Shown: positions 1 through 64,000 of the stretch, piece after piece
How the letters are laid out: each line of letters starts with the position of its first letter
Numbering within the stretch: the stretch's first letter is position 1
Virus record (IMG/VR): IMGVR_UViG_3300026488_000010
Origin: a virus
Length of the DNA: 64,000 nucleotides
Reading direction: 5' to 3' (one strand)
The notes under the pieces: model-generated
What the model was told of the DNA's origin: nothing
Seen by the model: the letters and a program-made list of their open reading frames with translations, nothing else
Database searches by the model: none
Made by a program: the position numbers and the translations under genes

Positions 1-1
1 T

Positions 2-97
2 GCTCCTGTTGCTGCTCCTGTTGCTGCTCCTGTTGCTGCTCCTGTTGCTGCTCCTGTTGCTGCTCCTGTTGCTGCTCCTGTTGCTGCTCCTGTTGCT
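2..97 (+). repeat. 12-nt tandem repeat GCTCCTGTTGCT, 8 copies visible (continues off the window edge)
   Basis: Read directly from the sequence. Confidence 0.95.
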
Positions 98-115
98 CCG
101 GTTTTACCAGCATAG
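2..115 (+). CDS. 3' end of a gene truncated by the window edge; Ala/Pro/Val-rich tail (APVA)8-PVLPA-stop
   Basis: Frame 2 is open from base 2 to TAG at 113-115 and is followed by a terminator hairpin. Confidence 0.7.
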   Translation, partial: APVAAPVAAPVAAPVAAPVAAPVAAPVAAPVAPVLPA

Positions 116-121
116 ATAATT

Positions 122-153
122 AAGTCTGAGATTCGTCTCAGACTTTTCTTGTC
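122..153 (+). terminator. Intrinsic terminator-like hairpin
   Basis: AAGTCTGAGA-TTCG-TCTCAGACTT stem with UUCG loop, running into TTTTCTTGTC just after a stop codon. Confidence 0.8.
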
Positions 154-177
154 TCAAAAATTAATTGAGGAATAAAA

Positions 178-558
178 ATGGAAACAAAAGATATATTAAA
201 ACTGGCATCTGCTGGTTTATTCACGATTGTGTTATTTATAGGTTTAATGTTTGGTTATAGACATTATAGTGTTTGGTCAATGGAGATGCAGGGTAAAGCT
301 AAATTAGCTGAATCAACACAGTCTCGACAAATTCAAGTAGAGCAAGCAAAAGCTGAATTAGAAGCTGCTAAATTTACAGCACAAGCAATTGCTATTGTTG
401 GTAAAGCAGCAAAAGAATTTCCAGAATATAGAAATCAAATGTATATTCAAGCGTTTGCTGAAGCATTATCAAATGGTGATATTAATCAAATTATGTATAT
501 TCCAACAGAAGCTGGAATCCCTATTTTAGAAGCTGGTCATAGACCAAAGGTTAAATAA
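178..558 (+). CDS. Membrane-anchored coiled-coil protein (possibly SPFH/band-7-associated type)
   Basis: N-terminal hydrophobic helix, then Ala/Glu/Lys-rich coiled coil; GAGGA RBS. Confidence 0.6.
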   Translation: METKDILKLASAGLFTIVLFIGLMFGYRHYSVWSMEMQGKAKLAESTQSRQIQVEQAKAELEAAKFTAQAIAIVGKAAKEFPEYRNQMYIQAFAEALSNGDINQIMYIPTEAGIPILEAGHRPKVK

Positions 559-806
559 TGAAAAAGATTTATATCGTAGCAATGGCTACATTTATGATAA
601 TTGCTTTTAGTGCATGTGATGGTATAGTTGATACTAATAGTTATCCGTTGGTTCAACCAACAGCTGAGTATGAAATTGATACATGGGGAAGCAATTCTGA
701 GATATATGAATTTACTCCTAAAACTGATACAACTAAAACATGTGTTATGGCTATATTAGATAGTGGTGCATCAATGTCTCTTCAGTGTTTTACTAAAGGT
801 AAATAA
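558..806 (+). CDS. Small lipoprotein
   Basis: MKK + hydrophobic stretch + FSAC lipobox; overlaps the previous stop (TAATG). Confidence 0.65.
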
Positions 807-1039
807 TGGATAATCAACACAAGAAGATTAAAGGTTATAGAGATCTTAGTCAAGGTGAAATAGATTTGATGAATGAAGCTAAAGAGATGGCTGAGAAGGT
901 TGGAGAATTAATTTTAAAATTAGAAGATTCAGCAGACGATTTAAATCTCGATGGTGGATGGTTAGAACTAGGTAAGCGTGACTTACAAACTGGTTTTATG
1001 AAAGTAATTAGAGCAATAGCTCAACCAACAACTTTTTAA
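806..1039 (+). CDS. acb2: Anti-CBASS protein Acb2 (cyclic-oligonucleotide sponge, T4 Vs.4 family)
   Basis: Begins [23 protein letters not shown] and ends [21 protein letters not shown], matching both Acb2 termini. Confidence 0.9.
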
Positions 1040-1063
1040 GTTATAAATATAAAAGGAAAAGAT

Positions 1064-1675
1064 ATGATTATAAGAAAATTATTTAAGTTTGAAGGGGCAC
1101 ACATTGTCCGAAATTGTTCATCAGTTCGTTGTAAAAAAAGTATTCATGGACACAGTTATGTTGTTGAAGTATTCTTTACAAGTAAAGGATTAGATAATGG
1201 TCAAATGGTTATGGACTTCGGTTTAATGAAGGGAAATATAAAAGATTTAATTGATTCATTTGATCATGCATATTCTATGTGGGATAAAGAAACTGATGAG
1301 TTTAAAAAATTTATGGTTGAAAATTCTGAAAGATACATTACAATGCCTGTATCTCCTTCAGCTGAGGCTTATTCATTAATGTTTTTAATGTTAGTGGATA
1401 AAGTTGTTAATGCTACATCATTTAATAATGGTGAAGTTGGAGTTGAAGTAACTTCAGTTAGAGTTCATGAAACAGTAACTGGATATGCTGAATCTTTTAG
1501 AGATGATTTAGATCCGAAAAACTTTGAACACACTCCTTTTAAATTGGAAGATATACATTTTTCTCAAGGAATTAAAGATGAATGGAAAGATCCGGAGATG
1601 TATGATAAATTAATCGAAGCATCAAAAACAGATAGTAAATGCTTTATTAATGAAGTCGTCGAGCAACAAGTATAA
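1064..1675 (+). CDS. queD: 6-carboxy-5,6,7,8-tetrahydropterin synthase QueD (Campylobacterota-like)
   Basis: MIIRKLFKFEGAHIVR, IHGHSYVVEV, DFG, FDHA, PSAE, VRVHET motifs. Confidence 0.9.
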   Translation: MIIRKLFKFEGAHIVRNCSSVRCKKSIHGHSYVVEVFFTSKGLDNGQMVMDFGLMKGNIKDLIDSFDHAYSMWDKETDEFKKFMVENSERYITMPVSPSAEAYSLMFLMLVDKVVNATSFNNGEVGVEVTSVRVHETVTGYAESFRDDLDPKNFEHTPFKLEDIHFSQGIKDEWKDPEMYDKLIEASKTDSKCFINEVVEQQV

Positions 1676-2360
1676 AATAGTTAAAGACGCTTTTGATAAA
1701 GCGTCTTTATATTATGAAAAATCGAACAAACCTTTAAATTATGTTTGTAGACGGATTAGAAAACAATTAGAAATTAAAACAACAGATCAAGAAATATTTA
1801 ATATTTTATATGATGTTAAATATTGTCCTACCTGTGGCCTTGATGCAAATTTTGCAAAAGGTTATAATATTAGTTGTGGTAATTGTTCTCTTCCTAGCAA
1901 ACTAAAAGGTTTAACATATTCAGAAATTCATCCGAATGGTACTACGTGTGGATACCAAAAAGGTGATAAAAACATTGCTAAAAAAGAAAATATTAAAATT
2001 AAGATAAGTGTGGGTGTTGAAAAATCATACACTTCAGAACTTAGAAAATTTAGATCTTTAAACATGTCAATGAACAATGTTTTATCTGGATATGTATATA
2101 TATTATATTCTAAAAGTAAAAATATAATAAAAGTTGGTTTTTCACAAAATGTTGAAAAGAGATTTTATAGAATTAAATCATCAACAAAACTTGATGATTT
2201 AAAAATTTTATATAAAATAAAAGATAAGAATGCTTTAAATATTGAAAGAGATATACATCTAAAATTTTTAGAATCCAATATAGTTTGTGATTTTGGAACT
2301 GAGTGGTATCCTTTTGAAATATACGAAGATATAAAATCTCATTGTAGAGTAGAAGCGTAA
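1650..2360 (+). CDS. GIY-YIG superfamily (T5orf172/Mug113-like) putative endonuclease with a Cys-rich N-terminal region
   Basis: GYVYIL...IIKVGFS...EKR...LNIERDIH...TEWY; CPTC...CGNC. Confidence 0.7.
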   Translation: MKSSSNKYKIVKDAFDKASLYYEKSNKPLNYVCRRIRKQLEIKTTDQEIFNILYDVKYCPTCGLDANFAKGYNISCGNCSLPSKLKGLTYSEIHPNGTTCGYQKGDKNIAKKENIKIKISVGVEKSYTSELRKFRSLNMSMNNVLSGYVYILYSKSKNIIKVGFSQNVEKRFYRIKSSTKLDDLKILYKIKDKNALNIERDIHLKFLESNIVCDFGTEWYPFEIYEDIKSHCRVEA

Positions 2361-2375
2361 TATCGTATAATACTC

Positions 2376-2412
2376 AAGTAACTGCGATATATGCGCAGTT
2401 ACTTTTCTTGTC
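2376..2412 (+). terminator. Intrinsic terminator-like hairpin
   Basis: AAGTAACTGCG-7 nt-CGCAGTTACTT running into TTTTCTTGTC. Confidence 0.75.
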
Positions 2413-2480
2413 GTAGATTTCATTGAGATATATTTAAGATGGTTTATACGCGCTTATTTCTATGGTAAAGGAGAAACTTA

Positions 2481-2759
2481 ATGCCAGATATAAAACAGAT
2501 ATTTTCAAGAGATATTGAATTAGGTAAAAAACAATTTAGATTTGATGATGGGCCATATGTAATAACAGTTGGTATCACAAAAACAGGGTATCATTATATA
2601 ACTCAACGTGATGGTGAAACACATGAATCGAAGTTAAAATTAACTTTAGATAAGTTGAATAAAGAAATGCCTGATGATATGCAAATGACAAAAGATCATA
2701 TTATATATATACTTACACATATGGATTGTGGAGTTAATTTAAATAAGGAGAATAAATGA
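2481..2759 (+). CDS. Hypothetical protein
   Basis: AAGGAG RBS; co-oriented ORF. Confidence 0.6.
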   Translation: MPDIKQIFSRDIELGKKQFRFDDGPYVITVGITKTGYHYITQRDGETHESKLKLTLDKLNKEMPDDMQMTKDHIIYILTHMDCGVNLNKENK

Positions 2760-3130
2760 AGTTTTGGTTATTAGAAAATAATTGTGTAGACTTTCGAGCA
2801 AAAGTTAAAGAAGTTGATTTCCCAGAAATAACACCTGAGATGTTTGAAAAAGATAATCACTGTTCAATTTTAAAAGAATGGTTAAGAAAAGAAGATATGG
2901 ATACATTATCATCAACATATTATTTTGATGAAGATCGAGAGATATATGATACAACTATTCCTCTTGATGAATTAGATGATAGAATTGATGATTTAGAAGA
3001 ATTAGAGCAATATAATTTATCGTTAAAACAATCATTAGCTGATGCAGTTTCTTTATTATCTCAAACTGTAGAGTTTGTTAGAGATACTGAAGTAGGTAGA
3101 AAAATAAATATATACTTAGGTATAAAATAA
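2756..3130 (+). CDS. Hypothetical protein
   Basis: AAGGAG RBS; ATGA overlap with the upstream ORF. Confidence 0.6.
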   Translation: MKFWLLENNCVDFRAKVKEVDFPEITPEMFEKDNHCSILKEWLRKEDMDTLSSTYYFDEDREIYDTTIPLDELDDRIDDLEELEQYNLSLKQSLADAVSLLSQTVEFVRDTEVGRKINIYLGIK

Positions 3131-3138
3131 GGTTTAAA

Positions 3139-3471
3139 ATGCAAAGAAAATTTATAGCAAAGTTTGATTATAAACATGGAAAGTTAAGAATGGATTTCTA
3201 TAAAGCGGAATCTATTAGAATTCAAGGTCGCTGTGAAGCAGATTTTAATATGGATTCAAAGGTTTCGGTAATTAGAAATACTATAGATAAAGTATTACTA
3301 CAAGCTGATTCACAATTTGGTATTGGTTTCAAAAAAAATAAAATTGCAAATATACGAACTTGGATGAAAGTGAATATATTTAAAATTTATATTAAAGATG
3401 ATATTGATGATGATATTGCATTCGAGATTTTAAAAACAGTTAATGAAAATTGCATAATCATTAGAGATTAG
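3139..3471 (+). CDS. Hypothetical protein
   Basis: Tightly packed ORF with an RBS. Confidence 0.55.
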   Translation: MQRKFIAKFDYKHGKLRMDFYKAESIRIQGRCEADFNMDSKVSVIRNTIDKVLLQADSQFGIGFKKNKIANIRTWMKVNIFKIYIKDDIDDDIAFEILKTVNENCIIIRD

Positions 3472-3473
3472 TA

Positions 3474-4745
3474 ATGGCTAAGAAAAAAAATCAGGATGAG
3501 AAGAAAAAATATTTACAAAAAGATGTAAAAGAATTAGCTGCTCATTTGAGAACTATGGGTGCATATGTTCAACAACCTAATCCACAAATTGTTGGGTTAA
3601 GCAAATTTCAAGTAATTGGTTCGCAGGATGCAAAATCATTATATCCTACAATTATGGTACTTTTAAATATTGGATATGACACATTACGAGGCAGAATTTA
3701 CGAACGTAAAATTGTTGGTAAGATTCTAAAAATGCTTCGACACGTTCATTCACTTCAAGGTGATGAAGATTCTATTGATATTGCCGTCTCTAATTTTAAA
3801 GGCGCGATTCGTAATATGGCTAAATCATATGCATCAAGAGAGAAGCTGAAAAAATCAAAGAATGAATTCATAGAGTTCACTACAGAATTTTATGGTGAAT
3901 GTTTTTATAAAATTGTTACATATAAAGGATTATTTGATAATATTTTAACACCTGTTGATGATAAATCATACTATATGTTAAAGTCTGCAATGTACCCATT
4001 ATTTGAAGCGATGACTTGGATGAGTCCACACAATAAAGGATATTCTGCAACAATTGTTGATTATGTTTTTTATAATGATTCTTTTGATGAGAAATATAAA
4101 GATGAAGAGTTTATAGTTTTTGAAGAAATTAATTCTTGTAAAACTAAATGTACAACTATGAATCTATATGAGTTCAAAGAAAAAATTGCGACAAAATATA
4201 TCTTGAATTCGTATGGAACATATTTTGATAAACATGATAATAATAAATCATTTGAAGTTGATCTTATTCTTGGTGGTATGAATGATCGTGGATATGTTAA
4301 AAATCAAATGCTTATTATTGAAGCAATTGTTGAAAATTGGAACAAGTTACCTGATTATATTAAAGGTGCCTTTATATTAGATATGGAAAAACTAGATGAA
4401 AAAATAGCTGAAGAAGTTATAGAACTAGTTGGGGATTCTGATCAAAAAACTAAAGAATGGCAATTAAATAACCTCAAAAGTATTGTATTTGATACAAAGG
4501 TTACTGAAGATCGATTAAAGAAGATGTTAGATTTGGCAGCTGTTCAAAGAAACTCAAAATCAAATGGTATTAAAGTTACATTGAATAGTGGGTATGGTAT
4601 TTACGGAATGGTTACTTGGGTATATGGTAATAATCTAATTGCGAATTCTATCACCTCAGGTGGTAAGATATACGGAATTAAATTATTTCAACAAGTAGCG
4701 AGTAATAAGCTTAGAGTAGAAAGAGCTAAAATTCAAAGAGATTAA
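3474..4745 (+). CDS. Family B DNA polymerase fragment (motif A, fingers, motif B only); piece of a split polymerase
   Basis: GAYVQQP, DAKSLYPTIM (motif A), KVTLNSGYG (motif B); no exonuclease domain and no YGDTDS motif C. Confidence 0.8.
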   Translation: MAKKKNQDEKKKYLQKDVKELAAHLRTMGAYVQQPNPQIVGLSKFQVIGSQDAKSLYPTIMVLLNIGYDTLRGRIYERKIVGKILKMLRHVHSLQGDEDSIDIAVSNFKGAIRNMAKSYASREKLKKSKNEFIEFTTEFYGECFYKIVTYKGLFDNILTPVDDKSYYMLKSAMYPLFEAMTWMSPHNKGYSATIVDYVFYNDSFDEKYKDEEFIVFEEINSCKTKCTTMNLYEFKEKIATKYILNSYGTYFDKHDNNKSFEVDLILGGMNDRGYVKNQMLIIEAIVENWNKLPDYIKGAFILDMEKLDEKIAEEVIELVGDSDQKTKEWQLNNLKSIVFDTKVTEDRLKKMLDLAAVQRNSKSNGIKVTLNSGYGIYGMVTWVYGNNLIANSITSGGKIYGIKLFQQVASNKLRVERAKIQRD

Positions 4746-4770
4746 TCTCTTTGGTTAAAGGAAAAATAAA

Positions 4771-5001
4771 ATGGCAACAATAGAAGAATATCAAGCAAAG
4801 AAATCACAATATGAGGCAGAACTTGAACAAGTTAATAGAGATATAATTATCAAAGAACAATCAATTAAACAGAAGGAAGAGGTGTTTCAACAACAATTTG
4901 GTACAGTTAATATTGATGAGTTAAATGTTATTGCACAGCAGTATCAAGAAGCAATTGCAATTAAAGAACAAGAACTTTTAGCATTAGAGCAATCATCATG
5001 A
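4771..5001 (+). CDS. Small coiled-coil protein
   Basis: Gln/Glu/Lys heptad-rich; AAGGA RBS. Confidence 0.6.
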   Translation: MATIEEYQAKKSQYEAELEQVNRDIIIKEQSIKQKEEVFQQQFGTVNIDELNVIAQQYQEAIAIKEQELLALEQSS

Positions 5002-5207
5002 TTGCTGGAGATAGATGTAATGTTTGTTTAGTAGGCACTTTAGAAAAGTCTGATACGGTGGGTAGGCTCACTTGTAATAATTGTTCAACATATTTTGAAG
5101 ATGCTGAAAAAGGTGTTGAACGTTCATCTGCGAGAGTAACTGATCCAGCAGGTAATGAACATAAAATTGAATTTATTAAGGTTGGTGATTATTGGGAGAT
5201 TGACTAA
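4998..5207 (+). CDS. Small zinc-ribbon protein
   Basis: CNVC...CNNC pairs; ATGA overlap. Confidence 0.55.
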   Translation: MIAGDRCNVCLVGTLEKSDTVGRLTCNNCSTYFEDAEKGVERSSARVTDPAGNEHKIEFIKVGDYWEID

Positions 5208-5461
5208 TGGATATCAAAACTAGATTGAATATTGAACAAGAATGTTTTACCATGATTAATAATAAAATGATTAAATGTGTAGTACAATCGATTATTATCA
5301 ATATTTGGAAAACTAATAAAATTGAAATTAAGTACAAACTTAAAGAATCTGATGGTGTTGTATCTTCGCAGTATTTTCACGAGGAAGTTGTTTTTGCAAC
5401 ACATGAAGAACTTACAAATTATTTAACAAGTTCTTTTACTATGGAGGAACTCTGCTCATGA
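5207..5461 (+). CDS. Hypothetical protein
   Basis: Translationally coupled ORF. Confidence 0.55.
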   Translation: MDIKTRLNIEQECFTMINNKMIKCVVQSIIINIWKTNKIEIKYKLKESDGVVSSQYFHEEVVFATHEELTNYLTSSFTMEELCS

Positions 5462-6729
5462 AAGAGATGTTAATTTTTGTAGATACAAAAACTAATAAAA
5501 ATAAATTTTACCAATTAGAACTTATTGGTGATAGAGTTGATGTTGAATATGGCCGAGTAGGTAACTCGACGCCACAGCGAAGATCATATAATGGTGGACA
5601 AAGAATGTATGATAAGAAGCGTGCTGAGAAGATCAAAAAAGGTTATGTCCCATCTGAAATTGATGTTAATATTATTGAAGAATCTTCAAATTCATCAAGT
5701 TCTGGAAATATAATGGATATCGCGATGGCACAAATCAAAACAGATGATGTTTCTAAAAAACTTATCGAAAAGTTAGTTAAGCAAAATATACATAATATTA
5801 CAGCTAATACAAAAATCAAATATGATATCGATACCGGTTATTTTAAAACAGATCTTGGTATAGTTACTGAAAAAGGTGTTACAAAAGCGTTAACAATTCT
5901 TGATAAAATTATGACATATCAATCAAGAATGGGAAAATTAACTGATAAAAAATATGATGCATTCGTTAAATTAAATGAACAATATTTTACAATCATTCCT
6001 ACTAAGATTTCAAATCTTAGAGATTATAAAAACCTTTTAATTACTGTTAATAAAGTAAATGAACAATTAGATATTTGTAATTCATTATCTGATTCATTAA
6101 AAATTATTGATGCTGCAAAAAAAGATATCAAAGATAAAAGTTCAGCAAAAGCTGTTCAAGAAAAAGTATTTGATACAAGTGTTTATGAATTAACAGATAA
6201 AAAAGAATTTACGAGACTCGTAAAATATTTTAATGATTCTAAAAATTCTAGACATGGTCACAACAACTATAAAGTTGAAAAAATATATACGGTTTCACTT
6301 GGAAAGGAAGAATCTGAATATAGAAAAGATTTGGATAATCAGATGGAACTTTTTCATGGAACTAAAATTGCTAATTTATTATCAATTTTAAAAAGTGGAT
6401 TATTGATGCCGAAACAATCACCTGGACAAACAACTGGTTATATGTTTGGTCAAGGTTTATATTTTGCAAGTCAAAGTACAAAATCTTTAAATTATTGTGA
6501 TGGTATGTATTGGAATTCATCAGCTAAACAAGATAAGATATATATGTTTGTTGCTGATATCGCAATGGGTAATTATCAAATTCCTAGTCGGTCAATTTCA
6601 AGAAATCCAGACTCAATTTATGATTCATATTGGGCTAAGCCTGGACAATCAGGAATTCAGAATGATGAGATGATTATTTTTAAAAATAATCAGATACGAT
6701 TAAAATATATATTGGAGATTACAAAATAA
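5458..6729 (+). CDS. Poly(ADP-ribose) polymerase-like protein: WGR domain, helical regulatory region, PARP catalytic domain
   Basis: NKFYQLEL..VEYGRVG (WGR); LFHGT (H300), TGYMFGQGLYFA (Y335), SKSLNYC-like STKSLNYC, NDEMIIF (E404). Confidence 0.9.
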   Translation: MKEMLIFVDTKTNKNKFYQLELIGDRVDVEYGRVGNSTPQRRSYNGGQRMYDKKRAEKIKKGYVPSEIDVNIIEESSNSSSSGNIMDIAMAQIKTDDVSKKLIEKLVKQNIHNITANTKIKYDIDTGYFKTDLGIVTEKGVTKALTILDKIMTYQSRMGKLTDKKYDAFVKLNEQYFTIIPTKISNLRDYKNLLITVNKVNEQLDICNSLSDSLKIIDAAKKDIKDKSSAKAVQEKVFDTSVYELTDKKEFTRLVKYFNDSKNSRHGHNNYKVEKIYTVSLGKEESEYRKDLDNQMELFHGTKIANLLSILKSGLLMPKQSPGQTTGYMFGQGLYFASQSTKSLNYCDGMYWNSSAKQDKIYMFVADIAMGNYQIPSRSISRNPDSIYDSYWAKPGQSGIQNDEMIIFKNNQIRLKYILEITK

Positions 6730-6953
6730 TGTCACAAGTTGAAGAAGGTTATAAAGATAGAGGTACAACAAGAAGTCCGTCATTTCAGATGAATTCAGAC
6801 AATACTAGATTATTCAAATTAATGGATTTATTGACAACTGATAATGAATTAGAAGATGTTGCGCGTGATGCATGTTCAAATGATTGTCTAATATCAGAAT
6901 GTTTAAAACAATACTTTGCATGGGGTGTAGTCCAATATCATAAAGGAAATTAG
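6729..6953 (+). CDS. Hypothetical protein
   Basis: Coupled ORF. Confidence 0.5.
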   Translation: MSQVEEGYKDRGTTRSPSFQMNSDNTRLFKLMDLLTTDNELEDVARDACSNDCLISECLKQYFAWGVVQYHKGN

Positions 6954-6954
6954 T

Positions 6955-7428
6955 ATGAGTCAAACATATACTAATCAATTAAATAATGCATTAGATAATT
7001 TAGATACCATTTTTAAATTTGTATCACAAGATATAACATTTGAAGAATTAAACAAAAAAGTTTTGGAGTATCCAGAATTTAAAAATGTTTTAGTTGCGAT
7101 AAAAGATTTGCAAATAAAAGTGCAATCAGATAATATTGATGAAATGTTATTAAAATCTTTATCATATGATGATGCTCGATCAGAAATATATCAAAGATTA
7201 ATTGCGAAATTTAAACATAATCCACAAGCATCTAAATCAATTCGATCAGCGTGGGTAAAAAATCTATCAGCAAATGAAATTTTATCGAGAGCTGAGCGAT
7301 TTGAAGATGGAATCATAATTAAGGAGTGTAAAACAATATTAGCAAATATTCGTAAAGATGTTGTGGTCGTAGAACCAGAATCAAAAGAAGCAGCCAAATC
7401 ATGGTATAAAAAGCTTTTTAAATTATAG
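6955..7428 (+). CDS. Hypothetical protein
   Basis: AAGGA RBS; helical composition. Confidence 0.6.
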   Translation: MSQTYTNQLNNALDNLDTIFKFVSQDITFEELNKKVLEYPEFKNVLVAIKDLQIKVQSDNIDEMLLKSLSYDDARSEIYQRLIAKFKHNPQASKSIRSAWVKNLSANEILSRAERFEDGIIIKECKTILANIRKDVVVVEPESKEAAKSWYKKLFKL

Positions 7429-7436
7429 GAATTAAT

Positions 7437-7973
7437 ATGAAAAAAATGAAAAATTTAGAAAAAGAAGTAGTTATAAAACTTAAAGCGTTATTTGAGAATG
7501 ATAAAAATGGGACAAGATCCATAAATGTTGGCCTTAAAAATAATGAAACTATTGAGCAGATATTTGCAAGATGTTTTAAACGTCGTCCACACTCAGCGGA
7601 TATTAGATCAATCCAAAAAAGATTTGTTGATGATAAAAATGCACGCAAAGCTTTTGATAATAATGATATGATTCAGGTACTAGAAAAAGAAACTGTTAGA
7701 GTAATTCTTAATAGACATTTATTATATTTTTTAAATGATGTGGTTGATGCAGCTTCAACTGAGAATTCAAATTATACTGAGTTTGCCGAGATCAGTGATT
7801 ATCACTCAGGTGAAAAAGAATGGATTAATGATCTATGGAAAAATGAAATTTCTAAAAAGAAAAGAAAAGTGCTTTTAGGTAAAGCGCAACAACTTAAAGA
7901 TATTATCGGATCATTTCAGATTCAAGTTCATAATTTATCTTTCAAATTTCTTTTATATATCACGAGTAAGTAA
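7437..7973 (+). CDS. Hypothetical protein
   Basis: AGGA RBS; co-oriented. Confidence 0.6.
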   Translation: MKKMKNLEKEVVIKLKALFENDKNGTRSINVGLKNNETIEQIFARCFKRRPHSADIRSIQKRFVDDKNARKAFDNNDMIQVLEKETVRVILNRHLLYFLNDVVDAASTENSNYTEFAEISDYHSGEKEWINDLWKNEISKKKRKVLLGKAQQLKDIIGSFQIQVHNLSFKFLLYITSK

Positions 7974-9010
7974 TGCATTTTGAATTCATTACAATGAAAG
8001 ATCCCCATCTTTCATTGGGATTTATAAATAGAATTCGAACAAGCTATCAGAAGCATATTACAAATAAATTTGATTTTGTTGCTGGTTATTGTAATGAACA
8101 TCAAATAAATACGGCTATTTTTACAGGAGATGTTTTTGATTCAAGTACTGAAGATAAATGGTCATTTAAAAAATATAGAAAAAATAAAAGATTTTTAGAA
8201 TCTTTTAAATTAAAAGGTTCTATTGATTTATTTTCAAATGTTGGAAATCATGATATGTTTCACGGTTATGAAAATTCAGATGATACTATTTTTGGTGAAA
8301 TGGTACATGATGAAATTTTAAATAACATCACTGATCAGCCGCTAGTAATGCAGGATGAAAATATTTATATTAAGGTACAAGGTGTTGATTATTCAAATGA
8401 ACCGAATGAGGTTTTAGATGCAATTCGAGCATTTGATGAAGAATCATATCCTGGTGCAAAAATGTTTAAAGTTGCCGTGCTACATTCAAATGTTACACCA
8501 AAAGATGTTGATCACGTTACTGATTTTACATATGCTAATTTAGTTAGAGATTTTCCAGATATTGATATGTTTATATTCGGACACTACCATGTTGGTTATG
8601 ATACTGTTGTAATACGACGAGAAGACGGCAAAGATTGTCATCTAATAAATAATTGGAACTTTACAAGAGTTGTTAGAGATTATGAAACAGAACTTGATGA
8701 ACACACTCCAGAATTTGAACATGTGTCCATAACATATGATAAAATTCATGATCTTTTTAGTGTTGATTGTAAGACTATAAAAGTACCTTTCGTTCCATAT
8801 GAAGAAGCATTTGCTCAAAAGGCTATTGATATTCTACGTAAAACTAAAGGCGAAATTTTTAAATTTTTTGAAAATTTTAAAATCACAGATATTAAAAAGA
8901 ATGCTACGTCAACAGATGATGATATCGTTGATGATATTATTAAAACAAACTCATATTCTGAAGCTGCAAAATTAAAAGCTTTGGATTATTTAAACAATGC
9001 AAAAAATTAA
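7973..9010 (+). CDS. Mre11/SbcD-like nuclease (T4 gp47-like metallophosphoesterase)
   Basis: DPH, GDVFD, GNHD, LHS, GHYH motifs; an SMC-type ATPase lies two genes downstream. Confidence 0.8.
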   Translation: MHFEFITMKDPHLSLGFINRIRTSYQKHITNKFDFVAGYCNEHQINTAIFTGDVFDSSTEDKWSFKKYRKNKRFLESFKLKGSIDLFSNVGNHDMFHGYENSDDTIFGEMVHDEILNNITDQPLVMQDENIYIKVQGVDYSNEPNEVLDAIRAFDEESYPGAKMFKVAVLHSNVTPKDVDHVTDFTYANLVRDFPDIDMFIFGHYHVGYDTVVIRREDGKDCHLINNWNFTRVVRDYETELDEHTPEFEHVSITYDKIHDLFSVDCKTIKVPFVPYEEAFAQKAIDILRKTKGEIFKFFENFKITDIKKNATSTDDDIVDDIIKTNSYSEAAKLKALDYLNNAKN

Positions 9011-9020
9011 AAGGATATAA

Positions 9021-11315
9021 ATGATAAGTATAGTACAAACAAAAGTGTTAGATATTTTTAGCACTGATTCAAAAACACTTGGTTATTTAAATAGAAGATT
9101 AGATTTATCAGATGATGAATTTTTAGCAGCTGCTACAAAACAGCGTCCATCAAATAAAAAATTAAAAGATTATATTTCTGATCGTAGAATACATATGGAA
9201 CAATTACCAACAGAAGAAAAAACTACAACTGCAAAAGTTGAAACAGTTGAAACAGTTGAAACAGTTAAAGTTGTTGAGACTTCTGATGAAGAAGTTGATT
9301 CAATGTGTCGTGGTGATAAATTTCTTATTGAAGCCTGCGATATTTTTAAAAATGATAAAGGTACTTTAAAACGTATAATGAAAGGTGTTAATGGTGATCT
9401 ATCAGTTCTTGATATTTTATGGTCAGCCAAAGCTGCTCGTCCAAAAAATAAAAAGATATTATCACTTATTGATGCTTATGAAGCATTACAAGAAAAGAAT
9501 GATAGAATCATCAATAAGGTTAAAGAAGATAAAAAGGTTAAAGAAGATTATGAAACACCTATTGAAACAACCACAATTGATTATGATACAAATGAATATA
9601 TTTTATTAGCTCGTGATGTTTTTAAAAATGATAAAAATACTTTAAAAAAAATAGAAAAAGCGATTGAAAGTAAAAAAACAATAAATGATATTCTATTTAT
9701 TGTTGCATCTGCTCGACCTACAAATGTTAGATATGGTAGATTTTGGAACGGTCCTGGTCATGGTAGAAAAGATTTTCCAAATGATCCAACATATGATCCA
9801 ACCAAATTTGAAAATTCTTCTCCAGAAGATAAAACAAAAGAAACAGTTCCTGATTCATATGCAAACACGGCTGGTAAAATTAATCAAGAAGAAGTTGTTG
9901 AATTAACGGAAGCTGAACAAAAAGAAATTCAAGATAAAAAACGCGCAATTGAAGAAGCCGAACAAGCTGAGCGAGATGAAGCAATGTCAATTGAACAAGA
10001 CGCTCGTGACAAAAGAATGGCTGAACAAACTGCATCTAGAGAGCAGATTGAAGAAGAGTCTGAAGAAGATGGTTCGGATGAAGATATTCAATCTGCTAAA
10101 AATTATCGTCCAAAATTTAATAAATATAGTCATCAAAACACTTACAAAAGTGAGAAGCGATATGATGATATTAAATCTGATGATGATGAAGATTATTCTG
10201 ATCTAGTTGAAGAATTTTCTTTAACACGTGAAGCTGGTAAATATGATGATGTCACAGTATCTGAATCAGATGTATCAGAAAAGTTTGGTTTTGACACAAT
10301 TAATGTAAAGGAAAGTCTTCGAGAGATTTTTCAAAATGATAAAGGTACGCTTCGTGGAATTGAAAAGAAAATTCTTTCAGAAACATTAGATGATGATCTT
10401 TTAGAATATGCATTATCAAAGCGTCCAAAAAATAGAAAACTTTTAAATCTTATTGATGCTGTCTCGAATGAAGCAATCAAGATTGAAGAGATTGAAGATG
10501 AAGAAGATGCTAATAAGATTCACGAAGGTACAGCAGAAGCAACAAAATATGCTGCATATGCAGATATGAAAGTGTCTGAAATACCTTATGTTAAAAACGA
10601 TAATCAAAATATCACTATGTATTTAAATGGTGAGATGGAAGTTATAAATAATGAGCATCCAAATTTTCAAAAGATTACTGAATGTTTAGAAGAAGCTAGA
10701 TGGAACGATGTTTTCCCATTATTAGACTTACGTGGAGCAATTTCAAAATTAGTTTATAAACAATTAGAGTTTAAAAATGATAGTTTATATTTTAATGGTG
10801 AAGAACTTGATGGTGCATTAGTTGAATTTATTATTAATATGGCACAACATGGTGCTGATGATATTCAACCGTTTATGAGATTTTTAAATAAGGTTCAAAA
10901 GAACCCATCTGTTAGAGCACAAAAAGAATTATATGGATTCTTACGTTCTGGTAAAATACCTATTACACAAACAGGTAATATTCTAACATATAAACGTATT
11001 AGAAGTAATTGGAAAGATTGCCATTCAAACACCATGGATAATTCTATTGGAAACGTCGTCCGAATGAAAAGATTATCAGTTGATAACAATTCAAGCAATA
11101 CTTGTAGTACAGGGTTGCATGTATGTTCATACTCATACCTTGGAGCATTTGGTGGAGATCGTATTGTTGTATGTGAAGTTCATCCAAGAGATGTTGTTTC
11201 AATCCCAACGGATTATAATAATTCGAAAATGAGATGTTGTAAATATAAAGTTATAAAAGAAGTGTCGAATAATACTACAGATATATTAGCGTTGAAGCCA
11301 GTATATTTCGATTAA
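9021..11315 (+). CDS. rIIB: RIIB-like protein with a long repeat-containing acidic N-terminal extension
   Basis: C-terminal YKRIR...CSTGLHVCSYSY...VCEVHPRDVVSIPTDYNNSKMRCCKYKV; adjacent to rIIA. Confidence 0.85.
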   Translation: MISIVQTKVLDIFSTDSKTLGYLNRRLDLSDDEFLAAATKQRPSNKKLKDYISDRRIHMEQLPTEEKTTTAKVETVETVETVKVVETSDEEVDSMCRGDKFLIEACDIFKNDKGTLKRIMKGVNGDLSVLDILWSAKAARPKNKKILSLIDAYEALQEKNDRIINKVKEDKKVKEDYETPIETTTIDYDTNEYILLARDVFKNDKNTLKKIEKAIESKKTINDILFIVASARPTNVRYGRFWNGPGHGRKDFPNDPTYDPTKFENSSPEDKTKETVPDSYANTAGKINQEEVVELTEAEQKEIQDKKRAIEEAEQAERDEAMSIEQDARDKRMAEQTASREQIEEESEEDGSDEDIQSAKNYRPKFNKYSHQNTYKSEKRYDDIKSDDDEDYSDLVEEFSLTREAGKYDDVTVSESDVSEKFGFDTINVKESLREIFQNDKGTLRGIEKKILSETLDDDLLEYALSKRPKNRKLLNLIDAVSNEAIKIEEIEDEEDANKIHEGTAEATKYAAYADMKVSEIPYVKNDNQNITMYLNGEMEVINNEHPNFQKITECLEEARWNDVFPLLDLRGAISKLVYKQLEFKNDSLYFNGEELDGALVEFIINMAQHGADDIQPFMRFLNKVQKNPSVRAQKELYGFLRSGKIPITQTGNILTYKRIRSNWKDCHSNTMDNSIGNVVRMKRLSVDNNSSNTCSTGLHVCSYSYLGAFGGDRIVVCEVHPRDVVSIPTDYNNSKMRCCKYKVIKEVSNNTTDILALKPVYFD

Positions 11316-11321
11316 AAATAC

Positions 11322-11367
11322 AAAACGATCTTTATCGATAAAGATCGTTTTAGTTAATATAGAAATA
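11322..11367. promoter_or_regulatory. 30-bp perfect palindrome plus conserved 15-mer GTTAATATAGAAATA
   Basis: AAAACGATCTTTATCGATAAAGATCGTTTT at 11322-11351; 15-mer at 11353-11367. Confidence 0.6.
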
Positions 11368-11411
11368 CAGAAAATCATCTGTATTTCCCAAAAATTAAAA
11401 TAGGAGTTAAG

Positions 11412-14120
11412 ATGATCATTCATGAGACATCAGGAGAAGTAAAAATTTCAGGCGCATTAGAGCAAACAGAGTTCAAGGTTAAGACAGATGATGGTAAAAT
11501 GTTCCACATTCTATCAAATCTATATTCGAATCCACTAGGTGCTGTTGTAAGAGAGTTAAGTACAAATTGTAATGACGGTCACAAAATTGCAGGGTGTGAA
11601 GAAAGATCTTTTGATATCATTCTACCAGGTAGAATGGATATGGGAAATTTTATTAAATTTAGAGATTATGGACCGGGTATGCCACATGATGTTGTAATGT
11701 CTATATTTACAACATTTGGTGAAAGTACTAAATCTGATTCAAATATTGAAACTGGTTGTTTAGGTTTAGGTTCTAAATCGCCATTGGCAATTACAGATTC
11801 ATTTACAGTTACAAGTATTAATGACGGTCGTAAAACTGTTTATACTGTTTCTAAAGATGCACATAAAAGACCTATGCTTACAATGTTTGGTGCAAATGAT
11901 ACAGATGAAGAGAATGGTCTATTAATTACTGTACCATTAACTGATCATTATTCATCTAATGTTGCAAATGAGATTTCTGAGCAACTAAAATTTTTTAAAA
12001 CTAAACCTCGCGTATTACGTGGTGATAAAGTATTGGATTGGGAATGGGAAAATAATGAGAGATTCATTAAGGTTACTGATCAAATATTTATTCGTACAAT
12101 TGGTAATGATAAAGAATCTAATATTATTCAAGGTGAGGTTGGCTATTCGTTTTCAGCATCAGTTCTTAAAAGATCATTAAAAGTTAACTCAGCTATTCCA
12201 TATTTAAAAAATAAAGGTTTAGATGTTTCAGATGAAACAATGTCAATGTTATCAAAATTCTTTGATAATTTTGAATTTAGAATTTATATGCCAATGGGTT
12301 CTGTTTCATTTGCACCTTCGCGTGAAGAGTTAATTTATGATGATGTTACGTCTCAAAATATTCTTAGTCATTTTTTAAATGCTATATCATATATTGATAA
12401 AACATATATTGAGATATATAAAAAAATTGAATGTGATTATCAAATGAAAAAAGTTCGTCAAAATTCACAATCATTGTTTGCAGATGCTAATTATACTGAG
12501 GATCAAAAAAAGTTTTTAAACTTAGTTGGTTTTTCATTTGCATCTGAAACTAGTTCAAATCTAGTTATGTCTAATGGGAAATCACCGAGAACCAATTTGC
12601 CACGATTAGATCGTCTAACATATATTGAAGATATTTTAGAAATGAAAACAATTACTCCTGATCACAGGAGTGTAAAAATATATTCAATGATTAGAAAAGT
12701 GAAGCAGTGGAGAGATAAAACAAAATATGATTTAGAATGTGAAAATATTCATAACTATATTGACGTTAGTGATTACAAGAATATTAAAATTATTTTTATA
12801 AATAAAGACACAAAATTTTATAAAAAGCATCTGACAAATTATATGTTATCACATATGGATGATCGTCGTACAAATGGTGATAATTGGTCAGATATTCCAA
12901 GTGTCTTTTATGTAAAATTAGAACAGGTTACTCAAGCACATATTGATGAAATGGTTGATAAATGTGGATTAACATCTGATAACATATTACCATTTTTAGA
13001 TGTTATTAAAGTGTCGCAAGCATTTATTGATAGTGGTAAAGCGCCAGCAAAATTAGTTCTATCTAAACCAAAAACGTTGCGCCATGCATATTCAAATAGA
13101 ATGACAAGTTCTATTGGTGACTGGACAATGTTTGAGACAAATACTGTTGCAATTAAAGATGAGTTAGAAGGTTGTTATATTGAAACATTTAATAATAAAA
13201 TAACTTTTGATCAAATTAATAGAGTTCCCGGATTAAAAGAAAAATTAGCAAATGTGTTAAAGTATGATGTTTCAAATATTAATCAGATAAAAAATACAAT
13301 CATGCTATTAAATCATATGGGTGCAAACATTCCAACTTTTGAAGTTTATGCTGGACATGAAAAGAATTTTAAAAAGACAAAATTAAAATCATTTTTTGAA
13401 ATGTTAGGCGAAAAGATTGATGATTTAAGAGAACGTAATGGTGTAAGTGCACTATTTTACACTACAAAAACTTTTAATGTTAGCATCGGTAAAACTAGAG
13501 ATACAGAATCATTTTTTGAGAAAATAGATATGATGCATGGTTCTATAAAAATGATTTTAAATAATCATCAAATTAGTGCAAATAAATTAATAAAAACATA
13601 CCATGAAACTGCAGCATTAGCATTGGAAAAATTAAAGAAACCAGATGAGTGCTTATATTTAGATGATCATGAATTATTGCGATTATATAAAATGGAATTA
13701 AATGCAACAACAGGTGATAGTAGAGTTCGCGAATTATTATCAAATTGTGGACTACTAGATTCATTTAATGCCCGTAAAAAGTTTGAAGAAGCATTAGATG
13801 TAAAATTTAATATGGAAGATATTAATATTACAGTTGAAAATTTTGTGAGCAAATACTCTCTTAAAAAAATGTATCAATCACTTGATTATACATATATGTA
13901 TTATTCAAGTTTAAATGCTTCTGAAATGATAAAATTATTTTCAGATATATACACAATAATTAATAAAAAGGATTATATAGATGAGACATTTCCAAATATT
14001 AGTACTTTGATGGTTAAAGAACCTGATCATGTATTAGATAACGATGAAGATGAAACTGATGCAGCAATCAATAGACATGATCTTGATGCAGAGAAAGCAG
14101 AGAAAGCAGTTGCTGAATAA
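11412..14120 (+). CDS. rIIA: RIIA-like protein (N-terminal GHKL ATPase)
   Basis: LYSNPLGAVVRELSTNCND, RDYGPGM, FGESTK, GCLGLGSKSP; paired with rIIB. Confidence 0.85.
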   Translation: MIIHETSGEVKISGALEQTEFKVKTDDGKMFHILSNLYSNPLGAVVRELSTNCNDGHKIAGCEERSFDIILPGRMDMGNFIKFRDYGPGMPHDVVMSIFTTFGESTKSDSNIETGCLGLGSKSPLAITDSFTVTSINDGRKTVYTVSKDAHKRPMLTMFGANDTDEENGLLITVPLTDHYSSNVANEISEQLKFFKTKPRVLRGDKVLDWEWENNERFIKVTDQIFIRTIGNDKESNIIQGEVGYSFSASVLKRSLKVNSAIPYLKNKGLDVSDETMSMLSKFFDNFEFRIYMPMGSVSFAPSREELIYDDVTSQNILSHFLNAISYIDKTYIEIYKKIECDYQMKKVRQNSQSLFADANYTEDQKKFLNLVGFSFASETSSNLVMSNGKSPRTNLPRLDRLTYIEDILEMKTITPDHRSVKIYSMIRKVKQWRDKTKYDLECENIHNYIDVSDYKNIKIIFINKDTKFYKKHLTNYMLSHMDDRRTNGDNWSDIPSVFYVKLEQVTQAHIDEMVDKCGLTSDNILPFLDVIKVSQAFIDSGKAPAKLVLSKPKTLRHAYSNRMTSSIGDWTMFETNTVAIKDELEGCYIETFNNKITFDQINRVPGLKEKLANVLKYDVSNINQIKNTIMLLNHMGANIPTFEVYAGHEKNFKKTKLKSFFEMLGEKIDDLRERNGVSALFYTTKTFNVSIGKTRDTESFFEKIDMMHGSIKMILNNHQISANKLIKTYHETAALALEKLKKPDECLYLDDHELLRLYKMELNATTGDSRVRELLSNCGLLDSFNARKKFEEALDVKFNMEDINITVENFVSKYSLKKMYQSLDYTYMYYSSLNASEMIKLFSDIYTIINKKDYIDETFPNISTLMVKEPDHVLDNDEDETDAAINRHDLDAEKAEKAVAE

Positions 14121-14129
14121 AGGAAAAAT

Positions 14130-16130
14130 ATGATTGATACACAACAAGAGGAATCGTTGGATTCTATTAATTTTAAAATGACTTCTGCGAACCAGAATAT
14201 TTTATTATTGGAAAAAGTTGTGCAACAAGTTCAGTTAGAAATAACTGAGTGCACAACCAATTTAGCATTATTAGATGATGTTAAAAATATTTTAACGATT
14301 CTAAAGAATCAGAAAATGGAAAGTAAAAAAGAGTTTATTTTAACTACTATAAATACAGCATTAGAAGATGTATTTGATCAAGGAATTAAAATAGATATTG
14401 AAGCAACATCTGCTACAAGTTCTGGAAAGATAAATATGAAATATGATATCGTTCTTTATCAGAATGGCATTGAGATGGCACGCAATGAAAAACTTCTTGG
14501 AAACAATGGTGGAGGAGTGTTAAGTTTTATTAGTATATTATTTAAGGTGCTTGTTGGTTATATTTATTCTGATAATAAATTCTTTTTATTTGATGAATCA
14601 ATATCTCAAGTGTCTCCACTATATAGACCAAGGCTTGCACAATTCTTACAAAAGTTTTGTCAAGAATATGATTTCACTTTAGTGCTTGTATCTCAAACAG
14701 ATGATATTGATGAGCATGCAGATCTTGTATATTTATTAGATGGTAAATTTGATAAAAATAATGTACCAGTATTAGAGATTGATAAAATAATTGGAGATTA
14801 TCCACAAGACAAATATGTTTATACGAAAATTGAAAATTTTCAATCTATTGTTCAACTTGAGTTTCGATATAAAGGGTTTACTGTTGTTAGAGGTAATAAT
14901 AATATTGGTAAGTCTGCAAGTTTTAGAGCAGTTAATGCTCTATTGTTTAATACTTTTGATGCTAAGGATCATCCTAGAAAAAAACGTCCTCGTGGTGCAG
15001 AAACAAAAATATTGTTTGGTAAAATGGACTTAGAAGCAGAAGTTGAAAATAATACAATTGCTTTAACATTTAAATCAAATAAGGTTGTATATCAGTTTGA
15101 TGATTTAACATTTACCGGAAAAACACTTGCTTTTGAGAAAGTAAAAGAAAAGGTTGAATCTATTGGATTTAAATATGTTAATTTAAAAGAAACATATAAA
15201 AATTTTAAAGGTAATCTAAAAGATCAAACTGAACGATTAGCGATGACAACACAACATGATGGATTTTATTTAGTTGGTAATAAAGCATCAGAGACTGAAA
15301 AGGTATTTAACTTTTTATTTGATAGTACTGATGTTGCAAATGCAATTGCTCAAGTGCAAATTGATATTTTATCAGATACAAATAAATTAAATGCAGCAAC
15401 TGATAAAATGGTATTGAATAAAAGAGAATTGCAAAAAAATAGATTAACATATGACTTATATGTTTATAAATACTTTAGTCATTTAATAATTGCATATACC
15501 TACGATTTACACGCGATACAAGTTGATAGACATAAAATGTCTACATATAACGATTTAATTGGTTTTATCAATGGTTATGTGATGATTACTAACGGTGTAA
15601 TTGAATTGAATTGTTCTAAGTATGATTTAACCACATTAAAAGATTCGGAAGTTTTTAAAAAATTGGATACTGTAAATTCTATTATATCTCAAATTGAACC
15701 TTTACATATGATATTACATTTTATTAATGAAAAGATTTTATATGAACGAGATAATCATCGACTCGTTGAGATCAATAAATTCTTTGCAGATTTAAATATT
15801 TTAGAATCAGCAAAACATGAGATTGATGCATATCAATATTATATTGATGCAATTGCTAATTATCAATTATTATTAATTCCTGATGATACTAAAGAAGTTC
15901 TAGAATCAAAAGTTCAAAAACTATCTGAAATTATTAGCGAAAAAGATTTTTATGATATGTTATCATCTAAGCTTAATTATTATAAACTTGATCGATTAGA
16001 GATGGATCGATTAGTTGATGAATATCAACGGGTGGCAAATGAATTATCAAATAATGATAAAATATTCGGAATAGAAGAATGTACTTGTTGTAACGGTACA
16101 GGATATAAACATATAGATCAAGGAAATTAA
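14130..16130 (+). CDS. Rad50/SbcC (T4 gp46-like) SMC ATPase, apparently circularly permuted
   Basis: Signature-like NNGGG (~aa 124) and Walker B FLFDE (D155) precede IENFQSI and Walker A GNNNIGKS (aa 255); coiled coil; terminal CTCC (aa 651-654). Confidence 0.8.
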   Translation: MIDTQQEESLDSINFKMTSANQNILLLEKVVQQVQLEITECTTNLALLDDVKNILTILKNQKMESKKEFILTTINTALEDVFDQGIKIDIEATSATSSGKINMKYDIVLYQNGIEMARNEKLLGNNGGGVLSFISILFKVLVGYIYSDNKFFLFDESISQVSPLYRPRLAQFLQKFCQEYDFTLVLVSQTDDIDEHADLVYLLDGKFDKNNVPVLEIDKIIGDYPQDKYVYTKIENFQSIVQLEFRYKGFTVVRGNNNIGKSASFRAVNALLFNTFDAKDHPRKKRPRGAETKILFGKMDLEAEVENNTIALTFKSNKVVYQFDDLTFTGKTLAFEKVKEKVESIGFKYVNLKETYKNFKGNLKDQTERLAMTTQHDGFYLVGNKASETEKVFNFLFDSTDVANAIAQVQIDILSDTNKLNAATDKMVLNKRELQKNRLTYDLYVYKYFSHLIIAYTYDLHAIQVDRHKMSTYNDLIGFINGYVMITNGVIELNCSKYDLTTLKDSEVFKKLDTVNSIISQIEPLHMILHFINEKILYERDNHRLVEINKFFADLNILESAKHEIDAYQYYIDAIANYQLLLIPDDTKEVLESKVQKLSEIISEKDFYDMLSSKLNYYKLDRLEMDRLVDEYQRVANELSNNDKIFGIEECTCCNGTGYKHIDQGN

Positions 16131-16775
16131 ATGTTGAATTCTAAAAAAGTTTTATTTGTATTGGCACATTATGATGATGAATCATTTAGCGCTGGTACAA
16201 TTAAAAAAATGGTGGATGCTGGTATAGAAGTATCAGTATTAATTATATGTGGTAATGGTGCAGTATTAAATGATCCTAGGCGCAATATATTTTCGAAAAA
16301 TATTGAACATGTTTTACAATGTCAAGCAGGTGCAATTGGATATTTCGATTTAACTCTTAATAATTTAAGTAATGATGTTCGAATGAAAATGGAAGAAAGT
16401 GTTAGGGATTATATATATTCATATGCTCCTGATACCATCATTACGAATAATAGTACTGATTTACATAATGATCATAAATTTGTATCTGAGATGGTTCGTA
16501 TCATCTCAAGACCTAGTCAAGAACATAACATAAAAAACCTATATGAATGTTATATTCCAGGAGCAACTGAATATGGTGCAGGTACAAATGAATTCACATG
16601 TATTGTGAATGTTTCAAATGAATTACCATATAGAGACACATGTATAGGTAATTATGATTTACCTCATAGAGGTCTTACTAATCAAGCAGGCGCAAGAATA
16701 ACTGCTCAATATTTTGGAGCATTAAATTCTTGTCATGCTGCAGAGATTTTTAAACCTATATATACAAAACAATAA
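16131..16775 (+). CDS. PIG-L/LmbE family deacetylase
   Basis: VLAHYDDE and DLHNDH metal-binding motifs. Confidence 0.85.
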   Translation: MLNSKKVLFVLAHYDDESFSAGTIKKMVDAGIEVSVLIICGNGAVLNDPRRNIFSKNIEHVLQCQAGAIGYFDLTLNNLSNDVRMKMEESVRDYIYSYAPDTIITNNSTDLHNDHKFVSEMVRIISRPSQEHNIKNLYECYIPGATEYGAGTNEFTCIVNVSNELPYRDTCIGNYDLPHRGLTNQAGARITAQYFGALNSCHAAEIFKPIYTKQ

Positions 16776-16784
16776 AGGATAATA

Positions 16785-17528
16785 ATGTTTGATACTGATA
16801 TAAAAGAAATTATTGATGCTATTGATGAGAATTGTTTTATAACATCTGATGATCATTTTGGTCATAAATCAATATTTGATTTCCAACCTCATCGTAAAAA
16901 TTTAATGTTAAAAGATGGATGTAATATTGAAGGATTATATCCTGATGATTTATTAAAGGCACATGATGACTGGATGGTTAAAAAATTTAATTCGGCTGTA
17001 TCTAAAGATGATGTCACTTTATTTTTGGGTGATTTTGCATTTAAAGGTTTAAACATTGCTAAGAGATTAAACGGTTTTAAAATTTTAATATTGGGAAACC
17101 ATGATAGAAAGGGTGATCAAGTTTATGCACAGGCAGGTTTTGATTATGTAATCAGAGGTTTAGTGATAGAGGATAATCAAAAGATTTTTCATGCAACATC
17201 AAAAGATAAACTATTTAGTGCTTTAGTAAAAAATATAAATGGCTTTAGAATATTATTTAATCATTATCCACCAGATGATAGAGAATACAGACATCAGAAA
17301 GATGACGATGGTAAATTAATTTTATCTAAACCATCACCAATGAATCCTAGAATAGATGAAGCAATTGATGCTTATGATTATTATGATTGTGATTTAGCAA
17401 TGCATGGTCACACACATGGGAAATGTCCAGTTCTGGAAACAACAAATATGCTTAATGTTTGTCGAGATAATAATGATTGTGTACCTGTTAGGATTGGAGA
17501 TATAATGAATGGAGTAAAGTATGATTAA
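16785..17528 (+). CDS. Calcineurin-like metallophosphoesterase
   Basis: SDDHFGH, LGDFAF, GNHD, HYP, HGHTH. Confidence 0.85.
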   Translation: MFDTDIKEIIDAIDENCFITSDDHFGHKSIFDFQPHRKNLMLKDGCNIEGLYPDDLLKAHDDWMVKKFNSAVSKDDVTLFLGDFAFKGLNIAKRLNGFKILILGNHDRKGDQVYAQAGFDYVIRGLVIEDNQKIFHATSKDKLFSALVKNINGFRILFNHYPPDDREYRHQKDDDGKLILSKPSPMNPRIDEAIDAYDYYDCDLAMHGHTHGKCPVLETTNMLNVCRDNNDCVPVRIGDIMNGVKYD

Positions 17529-17973
17529 ACATATAAAAATAGATAGAGATAAATTATTAGATGAAGCAATATTTATGTTATTGGAAGCTCGTCGTAAATG
17601 TCACGAAGGATTTTCACCTACCGCGATAGATAGATTAGATTTAGCAATTGATAAATCAAAAAAAGTTATTGATTATCTAAATGATAAGTTCGATTCGTCA
17701 AATTACCCAACTGCCCAAAAATTGATTGAAGATAATATTATTTCTAAACAATCAAATGGTAAACCAGAAGTTGGTGACCATGTTGGTTTTCATATTAATT
17801 ATGGAAGACAAGGTGGAGTTGATACATTAACTGGTATAGTGAAAGAAATAATCAAAACTCCTAATGATATAGATAATGAATTTGTATATACATATAAGAT
17901 AACATATTATAGAAATGATAGAAAAAACACAGTTACTAGATCACCTAAAGATCTAATATTTTTTAGAGATTAA
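17521..17973 (+). CDS. Hypothetical protein
   Basis: GGAG RBS; overlaps the previous ORF. Confidence 0.55.
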   Translation: MIKHIKIDRDKLLDEAIFMLLEARRKCHEGFSPTAIDRLDLAIDKSKKVIDYLNDKFDSSNYPTAQKLIEDNIISKQSNGKPEVGDHVGFHINYGRQGGVDTLTGIVKEIIKTPNDIDNEFVYTYKITYYRNDRKNTVTRSPKDLIFFRD

Positions 17974-17974
17974 A

Positions 17975-18220
17975 ATGGAATATACTGTTTTAAAATCAAA
18001 AGAATTATATGATAATGATTTGATGGGTTATGGTAAATCTTTAAATGGTAAAGTAAAAGAATTTATAGAAAATGGTTGGGTCCCTCAAGGTGGAGTATCA
18101 ACTATGTACCAGGATACAAAATTAGATTATTCAACACCAAGTGGTGGAATTACAAAATTTAAACCAAATGTTGAATATTTACAAGCAATGATAAAACATT
18201 CAAGAAAGGGTAAATTTTGA
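17975..18220 (+). CDS. DUF1737-like small protein
   Basis: YTVL...LNGKVKEFIENGWVPQGGVS...QAMIK pattern. Confidence 0.55.
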   Translation: MEYTVLKSKELYDNDLMGYGKSLNGKVKEFIENGWVPQGGVSTMYQDTKLDYSTPSGGITKFKPNVEYLQAMIKHSRKGKF

Positions 18221-19230
18221 GTATAACATTAGAACAATCAATGTGTAATCATATTTATGATAAAAATGGTTATTGTAATTTATGTGGTTACATAAACCTT
18301 ATGCATAAACAATTGAATGAAATCGTTTGGGACAAATTAGATATTACATTTGAAAAAGAAAAACGATTAAGAGTTGATTACATATCAGATTTACATACTG
18401 ATTTCTGGGTCGATTGTTTAAATAAACAATCCCCTAAATTTGATATTGAAATCGATGAATTTGTAGACATGCTTAAACCACAAAAAGGTCGCGTATTATT
18501 ATTAGGTGGTGATCAAGGACATTATTTTCAACAAGATTCTGAAGTGATTTTAAAACTTAAAAAATATTATGATCATATTTTGATAGTTATGGGAAATCAT
18601 GATATGTATCTGGAGAGTGGAAAACAAGAGAAAAAGTATAGATGGGATTCAATGAATCGTTTATTTGAGATGGAAACTTTTTGTGATGCACATGATGGAA
18701 TACATTATATGGATGGCAAAATTATAGAAATTGATGAATTTAAATTTGGTGGAATCGGTATGTGGCACGACAACACTTACGGATTAACATTAGGATATTC
18801 TCCAGAAAAAATAGATGAAGCATATTATAAATTAATGAATGATTCGAAATATATTTTTGTTGATGGGAAAAAGAACTATTCTATACCATACGGTTATGGT
18901 GGTGTCGATCACATTAGACATTTTAAACCTTTAGAACGATATAAAAAACAACGTGCGAAATTAGATAGAATGTCTGAATGTCATGTAATGTTAACACATT
19001 ATGGCCCAAAAGTTCCAGAGGAACTACCTTTTGAATTTCAAGATATTGATACATCATATTATTATTTTGATGGTTTAGAAGATATTAAAAGGTTAAAACC
19101 TCATTATTGGGTTCATGGTCACACACATACAACATCACAAGAGTTAGTAGGTGGAACAAAAATTCTCACAAATGCGTTAGGTCGCCCAAGTGAAAATAGA
19201 TACACAATAATAAAATCATTTTATCTTTAG
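18217..19230 (+). CDS. Calcineurin-like metallophosphoesterase
   Basis: SDLH, GGD, GNHD, THYGP, HGHTH; the TTG start is uncertain. Confidence 0.85.
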   Translation: MSITLEQSMCNHIYDKNGYCNLCGYINLMHKQLNEIVWDKLDITFEKEKRLRVDYISDLHTDFWVDCLNKQSPKFDIEIDEFVDMLKPQKGRVLLLGGDQGHYFQQDSEVILKLKKYYDHILIVMGNHDMYLESGKQEKKYRWDSMNRLFEMETFCDAHDGIHYMDGKIIEIDEFKFGGIGMWHDNTYGLTLGYSPEKIDEAYYKLMNDSKYIFVDGKKNYSIPYGYGGVDHIRHFKPLERYKKQRAKLDRMSECHVMLTHYGPKVPEELPFEFQDIDTSYYYFDGLEDIKRLKPHYWVHGHTHTTSQELVGGTKILTNALGRPSENRYTIIKSFYL

Positions 19231-19239
19231 GAGGAATAT

Positions 19240-20067
19240 ATGTTTATTAAATTTTTAGGAAGTGGTTCAGCATTTGTATTAGGTAAAGAAAATTACCAAT
19301 CAAATATATTAATTTCAAAAGAAGTTAAAAATATTGAAAGAGAAATTGTTACAAAACATTTATTATATGATGCAGGCACAACTATTCCTGAGGCTCTAAA
19401 TTATTTTGATATGACGCCACAAGACTTAGATATAGTTTACATTAGCCACTTACATGCTGACCATGCCGGAGGCATTGAATACTTAGCATTCAAGACATAT
19501 TTTGAACAATTTCCATTTGGTCAAAAAAAGATTAATCTTGTTTGTCATAAGTCAATATTATTTAATGGTTGGGATAATACTTGGAAAGGTGGATTACAAA
19601 GTATCCAAGGAATGACAAATTCATTAGAATCTTATTTTTGGACACATTATTTAGAATCGAACGATGAGTTTGATTTTCATGGTACACTTATGAAACCTAT
19701 TCAAACAGTTCATGTTGTTGATGATCGAATGATTAATCCAATTTATGGTCTAATGTTTGATCACGAAAAAGAAACAGTATTTATAACGGGTGATAGTCAA
19801 TTTGCACCAAATCAAATGCTTACATATTTTCACATGGCAGATATTATATTTCACGATTGTGAATTTGCAGAGTACCCAAATTCGGTTCATGCGCAGTTTC
19901 ATCAATTAAAAACATTATCTGAAGATACAAAAAAGAAAATGTGGTTATATCATTATTCATTAGGTGATAAACATATTTGGGAATTGGAACAAGAAGTTTT
20001 AGCTGCAGGGTTTGCAGGTATAGTTAGAAAGGGTCAAGAATTTAAAATAGGAAAAGAAAATGTTTAA
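19240..20067 (+). CDS. apyc1: MBL-fold hydrolase, Apyc1-like (anti-Pycsar cyclic pyrimidine phosphodiesterase)
   Basis: GSGSAF, SHLHADHAGGIE, KKINL, W.N..KGGL, GDSQF, IFHDC, VHA, WLYHY in Apyc1 order. Confidence 0.7.
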   Translation: MFIKFLGSGSAFVLGKENYQSNILISKEVKNIEREIVTKHLLYDAGTTIPEALNYFDMTPQDLDIVYISHLHADHAGGIEYLAFKTYFEQFPFGQKKINLVCHKSILFNGWDNTWKGGLQSIQGMTNSLESYFWTHYLESNDEFDFHGTLMKPIQTVHVVDDRMINPIYGLMFDHEKETVFITGDSQFAPNQMLTYFHMADIIFHDCEFAEYPNSVHAQFHQLKTLSEDTKKKMWLYHYSLGDKHIWELEQEVLAAGFAGIVRKGQEFKIGKENV

Positions 20068-20569
20068 TAAAGTTATATTATTAGGAAATCTAACAAGAGC
20101 TGTTGAGTTACAATATCTACAAAATGCAACAGCATTAGGTAAAACAGCAATTGCTGTTAACAATCATTATATAAATAGTGTTGGTGCAAAGGTCGATGAG
20201 ACAATGTATATTGATTGTACATTTTGGGGGAAGACTGCTGAGAATGCAAATAAGTATCTTAGAACTGGTTCAAAACTATTATTAGAAGGTTCACTAATGT
20301 TTGAACAATGGGTTGATCAAAATGGTATGAAAAGATCAAAGCATTCATTAAAAGTTAGTAGAATGGAAATGTTAGATTCAAAACCACAAGTTGCTGCTCC
20401 AACACAGGGTGGAGTATATCCTCCAATACAACAAACAGTTGTTCAAACTGGTCACCCAACGACTCATGTTCACTCTCCTCAACCAGAGGTGCAACAACCA
20501 GTTGCACAATATGCACAACCAACATATATTCCACAGATTGATATAGATGAAGATGAAATACCATTTTAA
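20060..20569 (+). CDS. ssb: Bacterial-type single-stranded DNA-binding protein
   Basis: MFNKVILLGNLTR, LEGSL...W; acidic tail IDIDEDEIPF. Confidence 0.92.
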   Translation: MFNKVILLGNLTRAVELQYLQNATALGKTAIAVNNHYINSVGAKVDETMYIDCTFWGKTAENANKYLRTGSKLLLEGSLMFEQWVDQNGMKRSKHSLKVSRMEMLDSKPQVAAPTQGGVYPPIQQTVVQTGHPTTHVHSPQPEVQQPVAQYAQPTYIPQIDIDEDEIPF

Positions 20570-20613
20570 AATGGTATATTCTACTATAAATTAAAATTCA
20601 AAAAGGTTACAAA

Positions 20614-21378
20614 ATGGAAATAGATATATCAGAAAAAATAAAAAGATTAGACAATGTGCTTACAAAATCTAAAAAGTCAAATATTGATATGTTTGAAAAC
20701 TCACTTAATAATGCAAAAGATGTTTATTTAGAAATGTTTTTATCTAATTCAAATGGTAAAATTAGAAGAGCCACAGACTCTCCAGAAAGTATTGGAATAA
20801 ATACAATACAAAAATTTAACACAATTGCAGAAAAATATCAGAAAAATTCAAAAAGAATGAAAAAAAATCCAAAAGATAAAGGGTTATTTAATAAGGGTGA
20901 GCAGATGATGCGTGAATTAAAAATTCACGCATTAATTTTGAATTCTGTTATACAATTAATACACAATGATTTAAGTTTAGTGGTTATAGAATTTTTAAAA
21001 CGTGTTAAAAAAGTTAAACCAAAAGAATCATTAATTGATAATATCAATACATATACAAATCTATTTACTATGTTTGAATATGAAAACTTATTGTATTTAA
21101 ATAAAGTTCGCAACATGTTGGCGCATTCATTAAGTATTACCAGGGTAATACTTAATGATGATATATCTAATGATATAGTAAAATTTTTTGAAAATAATAT
21201 AAAATGTCGCCGAACATTATTATTAGAATTAATGATTCAAGACATTGAAGATATAAATTCAAAAAATTTTGTCGACTCTGATGAGTATGATAGTTTATCT
21301 GATGACGAGCAAGTACTTGCTCGTGAATTTGCAGATTCTTTTTTAATATTTTTAAAAAATAAATTAGTAAATAGATGA
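20614..21378 (+). CDS. Hypothetical helical protein with a possible HEPN-type RxxxxH motif
   Basis: KVRNMLAH; no other recognisable motif. Confidence 0.55.
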   Translation: MEIDISEKIKRLDNVLTKSKKSNIDMFENSLNNAKDVYLEMFLSNSNGKIRRATDSPESIGINTIQKFNTIAEKYQKNSKRMKKNPKDKGLFNKGEQMMRELKIHALILNSVIQLIHNDLSLVVIEFLKRVKKVKPKESLIDNINTYTNLFTMFEYENLLYLNKVRNMLAHSLSITRVILNDDISNDIVKFFENNIKCRRTLLLELMIQDIEDINSKNFVDSDEYDSLSDDEQVLAREFADSFLIFLKNKLVNR

Positions 21379-21394
21379 AAATAAAGGAGAATAA

Positions 21395-22549
21395 ATGAAA
21401 TATCATTTACCAGATAGAGAAGAGTGTTTAACTTTAACAACAGAAACAGATGCATTTTATGTTTCCGAAACAGTTGTTGAAGGATATAAAGTTGAAATGT
21501 ATGATTATAGATTAGCATCATATGATGATTTCTTTCCCGATGGTGAAGATTGGTCAGAATTAAGAGGTTTAACTTTTATATACGATCCAGAGAGAAAAGA
21601 GTGGGATAGATTCTTAGCATTAAATAAGTTTTTTAATGTGAATCAAACTATTGGTTCGATGTATGAAGATGTTGTAAAAGAAACAATTATTAAAGTTCAA
21701 GATAAATTAGATGGTTCGATGATTACGTTTGTTAAATTTCCCAATGGTGTGATACGAGCAAAATCAAAAATGTCTTTTATTAGCTCACAAGCTAAAATGG
21801 CTCAAGATATTTTCGATAGTTCAAAAAATATTAAAAGATTAGTTTGTTCATCTTTAGAAACATACAGTTCATGTGTTTTTGAATTAGTGAGTCCTAAGAA
21901 TCAAATTGTTTTGGAATATCAAAACACTCGTTTAGTGTTATTACAATATAGAACATCTAATGGTGAATATCACGACTCTAAAGATTTATCAGATACATAT
22001 AGAGTTCAACATTCTAAAGAATTTGAATATACTTTAGATGAAATGATGGATCTTCGTGGTCGATCAGAAGGTATTGAAGGTTGGGTTATAACAACATCAA
22101 ATGGAATGTATAAAATCAAGACAACTTGGTATATGCAATTACATGGTTTAGTAACTGAAGGAACTAGAGAAAATCTTTTAATTCAAACAATACTAGATGA
22201 TAATATAGATGATGTTATTGCACAGTTAGAGAATGGTGAAAAAAAAGATTTTATAGTTGAAACAACTGCAAAAGTTCAACATAAAGTTAATCACATCATT
22301 AAAGAGTTTAAAGATTTAGCATTAAAATTTTCATTAGAATATCATGATAAAAAATCATTTGCTAAAAAATATAACAAACATCCGTGTTTCCATATGGTTG
22401 TTAAAGTAATTGATTTAATTGATATTAATACGATCGAAACAATTGCAGAATATAGAGTAAAAGAACATGTTTTATTTAGTACTAGAAAGTTAAATATGGC
22501 TCAAGAGTGGTTAGAAGATTTAGAAAATATAGAAGATATAAAAGGTTAA
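21395..22549 (+). CDS. rnlA: RNA ligase 1 (T4 RnlA family)
   Basis: KFFN, KLDGS (motif I), FELVSPKNQIVLEY, EGWV, KIK. Confidence 0.88.
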   Translation: MKYHLPDREECLTLTTETDAFYVSETVVEGYKVEMYDYRLASYDDFFPDGEDWSELRGLTFIYDPERKEWDRFLALNKFFNVNQTIGSMYEDVVKETIIKVQDKLDGSMITFVKFPNGVIRAKSKMSFISSQAKMAQDIFDSSKNIKRLVCSSLETYSSCVFELVSPKNQIVLEYQNTRLVLLQYRTSNGEYHDSKDLSDTYRVQHSKEFEYTLDEMMDLRGRSEGIEGWVITTSNGMYKIKTTWYMQLHGLVTEGTRENLLIQTILDDNIDDVIAQLENGEKKDFIVETTAKVQHKVNHIIKEFKDLALKFSLEYHDKKSFAKKYNKHPCFHMVVKVIDLIDINTIETIAEYRVKEHVLFSTRKLNMAQEWLEDLENIEDIKG

Positions 22550-22552
22550 TAT

Positions 22553-23641
22553 ATGAATGAATCAAAAGAAGTAATAACGTCAGTTACAGATGAAGTTACT
22601 CGAGATAAATTAGTGACTTGGTTTTGCCAAACGCATCCAATTCCTGTTCGTCGTATGAAAGAAGTTAATCATTTTCCCGATGATAGAGTTGATCACCCAT
22701 TTCACGGCGAAGGTTCAGTATGGACTCATGTGATGATGGTAATGACGCATATTATGTGTGATGCAAATCTAACAATTTATCAAAAAAATATTTTGTTATT
22801 AGTGGCGCTATTTCACGATCTTGGAAAACCAGCTGCCTTTCGTATTAAAGTTGATACAAAGAGAAACATTGAAAAACATTCATTTGATGGTCACGAAGGT
22901 GTTAGTGTTTTTAAAGCTCTTGATTATTGGGGCTCCTTGGAAAAAGAGTTTAATTTCTATGCTAACTCTGATGTAAAATTATTAGTACTTGAATTAATTG
23001 GTAGACATGGTACAAATATAATTCAAGATGATCATGATATAGAGTTTCTTCAAAAAAGATTTAGAGTTGCAGATAAGGAAGGTGCAATTAGAAATATTGA
23101 TGAAAATATCTTTGCGCAATATCCTAAAGTTAAATTAGCAAAAAGAGGTACAGATAAAGATAATAAAAAACTTGTTATATTAACAGGTTTACAGGGTTCT
23201 GGTAAAACAACATATGCTAGAGAATTAGATAAAGATGGATATTATATTCTCTCACGAGATGATGAAATTTTGACGTTTTGTGAAGCGTATGATGAAATCA
23301 ATGATTATGGTCAAGCATGGGAATATCTTTATTCTGATGAAAATAGATTAAAAAGCTTTGATGAATATTTTGATCGTCTAATTATTGATGTCTCTAAATA
23401 TCAAGATAAAGTGGTTGTCGACATGATGATGCTAACTGTTTCACAACGTCGCAAAATGTTAAATGTCTTTTCAAATTTTGAAAAGAGAAGTGTAGTGTTT
23501 TTAACATCATTATCTGAACTTATTAAAATTAACGAAAAACGTGGAAAAGTTAGTACCCAAAAATTAAAAGATTCTGTTCGAAAATTTATATGGCCACTAA
23601 AAGAAGAAGGTTTTGTAGATGTCAAATATATTATCAGATAG
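22553..23641 (+). CDS. HD-domain phosphoesterase fused to a P-loop polynucleotide kinase (HD-Pnk-like)
   Basis: HGEGSVWTH, LFHDLGKP, HEGVS; GLQGSGKTT, LSRD, VVD; adjacent to the RNA ligase. Confidence 0.8.
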   Translation: MNESKEVITSVTDEVTRDKLVTWFCQTHPIPVRRMKEVNHFPDDRVDHPFHGEGSVWTHVMMVMTHIMCDANLTIYQKNILLLVALFHDLGKPAAFRIKVDTKRNIEKHSFDGHEGVSVFKALDYWGSLEKEFNFYANSDVKLLVLELIGRHGTNIIQDDHDIEFLQKRFRVADKEGAIRNIDENIFAQYPKVKLAKRGTDKDNKKLVILTGLQGSGKTTYARELDKDGYYILSRDDEILTFCEAYDEINDYGQAWEYLYSDENRLKSFDEYFDRLIIDVSKYQDKVVVDMMMLTVSQRRKMLNVFSNFEKRSVVFLTSLSELIKINEKRGKVSTQKLKDSVRKFIWPLKEEGFVDVKYIIR

Positions 23642-23882
23642 ATTTGAGTTTAAACGAGAAGGTGATAATCTTCTCGTCTGGAATAAATCTAGGAATGTTT
23701 TTAGAAAATTTGATCCGATACCAACAACAATTGAATGTGATGCAGAAGATACATATATATCATTTGGTAGACACAATTTTAAATTGTTTATTTACGATAA
23801 AGATGAGAAAAAAAGAGTGTTTGAAAAATTAATGAACACTATTTTTCAAACAGATAAGATTAATACGACAAAAAGTTTTTAA
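23619..23882 (+). CDS. Hypothetical protein
   Basis: Overlapping co-oriented ORF. Confidence 0.5.
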   Translation: MSNILSDRFEFKREGDNLLVWNKSRNVFRKFDPIPTTIECDAEDTYISFGRHNFKLFIYDKDEKKRVFEKLMNTIFQTDKINTTKSF

Positions 23883-23894
23883 AGGAAATTAAAA

Positions 23895-24749
23895 ATGAAT
23901 ATTATAACGAGATACAACAATGGTAACTATCAAGTAACTATTGAAGAAGATGGTACAAAAACTAGAGTATGTCTTGACAATGAATTTAAACCATTACGTC
24001 CTGAAACATTAGATATTAACATAAGTAATCACTGTGTACATAATTGCCCATTCTGTTACATAGATGCATCTGATAATGGTAAACATGGTAAATTAGATTT
24101 ACCTATTCTACTAAATTTAAAAAAAGGTACAGAGATCGCAATTAACTATGCAAAGCATCCAGGATTATATCAATTTTTATGTCGTATGAAAGATAGAGGT
24201 ATCATTAGCAATATGACCGTTAATCAAAAAGATTTGGATGATGAACAAACTCGATCTTTCATTATGATGCTACTTGATAAAAAGCTTATATTTGGCTTAG
24301 GTGTGTCAGTAAACTCTATTGATACTTTGTATCGTATTGACAATAATAATGTCGTATATCACGTTATTGCAGGTATTACACCTATTGTTGTAATAGAAGA
24401 ACTAATTCACCATAAATCAAAAATATTGATACTAGGATATAAGACAAAAGGTCGCGGTGAAAATGTGACTCCTCGATTGGAACGTATTCAAAACGAGATT
24501 AAAAGATTACTAACAATTAATGAAAGTGTTATTAGTTTTGATAATAATGCTTTAGAACAATTAGGAATTCGTGATCTAGTTTCTGACGATATTTGGGAAG
24601 ATCATTTTATGGGAGATGAAGGAGCATTCTCAATGTATGTTGATACAGTTGAACGCAAATATTATGTGTCATCAACACATGAAGAAGGTTATGATATTAA
24701 CGATTTAACTATCGAACCATTGTTTAAATATATTCAAAAGATTAGATAA
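23895..24749 (+). CDS. Radical SAM protein
   Basis: CVHNCPFCY (CxxxCxxC). Confidence 0.85.
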   Translation: MNIITRYNNGNYQVTIEEDGTKTRVCLDNEFKPLRPETLDINISNHCVHNCPFCYIDASDNGKHGKLDLPILLNLKKGTEIAINYAKHPGLYQFLCRMKDRGIISNMTVNQKDLDDEQTRSFIMMLLDKKLIFGLGVSVNSIDTLYRIDNNNVVYHVIAGITPIVVIEELIHHKSKILILGYKTKGRGENVTPRLERIQNEIKRLLTINESVISFDNNALEQLGIRDLVSDDIWEDHFMGDEGAFSMYVDTVERKYYVSSTHEEGYDINDLTIEPLFKYIQKIR

Positions 24750-24970
24750 TGATTAAAGTTTGTAGTGATACAATTGAAACAGATGATAAAAAATTCGATT
24801 TTGAGCATAAGATTCAAATAATGATTCGAGAAAATAATATTATGGAAGATGATATTATTAATATTGAAACAAGTGTTATGCATACACCTAAAAGATGGTA
24901 TGATTATTTTATAAGCATACAGATAATATATAAATTAAATAAGGAAATTAAAAATGAACGCAAATTTTAA
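24749..24970 (+). CDS. Hypothetical protein
   Basis: Coupled ORF (TAATG). Confidence 0.5.
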   Translation: MIKVCSDTIETDDKKFDFEHKIQIMIRENNIMEDDIINIETSVMHTPKRWYDYFISIQIIYKLNKEIKNERKF

Positions 24971-25790
24971 AATAGAAGTCACAAATGGTAAGGTTGGACA
25001 TGGAATGTCGATTAGTGATATCGGCTACAAAGTATCTAAGTTTAATGCTGGGGAAATTAATATCAAATTAGAAGATCATCATTATACAAATTCATTTATA
25101 ACTATTTCTATAACTGGGAATATAACGTCTTCTGACGATATCATGGAGCTATTATTATTAAATGACGCAATAGAAAGAAAATATGTATATGAGAGAAAAC
25201 TTCTTAATATGTTTTATGTTCCATATTCTAGACAAGATAGATTGTGCAATACTGGAGAATCTTTAAGTATTAAAGTATTTGCCAATTTAATTAATTCTTG
25301 TAATTTTGATACAGTGTATACTAAAAATAATCACTCAGATGTATCAACTGCTTTAATTAATAATTGTATAGATTTAGAAGTTCATGACATTATTCCTAAG
25401 AATTTAGCAATTGATTATGATTATGTTATTTCTCCCGATGCTGGAGCAAATAAAAAAACATTTAAGCTTTCACAAAAATATAATATTCCTATGATTCAAG
25501 CAGATAAAACTCGTGATACTAAGACAGGCGACATCACAGGAACAGTTGTACATTCTGATTGGCAAACTATGGGTGGAACTAAGGTATTAATTATTGATGA
25601 TATATGTGATGGAGGTAGAACTTTTTTAGAGCTATCTAAAGCTTTAAAATTATTGGACGTTCGTTCTATTGATTTATATGTAACTCATGGAATATTTGAA
25701 AATGGTTTAGATGCAATGAAAGATGCTGGTATTGAAAATTTTTACTGCTCTAACAATCTATTTGAATGTGAAGGAGTAAAATTAATATGA
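24954..25790 (+). CDS. prs: Ribose-phosphate pyrophosphokinase family protein; candidate NARP1 Adps (ADPR-PP synthetase)
   Basis: PYSRQDR, SPDAGA, KTRD, IDDICDGGRTF, THGIF. Confidence 0.85.
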   Translation: MNANFKIEVTNGKVGHGMSISDIGYKVSKFNAGEINIKLEDHHYTNSFITISITGNITSSDDIMELLLLNDAIERKYVYERKLLNMFYVPYSRQDRLCNTGESLSIKVFANLINSCNFDTVYTKNNHSDVSTALINNCIDLEVHDIIPKNLAIDYDYVISPDAGANKKTFKLSQKYNIPMIQADKTRDTKTGDITGTVVHSDWQTMGGTKVLIIDDICDGGRTFLELSKALKLLDVRSIDLYVTHGIFENGLDAMKDAGIENFYCSNNLFECEGVKLI

Positions 25791-26134
25791 AAAAATTTGT
25801 AAATTCAGTTGCAAAATTTGATTGGGCAATTACAGAAGTTGAAAAACTCAGAGATTTTTTGATTGAAACAGATGGGGACTTTGAAAATATGGAAGAGATC
25901 GCGACAGAGATTCGAGGTAAGCGCGCAGTGTTTATACAAGAAAATTTCTTCTGTGCAGAAGATGAATGTACACATTATGTTGTCACAGATAACGAAAATA
26001 ATAAAGAAACATTTGATGGGGTAATGATTGCACAAAATAAACTTATTGATGAGTTATCAGTTGGATATATGTTATATTTTAAGACACCGAATGGATTAAA
26101 AAGATTCTCAACATTTAATTGGACAGTAAGATGA
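25787..26134 (+). CDS. Hypothetical protein
   Basis: ATGA-coupled ORF between the prs-like and NAMPT-like genes. Confidence 0.55.
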   Translation: MKKFVNSVAKFDWAITEVEKLRDFLIETDGDFENMEEIATEIRGKRAVFIQENFFCAEDECTHYVVTDNENNKETFDGVMIAQNKLIDELSVGYMLYFKTPNGLKRFSTFNWTVR

Positions 26135-26165
26135 TGTTAAATAATACTATAAAATATTTAACATC
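26133..26165. promoter_or_regulatory. 11-bp inverted repeat around a TACTATAAA loop, upstream of the NAMPT-like gene
   Basis: GATGTTAAATA / TATTTAACATC. Confidence 0.4.
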
Positions 26166-26216
26166 TGTATGTATTACATTAAATTATATTAAATTAGCAA
26201 CAACAAAGGAAAATTA

Positions 26217-28136
26217 ATGAATAATGAAAGACAAAAATCAGTGTTAACAATGGTAGATTTCTATAAAGTTGATCACATCAGTCAATATCCAAAAGGCCAA
26301 ACAACAGGCACTACAAATGTTTTTAGTAATTTTACACCTCGTTCAGCTAGACTATTTAATGGTTCATCTGAGTATGATAATAAAATTGTGAATTTTGGTA
26401 TGCAACGATATGCAATGGATTATTTAGTTAATGAATGGAATGATACATTCTTTGATCGTTCAAAATCAAAATCAGTCCAAAAATATAAAAGACGAATGGA
26501 TAATGCGTTAGGAAAAGATGCTGTTAAAATTACACAAATTGAAGCGTTATATGATCTAGGTTATTTACCATTAGTAATTAGATCGTTACCTGAAGGTGTA
26601 AGATCACCAATTGGTGTACCAGTGTTTACGGTTACAAATACACATGATGACTTCTTTTGGTTAGTAAACTATATTGAATCAGTTACAAGTACAGAAACTT
26701 GGAAAGCATATACAATGGCAACTGTTGCTTTTGAATTTAGAAGAACATTTGAAAAATATGCTGAACTCACAGGTGCTGATAAGAATTTTATTCAATTTCA
26801 AGGGCACGATTTTAGCATGAGAGGTCTTGGAAATAGACACGAAGCATATACAAATAGTATTTCCCACTTAGCTTGTTTTTCTGGAACAGATACAATTGCT
26901 GCCATTGATGGGGCTGAAGATTTCTATTTCGCAAACTCTGATAAAGAATTAGTAGGTACAAGTGTATATGCTTCTGAGCACGCTACAATTACTATGAATA
27001 TTGGAACTTATATCTCTGCACGTACAAAAGGTATTTGTAAAATTGCAAGTAATTTACCAGGGCGCTCTGATGAGTGGTTGAATACTGATTGGCAATCTGA
27101 TATTAATGATTGTATTGCTGATGGTATTAAATTTATTGAAACTCAAGATGGGTCATTTTTTGAAATTATTGCAGATTGGCAAGTTAAAAATTGTACAAGA
27201 ATGTATGCACATAAAAACTCGTCAATGGATTTAGATGATTTAGAAGATAGACAACAGGCAGAATTACAAGTTCTTAAATATATGATTACTGAAGTATATC
27301 CAACTGGTATTTATTCTCACGTGTCTGATTCATATGATTATTGGCATACTCTTTCAGTAACCTTAGAAAAGTTAAAAGATATTATTCTTGCGAGAGAAGT
27401 AAATGAGATCGGCTTAGCCAAGTTAACGATTAGACCAGATTCAGGAAATCCTGAAAAAATTATTTGTGGATTAAAGATTAAGACCCTTAATATTAATGAA
27501 ATCGCACCTACACCAAATGAATTAACTCCTGTGAAAATTAATAATTATGCAAATAATACAATCCAAAGAGATTATTATGATGGTTATTTTTATAATGGTA
27601 TAAATTATGATTGGGATGGTAAAGAATTATCAGATGCTGAAACTAAAGGTTCATTAGAAGTTTTATGGAATATTTTTGGTGGAATCGTTAATGATAAAGG
27701 ATTTAGAGTCCTTAACCCAAGAGTAGGTTTAATTTATGGTGATTCAATCACTACTGTTAGACAAGAGCAAATATTAAAGAGAATGATGGAAATGGGATTC
27801 GCATCTGATAATATCATATTTGGTATCGGTTCATATTCATATCAATACATGACAAGAGATTCATTAGGCTTTGCAATGAAAGCAACATGTGGAACAGTTG
27901 ATGGAAAATTGATTCCAATTTTCAAAGACCCAAAAACTGATTCTGGTACTAAAAAATCGGCTAAAGGGTTATTAGCTGTAAATTTAGTTGATGGTGAATA
28001 TGTTTTAAAACAAAACTGTACTTGGGCCGATGTTAAATCATCAGATAATAAATTAAATATTGTTTTCCAGGATGGTGAGCTTAAAAACTTAACAACTTTA
28101 GACGACATTAGAGAACGTATTAACTCTGAATTTTAG
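26217..28136 (+). CDS. nadV: Nicotinamide phosphoribosyltransferase family protein; candidate NARP1 Namat
   Basis: DFYKVDHISQYP, HDFSMRG, SEH, VSDSYD, IRPDSG, LIYGDSI, FGIGS, FAMKAT, KDPKTDSGTKKSAKG. Confidence 0.9.
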   Translation: MNNERQKSVLTMVDFYKVDHISQYPKGQTTGTTNVFSNFTPRSARLFNGSSEYDNKIVNFGMQRYAMDYLVNEWNDTFFDRSKSKSVQKYKRRMDNALGKDAVKITQIEALYDLGYLPLVIRSLPEGVRSPIGVPVFTVTNTHDDFFWLVNYIESVTSTETWKAYTMATVAFEFRRTFEKYAELTGADKNFIQFQGHDFSMRGLGNRHEAYTNSISHLACFSGTDTIAAIDGAEDFYFANSDKELVGTSVYASEHATITMNIGTYISARTKGICKIASNLPGRSDEWLNTDWQSDINDCIADGIKFIETQDGSFFEIIADWQVKNCTRMYAHKNSSMDLDDLEDRQQAELQVLKYMITEVYPTGIYSHVSDSYDYWHTLSVTLEKLKDIILAREVNEIGLAKLTIRPDSGNPEKIICGLKIKTLNINEIAPTPNELTPVKINNYANNTIQRDYYDGYFYNGINYDWDGKELSDAETKGSLEVLWNIFGGIVNDKGFRVLNPRVGLIYGDSITTVRQEQILKRMMEMGFASDNIIFGIGSYSYQYMTRDSLGFAMKATCGTVDGKLIPIFKDPKTDSGTKKSAKGLLAVNLVDGEYVLKQNCTWADVKSSDNKLNIVFQDGELKNLTTLDDIRERINSEF

Positions 28137-28298
28137 ATGAGAACTTTAGATGAATGTTTAAAAATTGTCATGAGAGGAGAAGATCATCTTCTCTCTGATG
28201 ATGAAATGGAACAAGTTCAAGATGAGTTAACAAAAACAAACGATTTGATATTAGATACAGATATATTTCTTAAAGAATTAAAAAACATAAAGGACTAA
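28137..28298 (+). CDS. Small hypothetical protein (53 aa, not in the ORF track)
   Basis: ATG immediately after the upstream stop; fills the gap. Confidence 0.45.
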   Translation: MRTLDECLKIVMRGEDHLLSDDEMEQVQDELTKTNDLILDTDIFLKELKNIKD

Positions 28299-28384
28299 TA
28301 TGAGCAATTTACTAGGATGGGGAAAAGTTAATTATTTAGCAGATTTTAACAGAGATAGAATATCTAAAGAAATAGGTTTTCAGA

Positions 28385-28819
28385 ATGTGTAAATATAAAA
28401 TAAGATTATCACATAGTTTTATTGAAGACTTAAAAAGTATTATGATTGGGGTATTAGCGCTTGCTATCTTAGGGTTAGTTACAACAATCGCATCATTTAT
28501 TTTGGGAATGTGTATTTTATATATGTTTCCTCAAGTTGAAAATCTTCTCAATCACGATATGACACAATATGGAAAATATATTGGAGCAGGCTTCTCAGGC
28601 ATTATTATTTTATTAAGTGCTTTTGCATCTATAATGATTCCTCGAGAAGATTATAGAGAAAAAAAGATTATGCACGATTTTAGACAAGAACATATTAATG
28701 ATGAATCTGTAGAATATTCTTTGAAGAAATATTTTTTAGATAAACTATCTTTTATGATAGTTTGTGAAACAACAGTTATCAAATCTAAAAAAAGAGGGTC
28801 AGGTGAGACCTCAAATTAG
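28385..28819 (+). CDS. Membrane protein with two predicted transmembrane helices
   Basis: Two long hydrophobic segments. Confidence 0.6.
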   Translation: MCKYKIRLSHSFIEDLKSIMIGVLALAILGLVTTIASFILGMCILYMFPQVENLLNHDMTQYGKYIGAGFSGIIILLSAFASIMIPREDYREKKIMHDFRQEHINDESVEYSLKKYFLDKLSFMIVCETTVIKSKKRGSGETSN

Positions 28820-28827
28820 GATCATAT

Positions 28828-29085
28828 ATGAAACCTGAAAATCGAAAAATGTATCTAGACAAGTCGAAAACTGATTGGAAATTACATGAAAATGGAAAAA
28901 AGGTTTTAAATTGGTGGGAAGATATAATCACTAATGGTACTGGTACAATAAAAGATGAAATACAAAAAGAGATTGATGATGGTATTGATGAATATTTAGA
29001 GTTTGATCGCGAAAATTTAGATCAAACAAAAGAAGATAAAAAAGATTATAATAATTTAATACAAGAAGGTATAAATGGACTATAA
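28828..29085 (+). CDS. Hypothetical protein
   Basis: AGGA RBS. Confidence 0.55.
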   Translation: MKPENRKMYLDKSKTDWKLHENGKKVLNWWEDIITNGTGTIKDEIQKEIDDGIDEYLEFDRENLDQTKEDKKDYNNLIQEGINGL

Positions 29086-29584
29086 AAAAACAATTAATTG
29101 GGACATCGCGTCCCGATTAGGATTGATTTATAAAATCAATAAAGAGGTGCTACATCCTTTAGGAATGGCTATGACGAAAGATACATTTGGAAGATCTGAT
29201 GGTATTTTAGTTAATGATGAACCTTATACGTTCAGTCAAGAATTAATTGATCGGAATGAAGAAAAGTTAAAATCATTAGATAAAAATCTAAAAGATTTAT
29301 TCAAAGATTTTGGTACACCTTTAGATTTTAAATATAAATATAGAGTAACAGATGATGCTAAAATTAATATAGAATTAAATGAAATCATAAAATCTGTCGG
29401 TTATCATGTGTGGGATGAAGATGGTTCTATATCTTTCTCATCAGGTATAGTATACGATGAAATGTATCCATTCTTATTATATTCTGAGGACGATAATGAA
29501 TTCGTAATGTCGAATTCTGATAAAGGTGTTGAATTAACATTATCAGAATTTAAAAAACAATTAAAATTAATAAAAAGCAAATAA
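29075..29584 (+). CDS. Hypothetical protein
   Basis: Overlapping ORF with an RBS. Confidence 0.55.
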   Translation: MDYKKTINWDIASRLGLIYKINKEVLHPLGMAMTKDTFGRSDGILVNDEPYTFSQELIDRNEEKLKSLDKNLKDLFKDFGTPLDFKYKYRVTDDAKINIELNEIIKSVGYHVWDEDGSISFSSGIVYDEMYPFLLYSEDDNEFVMSNSDKGVELTLSEFKKQLKLIKSK

Positions 29585-29595
29585 AAAGGTTTAAC

Positions 29596-30012
29596 ATGAA
29601 AAAAGTAAGAAAAAATATATTTGAGACAAATAGTAGTAGTTCACATTCTTTAAGTTTAGGAACATTAGTTGGTATGCCAGATCAAAATATTGATGAGTGT
29701 CAAATTACATTAGGTGATGGTGAATATGGTTGGGCATGGGAAGATTTTGATGCATGGTTAGACAAAGCTGATTATATAACAGTTGATGCTAAAGGTGATC
29801 AATCTAAATTAGATAAGATTGAAAGAGCAATTAAAGAAGTATATCCAAATGCTGTTATTAATTGGTCAACTGAAGGTTATATTGATCATGATTCTGCAGA
29901 TACCTTTTGGGGAAATTCTGAAACTGATTATGAAGACGTTAAAACTTTTATCTGGGGGAATGGTGGATTCTCAACAGGTAATGATAATGAAGATGGCACG
30001 CAACAATATTAA
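29596..30012 (+). CDS. Hypothetical acidic protein with an N-terminal FETNSSSSHS motif
   Basis: AAAGG RBS; motif read directly. Confidence 0.6.
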   Translation: MKKVRKNIFETNSSSSHSLSLGTLVGMPDQNIDECQITLGDGEYGWAWEDFDAWLDKADYITVDAKGDQSKLDKIERAIKEVYPNAVINWSTEGYIDHDSADTFWGNSETDYEDVKTFIWGNGGFSTGNDNEDGTQQY

Positions 30013-30014
30013 AT

Positions 30015-30178
30015 GATAAAACGATCTTTAAAGATCGTTTTATCTTGGATTAAAAACCTTATTTCTATATTAACTTTTCTATCTTTAATGATCGTTTTAT
30101 ATATAGTTGATAAGTTAACGTTTTACAACACAGTAGTAAAAATAAATATAAAAACGATCTTTAAAGATCGTTTTTATA
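30015..30178. repeat. Intergenic cluster: two copies of the 24-bp palindrome flanking a reverse-oriented palindrome plus 15-mer module
   Basis: AAAACGATCTTTAAAGATCGTTTT at 30018-30041 and 30151-30174; TATTTCTATATTAAC at 30060-30074. Confidence 0.85.
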
Positions 30179-30198
30179 AATTCAAATAGGAGAAAATA

Positions 30199-31107
30199 AT
30201 GAAATTACATTATTATAACGATGGTCTTTTAAAGAGTCTAAAAAATCTATATTTTTCGAAACTTGAAAAATATGTGCCAGGTATGAAAGATGTTTTATTA
30301 AATAAAAAACCGTTCGTGGTCCATAATGCAGGTGTACCTCAAGAATTGATAAAAGATATGAATCAATACAATTACGGAGTATCTGATTATTTATCTGGAG
30401 AAGATTTAATTAATCCTCGATCAAATTTTATGCAAGATAAAGAACGTCAGCTTCAAAATATAAATTCATTATTACAAATAATGTTTGATTATGGATTATC
30501 TGAAACAACTAGATTAGTAATAGACACACTCAATTTATTCGATGGTAAATCTGTATTAGTTGGTGGAGCAATTCGTGATGCATTAAATGGTGAGGTTCCC
30601 CATGATTATGATTTTGCAACAGATATTCCATACGCATCATTAGAGATGATTTTTAGAGGCAGAGGCTTTAAATGTATTGAGGCAGGTAATCAATTTAAAG
30701 TTTTACATATTTCAAAAGATGGTGAAAAATTCGAGATTGCAAATTTCAGATGCGATGGTGAATATATTGATGGAAAGCCTGTTCAAGTTGAAATTGGCAC
30801 AATTATAGATGATGTCTATCGCAGAGATTTCACCGTAAATTCATTAATGGTTGATTTAAGAACTGTGATGGTTTTAGATATAACTGGTCAAGGGATTGAT
30901 GATACAATTTCAAAAACTTTACGTTTTGTTGGTAACCCACAAGAGAGGTTAGATGAAGATCTTTTAAGAGTTTATCGTGCATATAGATTTGCAGCTAAAG
31001 GTTATAAAATGGAACCTAAAACGTTGACAGCTGTTCGTAGAAATTTTGAATGTGCTCAAAAAACAGTTGCTGCTGAAAGAGTTAAAAATGAATTGGAGAA
31101 ACTATGA
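30199..31107 (+). CDS. Class II tRNA nucleotidyltransferase (CCA/poly(A) polymerase family), head and neck region only
   Basis: VGGAIRD, DYDFAT, RRDFTVN, EDLLRVYRAYRF, ERVKNEL followed by a stop. Confidence 0.85.
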   Translation: MKLHYYNDGLLKSLKNLYFSKLEKYVPGMKDVLLNKKPFVVHNAGVPQELIKDMNQYNYGVSDYLSGEDLINPRSNFMQDKERQLQNINSLLQIMFDYGLSETTRLVIDTLNLFDGKSVLVGGAIRDALNGEVPHDYDFATDIPYASLEMIFRGRGFKCIEAGNQFKVLHISKDGEKFEIANFRCDGEYIDGKPVQVEIGTIIDDVYRRDFTVNSLMVDLRTVMVLDITGQGIDDTISKTLRFVGNPQERLDEDLLRVYRAYRFAAKGYKMEPKTLTAVRRNFECAQKTVAAERVKNELEKL

Positions 31108-31511
31108 ATGTTACAAATTTAGCAGGTAATCGGGTCTTTGATTTTTCGAAATTGAATGAGATGATGTGTTTTATTCAGAATGAAAGACAATCTGAAATCA
31201 GAGATGAAGTTGTTAATATGTTAACTCAAATTCAATCTCAACAGTTGATAGAGATAAAGGGTATACATTTACAAAAGAATGATCTAATTTTAGATTTAAA
31301 AAAGAAACAATTATATGAAGTTGATTATGTTAGTCATTATGATGCAACAGGTTTAGATGGTGATGATAATACAATAATGGTTTCATATATAGGTGAAGAT
31401 GATTCTGATAATTTTAATATCGATGCTAATGTTATCATATTAATAGATAAAGTAGACTTATTAAAACGAAAAATGGATAATGATATATTAAAGGAGATGT
31501 TCAATGAATAA
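31104..31511 (+). CDS. Hypothetical protein
   Basis: ATGA overlap; GGAG RBS. Confidence 0.55.
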   Translation: MNVTNLAGNRVFDFSKLNEMMCFIQNERQSEIRDEVVNMLTQIQSQQLIEIKGIHLQKNDLILDLKKKQLYEVDYVSHYDATGLDGDDNTIMVSYIGEDDSDNFNIDANVIILIDKVDLLKRKMDNDILKEMFNE

Positions 31512-31869
31512 TATCACACCAGAACAGATAAGAGACATAAATTCTGCAACTCAGGAGATAGGTAAATTTCAAAAGATATCTATGCAAAAATTACAACAAA
31601 ATGATTTTAGAAGTGCTCAGATGTTTTTTAGTTTATTATCTGCAGCTGCAGGAAAGTGTTCTGATACGTTGAGAGATATATCAAAAGTAGATGAAGAGGA
31701 GAATGATGATGTCGTTTCAACAACTAATATCAGCAAATCAAAAGAATCAAAAGAATCAATCAAAAGTGCTGGAAAATCGGCGAGCGAAGATGATGACGCT
31801 TCAGAGACAGATGCAGGATCGGTCCCTGGAGATGACGATGATGGCGATGCAACAACAGAAAATGTATGA
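31504..31869 (+). CDS. Hypothetical protein with an acidic low-complexity tail
   Basis: AAGGAG RBS. Confidence 0.55.
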   Translation: MNNITPEQIRDINSATQEIGKFQKISMQKLQQNDFRSAQMFFSLLSAAAGKCSDTLRDISKVDEEENDDVVSTTNISKSKESKESIKSAGKSASEDDDASETDAGSVPGDDDDGDATTENV

Positions 31870-32221
31870 TGATGTGTCAGAATTAAATAATATGCAAAAA
31901 TTGGCTCCTCAAGAGGTAATAATTGAAAAAACAATTGAGGAGAAGATTGAGAAGATTGAGAAGATTGAAGATGTACCATCGGTTGATAAATCATTAACAT
32001 ATAATGGATATAAAGATTGGATAATTATTGCAGATACTTTGGAAAATACCACATTATCACCAACTGAACATTTTCCTGAAATGGTTGATAAACAATTAGA
32101 AATTGACAGAACAAAATTTGATGTTACTATTTTGAATCATTCAATAACTGATTCAAATAATAAGTTCTGGATAACATTAACTTTAGGTATAACACCAATT
32201 AAAAAACAAAGAAGGTTTTAA
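31862..32221 (+). CDS. Hypothetical protein (probable start 31862 within track ORF 31691-32221)
   Basis: In-frame ATG overlaps the end of the upstream gene. Confidence 0.5.
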   Translation: MYDDVSELNNMQKLAPQEVIIEKTIEEKIEKIEKIEDVPSVDKSLTYNGYKDWIIIADTLENTTLSPTEHFPEMVDKQLEIDRTKFDVTILNHSITDSNNKFWITLTLGITPIKKQRRF

Positions 32222-32222
32222 A

Positions 32223-32495
32223 ATGAATGATTATATAGATTGTGATGAACGTAATCGCACAATGCAGTTACGAGATGGATCAAATATAAATCAAGGAGAA
32301 ACTGATTTATATTTTTGGCAATATAATAAATTAGGAGGATTCTTAACAAAAATATTTGATGCGATGGCAGTGGCCGACACGACAAATTTAAATAAGATCG
32401 CAAAAGGGTTCCCACAACAAGTACAAGCATATAAAGATTATGGTAATCTTAGCGGCTTTTGGGAACAAGTTAAAATAAATATGGAATCAGATTAG
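32223..32495 (+). CDS. Hypothetical protein
   Basis: Packed co-oriented ORF. Confidence 0.55.
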   Translation: MNDYIDCDERNRTMQLRDGSNINQGETDLYFWQYNKLGGFLTKIFDAMAVADTTNLNKIAKGFPQQVQAYKDYGNLSGFWEQVKINMESD

Positions 32496-32503
32496 GAGTC
32501 TAC

Positions 32504-32719
32504 ATGGGAGACACAAAAACAACAAGACGAAAGACATTTGAATATTATATGTTTTCAACATCAAATTCTGGTGAGATGAATAAAGAGATCGAAAGACGTT
32601 TAAAAAAAGGTTGGGAAATTAGTGAAAAACAATTCAAGATGAGTAATGGTGGCAATAATAGAGCATACGCAATATTATTTGAAAAAGAAAAAAAGAAAAA
32701 GGATAATTATGTATTTTGA
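32504..32719 (+). CDS. Small protein, DUF1737-like pattern
   Basis: MNKEIERRLKKGWEI...YAILF; AGGAG RBS. Confidence 0.5.
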   Translation: MGDTKTTRRKTFEYYMFSTSNSGEMNKEIERRLKKGWEISEKQFKMSNGGNNRAYAILFEKEKKKKDNYVF

Positions 32720-33152
32720 TAATATTATGAAAGATAATAAAGTATACTCATTAATATATGGATTTGGTATTGTTAAAAATGTTGTTGATACAAAAAGCAG
32801 ATTAGACGGCTTTTATATATTTTCAGTACAATATGATAATCATAAAATTGTTCATTACACTGCAGATGGTATACCAAATTGGTGTGGGGATGATTGTGGA
32901 ACTCAAACAGTATTTTATAAAAATGATATAGATTTTGACAGAGTTGATTTTAAAACATCCGAGGATGTTTTAAGTATTAAAAAAGTAAAAAAACTTAGAG
33001 GTACTGGTAAATTGGAGATGAAGTGTCCATCAGGTCTTTGGCGAAATGCTGATGAATGTCCTATAAAAATTATCACAGATGCAATATCTAAATCAAAAAC
33101 TTATCTATTCAGAATGGTTGAGTATATTGGAAAAGAGCGCAGAGATAGATAA
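32709..33152 (+). CDS. Hypothetical protein (probable start 32709)
   Basis: AAGGAT RBS before the in-frame ATG. Confidence 0.55.
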   Translation: MYFDNIMKDNKVYSLIYGFGIVKNVVDTKSRLDGFYIFSVQYDNHKIVHYTADGIPNWCGDDCGTQTVFYKNDIDFDRVDFKTSEDVLSIKKVKKLRGTGKLEMKCPSGLWRNADECPIKIITDAISKSKTYLFRMVEYIGKERRDR

Positions 33153-33379
33153 TGAAAGAAGTAATTATTTTAGATTCTTGGACGGCTAAAGGCCTATCAG
33201 AAGAGATTAATGTATATTTAAAAAATGGTTGGAATATATGTGATGCTGTACCAGGAGTTGTACCTGGTAGTGTTCATGGTGCAACATCTGGACATTTTTA
33301 TATAATGCTTGAGCGCGAGATTGAAAATAAAGAAACTAAAGAAACTAAAAAAACTAAAAATGATAAAAAAGGATTTTAA
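33152..33379 (+). CDS. Small protein, DUF1737-like pattern
   Basis: LSEEINVYLKNGWNI...FYIMLER. Confidence 0.5.
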   Translation: MKEVIILDSWTAKGLSEEINVYLKNGWNICDAVPGVVPGSVHGATSGHFYIMLEREIENKETKETKKTKNDKKGF

Positions 33380-33448
33380 TGAAATTTACATTTAATAAAA
33401 AAGATTTTAATGAAATTTACATTTAATAAAAAAGGATTTTAATGAAAT
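33364..33448 (+). repeat. ~32-nt direct repeat, 2.7 copies, at the end of the endonuclease gene
   Basis: TAAAAAAG(G)ATTTTAATGAAATTTACATTTAA twice plus a partial third copy. Confidence 0.85.
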
Positions 33449-34254
33449 CTAGCATACCATCCAATGCAAAATCCTCTGTCAGATTTTATAGCTCGTGTCT
33501 GCCAAGATTTATTTTCATATAATATTGTATTGTTTATATATGTTTTACACATTGCACCGTATGGTAAATTTAATTCGTAACATTTTGATTTAAAATTACC
33601 ATTACATTCACATACAACATTATCATTATTATCAAAAATTATTATTTTTTTCGAGTTTGGATTTTTATTTCCTGAAGTGTTTCTATTTTTACATCCTTCT
33701 TTTATAGATGCTCTAATCTTAGCATTAATGATTGGATCAGATTTTGTTCTTCGTTGCTTTTCTGAAGCAGTTTTATAAATATTAGAAGCATCATGGTGGG
33801 TTTTAGACCAATGTTCATTCTTATTATAATATTCTTTTAATGTTTTTGATATTTTTTGAGAGTTGTTTTTATAAAACAACTCTTTTTCATCGATTGACAT
33901 CTTACTGGTAAAATGTTCATCACCTGAATGTATTAGATAAAATGTTACACATTGATTTGCCTTATTTAAAAATTTTGGATGATATCGAACATCAAAATAA
34001 TGATGATATTTAGATTCAAATTTTATAGCATCTTTGCGATTATTAAAAATATATAATATTTTATATTTAAATCTCGGATGATCTTTTTTTTGATCAATTA
34101 TAAATTGTTTATTAGTCGAAGAAGAATAATATACATTACCTAGATCATCAATGGGTAATATATTACAACTTCTTGAACCAACATAATGCATTGAATTGTG
34201 TTTATCAGTTATTCGATAAACATAATGATATTGTTTCGTTGTATTATTTGACAT
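33439..34254 (-). mobile_element. Free-standing Seg-like GIY-YIG homing endonuclease in reverse orientation
   Basis: YHYVYRIT...HYVGSRS...YYSSS; C-terminal GNKNPNSKKIII; the only substantial minus-strand gene in the + block. Confidence 0.8.
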
Positions 34255-34303
34255 TTTGGTCTCCTTATGTTTTATAATTATTTGTTAATATAGTGGAGTT
34301 GTT

Positions 34304-35806
34304 ATGAAAGAAAATATTAAAGTTAAATATAAAGGTATAGATATAGAGATTATACTTATACATGTCGCTGGGTCAAGGTTATATGGCACATCAAATAGTG
34401 AATCAGATTGGGATTATCGAGGAGTATTCATATCTGATATAAAATCAAAAGTTGGCTTATTAGAACAATTAGAAATAATCGAATCTCGTAATGATAAAGA
34501 ATTTTTTATTAAATTAAATAATGATTATAATTTAGGTATGAAAGATTGCGATGATATCGTTTTATGGGAAATTAAAAAATTTACAGAAATGTTGTCAAAT
34601 GGGAATCCAAACACATTAGATTCAATAACTTTTGATAGCCTTTCAGATGCAAATATTTATTGTAATGATCAAGGACATTACTTGCTTAGTCATAAACAAT
34701 TGTTTATGACAAAAAAATTAAAACATACATTCTCAGGTTATGCTATGTCACAGCTACATAAGATCAAAAATCATAATAGATGGATTGAAAAATATCCAAT
34801 GTCAACATTAGTTTTACAAATGTTAGTTACTCATAGAAACAATCGAAGAATTGATCGTACATGGGTTTCTGATAATTTTGGTGGAAGAGTAGCATCTGAA
34901 TTATTTGATGATCATATTTTTCCAGCATTAGCCGTTGATGAAAAATTGCCTACTAATATGAGTGTTGACACATTCTTTAAATGTCATGATGTAGAATATC
35001 CTCAATTCGCTTTTCCTAAAGTAGATATTACTGAACTTAAAAGATATATGATTCCTAGAATGATTGATTATGTAAAAGCATTCGATCAAAAAGCCAAGAG
35101 ATTAGATTTGGATGCACCTTTTGAAATGAGTATAGGAAATGATATCGAAGTATTAACGATTAGAGATTTATTATTAGAATCTGGTTCTTTCAGAGCACTT
35201 GGTGGATCAATATTAAATATTTTTACTGATGGTTCAGGCATCTTTGATAGACAAGGTTCTGTTAAGAAACATCCTCCTGAAGAAGTTGGAGATTTTGTGT
35301 GTTCTATCATTATCGATAAAGATCGTTATAAAGCTGACTTCGACGAAGTCTCTAAAATGTGGAAATGGAAGATTGAACGAAACATTGCAAGATCTGTACT
35401 CGAAGATAAACATGGTTATGATACAAAACATGCAAGTCATTTATATCGATTAATGATTGGAGCTGAACATACTCTTAGAGATTGTTTATTTGACCCTGTA
35501 TTAACAGATGATGATTTACAAATGGTAAAAGATGTTCGATATGGAAAATATGAATATGATGAAATTATAGCATATGCTAAGAAATCAGAAGAGTTATTAG
35601 ATGTATTATATGAATCATCAACATTACCACAAAAGGTAGATATTCATAAAATAAATAAACTATTACTTGAACTTCAAGGTGTGTCGTCGAGTGTGTCGAG
35701 TGTGTCGAGTGTGTCGAGTGTGTCGAGTGTGTTGAGTGTGTCGAGTGTGTCGAGTGTGTCGAGTGTGTCGAGTGTGTCGAGTGTGTCGAGTGTGTCGAGT
35801 GTATAA
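34304..35806 (+). CDS. Pol-beta-superfamily nucleotidyltransferase (RlaP / T4 NrdC.11-like) with an (SSV)n tail
   Basis: GSRLYGTS...SDWDYRGVF, NGNPN, YDTKHASHLYRL. Confidence 0.8.
   Translation: MKENIKVKYKGIDIEIILIHVAGSRLYGTSNSESDWDYRGVFISDIKSKVGLLEQLEIIESRNDKEFFIKLNNDYNLGMKDCDDIVLWEIKKFTEMLSNGNPNTLDSITFDSLSDANIYCNDQGHYLLSHKQLFMTKKLKHTFSGYAMSQLHKIKNHNRWIEKYPMSTLVLQMLVTHRNNRRIDRTWVSDNFGGRVASELFDDHIFPALAVDEKLPTNMSVDTFFKCHDVEYPQFAFPKVDITELKRYMIPRMIDYVKAFDQKAKRLDLDAPFEMSIGNDIEVLTIRDLLLESGSFRALGGSILNIFTDGSGIFDRQGSVKKHPPEEVGDFVCSIIIDKDRYKADFDEVSKMWKWKIERNIARSVLEDKHGYDTKHASHLYRLMIGAEHTLRDCLFDPVLTDDDLQMVKDVRYGKYEYDEIIAYAKKSEELLDVLYESSTLPQKVDIHKINKLLLELQGVSSSVSSVSSVSSVSSVLSVSSVSSVSSVSSVSSVSSVSSV
35687..35803 (+). 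repeat. 9-nt tandem repeat TCGAGTGTG, 13 copies (one TTGAGTGTG variant), encoding (SSV)n
   Basis: Read directly from the sequence. Confidence 0.95.
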
Positions 35807-35822
35807 AGCATAAGGAACAAAA

Positions 35823-36059
35823 ATGTTTAAAATGTTTGATATAAAAGATCGATTATATGAGAAAGGTGTTTATAGAATCACATATGAATTATCAGATTCT
35901 AGTACAAAATTGGAAACTTTAATTGAAAATAATGAAAATTTCACATTAGATAATTTAACAGCATTTTTAAAAAAAGTTATCCCAAATTTGGATACAACTG
36001 CTGATAGAATTAATTTAAAGAAAACAGAATTTGAAAGTGTAGCTAAAAGGAGCTTTTAA
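35823..36059 (+). CDS. Hypothetical protein
   Basis: AAGGA RBS. Confidence 0.55.
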   Translation: MFKMFDIKDRLYEKGVYRITYELSDSSTKLETLIENNENFTLDNLTAFLKKVIPNLDTTADRINLKKTEFESVAKRSF

Positions 36060-37390
36060 TGATAAATACCGTAAACGGGGCAAATGAAAAACAGTTAGAA
36101 ACATTCAATGGAATTGTTTCAGCAGCAATGACTTTAAAAGATGATGGTGCACCTTTGAATAAGGTGTATTCACTAGTTGGTTCGGCTGGAACAGGAAAAA
36201 CTTGGATATTGACGCAGATAATAAAAGAAGTGTTATCACAGGGTATTAAAGTAGCAATGACCACACCGACACATAAAGCACTATCTGTTGTAACTGATAT
36301 GTTAACCGAAGCAAAAATCACAGATCCAAATTTAATTACTGGAACAATTCATTATTTTTTAAATTTAAAACTTGATTATGGTTTTGGTGATGATGGTTCC
36401 GCTGATAATGTAACAACTAAACCAAAGTTGGTAATTAATAAATTTAATGAGTGTTTACAATATACTGATTTATTAATTATTGATGAGTCTAGTATGGTAT
36501 CAGAAGAGTTATATAAATTAACAATGGAAATATTAGATGATAGATGCAAGATGATATTATTTGTAGGTGATAAATACCAATTACTTCCTGTTGAGGGTGG
36601 AGAAAATATTATTTATGATCATCCAGAGATCATGCATTATCAATTAACAGAAACTGTTCGACAAAAAGAAGGTTCATCTATAATTGAAAAAGCAAATGAA
36701 ATACGAGATTATATAAAATATGGGAATCATCCAGATAATATTTTTGAACTATTTCATGAAACAGATGAAATTAAACTTCTACAAGAAAATGAATTTTTGC
36801 CGGATTATTTTGAAAATGAGCATATTAAAATGATTGGGTCATTTACAAATGTAATGGTTGATCAATATAATGTGTATGTTAGATATGTTGATACAAAAGA
36901 ATTAAATTACTTAGCTGCTGGGGATGAGGTTGTATTTCAAAAACCTTATTCAAATGCATCAGGTGAATTGATTTTTCAAAATGGTGAAACAGTAGAAGTG
37001 CAATCAACAAAAAAAGTATTTGATGATAAAAATAGTGTATGGTATTGGAGATGTAAAGGAAACTCTAGAATGTTTAATGTTTTAGATCCTGAATCAACAT
37101 CAGTGTATAAAGACAAGTTAAAAGAGTTATTAGATTTTGCAAAAACTCAAAAAGGTTACAATAAATCAAATGCTTGGAAAGCATATTTCAAACTTATGAA
37201 TCGTTTTGGAATAATAAAATATTCGTATGCAAGTACATTGCATAAACTTCAAGGTTCAACTACTGAATCAATGTATTTTGATATGAGAGATTTAAAAAGG
37301 TTTTATACTCGTGATAAAGAAGGCGTATTGAGATTAATATATGTTGCAATTACTAGACCAAGTTTAAAGTTGCATATTTTAGGAATGTAA
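36059..37390 (+). CDS. dda: Dda/RecD-like superfamily 1B DNA helicase
   Basis: GSAGTGKT, PTHKA, TIH, IDESSMV, GDKYQL, VRQ, TLHKLQGST, YVAITR. Confidence 0.85.
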   Translation: MINTVNGANEKQLETFNGIVSAAMTLKDDGAPLNKVYSLVGSAGTGKTWILTQIIKEVLSQGIKVAMTTPTHKALSVVTDMLTEAKITDPNLITGTIHYFLNLKLDYGFGDDGSADNVTTKPKLVINKFNECLQYTDLLIIDESSMVSEELYKLTMEILDDRCKMILFVGDKYQLLPVEGGENIIYDHPEIMHYQLTETVRQKEGSSIIEKANEIRDYIKYGNHPDNIFELFHETDEIKLLQENEFLPDYFENEHIKMIGSFTNVMVDQYNVYVRYVDTKELNYLAAGDEVVFQKPYSNASGELIFQNGETVEVQSTKKVFDDKNSVWYWRCKGNSRMFNVLDPESTSVYKDKLKELLDFAKTQKGYNKSNAWKAYFKLMNRFGIIKYSYASTLHKLQGSTTESMYFDMRDLKRFYTRDKEGVLRLIYVAITRPSLKLHILGM

Positions 37391-37391
37391 C

Positions 37392-37889
37392 ATGATTCCT
37401 AAAAAATTATCAGATACACATGTTTATAAAATTAACGTTGATTTAAATTTCATAAAAGATTTAAAAAAAACAAAACTTGAAACATCAAGTGATCCTCAGT
37501 ATTATTTAAATATATCGAGTACTGAAAATGAAGACTCATATTTATATTTAACACAAAAAGAATATAACTATGCCATGAAGGGATTATTAAATCCCGAGCA
37601 TGCGTTTAATGCTGGAACACTATCAGCATATATTCCTGATAATAAAAAAGATTATATTCATCTAGCATCAGAATTAGCATTTCCTAAAGAATGGTTTGAA
37701 ATTAAAAAATTTAAATATGAAGAAGAATATGATTTTTCTGAAGTGCAAAATCATTTTTTTATGCAATGTGATAGTATGAATGAATTAAATAAAATAGTAA
37801 ATTTGGCGGAAAGTAAAGGATATAAATTAATACAATTTACATTTGATACTTTCTATTTAGAAATGAAGATTACCAAAAAAGGATTCTAA
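37392..37889 (+). CDS. Hypothetical protein
   Basis: Packed ORF. Confidence 0.55.
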   Translation: MIPKKLSDTHVYKINVDLNFIKDLKKTKLETSSDPQYYLNISSTENEDSYLYLTQKEYNYAMKGLLNPEHAFNAGTLSAYIPDNKKDYIHLASELAFPKEWFEIKKFKYEEEYDFSEVQNHFFMQCDSMNELNKIVNLAESKGYKLIQFTFDTFYLEMKITKKGF

Positions 37890-38056
37890 TGAAAACACAA
37901 AAACAGATATATGATACGATTTATAAAAGCAAATTATTTGAGTATAAGATAAGTTGCACTGATGATAAGGCAAGTCGTAAAGCTAACATGTATGCTGTAA
38001 AACATACATGGAGGCTATTCAATGAACAAAAAACTCAATCCAAAATTCGCGGATGA
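37889..38056 (+). CDS. Small basic hypothetical protein (55 aa, not in the ORF track)
   Basis: TAATG coupling; AAGGA RBS. Confidence 0.45.
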   Translation: MKTQKQIYDTIYKSKLFEYKISCTDDKASRKANMYAVKHTWRLFNEQKTQSKIRG

Positions 38057-38447
38057 ACCATTCAGAACTTTTACAGCAATTGTTGAGAATAGAAACACTT
38101 CAGATTTAAATAGATTCGGATATATTCGAATACTTTTAAGAGAAGTTCGCTTAAATGGTAGATTACTATTTAGAGAACATATGTGGATAAAAGATTCAAA
38201 ACATACTAAACATTTAAAAAAGAACACTGTTATTAGATTTAGAGGCAAGATTGAAAAATATATAGATATTGATAACGCAAATGGATACAAAGTCACAGTT
38301 GCATGTATTAGGAATATAGATACTTTATATATTCAAAACACATTAAAAATGCGAAAAGAAATGTATTTACCTAGAAGAATATATAACAGAAGATTAAAAA
38401 AATTTAAGGCTTATAATGATAGGAACACAAATAAAAAAAGCAAATAA
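38022..38447 (+). CDS. Basic hypothetical protein
   Basis: GGAGG RBS. Confidence 0.55.
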   Translation: MNKKLNPKFADEPFRTFTAIVENRNTSDLNRFGYIRILLREVRLNGRLLFREHMWIKDSKHTKHLKKNTVIRFRGKIEKYIDIDNANGYKVTVACIRNIDTLYIQNTLKMRKEMYLPRRIYNRRLKKFKAYNDRNTNKKSK

Positions 38448-38739
38448 AATCCCGTTTATACAAGCAGTTAGAATTGCACTCGGATTAACAAGCGCTATGA
38501 TATATAACGACATTCGTTGGAAATATAAAAAAGGAGAACCTAGAGTTAGAATTGGTAGAGCTCTTAAAGTTCAGCTACATGATTGGATACCAACACTACA
38601 AGAAATTAGAAATTTGGAAGAAATTCTTGTGAATTATAATTGTAAACTTGTATCACATGGTGTCCCAACTTCTAAAAGTTATAGAGGAATATTAAGAAGT
38701 TACAGATTTAAATTAGAGTTTATTGATAAAAATTTGTAA
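38416..38739 (+). CDS. Basic hypothetical protein
   Basis: Overlapping co-oriented ORF. Confidence 0.5.
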   Translation: MIGTQIKKANKIPFIQAVRIALGLTSAMIYNDIRWKYKKGEPRVRIGRALKVQLHDWIPTLQEIRNLEEILVNYNCKLVSHGVPTSKSYRGILRSYRFKLEFIDKNL

Positions 38740-38746
38740 TAAAATA

Positions 38747-38784
38747 TTCTATCTTTAAAGATAGAAATTATTAACATAGAAATA
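38747..38784 (+). promoter_or_regulatory. Palindrome plus 15-mer module variant upstream of thyX
   Basis: TTCTATCTTTAAAGATAGAA followed by ATTAACATAGAAATA. Confidence 0.55.
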
Positions 38785-38816
38785 ATAACTATAAAAGAAT
38801 TCAAAAAAGGAATTAA

Positions 38817-39737
38817 ATGTATATTAAAAAATTAAAAGAAGAAACTAATATTTTCGGAGACGATATTGCATATGTGCAGCTTTGGGATTTTTCAAAAGCA
38901 AATACAAATGATGAATCAAGAATTGAAGCGATAACAACAGTTGCTAGTATCTGTTATGATAATCCAGGAGTTGTAGGCAAAGAAAGTTTATATAATAGAC
39001 TCGCAGCTGAAGCTAAAGGGCTTCCTAGTTCAAGTTTTGAATTTGTGCCAGTTTTGTTAGACAGAGATAGATTAGAAGATATTGAATTAGCTGCAATTCA
39101 ATATCATAGAGAAGATGCAGGTGATGATGATTTCATTTTAGATGTTGAGAAGTACGGAGAATTTATAACTGTATATGAAGGTAAAGAATCATATCAATAT
39201 CTACTTACAAACTATAGAGCATTGTATCATGATAATGAAAAATATGGTAATCCTAATGATAGTTTTTTAAATTTTTACAATATTAGTAAAATCGAACAAA
39301 AAATTATCTCTGATAATTGGGCAACATTTTTAATGAAGATGGATATGAATACATCAAAGCAACATAATCGTCACCGTATTGTTCTTCAAGAACTTTCACG
39401 CAGATATGTGTCTGGTAAGAAAAACGCTTTTGAATTTTATGTTTCTGAAAAGATGAGAAGTGTTATATCAGAACATTCTGATGATGAATCTAATATTTTT
39501 ACAGATACTGATGAATTAATTCAAATGATGGTTGATCATTACGATGCAGCAATCGCTAAAGGTATCAAACCACAAGAAGCAAGACGAATATTACCGCAGT
39601 CAATGTATACAACTATTTGGTCAGGGTTTTTACCTTTCCAATTAAAGAATTACTTTGCACTTCGTGATGATGATCATGCACAGCATGAAATCAAATGGAT
39701 TGCACAATCAATGAAGAGATTATTAAATGTTTCTTAA
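38817..39737 (+). CDS. thyX: FAD-dependent thymidylate synthase
   Basis: QHNRHR...QELSRRY, EARRILP, LRDDDHAQHEI. Confidence 0.88.
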   Translation: MYIKKLKEETNIFGDDIAYVQLWDFSKANTNDESRIEAITTVASICYDNPGVVGKESLYNRLAAEAKGLPSSSFEFVPVLLDRDRLEDIELAAIQYHREDAGDDDFILDVEKYGEFITVYEGKESYQYLLTNYRALYHDNEKYGNPNDSFLNFYNISKIEQKIISDNWATFLMKMDMNTSKQHNRHRIVLQELSRRYVSGKKNAFEFYVSEKMRSVISEHSDDESNIFTDTDELIQMMVDHYDAAIAKGIKPQEARRILPQSMYTTIWSGFLPFQLKNYFALRDDDHAQHEIKWIAQSMKRLLNVS

Positions 39738-39993
39738 CGGAATGTTTAATGCATCATTAAGTGATTCAAAAATTACAACAGAAGCTCGAAATGATAAAAT
39801 GATAGTTAATGCTTTATATAATCCCGAAATTATATCAGAAATGGCTTCTGATATATCAAAACAATTAAATGACTCAGAGAATCATTTAATATTAAAACAG
39901 TTAGATGATGATGCATTAGATATTTTAATTAATTTGTGTCAAAAAGAAAAAACAAATCGGGAATTAAATGATCCTGATAGAAATAGGTCTTAA
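39727..39993 (+). CDS. Hypothetical protein
   Basis: Overlapping ORF. Confidence 0.5.
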   Translation: MFLNGMFNASLSDSKITTEARNDKMIVNALYNPEIISEMASDISKQLNDSENHLILKQLDDDALDILINLCQKEKTNRELNDPDRNRS

Positions 39994-40309
39994 TATGGAT
40001 GCTAATAAAACAGAAATTGATATAAAAAATAATTCAGTAATTTTTGAGTTTAAACAAGATGATAAATTTGATGCTGATATTTTAATTAAGATGGAAAAGT
40101 CTTTTTTAGAATTAGATCCAACTAAAATATTAGAAGTTCAACTAAAAGGTCCAGCACCTATTGAAACAGTTGCATACTGCGCTGAAGTATCTTCACATTG
40201 TGATATGATTCTAACGGTGAGTTCAACAGAATCTTTTAAGTTCATCAAAGATTTACAACAAACAAACCCTACAACTATAAAATTAATTCAGGAGAATGAA
40301 AATGGCTAA
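39968..40309 (+). CDS. Hypothetical protein (start uncertain)
   Basis: Overlapping ORF. Confidence 0.5.
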   Translation: MILIEIGLNMDANKTEIDIKNNSVIFEFKQDDKFDADILIKMEKSFLELDPTKILEVQLKGPAPIETVAYCAEVSSHCDMILTVSSTESFKFIKDLQQTNPTTIKLIQENENG

Positions 40310-41096
40310 AAACGAAATTCAAGTATATGAAGGCGTAATGCTTTGGAATGATACAAATTTTTATGCTAATGGTAAAAAGAAAATGAGTACTGGGACCATT
40401 ACAATGTTTGACACAAATGGTAACCCGAATGAATATAGATATGTATCTTTCAGATCACAAGTATGTATTCAATCTGATGCTATGGGTAAAAATGGTATGA
40501 AAGGTATCAAATGTCAAGTTCATGGATATTTTGAAGAGAATACATACAAAGGTGAAACAACTATGCAAATTATGGTTGATAAACTATTCTTAGAAGGTTA
40601 TGAGCAGCTTGCAGCTGATGCAGAAGCAGCGGGAACACCTTTACCTCCAGTACCCTCTGGTACTCTTCCGAGTACTCCAATTCAACCAATTGTTTCAAAT
40701 GGTATGCCCGCTGCACCTGGAGTTGTTAATGCTCCTCAGCCGAATATTCCTACACCAACTGTTCCAACACACACCTTACCGGCAGCACCTGCAGCACAGT
40801 CTCAATCGGTTCCAGGAGTAGTTGCGGGTGGATACGTTATGCCTATGGGTGGTAATGTTACTGCTCAAGTATTGCAGCCAGTTGCTCAGGCTCAACTGGC
40901 AGTGGGTGTGCCTCAACCAGTGCCTACAGCTCCTGCCGCAGCTCCTGTAATTAATCAGGTGCCTGTGCCACAAGTACCAAAAACACCTAAACCTGCTGCA
41001 TCTTTGCAGCCCCCCGTAATACCAAATCTACAACAACCAATTGTTGTAGAACAGACAGGTCCTGCTTATATACCAGCAGGAGATTTACCAGAATAG
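40296..41096 (+). CDS. OB-fold/SSB-like N-terminus with a long Pro/Ala/Val/Gln-rich tail
   Basis: Beta-rich N-terminus with QVHGYFEENTYKG...IMVDKL; low-complexity C-terminal half. Confidence 0.5.
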   Translation: MKMAKNEIQVYEGVMLWNDTNFYANGKKKMSTGTITMFDTNGNPNEYRYVSFRSQVCIQSDAMGKNGMKGIKCQVHGYFEENTYKGETTMQIMVDKLFLEGYEQLAADAEAAGTPLPPVPSGTLPSTPIQPIVSNGMPAAPGVVNAPQPNIPTPTVPTHTLPAAPAAQSQSVPGVVAGGYVMPMGGNVTAQVLQPVAQAQLAVGVPQPVPTAPAAAPVINQVPVPQVPKTPKPAASLQPPVIPNLQQPIVVEQTGPAYIPAGDLPE

Positions 41097-41120
41097 GTAG
41101 CTTAGGCTACCTATTTTTTT
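41092..41120 (+). terminator. Intrinsic terminator
   Basis: AATAGGTAGC-TTAG-GCTACCTATT followed by a T-run. Confidence 0.85.
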
Positions 41121-41233
41121 ATTGCTTATATTTATGATTTTGCGTGTACTCGACGATTAGTATGTATAATACAATAACGCTTGTTATACGCGAAGTATAT
41201 GTGGTATAGAGGTATTAATTTTAAAGGAAAAGA

Positions 41234-41926
41234 ATGAAAAATAAAAAGATCATAATGATTAATGGTAAGAAACGAGCAGGTAAAGATTTCTTCGCAGACT
41301 CAATCATTAATAAAAACTTTACAAAAATTGCTGTCGCATTTAAATTAAAAGAAATCGCGTATGAAATAGCGGGAAAAGAATACGATGTAATGGAAGAATA
41401 TAAAAATAACAATGTTCCATTTGAGATTGATATTGAAGACTTTGATATCAAATTCAGAAAAGCTTTGATTAAACATTATAGATATGCAAAATATGATGAT
41501 AACAATATTATTGAATTTATTGAAAGCTTTAATGTTCGATCACTACCTATATTTGTAGATGGTTATGAAAAAGTTGATGCAAGATTGTTTTTACAACATA
41601 TGAATATATTTAAAAATATATTCTTCAATGATAATATTTGGATTGATTACACAGTTGATTTAATTAAATCAACTAAGGGAAATATTGTTATATCAGATTT
41701 TAGATTTCCATATGAATATGAAGCACTGTCTGATAATTTTACAAAGGTAATAACTGCTAAAGTTATTGGTAAAAATTACTATGATGTTGATGAATATGAT
41801 AATCATTCATCAGAAACTAGTTTAAATGATTTTGAATTTGATTATCATATAAACAATACAATATGGAATGAAGAACTATTGGAACTTCAAGCATCTTTAT
41901 TGATACAAGAATTAAAAGGTAAATAA
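41234..41926 (+). CDS. Deoxynucleoside monophosphate kinase (T4 gp1-like)
   Basis: GKKRAGKD, FKLKE, RLFLQ, ISDFRFPYE. Confidence 0.8.
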   Translation: MKNKKIIMINGKKRAGKDFFADSIINKNFTKIAVAFKLKEIAYEIAGKEYDVMEEYKNNNVPFEIDIEDFDIKFRKALIKHYRYAKYDDNNIIEFIESFNVRSLPIFVDGYEKVDARLFLQHMNIFKNIFFNDNIWIDYTVDLIKSTKGNIVISDFRFPYEYEALSDNFTKVITAKVIGKNYYDVDEYDNHSSETSLNDFEFDYHINNTIWNEELLELQASLLIQELKGK

Positions 41927-42807
41927 TGGATACAGCAGATACAGCAGATATAAAATTTAAGATGCCAACACAAAATGAGATGACGAACCAACAGTTTGAT
42001 GCAATAAAAAATAAGACTGGTTTTGATATTGAAGAATTCAATCGAATAGTTGCATATCAAAAAAGTTTAAATAACAAAATTAGCAACACATGGGAAGCCG
42101 AAGGGTTGGATTGGCAATTGGCAATCATTTTAGAATGTGCAGAGATGTTAGATAGCACTGATTGGAAGTGGTGGAAAAAAGGTAAAACGGATTGGGCAAA
42201 TTTAGAAATTGAAATGATTGATTTATTACATTTCATACTTGCAAAAGGTATTGAACTTAATCAGATCCCAATGATGAGCACTTTATTAATGTCTCATGAG
42301 ATTATGAGTATGCAAACAGATCAACCAAAAATAACGTTCGATGATGAACTTGCTAAAAAAATAAGAGTTGATACAATAAACAATTTCTTAAATATGGTAC
42401 TAATGAAAAATTATTTAGGAGCATTTACAGCATGGCTAAAAATATGGTATTCTTTAGGAAAATCAGCTAATGATATGTATAAATTATATCAAATCAAATA
42501 TTGTTTAAATATTTTTAGACAAGATCATGGATATAAAGAAGGAACATATTCGAAGATTTGGAATGGTGCGGAAGATAATGTCGCTGCTCAGCGAATTGGG
42601 TACGGATTAGAACTCGGTGATAAATTTCATGATACCCTTTATAAAGCATTAGAAGATGTTTATAATGAAATCGAAGTTAAAGATTTAACTGTTCAAGGTT
42701 TTATCAAATCAAATGAAAAGTGGAAAATGTTTATCGATCAGGTGCCCGAACAGAATAAAAAATTATTCATTGATTTTGCATCAGAGTATAAAGAGTACTT
42801 AAAATAG
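41926..42807 (+). CDS. dut: Dimeric all-alpha dUTPase (Campylobacter type)
   Basis: ECAEMLDS, WKWWK, EMIDLLHF, LNIFRQDHGYKEGTY.K.WNG.EDN. Confidence 0.9.
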   Translation: MDTADTADIKFKMPTQNEMTNQQFDAIKNKTGFDIEEFNRIVAYQKSLNNKISNTWEAEGLDWQLAIILECAEMLDSTDWKWWKKGKTDWANLEIEMIDLLHFILAKGIELNQIPMMSTLLMSHEIMSMQTDQPKITFDDELAKKIRVDTINNFLNMVLMKNYLGAFTAWLKIWYSLGKSANDMYKLYQIKYCLNIFRQDHGYKEGTYSKIWNGAEDNVAAQRIGYGLELGDKFHDTLYKALEDVYNEIEVKDLTVQGFIKSNEKWKMFIDQVPEQNKKLFIDFASEYKEYLK

Positions 42808-42820
42808 TTTGGGAAATATA

Positions 42821-42933
42821 ATAGTTAATATAGAAATATTAACTATTTTTCCCTACTTTTCTAGTTAACTTTTAATATTTTTTGATAATTATTGAAACTA
42901 TCTTTAAAGATAGAAAAAGTTAATATAGAAATA
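42821..42933 (+). promoter_or_regulatory. Two copies of the 15-mer (one within an 11-bp hairpin) and a CTATCTTTAAAGATAG palindrome upstream of the nrd cluster
   Basis: 15-mer at 42824-42838 and 42919-42933; palindrome at 42898-42913. Confidence 0.6.
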
Positions 42934-42966
42934 ATAAATTACATAATAAATATAAGGAATTAAAAA

Positions 42967-43380
42967 ATGGAAAAAGAAAGTTTACAAAATATGACAACAG
43001 AGACTCAAGTAGGAGCAGGTATGCGCGATGTTATTGGTTTAGATGTATTAAGATTAACTCGTAAAGTTGATACAGTTGAAGAAGCAAAAGCAGTTTTAGC
43101 TGAAATGGTTAGTGAGTCTTTTGATATTATTAACTCAGATAATAGCACATTCATATTAAGAACATCAGTTGCTGATCTAAATCATGTTAATGGTGTAGTA
43201 CCTGAAGACCTAGAAGCCGCAGAAGCAATTCCAATTCAAGTTAAAATTTCAGAAATGTTGAGTGCACAAGGATTAGATGTTGGTATCAATGAAGATGCAA
43301 AAGAAGAGATTTTAGCGGCTGCTGAGAAAGCAAAAGATGAAATTTCTGAAAAAGATGTTAACACAGAAACAGAAAAATAA
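42967..43380 (+). CDS. Acidic hypothetical protein
   Basis: AAGGA RBS. Confidence 0.6.
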   Translation: MEKESLQNMTTETQVGAGMRDVIGLDVLRLTRKVDTVEEAKAVLAEMVSESFDIINSDNSTFILRTSVADLNHVNGVVPEDLEAAEAIPIQVKISEMLSAQGLDVGINEDAKEEILAAAEKAKDEISEKDVNTETEK

Positions 43381-43389
43381 AGGCTTACG

Positions 43390-44685
43390 ATGATTGCAGG
43401 ATTTAACAATGAAATGGGTATCGACCCAGAACATGAAGATGATATTGTTGCTATAAAAGAAGACAATATTGCTGATATTTTAAGTGCAAATCGATTAGCC
43501 GAATTTTGTGATCATGATAATAATGCAGGTTCATTATATAATCCTAATCATATTGATTTTAAACATGAGCCAATGTTTTTAGGCTCAGGTAGAAATACTC
43601 AACGTTTTGATGATCCAAAATATAGTTTCTTTGATAAATCAAATGATACTCAACAAGGGTTCGATTGGAAACATGATGAAATACCATTAATAACTGATAA
43701 AAAAGATTTTAAAAGCATTTTAAAAAATGCTGAGAAATATATAGTTACTCGAAATCTGCAAAAGTTAATATTTTTAGATTCAATTCAAGGTCGTGGACCA
43801 TTAATGATATTTGGTCAAATTACAACTTTACCTGAATTAGAAAATGTTATTTTAACTTGGGAATATTTTGAAGGTGCTAAACATTCAAGAACTTATACTG
43901 AAATGCTTAGAGCATATTATGAAAAACCTGATGAAATATTTGATGAATCATTTACTTTACCAGCGCTTATGAAAATTGCTTCAAAAATTAGATCGGTTTA
44001 TGATAGAGCATATTTTAATGTTATTAGCTATATTTATAAAGAGCAGCGCGGATTAGAATATACACAAAAAGAACTTTATGATTTAAAAGCATCAATTGTT
44101 ATGTTATGGGTTGAGATCAATATCTTAGAAGGTATGAGATTTTATCCAGGTTTTGCTGCGATGTGGGGACTCAAAGAATCGCAAGATTTAATGTCGGGAT
44201 TATCTGAAAATTTACAATTTATTTGTAGAGATGAAAATGAACATTTAGCATTAACTCAATTTGTAATCAAGCTTTTAAAGAAAGATGAATCAGAAGGGTT
44301 CACTCAAGTATTTAAAGATTTAGAGTCTGATATTGAAGCAAGATTTTATGAAGCTTATTTTGAAGAAGTTGAATGGATTAATTACATGTTTAAAGAAGGT
44401 TCTTATATTGGTATGAATGCTGATATTTTAATTCAATATTTAAATTATGTTACAATTCGTCGCATGAAAGCTGTTGGATATAAGCCAACTAAAGAATTAC
44501 TTGGAAATTTATATATCACTAAGAATCCTATTCCTTGGGTCCAGAACTATATTAATATGGACAAGAATGAAAAACTTCCACAAGAAGAAAAAATTCTAAA
44601 TTATGTTACAGGTGCTGTTGATCAAAACATGGACGGGCTTACTAACTTAATGAAAAAATTATTAAAAAACACTTGTAAAGTATAA
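43390..44685 (+). CDS. nrdB: Ribonucleotide reductase class Ia beta subunit
   Basis: FLDSIQ, EGAKHSRTY, LEGMRFY.GF, RDENEH, E.EW, NPIPW. Confidence 0.93.
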   Translation: MIAGFNNEMGIDPEHEDDIVAIKEDNIADILSANRLAEFCDHDNNAGSLYNPNHIDFKHEPMFLGSGRNTQRFDDPKYSFFDKSNDTQQGFDWKHDEIPLITDKKDFKSILKNAEKYIVTRNLQKLIFLDSIQGRGPLMIFGQITTLPELENVILTWEYFEGAKHSRTYTEMLRAYYEKPDEIFDESFTLPALMKIASKIRSVYDRAYFNVISYIYKEQRGLEYTQKELYDLKASIVMLWVEINILEGMRFYPGFAAMWGLKESQDLMSGLSENLQFICRDENEHLALTQFVIKLLKKDESEGFTQVFKDLESDIEARFYEAYFEEVEWINYMFKEGSYIGMNADILIQYLNYVTIRRMKAVGYKPTKELLGNLYITKNPIPWVQNYINMDKNEKLPQEEKILNYVTGAVDQNMDGLTNLMKKLLKNTCKV

Positions 44686-44694
44686 GGGAATAAT

Positions 44695-47600
44695 ATGAAA
44701 GAAAAGAATATTAAGAAGCGTGACGGTCGAATTGAACCATATAAAGCTGAGAAGCATCAAAAGTATGTTAAATATTCAGTTGAAGGGTTGGTTGATGTCA
44801 GTGCTTCTGAAATTGAAATGGGGGCAGCAGCTTCTATTTTGGATGGTACGACTTCAAAAGAGATTCAAAAAGCATTAATTAAATCTAGTGCTGATAGAAT
44901 CTCTCCAGAGACACCTGATTATCAAATTGCTGCTGCTCGTCTTCTAAATCAAGATATTCGTTCAGAAGTATATGGTACTTATACACCTGAGCCATTTTTA
45001 GATAGAATTAAACTTGGTGTCAAGCAAAAATATTATGATGGTAAATATCTATTTGAGCATTATGATGAATGGGAGATTGAACATTTTGGTCAATCGATTA
45101 AATATGATCGTGACGATCTTTTTGTATATTCTGGACTTAAAAAGACAGCAGATTCATACCTAGTTAAACAATATGGTAAAATTAAAGAAACACCACAAGA
45201 AATGTTTATGCTTATAGTCATGTTTGCATTTGCAAAATACGAACCTAAGGCTAGAACAAAATGGGTTAAAGAAGGCTATAGAATTCTTTCAACATTTGAA
45301 GCATCTTTACCAACTCCTATTATGATTCAATTAAGAACATTATTTAAAAGATTCATTTCTTGTTTCAGAGGCGATACAAAAATTCGTATAAATGATCTAG
45401 ATTTTAAATTAATTAAAGAGATTGTAATAGGCGACAATGTTCAAACAATTCAAGGCAACTTGAAAAAAGTTGTAGCTATAAAAACTAAAATTCATACAGA
45501 TGAATTTGTAACAATTAATACGTCTTATGGATTAAATGATGAATTTACATCAACTGATAATCATCCAATTAAAAGTATTTTATGGGAAGATGTAAAATGT
45601 ATTAGAAATCAAACACCGTCTAATTCTAGACCTATTTGTATCACTAGTCAACACCATACTAAGCATTGTTTAAAATCAAAAAATCATTATAAAAAAGATT
45701 GTGAGTTATTGAGCAAAGATTGGTTAGATGTTTCTAAATTTGTAGACGCAAAAGACTTATCAGTTTATGACTACGTTGCAATTCCTTTTGATAAAAAAGT
45801 ATTAAATGATAACATATTTGATATGAATGATTTTATCAATGACGATAAATATAAATTAATCAATGGTTATATAACTAAAGACGATGTTCGTGTATTTGAT
45901 TTAAATCGATTCATTGAAGTTGATAATGATTTTATGTATATTCTTGGGTGGTTTGTTGCTGAGGGGTGTGTTGTAAATAATCATATTAATTTTTCTTTAA
46001 ATATTAACGAAATGGATTATTTATTAGATTTAAAATTAAGAATTAAAAATGTTTTTAATATTGAAGGCAAAATATATGATAATGGTGATAATTCAATATC
46101 TTTAAATGTGTCTCATAAGATATTAGCAAACTTTTTTAATAAAGTTGTTAATGATGCTAAAGAAAAAAGAAATAAATCAACAATTCATGAAAAAATATTA
46201 TATGCTGATTATGAATCACAAAAGTATTTTCTAAAAGGTATTTTCTTAGGAGATGGTTTCTTATCAAACAATTATTTAGGATTAGACATTGTAGATAAAA
46301 GATTTATAGATTTTACAAATCATTGTTTATTGAGAAATGGTTTTATTTCTCAAAATTCAAAATATATCAACTCGAATAATACACAATGTTATCGAGTAAA
46401 TGTAAGATTTGGGGGAAATGCTCAATTTATTAAATTTGTAGATAAACGAACTACAAATAAAGCAATTATAAAACAATTAAAAAATATAGATAATATTAGA
46501 TCTCCAAAAAATATTGGTTTTTTTCAAGATAATATTTTATATAGTAAAATATTAAGTGTTGTTAAATTTAAAGAAGATGTTGAAGTTTTTGATATTGAAG
46601 TTGAAGATGATCACACATTTATTGCAAATGATTATGGTGTACATAATTGTAACATTATTCATCCTGGTGATTCAAATGAATCGTTAGCTGCAGCATCTCA
46701 AATGATTATGAAATTAGTTGCTGCTGGTGCCGGTCTTGGAATAGGTAATACTGTTCGAGGAGAGGGTGCTGATATTGATAACGGTCGTATTGAACATACA
46801 GGTTGTTTACCAATATATAAAGGTTATGAAAAATTAACTAAAGCTTTTGTTCAACCATCAAGAGATGGTTCAAGTACAGTTTATCATCCTTTCTTTCATG
46901 TAGAGATTGAATCTATGATGGTTTGGGGAAATGCTAAAGGTACAGAAGAAACGCGTATTCGAGAAATGGATCATAATATTATGTTCAATTCTTTATTCTT
47001 TGAAAGATATACCAACGGTGAAGATATCACATTATTCTATATGAATGATGTTTTAGATATTACAAACTACATGGGTGATGATGAAGAATTTAAAAGACGC
47101 TACGAGTTAGCTGAACAAAAAATTCCTAAAAAACGTCAACGTAAAATATCTGCTCAAAAGATATTTGATACTTTTATTGATGAACGTTTTTTACAATCTA
47201 GAGAATATACAACATTTGTTGAAAATTTAAACTCTCATGGTTCATTTCTTATTCCATTAATTATTAGTAATCTTTGTACTGAAATAGCTGTACCAATTTT
47301 TCCATTAAATGGTCAAGCATCTATTAAAAGAAATATAATATTTAATTCTGATGAAGATAGAAGACTATTTTATTCATTAAGAACTCAAGCATATTTTCAT
47401 GGTGACAATACAAAAGAATTGTTAAAGTTACAAAAAGATATGTCAGAATTATACACATTCACAACAAAAGATTTAGTTGCTGATGTTGATGAATCAGAAG
47501 ATTTTGATTATTTCACATTATATGGTTTAGTCAATTTAGCTGAAGTTGGAGTTTGTATATTAGCTGGTATCAATATGGGTTATTGTACTGATGATAGATT

Positions 47601-48450
47601 ACCAATTGTATCTGAATTTTTAGTTCGATTCTTAGAAGAATTAATCAAGTATGGAGAATACTCAGCACCAGAGGTAGAGAAAGCCGCTATTATGAGAAGA
47701 ACTTTAGGTATTGGGTTTAGTGATATATTTCATTTAATGGCAATAAATAAAAAGTTTTATAATACTAGAGAAGGTCGACAATTTCTATCTAATAGAATAG
47801 AATTATGTTCATATCATATGATTAGAACATCAATTGATTTAGCTGAAGAGTTTGGACCTTGTCAACTTGTATCTGATACAAAGTATAGTAAAGGTATATT
47901 ACCTATAGATACATATGCTAAAACTGTTGATGAACTTGTTGGATCAAATGAAGAATTTGAACTTGATTGGGCTCTTCAAAGATCTAGAGCTAAGAATCAC
48001 GGTATTCGACATTCAACTCTAATGGCAAATGCTCCTTTCGGTAGTTCAGCAATGGTAAGTAATTCGACATCTGGTATTGAGCCTCCACGTGGTATAGCTA
48101 CTTCCAAAAAGGGTAACTTAAAATTAGTTCCAAATATTAAGAAGTACAGCAAATATTATACTACTGCATGGGGAGATGATTTTAATAATATTGATTATTT
48201 TAAATTTGTAGCAGTTGCTCAGAAATGGATGGATCAAACATTATCTGTTAATCAATACCATAACTTGTTAAAAAGTGGTGGAAAAAAGAAAAAGACTGAA
48301 TTAATCGAAGAAATTTTAACTCACCGATATTTCGGTGGAAAAACTTTATATTATTCAAATATTCGAAGCACTGATCAAGAAGATGGTGATGATGGAATAA
48401 TTGAAGAAGAGGAAGCAGATGGTTGTGCTGGGGGTGGTTGTATTGTATAA
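44695..48450 (+). CDS. nrdA: Ribonucleotide reductase class Ia alpha subunit containing an intein
   Basis: ATP cone KRDG, ETPQ, SNLCTEI, RRTLGIG, NAPFGSS, SGIEP, KTLYY; C-terminal GC.GGGC. Confidence 0.95.
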   Translation: MKEKNIKKRDGRIEPYKAEKHQKYVKYSVEGLVDVSASEIEMGAAASILDGTTSKEIQKALIKSSADRISPETPDYQIAAARLLNQDIRSEVYGTYTPEPFLDRIKLGVKQKYYDGKYLFEHYDEWEIEHFGQSIKYDRDDLFVYSGLKKTADSYLVKQYGKIKETPQEMFMLIVMFAFAKYEPKARTKWVKEGYRILSTFEASLPTPIMIQLRTLFKRFISCFRGDTKIRINDLDFKLIKEIVIGDNVQTIQGNLKKVVAIKTKIHTDEFVTINTSYGLNDEFTSTDNHPIKSILWEDVKCIRNQTPSNSRPICITSQHHTKHCLKSKNHYKKDCELLSKDWLDVSKFVDAKDLSVYDYVAIPFDKKVLNDNIFDMNDFINDDKYKLINGYITKDDVRVFDLNRFIEVDNDFMYILGWFVAEGCVVNNHINFSLNINEMDYLLDLKLRIKNVFNIEGKIYDNGDNSISLNVSHKILANFFNKVVNDAKEKRNKSTIHEKILYADYESQKYFLKGIFLGDGFLSNNYLGLDIVDKRFIDFTNHCLLRNGFISQNSKYINSNNTQCYRVNVRFGGNAQFIKFVDKRTTNKAIIKQLKNIDNIRSPKNIGFFQDNILYSKILSVVKFKEDVEVFDIEVEDDHTFIANDYGVHNCNIIHPGDSNESLAAASQMIMKLVAAGAGLGIGNTVRGEGADIDNGRIEHTGCLPIYKGYEKLTKAFVQPSRDGSSTVYHPFFHVEIESMMVWGNAKGTEETRIREMDHNIMFNSLFFERYTNGEDITLFYMNDVLDITNYMGDDEEFKRRYELAEQKIPKKRQRKISAQKIFDTFIDERFLQSREYTTFVENLNSHGSFLIPLIISNLCTEIAVPIFPLNGQASIKRNIIFNSDEDRRLFYSLRTQAYFHGDNTKELLKLQKDMSELYTFTTKDLVADVDESEDFDYFTLYGLVNLAEVGVCILAGINMGYCTDDRLPIVSEFLVRFLEELIKYGEYSAPEVEKAAIMRRTLGIGFSDIFHLMAINKKFYNTREGRQFLSNRIELCSYHMIRTSIDLAEEFGPCQLVSDTKYSKGILPIDTYAKTVDELVGSNEEFELDWALQRSRAKNHGIRHSTLMANAPFGSSAMVSNSTSGIEPPRGIATSKKGNLKLVPNIKKYSKYYTTAWGDDFNNIDYFKFVAVAQKWMDQTLSVNQYHNLLKSGGKKKKTELIEEILTHRYFGGKTLYYSNIRSTDQEDGDDGIIEEEEADGCAGGGCIV
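45361..46647 (+). mobile_element. 429-aa LAGLIDADG-containing intein in NrdA
   Basis: N-terminal CFRGDT; blocks LGWFVAEG and LKGIFLGDG; FDIEVEDDHTF; terminal HN followed by Cys. Confidence 0.93.
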
Positions 48451-48520
48451 TTATCGCGAACAATTTATAAAAAATATTAATAATATCTTCCGTGAAGAGC
48501 GGGAGAAAAAGGAAAAAGAA

Positions 48521-49300
48521 ATGACTGAATTACAACAAGCAAAAGCTCAAGAACTATTAAATAATGTTTTTGGAAAAATGGACCAACTGATTGATGAATT
48601 GATCCCAGGTATCGTTCCAGCAAATAATGAAGATTATAAAAAACGTGATATGCAAGATGAATTTAATGAATTTATTAAGTCTATGAAATCACAGGCACAG
48701 CAGGCACGTCAGTCTGGAAAACTAACTGAAACTGACAATAATGATGCAAATGATGCAAATGATGCAAATGATGCTAATGATGCAAATGATGCAAATGATG
48801 CTAATGATGCAAATGATGCAAATGATGCTCCTAAAAAGATTGAACTATCATATTCAGTTATTCAAGCACAAATGAACAAAGCGGCTTCAGTTATATCTGA
48901 AGATTACGATGTTATTTTATGTATTACACGCGGGGGATTGATTCCTGCTGGAATGCTTGCTTATCAACTAGGAATTAAAGATATTGTATCAGTTAAAATT
49001 GTATCATATGATGACACAGATACACTAACCGGTTCAGTTGTTGATAAAATGTCTAAAAAAGATATTAAAAAATTAAAAGCTGCTAAAAAAGTTTTAGTTG
49101 TTGATGATATTGTTGATTCTGGTAGTACTTTAATTGCATTGCATCAATATTTAAATTCAGCTCTTGGTTTAAGCGCTGATGATTTAAACAAAAAATATTC
49201 AACATTCTCAATCGTCACAAAAGACATTGCGTTTAATGACTATTCAATTTATAATATGACTGGCGATGAACGTTGGGTAGTATTTCCTTGGGATAAATAA
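48521..49300 (+). CDS. Type I phosphoribosyltransferase (xanthine/hypoxanthine PRT-like) with an N-terminal extension; track start 48401
   Basis: ITRGGLIPA, VVDDIVDSGST, WVVFPW; AGGA RBS before ATG 48521. Confidence 0.8.
   Translation: MTELQQAKAQELLNNVFGKMDQLIDELIPGIVPANNEDYKKRDMQDEFNEFIKSMKSQAQQARQSGKLTETDNNDANDANDANDANDANDANDANDANDANDAPKKIELSYSVIQAQMNKAASVISEDYDVILCITRGGLIPAGMLAYQLGIKDIVSVKIVSYDDTDTLTGSVVDKMSKKDIKKLKAAKKVLVVDDIVDSGSTLIALHQYLNSALGLSADDLNKKYSTFSIVTKDIAFNDYSIYNMTGDERWVVFPWDK
48740..48829 (+). repeat. 9-nt tandem repeat AATGATGC(A/T), 10 copies, encoding (NDA)10
   Basis: Read directly; GCT variants at units 4, 7 and 10 give a 27-nt higher-order period. Confidence 0.95.
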
Positions 49301-50704
49301 ATGGCAAAAGAGATTGGTGACAAACGGGAAAAGAAGCTTAAAATTTCTGTAGAAGCAGTAGAAGCCCAAATTAAATTTCTACTCGCAGAATCCGATCTTG
49401 ATTTTATCGTTGATTCCTTTGTGGGATCAAAATTAGATGCAACATTGAATGAGACTGAAATTCTCAAAAACAATGAATTAAAAAATGAACGAAACTATAA
49501 ATACCAATTTGATAATAAATTGTTTCAAGAAATTTTTGATTTTGTAAAACCAGCTGCCGAAAAAGCAGTTAAAGATGATTTAGATAATCATCTTGCATCT
49601 ATTGGTGAAGATGAAGATTACCTCAGAAAAGTTGAGATATATGATAATATCTTTCAGACAGTTGAACTAACAATGTATAAAACAGGAATTAGTAAAATTA
49701 AACTTATCGCGTTTCACTACCTATTAAAAGGTTTAGAAAAGAAAGCGAATGTTATTATGCAAAATAGAAAAGTAAAAATCATCAGAGGTTATAAAACTTC
49801 AATTGAAATATTTTCACATGAATTATTAATGATCATTGCACAGAATCCAGAATTAGAGAAGTTTACTTTAACTCTTAGATCACTGATTGAACAATGGCTA
49901 ATAAAATACAACAATAAAACTAAAATCGGACAATTCTATTATTCTATTTTAATGATTAACCAAGAACAAGTTGTGGAAAAAATTCTGAGATATATGATGT
50001 TTACAGCAATTAAAAATATGAATCCTATTTATTTAAGGGCAATCTTTAGTACATATGTAACGTTGATTCATAAAAATATTTTCTCTTTTTATGCTCAAAA
50101 ACTTACTGATGTTAAAGTTGGATATTTTAAACAACTTGAATCATTATTTGATGATTCATTATCTGATAATGTTCAGAGAGTACAAGTGAATGAAATGATT
50201 GTTCAAAATAGAATTATGTCTTATGCTATGAAAAATAAAAAATATTTTAAACACAATTATGAATTTTTAATGGATGAATATTCTAGTTCATTTATGGATT
50301 TAAATTATTTTGATATGTTATATTCTTATAAAAAAGAGATACCGATATTGGACTATTTCTTTTATTATTCAAAATTTCTAAAACTTACTAGAAATTCTTT
50401 TAGATCACAATCTAAACTTTATAAAATCAAATCTGAATTCTTTAAAAGTACAAATAAAAAAACTTTAAAAATTTATATTAATGATTTAATTACTGATAGA
50501 TTTTATGAATATTTTTATGAAATATTTAAAGATCGCGAAACAGTTGAAATTATATGTGAAACTATTGGACATAATCTTCTTAAAAAGATTAATCAAAATA
50601 ACTTTGTAACATCTGATTTTGAGAAAATGATTTTATCATCAGATGATTATTTAAATCAATTGTCTCAAATAATTGTTTCAATGCAAAAACTCATGAGTAC
50701 ATAA
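49301..50704 (+). CDS. Large helical hypothetical protein
   Basis: 467-aa ORF abutting the previous stop; no motif recognised. Confidence 0.65.
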   Translation: MAKEIGDKREKKLKISVEAVEAQIKFLLAESDLDFIVDSFVGSKLDATLNETEILKNNELKNERNYKYQFDNKLFQEIFDFVKPAAEKAVKDDLDNHLASIGEDEDYLRKVEIYDNIFQTVELTMYKTGISKIKLIAFHYLLKGLEKKANVIMQNRKVKIIRGYKTSIEIFSHELLMIIAQNPELEKFTLTLRSLIEQWLIKYNNKTKIGQFYYSILMINQEQVVEKILRYMMFTAIKNMNPIYLRAIFSTYVTLIHKNIFSFYAQKLTDVKVGYFKQLESLFDDSLSDNVQRVQVNEMIVQNRIMSYAMKNKKYFKHNYEFLMDEYSSSFMDLNYFDMLYSYKKEIPILDYFFYYSKFLKLTRNSFRSQSKLYKIKSEFFKSTNKKTLKIYINDLITDRFYEYFYEIFKDRETVEIICETIGHNLLKKINQNNFVTSDFEKMILSSDDYLNQLSQIIVSMQKLMST

Positions 50705-50722
50705 GCTCGTGAGTTTTCTTGC
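50686..50722 (+). terminator. Terminator-like hairpin overlapping the stop codon
   Basis: AAAACTCATGAG...CTCGTGAGTTTT followed by CTTGC. Confidence 0.55.
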
Positions 50723-50781
50723 GCTTAGAATTAACATGCCTCTTTTATACAAGACAAACAAATAATTAAAAGGATGTATCA

Positions 50782-52134
50782 ATGTTAATGACAATTACAG
50801 AAAAAGAATATATTGGTGTTATTCGAAGCGGTGTTCAAACTGCAAGTGCTGAAGGGAAGTATTTAGTACATATTGATGAACTAACAGCAATTGCTGGTGA
50901 TAATGCTATTTGGGCAAGAAATGAGATATCTGGAAATCGCTTTAGTCGATGGGTAGAAATTGGCTCAGGTAATATTAAATCATCAGGACAGTATTCACCT
51001 TTAAAAGAAGGCATGAATGTTAATGTTAGATTTAGATCTAATGCTTTAACATCTGCTTATATTACAAATATTATTGCTCATAGCCCATTACCAGATACTC
51101 CTGAGAATAGAGATACTTTTCACTTAATAAACAAGACTGAAAAAGGTTCATGGATATACCAAGATGATTCTAGAGATATTACTCACATTGCACATAATGA
51201 TGGTGCGTCAAATGTTACTCTAACATCAGATAAAGTTTTATTACATGTTGGTTCTCCAATTAATGGTGGGTTAACAGGTGTATTAAAACAAAACGCTATT
51301 GAAGTTTCAGAAAATGGTACAACTATGGAGTTTGGTCAAAATTCTATAACAATGGATGATACTGGAATATCTTTTAGAGTTGGTAAGAAAAATGCGATTA
51401 TTATAACTGATAGTGGGATAAAATTAATTACTGACGGTTTATTAGAAATTGAGACAGATAAAGATATTCGGATGAAGAGTGCAACATATTATAACACTGC
51501 AAGTAATGAGATTAATCTCAGTTCAAATGTTATAAGAAGTACCGGAAATACTAGAAACATCATGACTGGGAATGAAGTTCAGCTATCAGCTAAAACATTA
51601 ATTTATTTAAAATCTGATACTAATGTTCAGATCGATGCGTTAGCACGAACTGCGATAACCGGTTCGTTAATTGAAGTCGTTGCTGATTTAAATGTTTACA
51701 TGACTGGACAAGTAATTGATTTATCAAGCACATCTTTAGTTTTAGAAGGAGATGCTGTCGCAATTGGTTCATCCGTTATTCAAATGGATGGTTTAATTAT
51801 GGCTGGGATGGGATTAGGTTCTGCTGTGGCATCTGCAACATTAGCATTGAATAAAACTATGTCTGCTGGACTAGATTTAGGCGGTATGGGAATTGCTGCG
51901 GCAACTGGTTTTAATGATCCAATTACAGCAACGATGACTTCAGCAATGGCTGCATCTATTCCAGGATCAGCAAACCCTTGTCCAAATATAGTTGAACCAA
52001 TATTTGTACATGCTAAAATAGGTTCTGAAATATCTGAAACTATGAGATACATAACAGCTGTTGATGCATCATATGGTTTAGTTATACAAGAACAATTTGA
52101 AAATTTAAGGAGCACACATGAATTCTACTCTTGA
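50782..52134 (+). CDS. Baseplate spike, gp5/VgrG-like (OB fold plus beta-repeat region)
   Basis: N-terminal G.V...GKY.V.I...W...VNVRF pattern; repeated short beta strands; PAAR gene nearby; no lysozyme motif seen. Confidence 0.6.
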   Translation: MLMTITEKEYIGVIRSGVQTASAEGKYLVHIDELTAIAGDNAIWARNEISGNRFSRWVEIGSGNIKSSGQYSPLKEGMNVNVRFRSNALTSAYITNIIAHSPLPDTPENRDTFHLINKTEKGSWIYQDDSRDITHIAHNDGASNVTLTSDKVLLHVGSPINGGLTGVLKQNAIEVSENGTTMEFGQNSITMDDTGISFRVGKKNAIIITDSGIKLITDGLLEIETDKDIRMKSATYYNTASNEINLSSNVIRSTGNTRNIMTGNEVQLSAKTLIYLKSDTNVQIDALARTAITGSLIEVVADLNVYMTGQVIDLSSTSLVLEGDAVAIGSSVIQMDGLIMAGMGLGSAVASATLALNKTMSAGLDLGGMGIAAATGFNDPITATMTSAMAASIPGSANPCPNIVEPIFVHAKIGSEISETMRYITAVDASYGLVIQEQFENLRSTHEFYS

Positions 52135-55100
52135 TTTTGCTGCCGCTTATAGTGGTGGTTATAAAGGTCAGAAACGTTCATTATTAGATAGTGAGGCACA
52201 AAATAGCCTTAATGAGCAATTAGATGCCGCAAGTTCTGCAGCTAATGATAAGTTACAAGATATGGGTCTACCTGCATGTCATTTAGATTTTAGTGCTCTC
52301 GGCAATTTAAATTTTGATTATTTTGATGTTCAAGCTTCGCCTATAAATTATAAACTTTTTATAAAACTTAGACGAATTGGTGATGAGATTAGAATAATCA
52401 ATGATACATTTATTGATTTAATTGAGGAATTCAAATGTTGTAATACCGCAGAGTATTACAATGATAAAGTTGTGGATGGAATATTTAGATGGGTAGTTGA
52501 AGATTTTTTAGGCTCACTTGTTGATACAGTCGAAGGTATTATTAAAGCTGGACATGCTATTAAAATTATATTATGTACTGTTCGACCAGTTCCTGGTAAC
52601 CCTTGGTTAGGTGCTGGTGGTTGGGATTGGATGAATACATTATATTCTGCAGTTAATGGTTTTGATGCAATTGTTGATTGGATTCTAGATGGTAACCCAT
52701 TAGATGCCTTTTTAAAACCTTTAGTTTCGTTTAGAAAGAAATTAAAATCATGTACAAAAGCATCTGCTCTTTTTGAGAATCAAGATCCAAGTGCTATCTC
52801 TGATGGCATGTTAAGAAAGTTGATTGACAATTATGAAGCAACTGATACTAAACCAAAAGATAAAGAGAAAGATGCTTATGCTAAGGCAACAACAGAACTG
52901 AAACAGAGTTCTGATAAGCAAACTTTATTAATTCGTGAAATTTCGCAACTTGAAAGAGATCGCAGATCTGCTTTAGCTTATGAGGATGTTAATGAAAATA
53001 CTGGGCCTATTATAGGTGCAATTGATATTGAAATTCAAGAAAAAACTGACGCCTTAGCAATTGCTCAAACGTCAGTTGCTAAGGCACAGGATGAATACGA
53101 TGTTGCCGTTAAGCCTATTGAAAAAGCAGCCGAAAATGATATACAGGCAAGATACACATCAGATGCTTTAGTTCATAAAAATTTAGATCAAATAATTCTT
53201 GATAAATATGAGCCAAGTTGTACATGTTTAGCAGGATTTTTGGGATTAACTATTAATCAACCATTTGAATTTGTAACTGTTTCAACATTTAATGATATTG
53301 AAAAATTATTATCAAAGCGCGTGCATTCATCTGATGATGGTGCGTGGGCAAATATTGTTGATATGGTAGAAGATGGGGGATTAGATGGCTCAGTTGATGC
53401 AACGACCATTAAAGATTTATATATCAATAAAAATAATATTGAAAAGAAATATAAAAAATTAAATTCTTCGATTGATCGAGATAATCTTAAAAATTTAAGA
53501 TTATGGACTGATGCATTATTTAACCATGATTATGATAGTACTGTTATAAATTATACATATACAAATCACAATGGTGCATATGTAACTGAAGAGTACAATA
53601 TTGAAACTGATTCATTGTTGCTTTTTAAAGATAAAGAACCTACTGATACATTAGTAAGTTTATATAGTGATGATACAGATCAAAGCACAACTGATATTAC
53701 AAAACAAGTTTTTGAAAAAAATGAGTCAAGATTGAGAGAAAGATATAGAGTTGCTCAAGAGCGGTCAATATTGGCTCAACGCCGTTATAGAATTGAAGAT
53801 CAATTAAATCAAGTATGGAATACTCTTAGACGTAATGCTTTACAACAGTTAAAATATAATCGTTATTATGCAGCTAAGGCTGATGAATCTTTTGTTGATT
53901 CTGTAATATTAAAAACATTTAATGTTCTTGCAAATTCATATGATTATTTATATGCACAAGCAACTTTAGATAGACTTGGTCCAAGCTTTGATGTTGTTTA
54001 TTTTCTACAAAATTTTACATCAGCAACCAATGCTGAAATAAATGATTTTACTGATCCAGTTGGCGCATTATTTGATCCGAATTTTATACCAGAGGAATTA
54101 TATTTGGTATATGATGAAACAGATGATTCTAGACCATTTATTGGAAATTTTCAAACTCTTCAAAGTTCGTGGGTTGAACTAGATGAATCTATTGGAATAT
54201 TAGATGCGGCAATTAATAAATTAGATATTTTAACAGAAATGAATAATGTTGTTATTCAGGTAGTTGGTACAGCATTAACTGAATGTGGTTGTGATTTATT
54301 ATGTAAGATAATTCAATGGGTTGTTGATTTAATTATATCAACAGCAAAAGGTCTAATCACAATGATTATTAAAAAACTTGTTCAAGCAATTATGAATGAA
54401 CATGTTAGTTATATAATTAAAATGGTAATTGATAAATATAAATGTTTTCTTGATGGAAAAGAATTTAATGATAATATGGATATTTTAGAAGAGCGAGCAG
54501 ATGCTTTAAAACTTATGTTTGATACAGGGACTGTTGAAGAACCAGGCGAGGCACCTCTAAATTATATGAAAGCTGCTGCGTATTGTAAGGTTGAAGAAGA
54601 TGCTAAAACAAAAGATGCTGCTGCATTAGAAGATGATACTGTAAACTTACCATTAGATGAACAAGTTTTACAAGATGATGGTACAACAATATCTAATCCA
54701 CAACCAGCATATGGTGTAGATGCGGGTCCAGAAGAACCTGGTAATCGTATTATAAATAATGGTGGTAGTGTTAAAGAATCTAAAACTGAACGAAATATTC
54801 CAGAAATTGTTTTAGATTGTTCAGTATTAAAACCATCTATTGAAGTGGTTTTAGAACATAGAGATTCATATGAATTTATGGTTGCTTTTAAACCTAGCGA
54901 TTATATATTGACAGCGGATATTCATTCTATTCCACAAGATCAAGCTCAAAATAATATCGATATTTTAGACGGTGATGGTAATGTAATTGATGATTCAGAT
55001 GCAAAATCAAAAGTTGATGATATATCAAATATTATGAATAATGTTCAAACACAATTAGCGCAAACATTAATTGAACCTATTTATATTGAACCTGATTGTG

Positions 55101-57160
55101 ATGATATTACTGATGATAAAGAAAATCTTTTACAATTATGTTCATTAAATAATTTATTAATCAATGAGTTTAAAATTATAGATAATGATTTAGAAGTATC
55201 TGATGCTACAGTTTATGGTACATTAAGTACACAATTAATAAATTATGCAGATGATGTTTACGAGAATTTTTCTGATACTGAACCTCGATTATTAAAAGAG
55301 AATGAAAAGTATTTTACTTATACAATTCCTGAAAATGTTGAAACAGTAACTGGTCCAGCTATATCTTCTCAAACTCGTGATGCAGTTGAGGGTGCGGATA
55401 ATACTCCTAGAACTGTTACGAGCACAGATGTGTCTTCAACGGTAGATGAAATAATAACTGTTTACACATCAATTGAATATTCTTATGAAGAAGTTGATGA
55501 CGTATTGAAAGAAACTGCTGTCACATCAAAAACAACAACAGTTAATAAACAATTCAGATATCCCAATTTGGAAATATTGGTTGAGTTTAAAAATAAAGTT
55601 AATAGATTACAAGTTCGTGTAACTTTAGATGTTTTAGCTGATCGAACTTTTGAACAGCCAACCGAATATGATGTTGGTTCATATGATGGTCGATATTTAG
55701 ATGTCGCTGATTTAGGTTCAGTAAATGCTTCAACTGGTATATTAATTATTAGTGTTGAGCGTATCTATAAAGCTTGTCAAAATCTTTTAACCGAAAGTTT
55801 TATGATAAAGAATCCTGAAGAGATTATTGAAAATATTAATAAAGATCCAATTGATACATGTTTACTTGGAGATACTGAAAAAGCAAAAACTTTAGAAGTT
55901 CAAGGAATTGTAGATTCAACAACTGCTGTAGTTGATAAATTTAGCGATGATTTAGAAAATGTAATTGATAAATTAGATTTGCCAAATCCAGTTGTTGATG
56001 CAACAACTAATCCAATAGTTATACCAGATATGAAATATTCAATACCATTTATAGTATTGAATAAAGAATTTAATTTGATGATTCAAATTGTTGATCGAAA
56101 GATTTATTTACAATTTCCAAGTTCATCAATGGTTAATGCTGAGCCGGTTATCATTGATTATGAATTAGTCCCTGATGATATATACATGTTCTCTTTTAAA
56201 TTTAGTGGGCTATTATTTAATATGTCTCTTATTACTCCAGATAAAGAAGTGATAAGTGTTAAAGGTATCAACATTGATGGTTATCAATTATTCCCTACAA
56301 TTCTAGGTGGAAATGTAAATAAGACCGCATCATTTTGTGGAACATTTTATGATATCATAATGTCAAAATCGGGTAACTATATGTTACCTCATAATAAAAA
56401 ATCATTGTTGAGTTATGTTCCTAGAACATCTTCTATATTATTTGATTTTGGATTATTTAAAGATGGTCGAGTATTAAACACTATAGGTAAAGCTGGTGAT
56501 AGATTTATAAACTCAACAGATGGAGTAACAGATGATTTCGCATCACCTATTGCACCTGCTGAACAACAAGCAAACGCGATAGGAAAAGTTATAACAAAAA
56601 GAGGTTTCTATCAAGTCTTCGAAGGATATATGGATAGTTTCTTTTGTAAGAATAATCTTATTGGAAAAGACTTTACTGTATCATTATGGTTGTATAATTT
56701 AAAAAATACAAAAACAAAACATGTTATCATATCTGATGATATCAATGATATATATGTTTATTATAATGCTTTTGAACAAAAAATGGTTTTAGATATTCAA
56801 GGGGTTGAAAACTTCGTTTATATTGAATTGGATTATTGGACACATATAACTTTTAAACATGTTTTATATGCTAATAGTTATCAATTAATTATTCATAAAC
56901 TTCCTGATTTGGAAACAAATGTTCAAGAAGAAAAATTAGTAGTTAATGTTTTATCAAAAGTTCAGTTCGCATTAATGGGTATATTTGCTGAATATAATAA
57001 AGAAGATCGTAGATATGATAATAAATTTAATGGACTATTATCAACATTATCTATATTCTTTACACCTATAGATGATGCAACATATGATGATTTACATACT
57101 AATCAACAACGATTAGTTCGAGGTATGGAAAATGTTGAAAGGATAAGTTATGTATACTAA
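52118..57160 (+). CDS. Very large virion/baseplate-associated protein with a C-terminal LamG-like domain
   Basis: 1680 aa, acidic; FTVSLWL...WTHITF...FNGLLSTLSIF; lies between the spike and PAAR genes. Confidence 0.55.
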   Translation: MNSTLDFAAAYSGGYKGQKRSLLDSEAQNSLNEQLDAASSAANDKLQDMGLPACHLDFSALGNLNFDYFDVQASPINYKLFIKLRRIGDEIRIINDTFIDLIEEFKCCNTAEYYNDKVVDGIFRWVVEDFLGSLVDTVEGIIKAGHAIKIILCTVRPVPGNPWLGAGGWDWMNTLYSAVNGFDAIVDWILDGNPLDAFLKPLVSFRKKLKSCTKASALFENQDPSAISDGMLRKLIDNYEATDTKPKDKEKDAYAKATTELKQSSDKQTLLIREISQLERDRRSALAYEDVNENTGPIIGAIDIEIQEKTDALAIAQTSVAKAQDEYDVAVKPIEKAAENDIQARYTSDALVHKNLDQIILDKYEPSCTCLAGFLGLTINQPFEFVTVSTFNDIEKLLSKRVHSSDDGAWANIVDMVEDGGLDGSVDATTIKDLYINKNNIEKKYKKLNSSIDRDNLKNLRLWTDALFNHDYDSTVINYTYTNHNGAYVTEEYNIETDSLLLFKDKEPTDTLVSLYSDDTDQSTTDITKQVFEKNESRLRERYRVAQERSILAQRRYRIEDQLNQVWNTLRRNALQQLKYNRYYAAKADESFVDSVILKTFNVLANSYDYLYAQATLDRLGPSFDVVYFLQNFTSATNAEINDFTDPVGALFDPNFIPEELYLVYDETDDSRPFIGNFQTLQSSWVELDESIGILDAAINKLDILTEMNNVVIQVVGTALTECGCDLLCKIIQWVVDLIISTAKGLITMIIKKLVQAIMNEHVSYIIKMVIDKYKCFLDGKEFNDNMDILEERADALKLMFDTGTVEEPGEAPLNYMKAAAYCKVEEDAKTKDAAALEDDTVNLPLDEQVLQDDGTTISNPQPAYGVDAGPEEPGNRIINNGGSVKESKTERNIPEIVLDCSVLKPSIEVVLEHRDSYEFMVAFKPSDYILTADIHSIPQDQAQNNIDILDGDGNVIDDSDAKSKVDDISNIMNNVQTQLAQTLIEPIYIEPDCDDITDDKENLLQLCSLNNLLINEFKIIDNDLEVSDATVYGTLSTQLINYADDVYENFSDTEPRLLKENEKYFTYTIPENVETVTGPAISSQTRDAVEGADNTPRTVTSTDVSSTVDEIITVYTSIEYSYEEVDDVLKETAVTSKTTTVNKQFRYPNLEILVEFKNKVNRLQVRVTLDVLADRTFEQPTEYDVGSYDGRYLDVADLGSVNASTGILIISVERIYKACQNLLTESFMIKNPEEIIENINKDPIDTCLLGDTEKAKTLEVQGIVDSTTAVVDKFSDDLENVIDKLDLPNPVVDATTNPIVIPDMKYSIPFIVLNKEFNLMIQIVDRKIYLQFPSSSMVNAEPVIIDYELVPDDIYMFSFKFSGLLFNMSLITPDKEVISVKGINIDGYQLFPTILGGNVNKTASFCGTFYDIIMSKSGNYMLPHNKKSLLSYVPRTSSILFDFGLFKDGRVLNTIGKAGDRFINSTDGVTDDFASPIAPAEQQANAIGKVITKRGFYQVFEGYMDSFFCKNNLIGKDFTVSLWLYNLKNTKTKHVIISDDINDIYVYYNAFEQKMVLDIQGVENFVYIELDYWTHITFKHVLYANSYQLIIHKLPDLETNVQEEKLVVNVLSKVQFALMGIFAEYNKEDRRYDNKFNGLLSTLSIFFTPIDDATYDDLHTNQQRLVRGMENVERISYVY

Positions 57161-57425
57161 AGTTGGTTCAGTTGCAATGGGGACGTGCGTTTGTGTGGTC
57201 CCACCAGTAACTCCTTTTCCTGCAACAGGTGTTGTTATATCAGGCGATCCTAATTTTTTACAAGAAGGTTTACCAGTAGCAGTTGCCGGTACGTCTATGG
57301 TAATGTTCCCATGTGGAACATCAACAATTATTCCAACAAAAACTGATTTTTTACTTGGTGGAGTACCAGTAAGTTCTCCTGGTGATACAACTATAGGTTG
57401 TGGTATGGGAACAATAACTTTATAA
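57150..57425 (+). CDS. PAAR-like spike-tip protein
   Basis: GLPVAVAG and GGVPVSSPGD repeats with Cys residues; 91 aa. Confidence 0.75.
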   Translation: MYTKVGSVAMGTCVCVVPPVTPFPATGVVISGDPNFLQEGLPVAVAGTSMVMFPCGTSTIIPTKTDFLLGGVPVSSPGDTTIGCGMGTITL

Positions 57426-57434
57426 GGAAATTAA

Positions 57435-59540
57435 ATGTCGCACAAAGCAACTGAAGATTTAAAAATAGCACTTATATCAGGTGATGCACTTATTGGTGCA
57501 GCGGTTGGTGCTGTTCAAACTGCAATCACAAATATGAATAATGAGATTGCAAATGATGGTGGTAGCACTGGAATAACTATATCAATGTTAACACCTGCTC
57601 TTGGAGGTATGGCTTCACCAAGTGGAGACATCGATTCAAGTATTGGTCAATTTACTGACTATATGATCAATCATGGTAAAGATATGATCATGGTTTCAGA
57701 CCAAGCAGATCAATTTGTATGTATAGCGAATGATACATTTTCCAGAATTGTTGATGTATATGGTACTCTTCAATCAGATTTTGTAACACCATATGTAACT
57801 GCGATTTCAACAATAGTTGAAAAGTTGTCAGATATACAATCATATGTTGAATCAAGACAAGGATATACATCAACATCTGAGGTCGCTGAAACTCAAAATC
57901 AAGTTGATATATTAAATCAAGTATCAATAGATAATTATAATTCTTTTTTAGCAACATTGAATGATGCTCAAGCATTGTATGAAATGAGTACAACAACTTT
58001 GAATCAATTTAAAGAGATTCTTCAAGTTAATGCTGTGGTAGGTATTGCATTATCATTATCAAAACAAGGTTATCAAGAGTTAGTTGTTATGAATCAATTA
58101 TATTATAGAATTGATACTGATAATCCTGATGATGTTGTTGTTACTGATTCAGGCGATTCTACAATTTTTAATAGTAATGATACATCATTTAAAGAAGATC
58201 AAAAAAGATTGTTAAAATTGTTAACTGCTTCGTTATTAGAAAAACATGATTATATTGATAATACTGGAACTGTTCGCGTTGATCATACATTAGATGGTTC
58301 ACCAGCAGATATTATTGTACCTAAGGCATTACAAGAATTTCAATTGGTTCCATCAGATATTGTTGCAGATAAACCATCTTTTAATTTATTTGATGATTTA
58401 TTTAAGGCTATAACTTTTGCTGAACATTTAAATAATGAATCAAAATTAACTGATACAATATTACAATTACATTATGATACAATAATTGACCCATTAGTTT
58501 CATTTGAAGTTTTTAAAGCTGAATTTGTAACAATTAATGAAGTACTCTTAAAATTTATAGGTGGTATAGATGCACCTATTATATCAGAGTCCAAGGACGA
58601 TTTTAAGCTTCATCAAAATTGGAAAATATTAAAAGATTTAATATCATTAAGGGATTCACAAGCGATACCAAGTGAGCCAAAAACATTTAAAGGTATTGAA
58701 TTATTTAATGGGACGAGTACTGAAAACTCAGAATATTATAATGATTATATGAGTCAGTTATATAACACATATTCAGTTAGTACTGAATTTTTTGATACAT
58801 CTGAACAATACATTGCAGCATTCAATTATGTATATCAAGAAGAAGATTTAACAGTTACTTCTAAATCTGGGAATTGTGTAGTTTCAGTTTTTGAAGGATT
58901 TGGCGCAGATGAGAAGTTGATAGAATTGGTAGCTAAATTTCCATTTAAAACTAAATATTATTCTGATTCAATAGGTGTTGTTTATGTTGAGGCACAGATT
59001 GGGGATAATGTTATTATTTTGAAAGATAATGTTTTATACACCTTTTATAAAACATTAGATGTTGATCACCATTCATTTACATCTGTAAACACTTCACATA
59101 AAGATATAACTCTTGGTTATAAAATGTCAGGTTATTTATCAAATGAAGATTCTAGTTTATCATTAACTAAACAATATTTAAAAATTGATGATAATAATGT
59201 TTTAAATAAATCTGCTTTGGGTATTATAGAGAAATCAAAGATTTCTACAAAAATTATATCAGATGATGCAAGTGCCACAACATTTACTTTAAATAAAAGA
59301 ACCGTATCAGAAATAGATAATATTATTTACACTAACGATTATAATCAAATTGAGCGAATAGTTACTAATATAACGAATGTATATAGAGAAAAACTTATAA
59401 ATAAAGAAATTGATTTTACCGAAGCTCGTTTGAAATCAATTTTAGGTTCTCTAGAATATTTAGATTATCAAAGAAAATTTGATAACTATATTGATTATAC
59501 TTGGACAGCTGGGGTTCCTAGAGTTGTTCGTGAACATTAA
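57435..59540 (+). CDS. Probable virion structural protein
   Basis: 701 aa, downstream of PAAR; function not recognised. Confidence 0.55.
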   Translation: MSHKATEDLKIALISGDALIGAAVGAVQTAITNMNNEIANDGGSTGITISMLTPALGGMASPSGDIDSSIGQFTDYMINHGKDMIMVSDQADQFVCIANDTFSRIVDVYGTLQSDFVTPYVTAISTIVEKLSDIQSYVESRQGYTSTSEVAETQNQVDILNQVSIDNYNSFLATLNDAQALYEMSTTTLNQFKEILQVNAVVGIALSLSKQGYQELVVMNQLYYRIDTDNPDDVVVTDSGDSTIFNSNDTSFKEDQKRLLKLLTASLLEKHDYIDNTGTVRVDHTLDGSPADIIVPKALQEFQLVPSDIVADKPSFNLFDDLFKAITFAEHLNNESKLTDTILQLHYDTIIDPLVSFEVFKAEFVTINEVLLKFIGGIDAPIISESKDDFKLHQNWKILKDLISLRDSQAIPSEPKTFKGIELFNGTSTENSEYYNDYMSQLYNTYSVSTEFFDTSEQYIAAFNYVYQEEDLTVTSKSGNCVVSVFEGFGADEKLIELVAKFPFKTKYYSDSIGVVYVEAQIGDNVIILKDNVLYTFYKTLDVDHHSFTSVNTSHKDITLGYKMSGYLSNEDSSLSLTKQYLKIDDNNVLNKSALGIIEKSKISTKIISDDASATTFTLNKRTVSEIDNIIYTNDYNQIERIVTNITNVYREKLINKEIDFTEARLKSILGSLEYLDYQRKFDNYIDYTWTAGVPRVVREH

Positions 59541-59548
59541 GGATATGT

Positions 59549-60055
59549 ATGAAATATAAATATGACATAACTGCTGAAAAAGAATTTAAAAGAGTTGCAA
59601 CTTTTAAAGGTAAACCGAAAGGGTTTATAATTTTTGATAGTTATAATAATGAATGGTTTCCTTTAAAAATGGTTACTATTGATAAGATTGATTTTAATCT
59701 TAGAGTTATTAAAGATGAATTTCACCGGAAATATGGTGGAGCATCTTCAACTGAATTGTTTATGCCCTGGCATTATACAATTGAATTTATAGGAAAAAAT
59801 TATTTTCCTATTTTAACTAGACCGATTATGTATAAATCGTTGATTCCTGGTTATGAAGATTACATTAGTATTTGTATAACAGGTGATACAAATTTAGATA
59901 TTTATTCACCAGATTTTTATAAAGTAATTGCTCACCAAGTAATGAATTCTGTTCATTATGTTCCAGGGTGGAGATTAAACCCATCTGATTATACAACATA
60001 TCATAATTTGGGTAGTGGTTTTAAAGAGCTACAATTAGAAAAAAACTTTAGGTAG
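59549..60055 (+). CDS. Amidase_2/PGRP-fold-like protein, probably catalytically degenerate
   Basis: EFH..YGG, WHYTI, TRP, ISICITGD, YHN in amidase order. Confidence 0.45.
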   Translation: MKYKYDITAEKEFKRVATFKGKPKGFIIFDSYNNEWFPLKMVTIDKIDFNLRVIKDEFHRKYGGASSTELFMPWHYTIEFIGKNYFPILTRPIMYKSLIPGYEDYISICITGDTNLDIYSPDFYKVIAHQVMNSVHYVPGWRLNPSDYTTYHNLGSGFKELQLEKNFR

Positions 60056-60063
60056 GTATTACT

Positions 60064-60183
60064 ATGACGAAAGAATTTATGCGCTGTAATAGCGAGGTAT
60101 GTGCGATTAATGAGGGTGGAAGCCTATGTAAAGAATGGCCTGATATGGATAAGATGCTTAATGAAGAAAGAGGAGATATATAA
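60064..60183 (+). CDS. Very small Cys-containing ORF (39 aa, not in the ORF track)
   Basis: AGGT RBS; C..C..C; coupled to an 18-aa ORF at 60183-60239. Confidence 0.35.
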   Translation: MTKEFMRCNSEVCAINEGGSLCKEWPDMDKMLNEERGDI

Positions 60184-60242
60184 TGTTTGATTATTTTGAA
60201 TATGTTGAGTCAACATATATGGAATGGGGGAATATTTAATAT

Positions 60243-60740
60243 GTGGAGGTTTACGTGATTAATCAATTAGAAAAGGTTAGGCCTCGTATCAATCACTTTG
60301 ATTATAAAATTTATCCTTTTTATACCTATGTTTATTTGAATCCTTTTGAAGAGGTTCAATTAAAATATAGATTGCCTAATCAGTATTTAGAGTTTGCATA
60401 TGAACCATTTTATGTTGGTAAGGCTACAGGTGCAGGATTTAGACATAATCAACACATTGCTGAATATTTAAAATCTGGTAAAGAAACAGTTAATCATAAG
60501 ACAGTTCATGATCCACATAAGCGAGAAATGTTTAAACGTTTAGAGCAGAATATGAAACAATATGGTTCTTCAAATGTTAAATATCCTAGAAATTGGGAAG
60601 AGTATCAACGTGATTGGATTATTGTTATCAAAGCTAGTTCGAATGCTGATGCATTATCTAGATTTGAGAAAACTGTTATAAGTACAATAGGTACTTTAAA
60701 AAATGGTCGTGGACCATTAGTTAATATATTATTAGGTTAA
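60243..60740 (+). CDS. GIY-YIG superfamily protein (start uncertain)
   Basis: YTYVYLNP...PFYVGKA..R...H...E...I...G....GPLVNI. Confidence 0.6.
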   Translation: MEVYVINQLEKVRPRINHFDYKIYPFYTYVYLNPFEEVQLKYRLPNQYLEFAYEPFYVGKATGAGFRHNQHIAEYLKSGKETVNHKTVHDPHKREMFKRLEQNMKQYGSSNVKYPRNWEEYQRDWIIVIKASSNADALSRFEKTVISTIGTLKNGRGPLVNILLG

Positions 60741-60752
60741 TAAGGATAATAA

Positions 60753-61115
60753 ATGAAAGAAAGATTACAAAATGGATCAGTGCATATAAACTATGCAAAT
60801 ATTGATTATTTAGAAGCTCGTGAAGTTGATGGTATGTTTAAATTATTTTACCCATCGAAGCCAAAAATTAAAACAGAAATGTTAGAATTACCAAAATCGT
60901 TTACAAATATGTTAAATGTAAATAAATTTATGAAAGAGATTGGATACATAAAGACTCAAGGATTTTATATAAATAAAAATCGTTTTTGTGTTGTATCAGA
61001 AGGTGAATTATCAAAAACAAAAAGAGAAGTCACATTTCAAATGATGACTTCAAAATTAATTGTAAATATTCCAGAAACTGAATGGTTGCAAATTAAGAAC
61101 TCTCAGCTTAGATAA
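60753..61115 (+). CDS. Hypothetical protein
   Basis: AAGGA RBS; last + strand gene. Confidence 0.55.
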   Translation: MKERLQNGSVHINYANIDYLEAREVDGMFKLFYPSKPKIKTEMLELPKSFTNMLNVNKFMKEIGYIKTQGFYINKNRFCVVSEGELSKTKREVTFQMMTSKLIVNIPETEWLQIKNSQLR

Positions 61116-61150
61116 GCAAGAGAGTTCTTCTCTTGTGGCAAAATTCAAGA

Positions 61151-61416
61151 GATCGTTTTATAAAGAATAAAAAATATTCTTTATAAAACGATCTTTAAAG
61201 ATCGTTTTTATTTTTGAAGGTCTTAAAGTGTTGTATATTAGTCACTTCTGTGCAATTTACAAAACGATCTTTAAAGATCGTTTTTATTTTTACAAAACGA
61301 TCTTTAAAGATCGTTTTTATTTTTACAAAACGATCTTTAAAGATCGTTTTTATTTTTACAAAACGATCTTTAAAGATCGTTTTTATTTTTACAAAACGAT
61401 CTTTAAAGATCGTTTT
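61151..61416. repeat. Palindrome array: 19-bp inverted repeat, one solitary 24-bp palindrome and five tandem 33-nt units
   Basis: AAAACGATCTTTAAAGATCGTTTT at 61185, 61261, 61294, 61327, 61360 and 61393; linker TATTTTTAC; inverted repeat 61151-61169 / 61175-61193. Confidence 0.95.
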
Positions 61417-61420
61417 TGAG

Positions 61421-61455
61421 GACAAGAAAATATAGCAGAGAAATCTGCTATATTT
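61421..61455 (-). terminator. Terminator-like hairpin for the minus-strand tail genes
   Basis: AAATATAGCAGA-4 nt-TCTGCTATATTT; on the minus strand it runs into TTTTCTTGTC. Confidence 0.75.
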
Positions 61456-62776
61456 ATAAAATTCTCCAATCGTTATTGATTGCTATAAAACGAGTAGCTT
61501 TATTAGCAGCGATTAAATGATAATCTGCTCCTGAACCCATAATATTATTTACGGATTTAAGTATTGGTCCTTTAGAACCAAAAGTATTTGTATAATCAAA
61601 AATTCCAACTTCTGCAAAATCATTGGGGTTTGCTGGAAATGTTATTGTACATGTTCCATCAAAGTTTGGTGTCGAATTTGAGTTACTTAAATTTGACCCA
61701 GTGCTTAACGTAAAAGCATCTCCAGCATTTGAAGCTGTAAATGTTATAGTGTTTGCATCTGATGTTAAATTTACAGGTTTGCCTAAAGCATTGACTTGTG
61801 ATTTAATACCTGTTATAATTTCATCTTTTGTGTCAGCATGATTTGGTATAGTATTTGATTGTGTGAAATTAGATCCAGCACTTAATGAAAATGATGTTCC
61901 TCGAACATTTGCAGTTACTGTAATACTTGACGCATCATTAATGATACTAACAGGCTTGCCTAATGCAACCATTGCATCTTTTAACCCTGACACTATTTGC
62001 GAGATTGTTGCAGATGTAGCTGCTGTTATTAATGCTGCTGACATTTGTCCAGATGTAACAGATAATGAAAAAGCATCTCCTGATACATCACCAACAATTG
62101 TTATTTTATCGGCTGCTGCAGTTGCGGTTACTGCAGCAGCCGAACCATTTATTTGTGAAGTTAAATCATTAATTATATTTGTAATATCATCTCCAGCAAT
62201 TGATGTATATGATAGTGAAATACCATCTACAGATATCTCATATATATCATCATCAACTTGGGTAAATGAATTGAGCTCACGTGTCTCAACGTTTCCACCT
62301 GATGTGTAATCAGCATTGGTCCCTTCAAGTGTTGCTCTATATAATGTTTCATTTACAGCTGTAAATGAATTTAATTTATCAACTTGTTTTGTCCCTGATA
62401 TATAATTAGCAGTTGACGAATTTAAAGTTACAGCATATGTATAATTCTGAGCAACAGTCACCGATGTAATTTTATCTACTTGTGCTATGCGATCAGATGT
62501 GTCTACAAATACAAAATCATCTACTTCTAAAGTACTATGTGTATTTATAACTTTATAATTTGCAGCTTTCCCTCCAGCATTTTCCATAATGAATGCTAAA
62601 TTATAATTTAACTTATCATTTAATCTTTCATCACCTTCTGGGATAAAATATATTCCAGATTCTTCTGCTGCACCGAAATCAGCATTTAACGTTCCGGCTG
62701 CTAGTGCTGCCTTATCTGATGCAGCACTCGATGCATTTCCTGCATCAATATTATTAAATATTGTATCTAAACCCAT
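61454..62776 (-). CDS. Tail/tail-fibre-associated structural protein with internal repeats
   Basis: VFVDTS...TITFPANP..F..V.I.D fibre-type module; three A-type and three B-type internal repeats; AAGGA RBS. Confidence 0.65.
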   Translation of the reverse strand: MGLDTIFNNIDAGNASSAASDKAALAAGTLNADFGAAEESGIYFIPEGDERLNDKLNYNLAFIMENAGGKAANYKVINTHSTLEVDDFVFVDTSDRIAQVDKITSVTVAQNYTYAVTLNSSTANYISGTKQVDKLNSFTAVNETLYRATLEGTNADYTSGGNVETRELNSFTQVDDDIYEISVDGISLSYTSIAGDDITNIINDLTSQINGSAAAVTATAAADKITIVGDVSGDAFSLSVTSGQMSAALITAATSATISQIVSGLKDAMVALGKPVSIINDASSITVTANVRGTSFSLSAGSNFTQSNTIPNHADTKDEIITGIKSQVNALGKPVNLTSDANTITFTASNAGDAFTLSTGSNLSNSNSTPNFDGTCTITFPANPNDFAEVGIFDYTNTFGSKGPILKSVNNIMGSGADYHLIAANKATRFIAINNDWRIL

Positions 62777-62790
62777 TTTAATTCCTTATA

Positions 62791-64000
62791 TTATATACGT
62801 ACTGGTACGCGTATTTCTTTATGTTGTCCAAAAACATCAATAGTTCCAATAATTAATTCAATTGATGAATTTTCACCATTCAAGTCGACAACTGCGCCAT
62901 CATCTGATTGATCAGAAGTTAAATACATGTTTGATATTATATTGACTTCTAATACACCAGATTGTAAAATTAGTCTCCCGAGGGCATCTGTACTCGTTGG
63001 TGTAAATACTGTGTCTCCATATGCAGTTTTTGTTGAATCGCCTGGAGCTGTTCTATATATTAGAACATATGTATCTGCATCTTCATTCTCAAGTTGATCA
63101 AATTTTAAATCTTTATCAAGAATAACACGTACTTTAAACTCACCGGTATCTGGTAAAATTAATAGGTCGTAATCTAATTGTTTAATACCACTATCAATTG
63201 CAACTTGTTCAACTTTAGTTGTAATCTCTGTGAATATTTCATCAATTTGATCATCTGTTATCGAACCTGGAGTATTTAAATATTTAAACATTTTTTGCAT
63301 GAATGGTAACAATGTATCATATCTTGCATGTTCAACTTTAACCTCATCTAACTGCACATCAGTGTCTGTTTTTAATGTTGATATCAAATTTGTGTTTGCT
63401 ATAATTTTTTCATCAATAGCTGGAAATTCTGCAGTAGCTAATGATGTTGCTAAGGCATCTGCATGTGTTTTTGCAATTGAATTTATTGATCTACTCTCGG
63501 TAGGGTCAGTAGATTCTAAATATGTCAATTTTTGATTTATTGGTTGTGTTGCATCATAAACATCTTTAGCAATTGAACCAGTGGTTGTTGCATCAGCATT
63601 CAATGTTTCAATTGCTAATCTATTTGTTTCAATTTGTGATAATGAATAAGCGTGTTCTGATAAATAATCAGTAATAAAACTATATGTCTTTGGTTTGAAT
63701 CCATCTGCACTTATATCATTAATGAATAGTGTTAAATGTTCTTTACCTATTTGGTCAATATTAATATATGCTCCGCCTGATTCAAAATATGTTTTAAATT
63801 GTGCAATTACATCTGATGTATCAACCAATTGTGTTGTATCATACATTGCTTTAAGTATTGTTGTGTTAAAAGTTAAAGACGTTGAATATTTTAATATACC
63901 TTCTTGAATAGTGTTAGGCATATTAGATATATCAGTTTTATTTGTTTGCACTTGTCCGTTAGTTAGAGAAACTATTGCATCAGCATTATCTTTTACTTTA
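62791..64000 (-). CDS. Probable structural protein, 5'-truncated by the window edge
   Basis: The frame stays open from the track start 63951 to the window edge; coiled-coil stretch and beta-rich C-terminus. Confidence 0.6.
   Translation of the reverse strand, partial: KVKDNADAIVSLTNGQVQTNKTDISNMPNTIQEGILKYSTSLTFNTTILKAMYDTTQLVDTSDVIAQFKTYFESGGAYINIDQIGKEHLTLFINDISADGFKPKTYSFITDYLSEHAYSLSQIETNRLAIETLNADATTTGSIAKDVYDATQPINQKLTYLESTDPTESRSINSIAKTHADALATSLATAEFPAIDEKIIANTNLISTLKTDTDVQLDEVKVEHARYDTLLPFMQKMFKYLNTPGSITDDQIDEIFTEITTKVEQVAIDSGIKQLDYDLLILPDTGEFKVRVILDKDLKFDQLENEDADTYVLIYRTAPGDSTKTAYGDTVFTPTSTDALGRLILQSGVLEVNIISNMYLTSDQSDDGAVVDLNGENSSIELIIGTIDVFGQHKEIRVPVRI

Follow-up and report, generated by a model that had tools for sequence, protein, structure and literature searches.

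In eukaryotes, PARPs play a central part in DNA-damage signalling. Compact members of the family have been characterized in bacteria and fungi. CdPARP of Clostridioides difficile CD160 is automodified with PAR when activated DNA is present, a reaction that is blocked by rucaparib (PMC5966428), and HaPARP of Herpetosiphon aurantiacus makes PAR in vitro in a DNA-requiring reaction (PMC8120803). Pyl1 of Yarrowia lipolytica makes true PAR and modifies Ku70/80; it acts at telomeres and is active in vitro without added DNA (PMC12412787). Phage PARPs with the WGR-HD-ART architecture have already been surveyed (PMC4245714, PMC7824862, PMC9503650), and GenBank annotation lists them in Klebsiella phage vB_KpM_FBKp34 (gp111), XacN1, and Cellulophaga phi4:1. 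A PARP in a phage, the subject of an earlier note on the present DNA, is thus not new in itself. Our literature search found no phage PARP with an assay.

Here we describe a PARP, P0001, encoded in a 64-kb window (the whole stretch of DNA that was analysed) of an uncultured phage of ∼287 kb. The source lineage has no cultured relatives and is possibly that of a Campylobacterota phage. Two aspects of the locus are new: the domain of a small protein, p178, that flanks the PARP gene, and the presence of an Acb2/Tad1 gene and a NARP1-like gene pair in the same window. The explanation that we favor, and consider somewhat better than an even bet as a whole, is that P0001 is an active NAD+-dependent ADP-ribosyltransferase of the compact WGR-HD-ART family, gated by breaks and acting in phage DNA replication/recombination.

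A conserved PARP gene in an uncultured phage

The gene and its domains are as follows, with the evidence for each in parentheses.

5458..6729, + strand: PARP gene encoding P0001, 423 aa (ORF call, Pfam, PHROG, phmmer, model, dN/dS)
5458..5655, + strand: WGR domain, residues 1-66 (PF05406, PARP2 DNA-contact mapping)
5746..6144, + strand: helical regulatory (HD) subdomain, residues ∼97-229 (phmmer, AlphaFold model)
6175..6726, + strand: compact ART catalytic domain, residues 240-423 (H300, Y335, E404)

Inspection of the start region revealed a GGAGGA Shine-Dalgarno sequence 9 nt 5' of the PARP ATG, which itself overlaps the upstream stop as ATGA; the gene has a strong RBS and translational coupling. 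The protein matches phrog_23333 over its full length (E 8.6e-48). A megablast search with 5 kb of sequence surrounding the gene found no nucleotide match among deposited phages, and a PADLOC search of P0001 returned no match. The promoter/terminator scan of this AT-rich DNA gave a signal no better than that of shuffles, and no tRNAs were found in the window.

Could the gene be a passenger, or a decaying gene without a role in the source phage? Its distribution is patchy and the tree interleaves sequences of viruses, bacteria, and fungi, a pattern suggestive of frequent transfer, and in one relative (L166) the PARP gene is split into two ORFs. Against this, dN/dS is 0.058 at a dS of ∼1 in comparison with the 91%-identical orthologue in L003 and ranges from 0.058 to 0.23 across the PARP comparisons, indicating strong purifying selection. 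The catalytic residues are all intact, the translation signals are strong, and synteny is kept: the order PARP, SbcD-like gene, rIIB, rIIA is common to relatives with 70-91%-identical PARPs. The passenger reading is already disfavored by these results, and we regard it as highly improbable.

Active site, candidate break-contact residues, and proposed mechanism

The catalytic domain of P0001 is recognized by Pfam PF00644 at residues 248-383 (E 7.2e-30, 104.4 bits, gathering cut-off 26.7). The triad comprises H300 within LFHGT, Y335, and E404 within NDEM, and the motifs quoted in the earlier note are indeed present, with TGYMFGQGLYFA at residues 326-337 and KSLNYC at residues 342-347. Among 70 homologues, H300, G301, Y335, K342, S343, Y346, and E404 are invariant. 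Alignment to PARP1/2 identifies G301, K342, S343, and Y346 as the equivalents of PARP1 G863, K903, S904, and Y907. The spacing from the triad Tyr to the Glu is 69 residues in P0001 and 67-72 across the compact family, compared with 92 in PARP1; the long PARP1/2 loops before the catalytic Glu are missing, leaving P0001 ∼23-27 residues shorter.

The relationship extends beyond the active site. By phmmer, residues 10-349 and 399-421 align to human PARP2, and residues 101-376 align to the helical and ART domains of PARP1. The AlphaFold model of P0001 (pLDDT 87.4, pTM 0.80) resembles the DNA-break-bound WGR-CAT portion of PARP1 in Foldseek (7s6h_B, E 4e-26, TM 0.59-0.66); DNA-bound PARP2 is likewise a fold match. 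As the earlier note proposed, polymer synthesis by P0001 is plausible, since the same compact ART is found in CdPARP, HaPARP, and Pyl1, three enzymes that synthesize PAR in vitro. The triad itself is no proof of polymer formation, because the H-Y-E enzymes PARP3 and PARP4 attach single ADP-ribose units.

The N-terminal region matches the WGR family (PF05406, E 7.6e-7, 29.6 bits versus a gathering cut-off of 22) and forms a beta-sheet plus helix in the AlphaFold model. The motif reads Y31-G32-R33, with Tyr where Trp is expected, and N13, N15, K16, Y18, K58, and Y63 are conserved. Alignment places the DNA-contact/signalling residues N127, N129, K130, and Y132 of PARP2 at N13, N15, K16, and Y18 of P0001, and W151, R153, K179, and K183 at Y31, R33, K54, and K58. 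At six of the eight positions the family shows little or no variation; the exceptions are Y31, which varies among aromatics, and K54, which is Lys in 29 of 70 homologues. The PARP2 5'-phosphate sensor Y201 aligns ambiguously, and its probable equivalent is the invariant Y63. Following the WGR domain, alignment to the PARP1/PARP2 HD begins at residue ∼100 in phmmer, and the model has helices at residues 97-116, 138-155, 163-179, and 197-226. Pfam did not detect PF02877 in P0001 at E≤0.01; this family is on record for most of its homologues. The layout that the earlier note had read from the DNA, a phage-borne PARP with WGR, regulatory, and catalytic parts and an intact H-Y-E triad, is confirmed; its interpretation is partly supported.

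By analogy with PARP1/2, HaPARP, and CdPARP, we infer the following mechanism. The N-terminal WGR domain would bind a nucleic-acid break, the candidate ligands being nicks or ends that bear a 5'-phosphate, in DNA of the phage or in degraded DNA of the host. Contact with the break through R33 and N13/N15 would loosen the autoinhibitory helical domain, and NAD+ would then gain access to the H300-Y335-E404 site. ADP-ribose would be added to the enzyme itself and to nearby proteins, probably as short chains, and possibly to DNA ends. The enzyme would probably act during phage DNA replication and recombination, since its gene is one of a closely spaced series of genes for replication, recombination, and counter-defence that all run in the same direction.

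Gene neighborhood and a candidate partner

The neighbors that bear on these proposals are listed below.

806..1039, + strand: Acb2/Tad1 hairpin-domain protein, a sponge for immune signalling nucleotides (PF24729, E 1.2e-13, above cut-off)
7437..7973, + strand: p178, 178 aa, all-helical (locus comparison, model)
7973..9010, + strand: calcineurin-like metallophosphoesterase, weakly SbcD/Mre11-like (PHROG, NCBIfam, Atlas structure)
9021..11315, + strand: rIIB homologue, 764 aa, with N-terminal repeats (phrog_609, E 4.5e-73)
11412..14120, + strand: rIIA homologue (phrog_612, E 3.7e-83)
14130..16130, + strand: Rad50/SbcC/SMC-like ATPase (AAA_23; domain and structure matches)
24954..28136, + strand: NARP1-like NAD+ rebuilding gene pair (likeness to NARP1)

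According to the earlier note, the PARP gene sits just upstream of Mre11 and Rad50 homologues. A weakly SbcD-like gene does lie downstream of PARP, but it is 1.2 kb away and its matches are weak (phrog_100, E 3.2e-5; PDB, E 0.24; NCBIfam SbcD, E 3.4e-4, far below cut-off). PF00149 is on record for a 90%-identical orthologue of this ORF, and the Atlas structure for the metallophosphoesterase matches Metallophos and Metallophos+AAA_23 clusters. A Rad50 adjoining the nuclease was not borne out. The next gene encodes rIIB, for an orthologue of which PF26926 (Phage_T4_rIIB) is on record, and a Rad50 identity for this 764-aa ORF was rejected on its PHROG match. The Rad50-like ATPase starts only at 14130, beyond rIIA and 7.4 kb downstream of PARP. 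It is permuted: the Walker A motif, at residue 255, follows an ABC C-lobe-like segment, and the C-terminus carries a CxxC. PDB sequence searches of the 345-, 764-, and 666-aa neighbors gave weak or no matches, and tblastn of the neighbors against phages was nearly empty. An RNA ligase and a PNK-like kinase are also among the window neighbors.

A different use of the enzyme, as a nucleic-acid end modifier, has to be weighed against this set of genes. P0001 would then ADP-ribosylate phosphorylated DNA (or RNA) termini, as PARP2/PARP3 do in vitro, either to shield the ends or nicks of the phage genome from host exonucleases or to label the DNA of the host. P0001 shares its WGR-only architecture with PARP2/3, the SbcD-like nuclease, Rad50-like ATPase, RNA ligase, and PNK-like kinase are end-processing neighbors, and PARP2 is reported to ADP-ribosylate DNA besides proteins (PMC8190142). 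However, there is no direct evidence for this chemistry in any prokaryotic or phage PARP, and the assayed relatives CdPARP, HaPARP, and Pyl1 modify proteins, which makes end modification very unlikely in our judgment.

A second alternative, which we rate as unlikely though worth serious attention, is that P0001 is a host take-over/counter-defence enzyme whose main substrates are host proteins, for example nucleases of end processing or defence, or the transcription machinery, and that it does not primarily serve phage DNA repair. It would parallel T4 Alt/ModA/ModB or the ADP-ribosylating anti-CRISPR AcrIF11 while making polymers, in line with the proposal of Iyer et al. that PARPs in phages have the role of the other phage ARTs, carried out with polymers (PMC7824862). 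Same-strand counter-defence genes abound in the window (Acb2/Tad1, the NARP1-like pair, rIIA/rIIB), and the ORFs flanking PARP are small and fast-evolving, as is typical of early take-over regions. On the other hand, the conserved WGR contacts and the HD point to nucleic-acid gating, a control that a toxin modifying the host constitutively could do without; no target is known, and neither PADLOC nor PHROG attaches an anti-defence label. Break-gated action in phage DNA replication/recombination is the reading that we continue to prefer.

The gene p178 is a candidate partner of this enzyme because its C-terminal domain flanks the PARP gene throughout the clade. This domain, the C-terminal ∼97 aa of p178, is found in nine loci of the P0001 clade, some of them from related phages and two recovered in one metagenome scan. 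It occurs once, next to PARP, in each of four viral contigs (18-182 kb) and likewise at five more loci, where the other neighbors differ. The N-terminal half has a weak likeness to the rIIB repeat. No Pfam, PHROG, or PADLOC family was found for p178, Foldseek returned nothing at E≤0.001, and VIA-align gave a best Z of 6.7 to generic helical bundles, which is uninformative. Single-sequence scans yielded no new relatives of p178. HMMs of two recurrent PARP neighbors of other clades (a ∼221-aa family, A2, and a ∼171-aa macro-like family) had no hits in the window.

The p178-family protein may be a target, adaptor, or regulator of the PARP. A bolder version, which strikes us as quite unlikely, is that the two genes form a clade-specific module in which the p178-family protein is an HPF1-like adaptor or a dedicated substrate for ADP-ribosylation at DNA ends, and in which the NARP1-like pair (NARP1 is described in 10.1101/2024.02.11.579819) recycles the released nicotinamide and ADP-ribose. 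If true, the phage would possess a self-contained NAD+ cycle for ADP-ribose signalling while it replicates or counters host defence. An eraser (PARG, macro, or ARH domain) was not found among the scanned ORFs of the 64-kb window of this ∼287-kb phage. Across five related phage records, PARG (PF10021) and ARH (PF03747) had no match, and Macro was above cut-off only in XacN1, far from the XacN1 PARP. P0001 is a well-conserved compact PARP with a candidate partner gene, beside NAD+-centred counter-defence genes, and p178, DNA-end dependence, and the interplay with NAD+ reconstitution are concrete handles for functional study.

Comparison with described PARPs and ADP-ribosyltransferases

P0001 is placed by its sequence in a compact bacterial/phage/fungal PARP family and is not a copy of PARP1/2. 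The family has 324 cluster representatives at E≤1e-30, mostly of 410-450 aa. Eighty IMG/VR PARP loci were kept, many on contigs of 150-500 kb, and PARPs are thus often carried by large phages. The description 'eukaryote-like', given to P0001 in the earlier note, is not supported: the tree puts it inside a clade of prokaryote and phage sequences, with a small number of fungal PARPs nested among them, and its loops are shorter than those of PARP1/2. The FBKp34 PARP falls in the P0001 clade with a support of 0.994, and the fungal group is the sister of FBKp34.

Taken over 98-99% of the query, P0001 is 43% identical to FBKp34 gp111 (QQV91759.1, annotated 'poly [ADP-ribose] polymerase'), 31-33% identical to the PARPs of Xanthomonas phages XacN1 and Xoo-sp13 and Stenotrophomonas phages CM1 and RAS14, and 25% identical to that of Cellulophaga phage phi4:1. 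These proteins, like P0001, are full-length WGR-HD-ART enzymes of ∼420-430 aa; the phages differ from the window phage in lineage and in the neighbors of the PARP gene. FBKp34, for instance, is without the p178-type domain, and a gene with weak macro likeness lies 2.4 kb upstream of the FBKp34 PARP.

Among the bacterial enzymes, CdPARP and HaPARP have three domains in 47-52 kDa, and the Trp of their WGR motif is commonly replaced by Tyr, as in P0001. CdPARP shares the same three conserved WGR patches, and its triad H322/Y359/E428 (PMC5966428) has a Y-to-E spacing of 69, equal to that of P0001. The bacterial relatives that were fetched, a set apart from CdPARP and HaPARP themselves, are ∼25-36% identical to P0001. 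C. difficile CD160 and H. aurantiacus encode PARG, whereas none was found in the scanned ORFs of the window.

The fungal compact PARPs that we considered related to Pyl1 are those of Smittium, Hesseltinella, and Coemansia; the Smittium and Hesseltinella proteins are 38-39% identical to P0001 over the full length. The PARP of Yarrowia sp. B02 is 48% identical over 262 residues (the C-terminal part of the HD plus the ART), with no loop differences, and 39% identical over the WGR region. The Yarrowia proteins differ from P0001 by a ∼150-aa insert in the helical region. The Yarrowia sp. B02 PARP, P0276, is taken to be the Pyl1 orthologue, by name and length only.

Human PARP2 and PARP1 (PDB 6usj, 6x0l, 7s6h, 4dqy) are the best PDB sequence and fold matches of P0001 and share its domain order, triad, NAD+ site, and WGR contact residues. 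They are ∼20% identical to P0001, which is without the zinc fingers, BRCT domain, and disordered N-terminus and has two shortened loops in the stretch from the NYC motif to the catalytic Glu.

Finally, T4 Alt, ModA, and ModB are phage-encoded NAD+-dependent ADP-ribosyltransferases, as P0001 is predicted to be, and act early in infection. They belong to the R-S-E clade, attach single units (or RNA), and are without WGR or HD (PMC8120803, PMC9503650). The T4-type Arg-Ser-Glu site is not present in P0001, in which the site is H-Y-E in a PF00644 fold; the distinction that the earlier note drew from Alt/Mod is borne out, and the T4 enzymes and P0001 are not homologous at the family level applied.

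The PARP gene and its product

The PARP that had been claimed at 5458-6729 (+) is a real ORF of 423 residues, in which Pfam recognises two domains with scores that clear the curated cut-offs, PARP catalytic (E 7.2e-30) and WGR (E 7.6e-7). The motifs quoted in the earlier note were all found in the translation, and its numbering of E404 is correct. A GGAGGA ribosome-binding site lies 9 nt 5' of the ATG. The start codon shares nucleotides with the stop of the gene before it (ATGA), and the stop codon with the start of the gene that follows (TAATG), which places the gene in a co-directional, tightly coupled string. The protein, termed P0001, is matched end to end by the phage PHROG family phrog_23333 (E 8.6e-48). 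In phmmer searches against the PDB, human PARP2 aligned with residues 10-349 and 399-421, and the helical and ART domains of PARP1 aligned with residues 101-376. An AlphaFold model built with 70 homologues was confident (pLDDT 87.4, pTM 0.80), and its top structural matches were the PARP1 WGR-CAT fragment on a double-strand break and PARP2.

An exhaustive search of cluster representatives returned 324 relatives at E<=1e-30, nearly all of 410-450 aa, and a word-indexed protein search returned 548 at E<=1e-5. In a 70-sequence alignment, N15, K16, G32, R33, K58, and Y63 of the WGR domain and H300, G301, Y335, K342, S343, Y346, and E404 of the ART domain were invariant. The dN/dS was 0.058 (dS ~1) against a 91%-identical orthologue on a 108.7-kb metagenome scaffold and ~0.22 against relatives with 69-70% identity; the gene is under strong purifying selection. 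In one relative, with a 67% identical PARP (L166:4001-5283), the gene is found in two ORFs of 68 and 352 aa, which reflects either a frameshift or stop, or else an assembly error.

Genes adjoining and travelling with the PARP

The earlier note placed the PARP just upstream of Mre11 and Rad50 homologues. The genes concerned are as follows.

7973-9010: calcineurin-like metallophosphoesterase, SbcD-type matches weak but repeated
9021-11315: rIIB, 764 aa, the next gene, followed by rIIA (PHROG)
14130-16130: Rad50/SbcC-like ATPase, 3' of rIIA

The claim is half right. For its Mre11 part, the metallophosphoesterase is a candidate through its weak SbcD-like matches, and the predicted structure of this protein is like phage Metallophos-AAA_23 ATPase fusions. 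The adjoining 764-aa gene was ruled out as Rad50, its product being rIIB. The ATPase 3' of rIIA appears to be circularly permuted, in that residues 1-215 resemble an ABC C-lobe and contain a Walker B-like FDES, and the N-lobe with Walker A (GNNNIGKS at 255) comes after them, followed by a coiled coil and a terminal CxxC. Only loose proximity connects the PARP to repair by way of Mre11/Rad50.

A gene order of DNA-polymerase piece, PARP, SbcD-like, rIIB, and rIIA is repeated in relatives with 70-91% identical PARPs. The polymerase piece, a 423-aa ORF at 3474-4745, aligns with just the middle of the family B DNA polymerase profile phrog_262 (positions 368-549 of 856) and is kept in relatives; the polymerase appears to be broken into separate genes. 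Further along the window are an SSB, RNA ligase, PNK-like kinase, CCA-adding enzyme, helicase, ThyX, dNMP kinase, and dUTPase. Within rIIB, a ~45-aa repeat (F.NDK.TL...RP.N) is present in three strong copies and one weak copy.

We then surveyed the PARP neighbours at 140 dereplicated loci. The commonest was an unannotated ~221-aa protein (alignment A2), found at 35 loci, viral and bacterial, and usually directly downstream (e.g., L017:3587-4279, L015:9779-10465, and 33 further loci). It gives weak RNase H1-N/L9-like and AbrB/MazE-like signals and was not found in the window. In the window's clade, the PARP-linked element is a ~97-aa helical domain, which forms the C-terminal half of p178, a 178-aa protein encoded two genes downstream of the PARP. 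Nine loci in all have this domain beside the PARP.

Loci with the ~97-aa domain
Window 7437-7973 (+): p178
L003:11971-12492, beside the 91% identical PARP
L009:9696-10013
L010:9303-9599
L011:7704-9023
L012:9254-10120
L013:7683-7955
L014:2916-3224
L166:5395-5628

The domain is directly downstream of the PARP at four loci, 112 nt downstream at one, one gene further on at one, and directly upstream at one; the remaining neighbours are largely unrelated. In four viral contigs (18-182 kb) it is single-copy and always adjoins the PARP. No Pfam, PHROG, or PADLOC family covers it, and a fold search with its confident, all-helical model gave no informative match. It evolves faster than the PARP (dN/dS 0.36). 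The N-terminal half of p178 (7437-7600) matches the rIIB repeat profile weakly (E 0.008). The linkage at nine loci of one clade is suggestive, with p178 as a candidate partner.

Likely activity, probable break sensing, and NAD+ genes

Two compact bacterial PARPs, CdPARP (Clostridioides difficile CD160) and HaPARP (Herpetosiphon aurantiacus), automodify with PAR in vitro; HaPARP activity requires DNA, and the PAR product of CdPARP is taken off by its cognate PARG (PMC5966428, PMC8120803). The yeast enzyme Pyl1 (Yarrowia lipolytica) produces genuine PAR and modifies Ku70/80, with added DNA not needed (PMC12412787). A Yarrowia sp. PARP, taken to be a Pyl1 orthologue only on the strength of its name and length, shares 48% identity with P0001 over 262 residues of the helical regulatory subdomain and ART, without loop differences, and 39% in the WGR region. 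ADP-ribosyltransferase activity of P0001 is very likely and polymer formation is likely.

The DNA-break contact residues of PARP2 (PMC6294510) were transferred to P0001 via the phmmer alignment. N127, N129, K130, Y132, W151, R153, K179, and K183 correspond to N13, N15, K16, Y18, Y31, R33, K54, and K58, the majority of which vary little or not at all across the family, with K54 as a variable position. The alignment is ambiguous at the 5'-phosphate sensor Y201, the probable equivalent of which is the invariant Y63 of the KKGY motif. Nucleic-acid gating of P0001 is probable. The most likely mechanism would be NAD+-dependent (poly)ADP-ribosylation that is gated by breaks and takes place during phage DNA metabolism; its main rival is a counter-defence role directed at the host. 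Counter-defence and NAD+ genes are also present in the window.

806-1039, same strand as the PARP and 4.4 kb upstream: Acb2/Tad1 hairpin-domain protein, 77 aa (PF24729, E 1.2e-13)
24954-25790 and 26217-28136: PRS-like and Nampt-like pair in the NARP1 gene order

The Acb2/Tad1 protein is likely to act as a sponge for signals of CBASS or Thoeris. Compared with phrog_448, the 639-aa Nampt-like protein has ~75 aa inserted. Of five other PARP-bearing phage records, three contain NAPRTase-family genes, and such a gene also adjoins the PARP on the contig of P0074. As for erasers, the window ORFs that were scanned had no PARG, macro, or ARH domain, and five related phage records had neither PARG nor ARH. 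A family of ~171 aa is repeatedly encoded near phage PARPs (eight viral loci and one bacterial). Its member gp105 of Klebsiella phage FBKp34 (L001:9052-9567, annotated 'putative phosphatase') has a weak Macro match (E 0.0014, below cut-off), and the family may be a divergent eraser.

Relation to known PARPs

The PARP had also been described as eukaryote-like. In a FastTree of 145 sequences rooted on Drosophila PARP1, the single eukaryotic PARP1, the group that contains P0001 is made up of viral and metagenomic sequences together with contigs assigned to Sulfurovum and Thioploca MAGs (60-62% identity). The sister group consists of FBKp34 and fungal compact PARPs (joint clade support 0.994), and bacterial and viral sequences are interleaved throughout the rest of the tree. 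P0001 is placed among phage and bacterial PARPs, where the few fungal members look nested, and thus 'eukaryote-like' is misleading. The compact PARPs of Smittium, Hesseltinella, Coemansia, and Yarrowia (P0103, P0104, P0107, and P0276) lie inside this phage-dominated clade as sister to FBKp34 (support 1.0), which hints at transfer between fungal and phage or bacterial lineages.

Phage PARPs are already known. They appear in the surveys of Perina 2014 (PMC4245714) and Iyer 2021, the latter citing the XacN1 protein (PMC7824862), and Iyer 2022 ranks PART among the most frequent viral ART families (PMC9503650). By tblastn, full-length relatives were found in 14 deposited phage records, several with a PARP annotation; the FBKp34 record names all three domains. 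From a scan of IMG/VR we retained 80 viral loci, many of them on contigs of 150-500 kb, and a species-genome scan gave 64, of which Armatimonadota, Mycobacterium, Bacillus relatives, and megaplasmids accounted for most. A literature search turned up no functional work on a phage PARP. The window PARP is genuine, intact, and under selection; it is a compact PARP of a known kind, carried by an uncultured jumbo phage.

Aligned with Drosophila PARP1, the ART domain of P0001 has two deletions in the stretch that leads from the NYC motif to the catalytic Glu. In P0001 the Tyr-to-Glu spacing comes to 69, with 67-72 family-wide and 92 in PARP1. The triad of CdPARP (H322, Y359, and E428; PMC5966428) has the same spacing of 69. 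In bacterial PARPs, the WGR motif most often starts with Tyr, and three co-evolving WGR patches have been named (PMC5966428), which are N13-Y18, Y31-G35, and K58-Y63 in P0001. Judged by sequence, the CdPARP-like spacing and WGR features and the two ART deletions thus identify P0001 as a typical compact PARP of the prokaryotic type and not as a copy of a eukaryotic PARP.

Follow-up and report, generated by a model that had tools for sequence, protein, structure and literature searches.

In the phages phiKZ and AR9, the reading of early promoters falls to a virion-packaged RNA polymerase. In regulation of the lambda Cro/cI type, dyad operators of dimeric phage repressors overlap promoters, and in T4 the late promoter has the sequence TATAAATA. 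Jumbo phages that encode an RNA polymerase are described as each having their own early motif, which is AT-rich, highly conserved, about 10 nt long and centred near −10 (PMC7598289). For AR9, the published description gives AAATATATATTAT-N6-G as the early promoter and AACA-N6-TA/G as the late promoter, with both motifs carried by genes that are expressed continuously (PMC5312081).

The window analysed here is a 64,000-nt stretch of an uncultivated giant phage, in which palindromes are repeatedly followed by a 15-mer. A sequence-only reading had interpreted this module as a candidate for a promoter specific to the phage, combined with an operator or terminator. The 15-mer is most likely an early-gene promoter of the giant phage. 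The fuller reading, in which it would be the early promoter of the phage's clade, read by a phage polymerase and joined to a terminator/operator dyad, is given a probability of roughly 0.55. The features are as follows.

2455-2469, minus strand: variant TTTACCATAGAAATA, the "ACC" form commonest in the relative G001, with a counterpart there at 1499 (minus strand)
11322-11351, plus strand: strong palindrome AAAACGATCTTTATCGATAAAGATCGTTTT, a perfect 30-nt inverted repeat, 6 nt after the rIIB stop codon
11352-11367, plus strand: core of copy A, AGTTAATATAGAAATA (15-mer 11353-11367; predicted start 11367)
11362-11387, plus strand: hairpin GAAATACAGA/TCTGTATTTC, beginning inside the copy A motif, at GAAATA
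30015-30044, no strand assigned: strong palindrome GATAAAACGATCTTTAAAGATCGTTTTATC, terminator-like, 3 nt after the stop codon of gene 29596-30012
30060-30098, minus strand: copy D, a degenerate dyad (30076-30098), then the 16-mer (30075-30060; 15-mer 30060-30074; predicted start 30060)
30147-30178, no strand assigned: strong palindrome, terminator-like, 20 nt before the ATG (30199) of a CCA-adding enzyme
38747-38766, plus strand: weak palindrome TTCTATCTTTAAAGATAGAA with dyad TATC-N6-GATA, 8 nt after the upstream stop codon, T-run absent
38770-38784, plus strand: copy B, ATTAACATAGAAATA, with 2 mismatches (predicted start 38784)
42811-42853, plus strand: hairpin GGGAAA..AATAGTTAATAT AGAA ATATTAACTATT..TTTCCC, after the dUTPase gene, enclosing copy E
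42823-42838, plus strand: copy E, a lone 16-mer (15-mer 42824-42838; predicted start 42838)
42898-42913, plus strand: weak palindrome CTATCTTTAAAGATAG with dyad TATC-N6-GATA
42918-42933, plus strand: copy C, 16-mer (15-mer 42919-42933; predicted start 42933)
61150-61416, no strand assigned: dyad cluster at a convergent gene junction, an inverted repeat and six palindromes
61150-61194, no strand assigned: 45-nt inverted repeat, folding at −34.9 kcal/mol together with the neighbouring hairpin
61185-61208, no strand assigned: single palindrome, part of the dyad cluster
61261-61416, no strand assigned: five tandem palindromes with a 33-bp period

The positions that the sequence-only reading gave for the palindromes, the 15-mers, the lone copy, the reversed copy and a partial copy at 34284 all hold, and the repeated module is real. 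That reading overlooked eight palindromes (30015-30044, 30147-30178 and six at 61185-61416), the 45-nt repeat and the minus-strand variant TTTACCATAGAAATA.

The 16-mer AGTTAATATAGAAATA has four exact copies in the window against 0.03 expected. Allowing ≤1 mismatch gave 4 matches against a shuffle mean of 0.03, with 0/100 shuffles reaching 4; a loose search at ≤3 mismatches carried no signal (22 matches versus 16.3 expected; 11/100 shuffles reached 22). All five copies of the 15-mer are intergenic, in a window of which 3.9% lies outside the ORFs as called in this analysis. The plus-strand copies had been said to precede rIIA, thyX and the nrd cluster, and they do lie before rIIA (phrog_612), thyX (PF02511) and a cluster in which a small gene leads nrdB and nrdA. 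The motif ends 44 nt before the rIIA ATG (11412) at copy A, 32 nt before the thyX ATG (38817) at copy B and 33 nt before the ATG of the nrd cluster's first gene (42967) at copy C, with a Shine-Dalgarno sequence between. At copies A and C the dyad ends 7 nt before TTA. Copies E and C form a tandem pair, E lying 95 bp upstream of C and 128 nt before the ATG. The final A of the 15-mer would be the transcription start, which gives the predicted starts listed above, and the promoter would serve early-type genes, namely rIIA, thyX and the nrd cluster and, in a relative, the genes named below. Over 40 nt, copies D and C share 92.5% identity. Copy D has a downstream dyad at offset 24, which is the strong hairpin 30044-30015; it would fire towards this hairpin, giving an RNA of about 50 nt. 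The variant at 2455-2469 has no minus-strand gene downstream.

Additional evidence came from a syntenic relative, G001 (an IMG/VR contig of 181,622 bp), which has homologues for 40/75 window ORFs at a median identity of 49%. The word TTANNATAGAAAT occurs in 7 copies in the window (0.47 in shuffles) and in 29 copies in the relative (1.73 in shuffles), where 21 of the 29 motif copies are intergenic on a contig whose intergenic share is 6.3%. The motif faces a start codon ≤80 nt downstream in 3/6 intergenic window copies and 11/21 intergenic copies in the relative, the latter sitting 13-75 nt before a same-strand start. Motif and dyad are placed alike in both phages: before thyX, where the counterpart of copy B lies 31 nt upstream; twice before the nrd cluster, with the two-copy layout of E and C recurring ahead of the small gene and nrdB; and as an array at the convergent junction. 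Other early-type genes that carry the motif in the relative code for a helicase, homing endonucleases and anti-defence functions, and small orphan genes are among them too. Ahead of its rIIA gene, two dyads are followed not by the motif but by TGATATAAC, a word like an extended −10. The motif also appears to be specific, because a complete and more distant relative, G002, has 0 copies. Conservation of both sequence and position between phages whose proteins are about 49% identical supports the earlier proposal of a phage-specific promoter. One copy precedes the large terminase gene of G001, and this counts against an early-promoter reading.

The position of the motif, 14-45 nt before start codons, would also suit an RNA-level leader element, such as a translational operator or a site of RNA processing, and the hairpins would then stabilise the RNA. 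The hairpin at 11362-11387 (−11.3 kcal/mol, z −7.07, 0/200 shuffles) is consistent with this explanation, given where it starts in copy A; the rIIA leader would begin at this hairpin or close to it. However, some copies have no downstream gene, copy E is far from its ATG, and the dyad keeps a fixed DNA distance upstream of the motif. Moreover, one dyad in G001 lies between two divergent motif copies and would be in neither transcript. We consider an RNA-level role very improbable.

The dyad was characterised separately. The core palindrome ATCTTTAAAGAT has 10 exact copies in the window, 10/10 of them intergenic, and 13 matches at ≤1 mismatch versus 1.19 in shuffles (0/100 reach 13). A 14-bp dyad, [G/T]ATC-N6-GAT[C/A], ends 6-10 nt before TTA in 19/42 motif copies, at a distance of exactly 7 nt in 11 of those 19, and is absent from 23/42. 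The 6-nt spacer is found at 77 sites, 46 of them intergenic, versus just 0-2 intergenic sites for other spacers of 2-11 nt. In about half of the copies, the dyad, 7 bp upstream, occupies the place of a −35 element.

For the strong palindromes, folding energies range from −13 to −16 kcal/mol, with z between −4.8 and −6.4. In this form a stop codon is immediately followed by an A4 tract, a stem of 12-14 bp and T4-5, an arrangement that a terminator scan also found. AAAACGATCTTTATCGATAAAGATCGTTTT contains the dyads GATC-N6-GATA and TATC-N6-GATC, which overlap. The 57-nt stretch 11316-11372 around it folds at −13.4 kcal/mol (z −4.81; 0/200 shuffles as stable), the 39-nt stretch 30012-30050 with GATAAAACGATCTTTAAAGATCGTTTTATC at −15.9 kcal/mol (z −6.43), and the 38-nt stretch 30145-30182 with the palindrome 30147-30178 at −14.8 kcal/mol (z −6.20). 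The 51-nt stretch 38740-38790 around TTCTATCTTTAAAGATAGAA reaches −8.0 kcal/mol (z −3.06). That around CTATCTTTAAAGATAG (42890-42940, 51 nt) reaches −4.7 kcal/mol (z −1.25), with 22/200 shuffles as stable, so hairpin C is not more stable than shuffled sequence; copy D does not fold (−1.0 kcal/mol). The longer stretch 42808-42940 folds at −33.4 kcal/mol (z −5.56), its inner stem at −9.1 kcal/mol (z −4.17). Flanked by A4 and T4-5, the dyad would serve as a hairpin terminator for the transcription unit before it, which would make module A a terminator-promoter cassette. No U-tail follows forms B and C, and none follows the G001 array in either direction. Conservation of the dyad's sequence, half-site spacing and distance to the motif even without a U-tail suggests that the dyad is probably also a binding site of a dimeric phage regulator. 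Searches for helix-turn-helix families gave none at Pfam E ≤1e-5 in the window or G001. Both halves of the proposed "operator or terminator" are supported: the strong palindromes fold like terminators, and an operator would suit a dyad whose half-site spacing and distance to the motif are fixed.

The convergent junction bears on a different explanation. The G001 array there (49599-49792) has six tandem dyads with a 23-bp period, plus one more. Dyad arrays at this junction in both phages, that of G001 lacking a U-tail, would fit non-promoter sites for protein binding or recombination (cassette shuffling, homing, DNA positioning, replication or packaging, for example), intergenic merely since insertions are tolerated there. 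Some motif copies are orphans or form inverted pairs; several converge, with about 10 bp between them, or are directed away from genes, which is odd for simple promoters and counts against the promoter reading. In the probable source run, contigs at phage depth join hairpin to module and module to module, and therefore point to more copies or rearrangements elsewhere. The ORFs adjoining the D cluster and copy B have no G001 homologue, and G001 encodes an actin-like protein; both would suit a non-promoter role. Nevertheless, in both phages the motif faces start codons at promoter distance, its logo is −10-like, and structural genes carry a separate motif class, giving two classes as in AR9. A non-promoter role is unlikely.

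The consensus from both genomes is TTAnnATAGAAAT(A): a TAnnAT hexamer resembling a −10 element, and after it AGAAAT, which is invariant. In a logo of 45 copies, in which ATAGAAAT was fixed by the search itself, positions −5 to −3 hold T, T and A with a conservation of 82%, 78% and 96%; the two positions after them vary and, if the word is read as TAnnAT, correspond to positions 3 and 4 of the hexamer. G occurs at −14 in 36% of copies. The sequence-only reading saw no sigma-70 −35/−10 promoter, and this stands for the −35 element, to which all five copies match at ≤3/6 positions with spacers of 16-19, but not for the −10 hexamer. It likewise set the motif apart from the T4 late promoter; TATAAATA is not enriched (1/23 copies intergenic), but TAGAAATA matches it at 7/8 positions, one base differing.

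TAnnAT and the G at −14 also fit a host sigma-70-type enzyme, which counts against reading by a phage polymerase. A host holoenzyme might read the 15-mer as a strong promoter of the extended −10 type that lacks a −35 element, within a cassette of the PeSL kind, the palindrome serving as upstream terminator and a dyad-bound phage activator perhaps helping, as at a T4 middle promoter. The variable logo positions, TGATATAAC before the rIIA gene of G001 and the many T4-type genes of the phage are consistent with this possibility. Promoters without a −35 element are described as the rule in Campylobacter (PMC3656092), and PeSL/PmSL units, as described, share the layout of stop codon, stem-loop, promoter, Shine-Dalgarno and ATG and are also found degraded and near indels (PMC2839356; PMC4122927). 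Against this, sigma-70 does not need an invariant AGAAAT after the hexamer, and the clade owns a polymerase gene and an AR9-like late motif. Furthermore, a scan with a sigma-70 consensus that may not be the host's gave 93 sites, fewer than the 113 in shuffles, and the best 60 of the 93 include no plus-strand site at a module. Reading by the host enzyme is possible but doubtful.

Evidence for a phage polymerase, which the sequence-only reading had suggested looking for elsewhere, came from G001. Its 1032-aa protein (PF00562, E 1.6e-12; phrog_3148, E 1.7e-47; PDB RpoB, E 7e-27) is by homology a beta-like subunit of an RNA polymerase such as the jumbo phages phiKZ and AR9 encode, nearest among cultured phages to those of phiR1-37, PBS1, Staphylococcus S6 and phiKZ-like phages. 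Two genes of G002 are beta-like as well. Pfam models found no beta-prime gene in G001 or G002, and the 64-kb window yielded no polymerase or sigma gene. None of 119 homologues of the beta-like gene lies on a 286,633-bp contig, and the gene is seen in relatives only. Since the clade encodes its own multisubunit RNA polymerase, we infer for the motif the role of early promoter in this clade, probably read by a phage polymerase.

A second motif, AACAAATA, resembles the AR9 late promoter in sequence. In G001, 19/43 copies are intergenic, and it precedes the tail sheath gene and a gene with a weak major-head match (phrog_20655, E 1.4e-6); in the window it precedes the structural block at 50782. The supposed partial copy of the first motif at 34284, GTTAATATAG, belongs here instead: it is the reverse side of AACAAATA, serving a minus-strand endonuclease gene. 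Some genes carry both motifs. Since structural genes have a separate motif class, the data point to a two-class system as in AR9.

Compared with known systems, the motif is like the T4 late promoter in TAGAAATA and in having no −35, but it precedes early-type genes, whereas structural genes carry AACAAATA. The strong form shares A4, stem, T4-5 and position after stop codons with intrinsic (bidirectional) terminators. Unlike these, the dyad lacks a U-tail in forms B and C and in the G001 array, sequence rather than pairing alone is conserved, and one G001 dyad lies between divergent copies. Lambda Cro/cI operators share the two-fold symmetry, TATC...GATA ends, fixed spacing and position over the −35 region; the differences are that Pfam found no cognate protein in the window or G001 and that the sites form arrays of 6-7.

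The PeSL/PmSL of T4-like phages, as described by Arbiol (2010, PMC2839356) and Comeau (2014, PMC4122927), are also repeated stem-loop-plus-promoter units placed between a stop codon and the next Shine-Dalgarno/ATG. They share A-tract/T-tract flanks on the stem-loop (as in phage nt-1), degraded and slipped multi-copies, and a location adjoining gene-content differences between relatives. In contrast, the window module has no −35 box (≤3/6 match), its clade has its own polymerase, and stem sequence and 6-nt half-site spacing are conserved between the window and G001 at about 49% protein identity.

The early promoters of jumbo phages differ in sequence from the window motif, which has a dyad at a fixed distance of 7 bp in about half of its copies, occurs in face-to-face pairs and belongs to a phage with rIIA and rIIB. 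What they share with that motif, as described, is a phage-specific, AT-rich and highly conserved word some 10-13 nt long, which sits near −10 ahead of early operons and came to light because it is over-represented (PMC7598289; PMC5312081). The beta-like subunit of G001 matches these phages best among cultured ones. As in AR9, the second motif, before structural genes, contains AACA, as does the AR9 late promoter, and some genes carry both motifs, comparable to the continuously expressed genes described for AR9 (PMC5312081).

The repeated word in the window, TTANNATAGAAAT in consensus form and referred to here as the early motif, is best preserved as the 16-mer AGTTAATATAGAAATA. The sequence-only reading had described a 15-mer following a dispersed palindrome at operon boundaries, and all of its coordinates hold on re-check. 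Modules A, B and C each combine a palindrome with a copy of the motif, and the copies lie as follows.

2455-2469, minus strand: variant of the word, TTTACCATAGAAATA, missed by the sequence-only reading
11352, plus strand: copy A, exact 16-mer, module upstream of rIIA
30060-30075, minus strand: copy D, exact 16-mer
38770, plus strand: copy B, two mismatches to the 16-mer, module upstream of thyX
42823, plus strand: copy E, exact 16-mer, lone copy 5' of copy C
42918, plus strand: copy C, exact 16-mer, module upstream of the nrd cluster

A scan of the whole window found the 16-mer four times against 0.03 expected, and none of 100 shuffled sequences reached four; a looser scan allowing three mismatches is at chance level in the window (22 matches vs 16.3 expected). 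The distance from motif to ATG in the window is 44, 32 and 33 nt, with a Shine-Dalgarno sequence in between.

The window has a GC content of 29% and tightly packed genes, with an intergenic share of ~3.9% by crude ORF calls; ORFs were simple longest-ORF picks, so intergenic fractions are approximate. Nearly all genes up to 61115 are on the plus strand; from 61454 onwards there are two genes on the minus strand.

Window genes identified with Pfam/PHROGs
9021-11315, plus strand: rIIB
11412-14120, plus strand: rIIA
38817, plus strand: thyX
41234: dNMP kinase
41926: dimeric dUTPase
43390: nrdB
44695 (44695-48450): nrdA with intein
also in the window: RNA ligase, polynucleotide kinase, CCA-adding enzyme
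also in the window: NAMPT with Prs, PARP-like protein, Acb2, Apyc1, PAAR protein

The rIIA protein of the window is recorded on a 286,633-bp contig, which identifies the phage as a giant phage. The whole stretch was found in one sequencing run, X1, which is labelled as a hydrothermal vent metagenome and may be its source; runs X2-X4 contain small shares of the stretch (0.06-0.08, at contig level). A near-identity search with 8 kb of the window found no close relative among 50,697 phage records, tblastn with a PolB fragment and with a 1680-aa window protein gave no match, and the window had no Rfam or tRNA-search matches. The GATC word occurs at an observed/expected ratio of 0.78, so its avoidance is not strong. 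A dUTPase search of genome contigs returned only Nitrososphaerota MAGs (34-47% identity, via a single peptide word) and is uninformative on the host. The best PDB match of the window dUTPase is 1w2y, which we take to be a Campylobacter enzyme and regard as a weak host hint only.

In sequence searches, the 15-mer alone had at least 118 single matches in IMG/VR, mostly chance, one of them in the relative G001. The hairpin and the composite pattern each had no match in IMG/VR, and the hairpin had none in genome contigs. The composite pattern matched 54 metagenome contigs, none related to the window: blastn aligned the motif itself only, and tblastx a single unrelated gene. An IMG/VR search for rIIA by peptide words had no matches, and an exact-word literature search found no paper containing these motif or palindrome sequences.

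Most of the questions raised by the motif are answered by comparison with G001, an IMG/VR contig of 181,622 bp (GC 28.9%, 65% complete by CheckV) that carries an rIIA homologue at 42% identity, detected by protein search. Forty of the 75 window ORFs have a homologue in G001, with a median identity of 49%, and their order is kept in all but two. Neutral intergenic DNA is expected to be scrambled at such divergence. In G001, TTANNATAGAAAT occurs 29 times, vs 1.7 in shuffles, and 21 of the 29 copies fall within the 6.3% of the DNA that is intergenic. The G001 rIIB-rIIA spacer carries GATCTTTAAAGAT(C) twice. The motif also lies 31 nt upstream of thyX, and two copies with a dyad between them precede the small gene before nrdB, an arrangement identical to that of window copies B, E and C. 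The early-motif feature is real and conserved.

The two phages share further features. An nrdA intein with a LAGLIDADG domain is at the equal place in both (window 44695-48450; G001 32187-35930). A 423-aa protein (window 3474-4745; G001 2604-3854) is 70% identical between them and matches family B DNA polymerase profiles over its middle part only; a split or partial polymerase is a possibility. The window encodes a counter-defence and NAD set at 806-1039, 5458-6729, 19240-20067 and 24954-28136 (Acb2/Tad1-like, PARP-like with a WGR domain, Apyc1, and Prs with NAMPT), and G001 additionally has Tad6 and Acb1. Tandem repeats in frame occur at window 1-120 (12 bp, (TGCTCCTGTTGC)n), at 35668-35829 at the end of an RlaP-like gene (9 bp, (GTCGAGTGT)n), where contigs of run X1 break, and at 48722-48846 in a phosphoribosyltransferase gene (9 bp, (AATGATGCA)n). 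At 33350-33451, a 31-32-nt repeat occurs three times at the junction with a minus-strand homing endonuclease gene. A PDB search had no match for the 1680-aa protein or a 450-aa protein of the window, or for 519-aa and 1157-aa proteins of G001.

The anatomy of the motif was derived from a logo of 45 ATAGAAAT copies, each either intergenic or at most 80 nt upstream of a start codon. The logo consists of TTA (82%, 78% and 96% conserved), two variable bases (A/C; C/T/G), ATAGAAAT, A/T and A. Read as a promoter, it would contain a -10-like TAnnAT hexamer with the variable bases at hexamer positions 3 and 4 and an invariant AGAAAT next. The predicted transcription start is the base after AGAAAT, the last A of the 15-mer. 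Eleven of the 21 intergenic copies in G001 sit 13-75 nt 5' of a same-strand ORF start, and in the closest cases motif and ATG are only 14-19 nt apart with a Shine-Dalgarno sequence inside that gap, which places the start at or just past the motif. An RNA contig beginning at 42966 was rejected as evidence of a transcript start, since contig-level data show no starts, ends or strand.

The most likely interpretation, judged from sequence, is that a new clade of self-transcribing giant phages uses the early motif as its early promoter, joined to a terminator or operator dyad. A serious rival is that a host sigma-70-type enzyme reads the motif. The sequence-only reading had held that the element does not look like a sigma-70 -35/-10 pair. 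This is correct for the -35 element, which matches at no more than 3/6 positions (spacers 16-19) in 5/5 copies, but a -10-like TAATAT or TAACAT is present. The TAnnAT hexamer favors the host enzyme, as does the existence of Campylobacter-type promoters without a -35 element, described in PMC3656092. A sigma-70 scan of the window found fewer sites than in shuffles, and the T4 late motif TATAAATA is not enriched there. The word GTATAATAC, which contains a perfect TATAAT, occurs twice in the window, both times intergenic (2365-2373 and 41164-41172); a canonical terminator at 41090-41117 precedes the second copy, which lies 5' of the dNMP kinase gene. It may represent a third, host-like promoter type.

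The sequence-only reading suggested that a phage RNA polymerase be sought elsewhere. Beta-like genes are present in the relatives G001 and G002, and none was found in the window. G001 encodes a 1032-aa protein that matches PF00562 (E 1.6e-12), phrog_3148 'RNA polymerase beta subunit' (E 1.7e-47) and bacterial RpoB chains in the PDB (E 7e-27). Among cultured phages it comes closest, at 22-29% identity, to the beta subunits of phiR1-37, Fusobacterium JD-Fnp phages, Staphylococcus S6 and DC4, PBS1 and Goe21, and phiKZ-like phages. The protein has 119 metagenomic homologues, several on 270-290 kb contigs and none on a contig of 286,633 bp. Pfam models found no beta-prime gene in G001 or G002. In the G001 region 150904-157738 (minus strand), the beta-like gene lies 3' of two homing-endonuclease genes and a 519-aa ORF, and the region upstream of that ORF has one AACAAATT word and an early-motif copy with one mismatch. 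The more distant relative G002 (complete, 281,455 bp) has two beta-like genes, lacks rIIA and contains no copy of the early motif, which indicates that the motif is specific to a narrower clade. The dyad shows no clear excess in G002 (36 matches per strand vs 21 for a reversed control pattern).

N4-type hairpin promoters have a 5-7-bp stem and a 3-nt loop ~10 nt upstream of the start, and are used by a giant single-subunit virion polymerase. This type is ruled out by geometry, as the hairpins here, with loops of 4-6 nt, stop ~20 nt short of the predicted start, and the polymerase gene of the clade is of the multisubunit type, not single-subunit.

The palindromes share a core, ATCTTTAAAGAT, with 10 exact copies in the window, all intergenic. 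Beyond the four palindromes listed by the sequence-only reading, further ones lie at 30015-30044, 30147-30178 and 61185-61208, and five more stand in tandem with a 33-bp period at 61261-61416, close to a 45-nt inverted repeat.

Palindrome forms in the window
strong form: AAAACGATCTTTAAAGATCGTTTT, longer in copy A, with ATCGAT at the centre; fold -13 to -16 kcal/mol, z -4.8 to -6.4
weak form (B, C): CTATCTTTAAAGATAG; folds -8.0 and -4.7 kcal/mol; followed by A-rich sequence without a T-run
palindrome D: hybrid of the strong and weak forms; does not fold

The strong form lies 3-6 nt past stop codons and is followed by T4-5, the anatomy of an intrinsic terminator readable both ways. A stable hairpin with a U-tract directly 3' of a gene was found at 11322-11351, 30015-30044, 30147-30178 and the copies at 61185-61416, but not at B, C and D, three copies that are mutually 90-92% identical over 40 nt; the fold of C is no better than that of 22 of 200 shuffles. 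Separate from this family, unique hairpins followed by a conserved tail, TTTTCTTG(T/C), lie directly past gene ends at window 124-153, 2379-2412, 50705-50725 and 61423-61451 (minus strand). The tail often has ..ATTTCA 3' of it and recurs at many G001 gene ends; these hairpins are probably ordinary terminators.

Within the palindromes is a 14-bp dyad, [G/T]ATC-N6-GAT[C/A], whose half-site spacing is sharply defined.

Sites of [G/T]ATC-Nx-GAT[C/A] by spacing
x = 6: 77 sites, 46 intergenic (both genomes, window and G001)
x = 2-11 other than 6: 18-34 sites each, 0-2 intergenic each (both genomes)
x = 12: 22 sites, 6 intergenic, some of them overlapped double dyads as in module A

The six bases between the half-sites are variable and at times not self-complementary (e.g. 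CACAAA, TAATTG). Nineteen of 42 motif copies have a dyad whose end lies 6-10 nt 5' of TTA, at exactly 7 nt in 11 of the 19; the dyad then spans roughly -34 to -21. One G001 dyad lies between two divergent motif copies and is contained in neither predicted transcript. Between the orthologues of the genes flanking the window array, G001 has six tandem dyads with a 23-bp period plus one more; these array units are flanked by TTTTC...GAAAA and hence lack a U-tail in either direction. Both phages have three dyads in the spacer 5' of the CCA-adding enzyme gene. The dyad thus has the symmetry, fixed half-site spacing and fixed position relative to the promoter of an operator. Because its sequence, half-site spacing and distance from the motif are conserved independently of terminator anatomy, a site for a dimeric DNA-binding protein fits better than a hairpin alone. 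The two roles can coexist, and the strong window copies remain good terminators.

A candidate regulator was sought with Pfam, which returned no helix-turn-helix family at E<=1e-5 in the window and G001 and no DNA-binding family at the cut-offs used (window E<=1e-4; G001 E<=1e-5). The sole hint is a weak WH_Rok (winged-helix) match (E 0.023) of a 78-aa protein at 35823-36056, which has a homologue in G001. G001 also has at least 10 radical SAM genes in series and an actin-like (ALP/ParM-type) protein (104556-117302 and 171213-172115), the latter being of interest given the dyad arrays.

Some motif copies point away from genes: D and 2455 (minus strand) in the window, and 101048, 135733 and 176249 (all plus strand) in G001. 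For D and the three G001 orphans, a dyad hairpin lies 24-30 nt downstream, followed shortly by T7-8 in the G001 orphans and T4 in D; the copy at 2455 instead has a unique hairpin ~70 nt downstream. Orphan copies look like tiny transcription units of ~50 nt. Each of the three G001 orphans faces a gene-directed copy ~10 bp away. Copy E is enclosed by a hairpin that would stop transcripts from upstream, and the left arm of this hairpin would be missing from transcripts begun at E. Overlap of stem-loops with the -10 box has been described for PeSLs, stem-loop and promoter cassettes of T4-like phages, in PMC2839356. A bolder proposal, which we consider rather unlikely, is that the dyad is the operator of a dimeric phage protein gating the early promoters of a self-transcribing phage, that the arrays of 6-7 such sites at the convergent junction serve as a sink, centromere or origin, and that orphan face-to-face promoters yield ~50-nt RNAs ending at dyad hairpins. 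The accessible parts of the jumbo-phage literature searched (PMC7598289, PMC5312081) contain no report of operator-controlled early promoters.

A second motif, AACAAATA, often longer as AACAAATAATTA, is intergenic in 19 of 43 G001 copies. In the form (T)AACAAATA(ATTA), it lies 12-66 nt 5' of G001 structural genes, among them the one for the tail sheath, one whose product weakly matches a major head protein (phrog_20655, E 1.4e-6) and others of the structural block. The total count in G001 is not above chance (43 vs 38), so that placement alone is telling. Some G001 genes have both motifs upstream. Two copies lie in the window.

34279-34286, minus strand: second motif, 24 nt 5' of the homing endonuclease gene 33439-34254
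50757-50764, plus strand: second motif, 17 nt 5' of gene 50782, the first of a block ending with the PAAR protein

The first of these had been taken for a partial early-motif copy, GTTAATATAG at 34284, and is instead the reverse side of the second motif.

Together, these data offer a testable transcription map for an uncultivated giant-phage clade, comprising the early motif, a late motif resembling the AR9 late promoter and a conserved dyad that is possibly a regulator site. Should the dyad bind a protein, it would provide a handle on early-gene shut-off in a self-transcribing giant phage. The cassettes also look like units for gene shuffling by these phages.

According to a review (PMC7598289), jumbo phages that encode an RNAP each carry, ahead of their early operons, a ~10-nt motif of their own that is AT-rich, highly conserved and centred near -10; in the cases tested, the virion polymerase uses this motif as its early promoter. 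Promoters of this kind are further marked by a start ~6 nt past the element, by early timing and by activity that depends on neither the host polymerase nor protein synthesis. The early motif shares these sequence features, being over-represented, AT-rich, highly conserved, phage-specific and upstream of early operons; a beta-like polymerase gene is known only from the relatives G001 and G002. AR9, as described in PMC5312081, has AAATATATATTAT-N6-G as its early and AACA-N6-TA/G as its late promoter, with both types ahead of those genes that are expressed throughout infection. The second motif resembles this late promoter and, by analogy, fits the jumbo-phage early/late scheme. Modules A, B and C have the layout reported for PeSL and PmSL cassettes in PMC2839356 and PMC4122927: stop codon, stem-loop, promoter, Shine-Dalgarno sequence and ATG. 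Repetition, degraded copies and slipped multi-copies are also common to both, and differences in neighbouring gene content may be. PeSLs border genes inserted or lost among close relatives and are linked with mini-circles. Here, no G001 homologue was found for the ORFs at 29075-30012 (next to the D cluster) and 38416-38736 (next to B), and repeat-linked joints are present in contigs of run X1. The sigma-70-like -35/-10 boxes ~17 bp apart that characterize PeSLs are lacking (-35 match of at most 3/6 in all five copies), and the element is therefore not classed as a PeSL, although by analogy it would work like one. Jumbo-phage early promoters and terminator/promoter cassettes are known; most likely, what is new is a clade with its own early motif and a coupled dyad.

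Follow-up and report, generated by a model that had tools for sequence, protein, structure and literature searches.

A probable Rad50/SbcC-type ATPase with a circularly permuted chain in an uncultured giant phage

A single gene encodes an ABC ATPase with exchanged head lobes

The open reading frame at 14130-16130 of the window (the whole 64,000-nt stretch of viral DNA analysed here) encodes an ABC ATPase in which the C-terminal lobe of the head precedes the N-terminal lobe. We consider it likely, with a probability of roughly 0.8, that this protein is the Rad50/SbcC (T4 gp46)-type ATPase subunit of a phage Mre11-Rad50 DNA-end-processing complex in a naturally permuted form. Profiles, alignment, structure and a motif scan agree that the chain departs from the usual succession of N-lobe, coil, CxxC hook, coil and C-lobe; the protein is a circular permutation, a topological variant and not a canonical Rad50/SbcC/gp46 member.

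AGGA lies 6 nt upstream of the ATG, and the stop codon directly precedes the start of the next ORF. Every motif quoted in the preliminary description is present in the protein: NNGGG (125-129), FLFDE (152-156), VSQT (187-190), IENFQS (234-239), GNNNIGKS (255-262) and CTCC (651-654). The order read from them, coil, C-lobe, N-lobe, long coil and CxxC (Table 1), is borne out by separate profile matches, by structural alignment and by about 200 homologues. The source virus is a giant uncultured phage from a hydrothermal-vent sample.

Table 1. Positions of the permuted ATPase, its elements and neighbouring genes in the window
Feature	Position (nt)	Strand	Residues and basis
Helix-loop-helix protein	4771..5001	+	76 aa; conserved FGT motif; candidate third subunit
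Mre11/SbcD-like nuclease	7973..9010	+	345 aa; phosphoesterase motifs intact: D10, H12, D53, N92-H93, H171, H204, H206 (alignment A2); predicted partner
rIIB	9021-11315	+	PHROG 4.5e-73; context only
rIIA	11412-14120	+	PHROG 3.7e-83; context only; the rII block (9021..14120) sits between the Mre11-like gene and the ATPase
Permuted ATPase ORF	14130..16130	+	666 aa; circularly permuted Rad50/SbcC-type ABC ATPase
N-terminal helix	14157..14372	+	aa 10-81; 'returning' coiled-coil strand into C-lobe; DSSP of AF2 model, pLDDT about 76-94
ABC C-lobe	14385..14795	+	aa ~86-222; PHROG 15167, PfRad50 C-half (1f2u_B 738-882) and SMC C-halves
Signature NGGG	14505-14516	+	aa 126-129, in C-lobe
Walker B FLFDE	14583-14597	+	aa 152-156, in C-lobe
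D-loop ESISQVS		+	in C-lobe
H-loop position Q189	14694-14696	+	in C-lobe
Lobe junction	14796..14813	+	aa ~222-228; linker of ~6 residues; ends of structural alignments, invariant columns, BLASTP ends against split pieces
ABC N-lobe	14814..15326	+	aa ~229-399; Pfam AAA_23; matches residues 1-140 of SMC1A, SMC, RecN and Rad50 heads
NFQS		+	aa 236-239, in N-lobe
Walker A GNNNIGKS	14892-14915	+	aa 255-262, in N-lobe
Q-loop TTQHDG	15246-15263	+	aa 373-378 (Q375), in N-lobe
Long helical arm	15327..16049	+	aa 400-640; predicted breaks at 505-506, 520-522, 582-587
CxxCxGxG at C-terminus	16080..16103	+	aa 651-658; C651, C654 and G658 invariant; zinc-hook-like cysteine pair

The chain starts inside the coil with a 72-residue returning helix that enters the C-lobe. 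About 6 residues link the equivalent of the Rad50 C-terminus to that of the Rad50 N-terminus, and the N-lobe follows, sending out a strand of ~240 residues to the CxxC pair. In the arrangement that we propose, the C-lobe and N-lobe would fold into one ABC head, and two heads would sandwich two ATP molecules, each between the Walker A of one head and the signature of the other. The coil base would hold a dimer of the Mre11-like nuclease, the terminal cysteine pairs of two chains would share one zinc in the style of a Rad50 hook, and the complex would resect or open DNA ends for recombination-dependent replication.

Compared with the canonical systems (P. furiosus Rad50-Mre11, E. coli SbcCD, T4 gp46/gp47), the protein shares a two-lobed ABC head with all six motif positions, a predicted antiparallel coil that leaves the head and carries CxxC at the far end of its outgoing strand, and a syntenic intact Mre11/SbcD-like nuclease. 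It differs in that the lobe order is swapped, the chain ends in the coil rather than at the head, and the hook is the C-terminus rather than the apex of a hairpin. The two coil strands are of different length (~72 aa returning, ~240 aa outgoing), and the signature and H-loop deviate, as detailed below.

Both halves match Rad50/SMC-type head lobes

Independent profiles assign the two lobes to separate halves of the chain. PHROG 15167 ('ATPase') matches aa 14-199 (5.6e-11) and Pfam AAA_23 matches aa 233-428 (2.5e-5; 25.5 bits, slightly under the 27-bit cut-off, which a homologue in the related record G003 exceeds with 32.7 bits). In the AF2 model (pLDDT 72.5), aa 60-221 superpose on PfRad50 738-882 up to the last residue, with 143 of 145 residues aligned (rmsd 2.7, Z 9.6). 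The second half, aa 227-376, superposes on residues 1/2-138/141 of SMC1A, SMC, RecN and Rad50 heads (rmsd 2.8-4.0, Z 7.9-9.9), and the ends of the structural alignments converge at aa 221/227. The preliminary description had named unrelated ATPases in the two halves as the outcome that would overturn its reading; instead, both halves structurally match those of Rad50/SMC-type heads. The model supports the view that they belong to one such head, its end joined to its start. The 6-residue junction suggests that both lobes pack within the same chain.

Structure alone cannot tell Rad50 from related proteins: the Z-scores that Rad50, SMC, cohesin and RecN obtain lie within 1 of each other, and the head lobes of SMC, RecN, cohesin, GajA and OLD are about as close in fold as those of Rad50 (Z 8-10). 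An hhalign comparison of the permuted family with T4 gp46 aligned the P-loop only (probability 12%). Searched with phmmer and with the family profile, the PDB sequences yielded coiled-coil noise and weak Walker B matches to ABC transporters only, and the family profile recovered no Rad50; the Walker B region alone aligns weakly to EcfA and OpuCA.

The unseparated fold scores and the P-loop-only similarity to gp46 favour an alternative to which we give a small but real chance: the protein would share the fold as an SMC-like ABC ATPase but serve another process, with rIIA/rIIB or in a conflict system, and its link to Mre11 would be incidental synteny of core genes. Membership in the SMC family proper (Smc, cohesin, condensin, MukB) was rejected, as the arm is predicted to be all-helical and a hinge domain is absent; the protein gave no match to the Pfam hinge domain. 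Unlike SMC, RecN, GajA and OLD proteins, the permuted ATPase has no hinge domain, its arm ends in a cysteine pair, and its predicted partner is an Mre11-type phosphoesterase. Neither a kleisin-type nor a membrane-partner gene was seen in the neighbourhood. The gene context, taken up below, also bears on this alternative.

The nearest relatives are encoded by two genes

Outside the fused clade, the nearest relatives by profile score are two-gene split forms, in which one gene encodes the N-lobe and a coil ending just past CxxC and the other a coil and the C-lobe. Examples come from L009 (IMG/VR UViG_3300005095_000072), Tunturiibacter phage Tunturi_5 (gp14), Bacillus phage 0305phi8-36 (gp5) and Microbacterium phage Magritte (gp2), and a complete 118-kb phage is also among them. 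The pieces of L009 correspond to the two sides of the junction: aa 2-190 of its C-piece match fused aa 9-201 (BLASTP, 1e-26), and its N-piece matches fused aa 226-438 from its residue 3 onwards (2e-13). Its Mre11-like protein matches that of the window over the full length (1e-29). The fused and split proteins share GGGV, DES..VS, NFQS, the terminal CxxC, unequal arms and the type of Mre11-like partner; they differ in that the split pieces are separate polypeptides encoded kilobases apart, whereas the permuted protein carries both in one chain, the C-piece ahead of the N-piece. No split C-piece was found within 10 kb of the N-piece in L016 and L017. Among cultured phages, tblastn with the ORF protein found Tunturi_5 gp14 as its sole match, covering the C-lobe part, and megablast with positions 11000-19500 found none. 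Earlier work on the 0305phi8-36 protein noted that one of the P-loop segments of SbcC 'was not observed' there (PMC3175470).

A census of 1.84 billion representatives recovered ~52 fused clusters at E < 1e-30, and the lower-scoring classes consisted only of 190-235 aa C-pieces and 345-500 aa N-pieces. In the unrooted N-lobe tree, a branch with an SH-aLRT of 98 divides fused from split forms. The proposal that the gene had been opened near the hook is supported by natural split intermediates: in 53 of 55 split N-lobe proteins, the chain stops a few residues past CxxC. This motif is often CP[TLV]CG, as in T4 gp46 (CPTC at 288 of 560).

Since the nearest relatives are split in two genes, the permuted gene probably arose by fusion in reverse order, that is, by gene fission and subsequent fusion rather than by direct opening of one gene. 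A Rad50 gene would have been split just past the hook, and the gene for coil and C-lobe would then have been fused in front of that for N-lobe, coil and hook. Because the hhalign alignment with gp46 is limited to the P-loop, the tree is not rooted with canonical Rad50, and we infer the direction from split to fused.

The family comprises chains that can be severed right after the hook and are nevertheless conserved, the split forms widespread among phages being the example, and whose pieces can be rejoined at the head in reverse order. This combination suggests that the covalent connections at apex and head are interchangeable. With a natural single-chain head, a natural 'open-apex' arm and closely related two-gene versions, the family lends itself to probing the roles of the hook, the returning strand and arm length in ATP-driven DNA clamping and Mre11 activation. 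The full-text literature searched contains no account of a Rad50, SbcC or SMC protein that is permuted or split; a mention in Krishnan et al. (NAR 2020) is possible.

The permuted order and the active-site residues are conserved

The permuted ATPase has 198 homologues with E <= 0.001 from JGI, ENA, NCBI and Logan assemblies. The 120 of these that were listed are mostly 650-760 aa long, and they keep the order uninterrupted down to 39% identity. The preliminary description had proposed to look for the same domain order elsewhere, and about 200 homologues from independent assemblies share it. Residues flanking the junction are conserved (P213, L215, I217, G222, Y224, P225, Y229 and Y231). At the level of contigs, the junction has support from two sources: a Logan contig of the likely source run agrees with the gene throughout, and a 395-nt contig that stems from a different study bridges the junction over nt 14473-14867, with 5 differences. 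The bridging contig and the independently assembled homologues exclude the misassembled junction that had been named as a possible flaw.

The existence of split relatives makes it conceivable that a misassembly, a missed stop or an erroneous frameshift falsely joined neighbouring C-lobe and N-lobe genes. The many uninterrupted homologues, the conserved junction residues and the two contigs reduce the chance of such an artefact to a negligible one, and in the phages examined the split pieces are not even adjacent: they lie in N-then-C order in L009 and more than 100 kb apart in Tunturi_5.

Walker A, Q-loop, signature, Walker B, D-loop and the H-loop position are all present in the permuted head. 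In a column census of 136 full-length homologues, G127-G129, D155 and E156 are invariant, and the 20-sequence alignment A1 shows no variation at K261, S262, Q375, C651 and C654; together with the conserved terminal CxxC, this goes far beyond chance. Two positions deviate, both of which had been flagged from the sequence. Canonical Rad50 carries S-G-G in its signature; the atypical NGGG found here reflects a family-wide replacement of Ser by Gly. The H-switch, read as replaced in VSQT, has Gln at residue 189, as do 58 of the 136 fused proteins, while His occupies this column in the other 78 and in all 34 split C-pieces. The H-loop Gln is a subclade trait and might slow hydrolysis. Retention of His in so many fused and in all split proteins suggests that the ancestral enzyme was presumably active.

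The two substitutions also favour a protein of the same family that would act as a slow or non-hydrolysing ATP-dependent clamp, mainly a structural tether, whose lobes may pair between chains. Packing within the chain is deduced from the junction, not from coordinates, and the split relatives demonstrate that lobes can assemble from separate chains. The chance of this reading is slight, however: the Walker A Lys and Ser, the Q-loop Gln and the Walker B Asp-Glu are invariant in the alignments given above, His is kept in the majority of fused and in all split proteins, and a ~6-residue junction fits a head formed within one chain.

An Mre11-like nuclease is encoded nearby

The profile of the Mre11-like protein (Table 1) matches Mre11 (5e-8) and SbcD (1.4e-3) in the PDB, and hhalign to T4 gp47 gives 93.7%. 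Two further metallophosphoesterases (16785-17528 and 18217-19230) were set aside as partners; they belong to generic PHROGs (547, 1649), and the Mre11 motifs and the Mre11/SbcD/gp47 matches sit in 7973-9010. The gene order Mre11-rIIB-rIIA-ATPase is found in the window and in L002, L004 and L007; rIIA is a GHKL-type ATPase. L008 is without the rII block and has Mre11, a 104-aa ORF and then the ATPase. The split relatives are likewise without the block, and their N-piece lies two genes from Mre11. Synteny with Mre11 extends to 5 of 7 fused lineages and to the split loci, and the order of Mre11 before ATPase is that of T4 47 > 46. In L005 and L006, no gene for an Mre11-like protein occurs within 10 kb of the ATPase.

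The separation of the two genes by rIIB and rIIA in four lineages and the lack of a nearby Mre11-like gene in L005 and L006 would suit an SMC-like ATPase of another process. Yet in L008 and the split relatives, which are free of the rII block, the ATPase gene or N-piece still lies near Mre11, and the CP[TLV]CG motif of the split relatives is of the Rad50-hook style. Four related IMG/VR phage records (three of them incomplete) have one Mre11-like gene each and no other SMC-like gene; their sole AAA_23/SMC_N match is the permuted gene or its split N-piece. SbcCD is reported to be nearly universal in jumbo phages (PMC7824862).

A Rad50-type subunit would be expected to contact the Mre11-like protein. 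The complex prediction for ATPase aa 1-480 with this protein scored 0.48 (best of 3 controls 0.00), with at least 80% of contacts agreeing between runs and a partner pLDDT of 81. In calibration, 58 of 80 solved complexes and 2 of 110 mismatched pairs passed the mark; the passes with scores of at most 0.60 comprised only 7 of the 80 complexes but both mismatched pairs. As structures of Mre11-Rad50 complexes already exist, the pass may show no more than likeness. The prediction lends weak support to binding of the Mre11-like protein to the permuted ATPase, and hence counts modestly against the SMC-like alternative.

The 76-aa helix-loop-helix protein, which the preliminary description had suggested as a partner that may complete the coil, belongs to a conserved family of ~80-aa proteins. 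Members are present in G001-G003, and in L002, L004 and G001 the Mre11-like gene follows immediately downstream of them. The family was not detected in the split-type record G004, and a 95-aa coil ORF of L009 proved unrelated to it. The 76-aa protein reached the cut-off of no Pfam family and matched nothing in PHROGs, and its L002 homologue had one marginal PHROG match (0.0093). The two short helices of the 76-aa protein could not make up for all of the arm that is missing.

The arm is unequal and ends in a cysteine pair

In DSSP analysis of the AF2 model, helix 10-81 stands against helices 400-504, 507-519, 523-581 and 588-640, in agreement with the earlier observation of two very unequal coil arms. 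Residues 400-640 are predicted to be all-helical and are followed by a 16-residue tail that contains the cysteines; this arm is weakly conserved and varies in length among homologues. Helix 10-81 and aa 400-~489 align together to two-helix V-ATPase stalk subunits (model 5..481-489), and we predict that they form an antiparallel stalk. The 72-aa returning strand can pair with only about one third of the ~240-aa outgoing arm. The distal 150 aa are of low confidence (pLDDT 50-70 over aa 500-600) and have no evident partner strand. Inserts in the arm, used as a test for a hairpin, showed one clade with two insertions of ~30 aa and others with one only.

CxxC lies within the last 30 residues of 133 of the 136 fused proteins and near the C-terminus of 53 of the 55 split N-lobe proteins, 31 of which have no later Cys or His. 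Such a split chain offers two ligands only, so at least two chains would be needed for a tetrahedral zinc site. Judged from the sequence, the terminal CxxC may bind zinc and mediate dimerisation.

Models of Rad50/SMC-like proteins have a continuous hairpin arm whose apex, a hook or a hinge, is covalently closed. Tentatively, and at odds clearly below even, we suggest that the arm of the permuted protein is no hairpin folded back on itself: pairing with the chain's own returning strand would be confined to the proximal third of the outgoing strand, and the distal two thirds would be completed between molecules. The missing strand might come from the distal arm of a second chain, from the ~80-aa protein (4771-5001) or from both, our doubtful estimate applying to these options jointly. 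If this is true, the arm would be obligately multi-chain and zinc-tipped, with an apex that lacks covalent closure. It would represent a new construction of an SMC-like DNA machine, common to the fused clade and the much larger family of split phage Rad50 proteins.

Annotation of the family

Existing annotations call fused and split proteins of this kind hypothetical, 'EcfA2', 'RecN', 'SMC' or 'ATPase', and phage genomes with such proteins would score as being without SbcC; recognising the permuted order would correct this. The JGI label 'EcfA2' on two homologues implies an ABC transporter ATPase, an assignment that we rejected in view of the reversed order, the long coiled coils and the lack of a membrane partner. 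The split pieces carry only the labels 'ATPase', 'exonuclease' and 'chromosome segregation ATPase'.

Structure and conservation of a circularly permuted Rad50-type ATPase

The preliminary description had read the ORF as two ATPase lobes in reversed order. All of its motifs were found, in the order and at the positions claimed, and two unrelated profile libraries each match a different half: PHROG 15167 ('ATPase', a 211-position family) matches aa 14–199, the C-lobe half, and Pfam AAA_23 (N-terminal Rad50/SbcC-type P-loop domain) matches aa 233–428, the N-lobe half. To describe the fold, we used an AlphaFold2 model built on an alignment of homologues (mean pLDDT 72.5). In a Foldseek search of the PDB it scores best against Smc, cohesin, and Rad50 heads, matching their C-terminal halves (E down to 8e-5). 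The structural alignments of the two lobes abut, so that the equivalent of the last Rad50 residue is joined to that of the first by ~6 residues. Thus, the modeled domain order fits the definition of a circular permutation, as proposed. The short junction and its conservation suggest that the two lobes pack together within one chain.

Features of the permuted ATPase, its relatives, and neighboring genes
Feature	Source	Position	Strand	Details
Permuted ATPase ORF	window	14130–16130	+	666 aa; AGGA ribosome-binding site; following gene begins straight after stop
Helix	AlphaFold2 model	aa 10–81
First mixed α/β domain	AlphaFold2 model	aa 86–222
Second α/β domain	AlphaFold2 model	aa 229–396		strands leading straight in from first
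Arm helices	AlphaFold2 model	aa 400–504, 507–519, 523–581, 588–640
Small β-hairpin at cysteines	AlphaFold2 model	C-terminal end
Match to P. furiosus Rad50 738–882 (that protein's end)	structural alignment	aa 60–221		143/145 aligned, rmsd 2.7, Z 9.6
Match to residues 1/2 to 138–141 of SMC1A, Smc, RecN, Rad50	structural alignment	aa 227–376		rmsd 2.8–4.0, Z 7.9–9.9
Match to two-helix stalks	structural alignment	helices 5–81 and 400–~489 together		antiparallel pairing
N-piece	L009	two genes upstream of Mre11-like nuclease		404 aa; N-lobe from residue 3, coil, then CPTCG + 15 residues at end
Mre11-like nuclease	L009	two genes downstream of N-piece
C-piece	L009	5.6 kb beyond Mre11-like nuclease		231 aa; coil + C-lobe
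Mre11-like nuclease ORF	window	7973–9010	+	every Mre11/SbcD metal-binding motif, invariant in six orthologues
Small coil protein	window	4771–5001	+	76 aa
Small coil family member	L002	1395–1643		directly upstream of Mre11-like gene
Small coil family member	L004	3342–3584		directly upstream of Mre11-like gene
Small coil family member	G001	72104–72316		directly upstream of Mre11-like gene
Family-B DNA polymerase piece	window	3474–4745		stand-alone; PHROG 262, central part only
423-aa ORF	window	5458–6729		PHROG 23333 'polymerase' (8.6e-48); 70% identity in L007
rIIB–rIIA pair	window	9021–14120
Genes directly 3' of permuted ATPase	window	16131–20067		PIG-L-like deacetylase (7.3e-11); two generic metallophosphoesterases; Apyc1-like metallo-β-lactamase-fold protein (PF23023, 8.2e-21, above cut-off)
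Large ORFs	window	49301–63951		467, 450, 1680, 701, 439, 385 aa

A search of a 5.8-billion-protein set identified 198 relatives; among the matches listed, most are 650–760 aa long and come from JGI, ENA, NCBI, and Logan assemblies with contigs as long as 315 kb. The contig carrying the window's own ATPase has 286,633 bp. Twenty relatives (39–85% identity) align end to end (alignment A1); aa 48–405, comprising both lobes and the junction, are very strongly conserved, the arm shows little conservation and varies in length, and the C-terminal C-x2-C-x-G-x-G is invariant. The preliminary description had named a misassembled junction as a risk. Window 13900–16400 is represented in full in a hydrothermal-vent metagenome run; the gene is covered from end to end, with 0 differences, by the Logan contig of the likely source run, and a contig of a different study crosses the lobe junction (nt 14473–14867) with 5 differences. 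The permuted ATPase is a genuine, conserved protein and no artefact. Short contigs 85–99% identical to window 13900–16400 are present in three more runs from two further studies.

Split relatives place the cut just after the hook

An exhaustive profile search of 1.84 billion representatives returned ~52 clusters of fused proteins, with both lobes on one chain, at E < 1e-30. Below these only two classes appeared: C-pieces of 190–235 aa covering profile positions ~8–203, and N-pieces of 345–500 aa whose own residue ~5 onward corresponds to positions ~231–675. The split-type phage L009/G004, a complete 118-kb genome with terminal repeats, encodes both pieces and an Mre11-like nuclease. BLASTP aligns its pieces almost exactly end to end along the fused protein and shows that its Mre11-like protein and that of the window are homologous over their full length. 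CxxC lies at the end of 53 of 55 N-pieces; 31 of these 53 have no later Cys or His, and the shortest tails have four residues (CPTCGKPL, CPLCERPF). Since N-pieces stop right past CxxC, while CPTC of T4 gp46 is at residue 288 of 560, the cut lies just after the hook, in line with the proposed opening near this element.

The C-piece also exists in cultured phages (Tunturi_5 gp14, Magritte gp2, 0305phi8-36 gp5). In Bacillus phage 0305phi8-36, gp5 (236 aa, labelled 'chromosome segregation ATPase', a coil + C-lobe piece) is three genes apart from gp8 ('DNA repair exo subunit 2', 769 aa), which we take to be the Mre11/Rad50 fusion protein described for this phage. In that fusion protein one SbcC P-loop segment was 'not observed' (PMC3175470); gp5 looks like the missing segment.

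Catalytic residues and classification

No member of alignment A1 departs from the Lys-Ser pair of Walker A or the Gln of the Q-loop, and neither the signature GGG nor the Asp-Glu of Walker B varies among 136 fused homologues and 34 split C-pieces. Fused proteins carry N immediately before GGG, and split ones have F, H, or Y there. Invariance of GGG means that the family has Gly at the position of the canonical Rad50 signature Ser. The preliminary description had called the signature atypical and the H-switch apparently replaced. At the H-loop position, 78 of the 136 fused proteins have His and 58 have Gln, but all 34 split C-pieces have His, and thus Gln at window Q189 is a derived trait of a subclade.

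The permuted ATPase is of Rad50/SbcC type in predicted function and structure. Its linear order departs from that of canonical Rad50/SbcC; it is a topological variant of the family, not a canonical member, and is most closely related to the two-gene split phage Rad50s. Neither the permuted nor the split design was found described in a full-text literature search, with one key classification paper outside its reach.

Fission and reverse-order fusion as a probable origin

An unrooted tree built from the N-lobes of 49 fused and 48 split proteins separates the two types at a branch with SH-aLRT support of 98, with two exceptions. P0196 has a very long branch. P0167 (446 aa) has an N-lobe nearly identical to that of fused P0158 (754 aa), consists of an N-lobe only with a hydrophobic tail and no CxxC, and shares its 90% cluster with a 682-aa member; it is probably either an incompletely called gene or the product of a secondary fission within the fused clade. 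Fused forms look like one clade, and split forms are far commoner and occur more widely. The pieces are non-adjacent in the split phages examined (N-then-C in L009, > 100 kb apart in Tunturi_5), unlike a remnant of recent fission of a C–N gene. Together, these observations favor a pathway in which a Rad50 gene was split after the hook and the C-piece was then fused in front of the N-piece. As the tree is unrooted, we infer the split-to-fused direction, and permutation by tandem duplication with fission afterwards is a possible alternative.

The Mre11-like partner

A PDB search with the profile of the Mre11-like nuclease recovers archaeal Mre11 (5e-8) as well as E. coli SbcD, and the protein aligns to T4 gp47 with a probability of 93.7%. 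The order Mre11–rIIB–rIIA–ATPase is present in the window and in the fused-type loci L002, L004, and L007; L008 has Mre11, a 104-aa ORF, and ATPase, and in L005 and L006 the two genes are unlinked within 10 kb. T4 has the same order, with 47 before 46. The rII pair separates the two genes in four lineages, down to 39% identity; L008 lacks the pair, and only the 104-aa ORF lies between its Mre11-like gene and the ATPase downstream. rIIA has weak GHKL-ATPase matches.

Four related phage records contain a single Mre11-like gene each, and the sole AAA_23 or SMC_N match in each is the permuted ATPase or, in G004, the split N-piece. SbcCD is reported to be all but universal in jumbo phages (PMC7824862). 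On these grounds the simplest reading of the gene content is that the permuted ATPase would be the SbcC of these phages. Structure prediction with the Mre11 homologue, the check suggested earlier, supports the pairing weakly: ATPase aa 1–480 with the nuclease scored 0.48 (best control, 0.00). The mark was reached by 58/80 solved and 2/110 mismatched pairs, but at scores ≤ 0.60 by just 7/80 solved pairs and both mismatches. Resemblance to solved Mre11–Rad50 complexes may account for the pass.

Unequal arms and a small coiled-coil protein

The two coil arms are very unequal, as first described: the returning strand of 72 aa can pair with about one third of the ~240-aa outgoing helices, and this 1:3 asymmetry is common to the split form. 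The arm could run up–down–up, which would place the terminal cysteines at the distal tip; this is one of the geometries consistent with the predicted helix breaks, in a region of low model confidence.

The small coil protein had been put forward to complete the arm. It belongs to a conserved ~80-aa helix-loop-helix family (motif FGT[TV][DN]) that is present in 3/3 fused-type records searched and was not found in the split-type record G004; the family has no Pfam match above cut-off and one marginal match in PHROGs (0.0093). The gene is ~3–5 kb upstream of the Mre11-like gene in the window and, judged by position, in G002; the PARP-like 423-aa ORF and others lie between the two genes in the window. 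Conservation and its place adjoining the Mre11-like gene in relatives make the protein a reasonable candidate subunit of the ATPase complex; it is too short to supply the whole missing strand.

Window setting

The window is AT-rich (27–33% GC), transcribed from the + strand almost throughout, and carries phage genes all along its length (rIIA, rIIB, split family-B polymerase, Dda-like helicase, ribonucleotide reductase, RNA ligase, NAMPT). The run of large ORFs lacks any Pfam or PHROG match and possibly encodes virion or other giant-phage-specific proteins. The polymerase piece is a separate ORF also in L004, L005, and L006 (49–53% identity), and the PIG-L gene lies downstream of the ATPase in L004 and L007 as well.

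Follow-up and report, generated by a model that had tools for sequence, protein, structure and literature searches.

The DNA investigated in this study, a window of 64,000 nucleotides, belongs to an AT-rich, T4-related uncultured jumbo phage. It has a G+C content of 29% and encodes rIIA, rIIB, NrdA, NrdB, a Dda-type helicase, ThyX, a dUTPase, an RNA ligase and enzymes of NAD salvage, with the best rIIA matches from cultured phages being only about 30% identical. Nearly all genes are found on the plus strand up to position 61115 and on the minus strand thereafter. At this switch, a plus-strand gene coding for a protein of 120 residues and a minus-strand gene coding for a protein of 440 residues converge on a gap of 338 bp, which is delimited by the ends of both genes at 61115 and 61454 in the ORF list. 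The 440-residue protein shows no PHROG or Pfam match and its relatives are 93%, 61% and 46% identical. The gap harbors six copies of a perfect palindrome of 24 bp between 61185 and 61416, five of them arranged in tandem and one located 52 nt upstream (Table 1). Gene orientation and GC skew both switch at this array, the switch in skew being confounded with gene orientation.

The exact 24-mer is also present in eight metagenome contigs (L001-L008), which originate from three samples, and the sequence read for the comparison comprises 64 kb of this genome and about 40 kb of relatives. Six of the eight contigs are gene-syntenic with the window and share 68-84% nucleotide identity over aligned coding DNA. 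The array locus is spanned by L004, L001 and L005 and a second locus at 30 kb by L002 and L006, whereas L003, L007 and L008 have only repeat elements in common with the window. A locus search based on rIIB gave one distant locus, which was left out of the comparison, and searches for related loci with the 440-residue protein and with the proteins P0007 and P0011 revealed no further relatives. Our phage collection contained no nucleotide match to the window, near or distant, and no match in tblastn searches with the 120-residue protein and its relative P0011. No copy of the 24-mer was detected in IMG/VR or in the species genomes, and the 16-mer cores retrieved from IMG/VR, in 79 contigs, were single chance matches without similarity to the window. 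The core motif is also absent from the searchable literature.

Table 1. Genes and sequence elements of the window discussed in the text (a point in the strand column marks elements listed without orientation).
Feature	Position	Strand	Description
Variant palindrome with box	11322-11366	+	between rIIB and rIIA; box 8 bp after right half
Second cluster	30018-30174	.	exact palindromes starting at 30018 and 30151; hybrid 30075-30098; box 30061-30073 on - strand
CCA-enzyme-like gene	30199-31107		poly(A) polymerase/CCA-adding head domain PF01743
AGAAA-flank palindrome with promoter-like box	38747-38783	+	upstream of thyX
AGAAA-flank palindrome with promoter-like box	42898-42932	+	upstream of nrd cluster
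120-aa ORF	60753-61115	+	last gene of + block; LytTR-fold protein, candidate binder of the palindrome family
Terminator T1 of + block	61095-61138	+	hairpin then CTCTTGTGG tail; RNA fold -22.8 kcal/mol, z -4.7
Inverted repeat	61150-61194	.	20-bp arms 61150-61169 / 61175-61194, 5-nt loop
Palindrome copy 1	61185-61208	.	both halves of CGTTTT type; exact match
52-nt spacer of 76-bp palindrome-spacer-palindrome composite	61209-61260	+	middle (~61222-61246) partly conserved
33-bp tandem array	61256-61417	+	TRF; exact palindromes starting at 61261 (reference copy 61261-61284), 61294, 61327, 61360 and 61393
Terminator T2 of - gene	61420-61455	-	hairpin then TTTTCTTGTCC; RNA fold -13.4 kcal/mol, z -6.4
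Converging 440-aa gene	61454-62776	-	fibre-like repeats; ORF list

Organisation of the convergent gap

The first-pass annotation had described five identical units of 33 nt and a sixth copy 52 nt upstream that together fill the strand-switch gap, a description that is confirmed by TRF, by exact matches and by the ends of the open reading frames. TRF calls a sole array at this location with a period of 33, 4.9 copies, 100% matches, no indels and a score of 324, and exact copies of the 24-mer are not expected by chance, as judged from 100 dinucleotide shuffles. Adjacent palindromes are connected by linkers of 9 nt, which are T-rich on the plus strand and identical between units, and this lack of unique spacers bears out the earlier view that the repeats do not constitute a CRISPR array. 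The centres of the half-sites within the array are alternately 12 and 21 bp apart, spacings of 32-34 bp, equivalent to about three helical turns, are seen in the window and again in L001, and the array region contains 12 GATC sites within 232 bp. Because the units are identical, linkers included, the tandem looks young, and it is probably the product of a recent slipped-strand or unequal-crossover expansion rather than an old fixed design.

The interlocking of the array with an inverted repeat, which had also been noted before, is present as described, although the arms extend over 20 bp and not 19 bp. An orphan half-site opens the left arm, and the left half of the first palindrome is supplied by the right arm, which shares 10 nt with this palindrome. 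The inverted repeat is unique to this genome; in the alignment, neither L004 nor L001 has it in the gap. The spacing of the 76-bp composite recurs together with a related spacer in L004 and L003. As an alternative to a non-coding element, a coding repeat was considered and rejected: the frames that are open across the array start with TTG or GTG, are without relatives and are lost together with the array.

Tandem repeats are also found elsewhere in the window. A 9-bp unit with 13.4 copies and 97% matches (35681-35802) is located at the 3' end of a nucleotidyltransferase-like ORF (34304-35806), where it encodes in frame a tail of Val-Cys-Arg repeats, and two further tandems have in-frame lengths, a 12-bp unit repeated eight times (1-97) and a 9-bp unit repeated ten times (48740-48828). 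A 31-bp unit of 2.7 copies (33363-33448) resides at the 3' end of a homing-endonuclease-like ORF (33439-34254), which is the only minus-strand gene within the plus block.

The flanking genes do not rely on the array for their 3' ends, each being equipped with a hairpin and a T-rich tail that precede it. The separate terminator that had been proposed for the minus-strand gene is thus found in T2, and the plus-strand gene has its own in T1. Since both converging genes end in a terminator of their own, the array lies outside of both transcription units and is not needed for primary termination. In this clade, true terminators consist of a G+C-richer hairpin followed by a TTTTCTTGT-like tail (146, 2405, 61428 on the minus strand and 61095-61138). 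The stem of T1 differs in L004, L001 and L005 with its T-rich CTTGTG tail being retained, and the stem of T2 is altered in L004, L001 and L003 with its tail being conserved. When the gaps of the window, L004 and L001 are aligned, the terminator stems have drifted and the tails are kept, whereas the palindromes are identical. Palindrome clusters of L003 and L007 are likewise placed between a true terminator and the gene that comes next. As a side aspect, the tail shared by the terminators of the clade, TTTTCTTGT followed by C or G (120-155, 2385-2415, 61095-61138 on the plus and 61420-61455 on the minus strand; L001, L003, L004, L005 and L007), constitutes a 3' motif more specific than is usual for intrinsic terminators.

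A single unit of the array comprises an A-run, a stem of 10 bp with G-C pairs at three of the ten positions, a loop of 4 nt and a T-run, and its RNA fold has an energy of -10 kcal/mol (z -5). The T-runs initially assigned to both strands are found after each unit on the plus strand, as T5-A-T5 giving a U5AU5 tail, whereas the minus strand offers merely T4-G, equivalent to U4G, and the plus strand is the only one on which the units are recognised as terminator-like.

A dispersed palindrome family and its partner box

The invariant part of the palindrome is a central core of 12 bp, ATCTTTAAAGAT, which is found 11 times in the window with every copy being intergenic. Across 33 copies from the window and its relatives, the core is constant save for a few single mismatches, and searches anchored on the flanks recover almost nothing but this core. 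The outer 6 nt of each half are either CGTTTT, AGAAAA, CGAAAA, CAAAAA or CATTTT, and about eight of the 33 copies are hybrids that join two of these flank forms, which weakens the hairpin by a stem mismatch. A rule relating such hybrids to the orientation of terminators fits L001 and fails in L003, where the genes run opposite, and was therefore rejected. At syntenic sites, the 24-mer is identical in 24 of 24 positions although the flanking proteins are merely 32-84% identical. Of the single recurrences reported by the first-pass annotation, those at 30018 and 30151 are exact, whereas a different palindrome is found at 11322, perfect over 30 bp, in which the two usual halves are joined through ATCGAT. 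Single copies start 6-8 nt past the stop codons of rIIB, of a gene for a protein of 138 residues and of the gene preceding thyX, and in the window, L002 and L006 a palindrome precedes the CCA-enzyme-like gene, 20-27 nt ahead of its start codon.

The arrangement of the copies varies between relatives. At the array locus, six palindromes are found in the window, two in L004 and four diverged ones in L001, with the 33-bp tandem being missing from the orthologous gap of L004 and diverged in L001. The orthologues of the 30-kb gap in L002 and L006 contain three palindromes each, which are arranged otherwise, and the contig L005 breaks at a palindrome. At four of 16 independent sites, palindromy reaches 3-8 bp past the conserved 24-mer into unrelated sequence (p of about 5e-4, or 0.01 with an AT-rich null). 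That palindromy persists through the insert and the extensions speaks less for a rigid dimer site than for a hairpin or cruciform, or for templated correction of palindromes, a mutational process known from T4, where it acts on quasi-palindromes during replication. An explanation in terms of GATC avoidance or Dam methylation was dropped, as the window contains 211 GATC sites compared to about 170 expected and is thus not depleted.

A second conserved sequence, a promoter-like box of 13-15 nt, accompanies the palindrome at a distance of 8 bp from the right half-site in six of ten pairs and of 7 or 9 bp in the other four. This distance holds despite differing sequence in the intervening gap and includes the 30-bp variant. 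In the window, the pairs, with the box at 42920-42932 serving as example, sit 46-58 nt upstream of rIIA, thyX and the nrd cluster. At 16-18 bp from the box, no -35 partner of sigma-70 type is present; the palindrome itself occupies this position. The units of the array are themselves without a box, and a scan for sigma-70-type promoters gave no match in front of the array. A lone box is located at 42825-42837. At the 30-kb cluster, a box on the minus strand (30015-30100 region) is directed towards an exact palindrome about 20-30 nt away, a layout that is kept in L002 (5683-5766) and that would yield a transcript of about 50 nt, antisense to nothing annotated. The box also forms the arms of larger inverted repeats, consisting of a box, a short loop and a reversed box (42808-42850; L008 1020-1135), in some cases with a palindrome on either side, so that the modules form mosaics of about 100 bp.

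A LytTR-fold protein encoded beside the array

The 120-residue protein encoded next to the array shows no Pfam match and no match in a profile search against PDB sequences. Its fold became apparent from predicted structures. The ESM Atlas pointed to LytTR look-alikes, and a profile search identified 22 related proteins of 115-130 residues. A model generated by AlphaFold2 on the resulting alignment of 23 sequences has a pLDDT of 93.8. Among 48,161 PDB representatives searched independently of Foldseek, Z reaches 5 or more in just three chains, all of which are LytTR structures, namely 3d6w (Z 7.6, 103 residues), ComE (4cbv, Z 7.4, 97 residues) and AgrA (3bs1, Z 6.6, 94 residues), followed by a next-best match with Z 4.9 over 42 residues. 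The top eight Foldseek matches are all LytTR (probability 0.99-1.00, E 6e-3 to 4e-2), and a first, weaker model had also given the LytTR fold. None of the 23 family members matches PF04397 at E<=1. Lys 38, Lys 40 and Asn 74 are invariant in the family and are located in or beside loops of the model. A near-copy of the CGTTTT-type half-site is found inside the gene itself (60974-60992), over invariant Ile-Asn codons, and is probably a coincidence of coding.

We consider this protein as candidate binder of the palindrome. The single feature that would link it to the site is adjacency in four related loci, with the gene adjoining the palindrome cluster also in the syntenic contigs L004, L001 and L005, and no paralogue was found at the other palindrome clusters. 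Apart from this gene, PHROG and Pfam searches of nearly all open reading frames of the window revealed no transcription factor, recombinase, ParA/ParB, MotA or transposase. The candidate was selected within the 64-kb window, and a better one may be encoded elsewhere in the genome. Its relationship to characterized LytTR regulators such as AgrA, ComE and HdrR/BrsR (PF04397) is found in the beta-rich fold, which extends over 94-103 of its 120 residues, whereas it differs from them in the lack of a match on the sequence level and in being a stand-alone protein, for which neither a receiver domain nor a membrane partner was detected. LytTR regulators bind paired direct repeats of 9-11 bp separated by a spacer of 11-13 bp (PMC6193735), which lie 4-11 bp upstream of promoters (PMC6193735, PMC4227749). 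In contrast, the candidate site is a palindrome or inverted repeat, and such a site would depart from the habit of the family.

Relation to known systems and function of the array

The closest known system is provided by the PeSL cassettes of T4-like phages. PeSL and PmSL are composite stem-loop-promoter cassettes described in RB49/phi1, PST/T4 and nt-1/KVP40 (PMC2839356, PMC4122927). As in the phage studied here, they form a repeated intergenic motif family in T4-related phages, in which a stem-loop flanked by an A-run and a T-run is placed directly before a promoter, followed by a ribosome-binding site and a start codon (here at the copies 11322, 38747 and 42898). Degraded or promoter-less copies, clustered copies and an arrangement that varies among close relatives are further features in common, and the authors of these studies speculated that the conserved stem is a possible protein target (PMC2839356, PMC4122927). 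Distinct from the cassettes, our element is an AT-rich perfect palindrome of 24 bp with an invariant core of 12 bp, letter-perfect across the described divergence of proteins; its box is neither a sigma-70 -35/-10 pair nor a Mot-box promoter, it also occurs as promoter-less tandem arrays downstream of separate true terminators, and a gene for a DNA-binding fold adjoins the array. A second likeness concerns the repeat regions RR1-RR4 of the Campylobacter group II phages CP21, CP220 and CPt10, which are equally AT-rich and T4-related. Their arrays of short units are located at borders of genome modules, including changes of orientation, with a unit number that varies between close relatives and extra single units being dispersed, and recombination or slippage was suspected (PMC4546147). 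However, their units of 72-86 bp contain a non-palindromic core of 13 nt and reach up to 18 copies per arm on a kilobase scale (PMC4546147), and no sequence similarity to the window was found; the likeness by itself establishes no kinship.

Comparable arrangements are also known outside of phages. On the F plasmid, sopB is directly followed by the tandem repeats of sopC, each with an inverted repeat, and the convergent gap resembles this layout in that a gene for a protein with DNA-binding fold is followed by tandem repeats holding inverted repeats. The two differ in that the 64-kb window revealed no gene for a partition ATPase, in the fold of the candidate binder, which is LytTR and not ParB or ribbon-helix-helix, and in the site family, which is here dispersed and linked to promoters. 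The REP and BIME elements of enterobacteria are extragenic palindromes, single and clustered, which often follow the ends of operons and lie between convergent genes, as found in this study. They have attenuator and protein-binding roles, and REP are imperfect, G+C-rich, chromosomal and spread by RAYT transposases. No RAYT gene was seen in the 64-kb window, and the phage setting would be unusual for them.

Our preferred interpretation, although held tentatively, is that the array is a cluster of sites for a phage DNA-binding protein that forms a transcription boundary, with attenuation by hairpin and U-tract as a second layer. In the array, a palindromic cis-element that is dispersed in the genome and conserved in the clade would then have accumulated locally in its promoter-less form, the element acting as sequence-specific recognition site for a phage-encoded DNA-binding protein. 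At rIIA, thyX and nrd, where the proximal half is located 8 +/- 1 bp upstream of the box, the element could serve as operator or activator site, whereas in the convergent gap at least six consecutive sites would recruit a complex of several proteins. This complex would constitute a boundary between the plus block encoding replication and nucleotide metabolism and the minus block of fibre and structural genes, with the weak hairpin and U-tract of each copy adding attenuation of plus-strand read-through. The analysis itself shows the anatomy, conservation and geometry of the element, its placement relative to the true terminators and the fold of the neighbouring protein; that a protein binds, which protein this is and that the array works as a boundary are what we infer from several features of the locus. 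Since the 24-mer is unchanged amid diverged proteins while terminator stems drift, selection appears to act on the sequence of the palindrome and not on its structure alone. The invariance of the core, the fixed offset of the box and the adjacent gene for a DNA-binding fold suggest sequence-specific recognition, which would most simply be exerted by a protein, whereas a role of the hairpin is suggested by the preserved palindromy and the U-tracts on the plus strand. Both roles are compatible, and the PeSL cassettes combine a terminator stem-loop with a promoter in this way (PMC2839356, PMC4122927). The earlier suggestion that the array does more than terminate transcription is in this respect upheld and strengthened by the self-termination of both genes, by the invariance of the palindrome compared to the drifting stems and by the LytTR-fold neighbour, and a protein-recognised control or boundary element is more likely than a mere stack of terminators. 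A broader proposal, in which the stand-alone LytTR-fold protein recognises the palindrome, controls promoters throughout the genome and builds boundaries or origin- and centromere-like platforms by means of arrays that directly follow its gene or mark other borders between modules, appears doubtful.

Among the alternatives, a pure RNA-level element of PeSL type would require no dedicated protein and would act as stacked weak bidirectional terminators or attenuators, providing a back-up against read-through from the 60-kb plus block into the fibre genes. We regard this as possible, if on balance unlikely. The architecture of the unit with its hairpin fold and U5AU5 tail, the position of single copies shortly after stop codons and the persistence of palindromy through inserts and flank extensions are all in its favor, and the layout fits that of PeSLs, where an A3-4G3-loop-C3T3-4 stem-loop just before the promoter terminates in reporters (PMC4122927, PMC2839356). 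However, such a function would not account for an invariant palindrome in a clade whose true terminators have G+C-richer, drifting stems, nor for the location of the array downstream of T1 and T2. The variable positions coincide with the base of the stem and the T-run, which are most important for termination, the AGAAA form has an A-run as tail, and the hybrid copies bear a mismatch in the stem. Moreover, the copy in front of the CCA-enzyme-like gene leaves no room for a promoter after it, and efficient termination at this place would silence the gene. More doubtful is the view of the array as neutral or selfish repeat, either a linker for recombination or an element of the REP/BIME or MITE kind that sits in a silent gap, with the fivefold tandem as functionless product of slippage. 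Its recent expansion, the variable copy number and arrangement in orthologous gaps, the break of a related contig at the palindrome (L005) and the combination of modules in both orientations to larger inverted repeats (L008, window 42808-42850) would agree with such an origin, as would the modular shuffling mediated by PeSLs (PMC2839356) and the unstable repeat regions between modules and dispersed single units of Campylobacter group II phages (PMC4546147). What argues for function, at least of the dispersed copies, is the fixed offset of the box combined with letter-perfect conservation across deep divergence; in addition, the 64-kb window contains no transposase or RAYT-like gene and a single gene for a homing endonuclease (33439-34254), and target-site duplications were not observed. 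Even so, the array itself may be neutral, its copy number not being conserved at the locus (six, two and four).

A replication origin, centromere or packaging platform of iteron or sopC type, loaded by the LytTR-fold protein encoded upstream, is improbable. The succession of a gene for a DNA-binding fold and tandem repeats with inverted repeats, the period of 33 bp close to three helical turns, the dense GATC sites and the location at the switch of gene orientation and skew would all suit such a platform, although the confounded skew and a GATC content that is not depleted elsewhere diminish the value of the latter features. The element is dispersed in several clusters and hence not a unique site, its copy number is not conserved, and no ParA-, Rep- or terminase-like gene is found nearby, the open reading frames between 52118 and 60740 being without such PHROG or Pfam match. 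Identical short tandem units that fold into hairpins would also be expected for a repeat RNA cut into 33-nt units, as ToxI-like antitoxin or RNA decoy, which the first-pass annotation had proposed with reference to ToxI and to RNA anti-CRISPRs. In the ToxI-type layout, a promoter is followed by tandem repeats of about 36 nt and then by the toxin gene on the same strand. The array has no sigma-70-type promoter match before it and no toxin-like or ToxN-like neighbour, it matches no Rfam family at threshold with sub-threshold hits being generic hairpins only, it lies beyond both terminators and its tandem is missing or diverged in the gaps of L004 and L001, and these proposals thus found no support and are highly improbable. 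An assembly artefact, which would concern the copy number only, is equally hard to credit, since palindrome and clustering recur in independent assemblies from three samples. The number of tandem copies is a different matter: a perfect repeat of 162 bp is about as long as one period added to the largest k in common use, the palindrome is where contigs of relatives end, and a de Bruijn assembly (k 127-141) would presumably produce about 162 bp of 33-bp units from any array of at least five. The five copies, as a number derived from short-read assembly, would be unreliable and are best regarded as a lower bound.

To our knowledge, hardly anything has been learned about the regulatory DNA of jumbo phages that have not been cultured. 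In the phage studied here, a short site conserved to the letter is combined with a promoter-like box at a fixed distance and with a protein that is a candidate for binding it. Should the pairing of protein and site fail, the family would still clearly add a new case to the PeSL-like cassettes by which genes are shuffled and short-read assemblies broken. We know of no study of the LytTR fold in phages and of no described counterpart of a LytTR-palindrome system that regulates or organises a genome. If the pairing is true, it would define a regulon spanning rIIA, thyX, nrd and further genes, and the array would provide a model for the insulation of converging early and late gene blocks.
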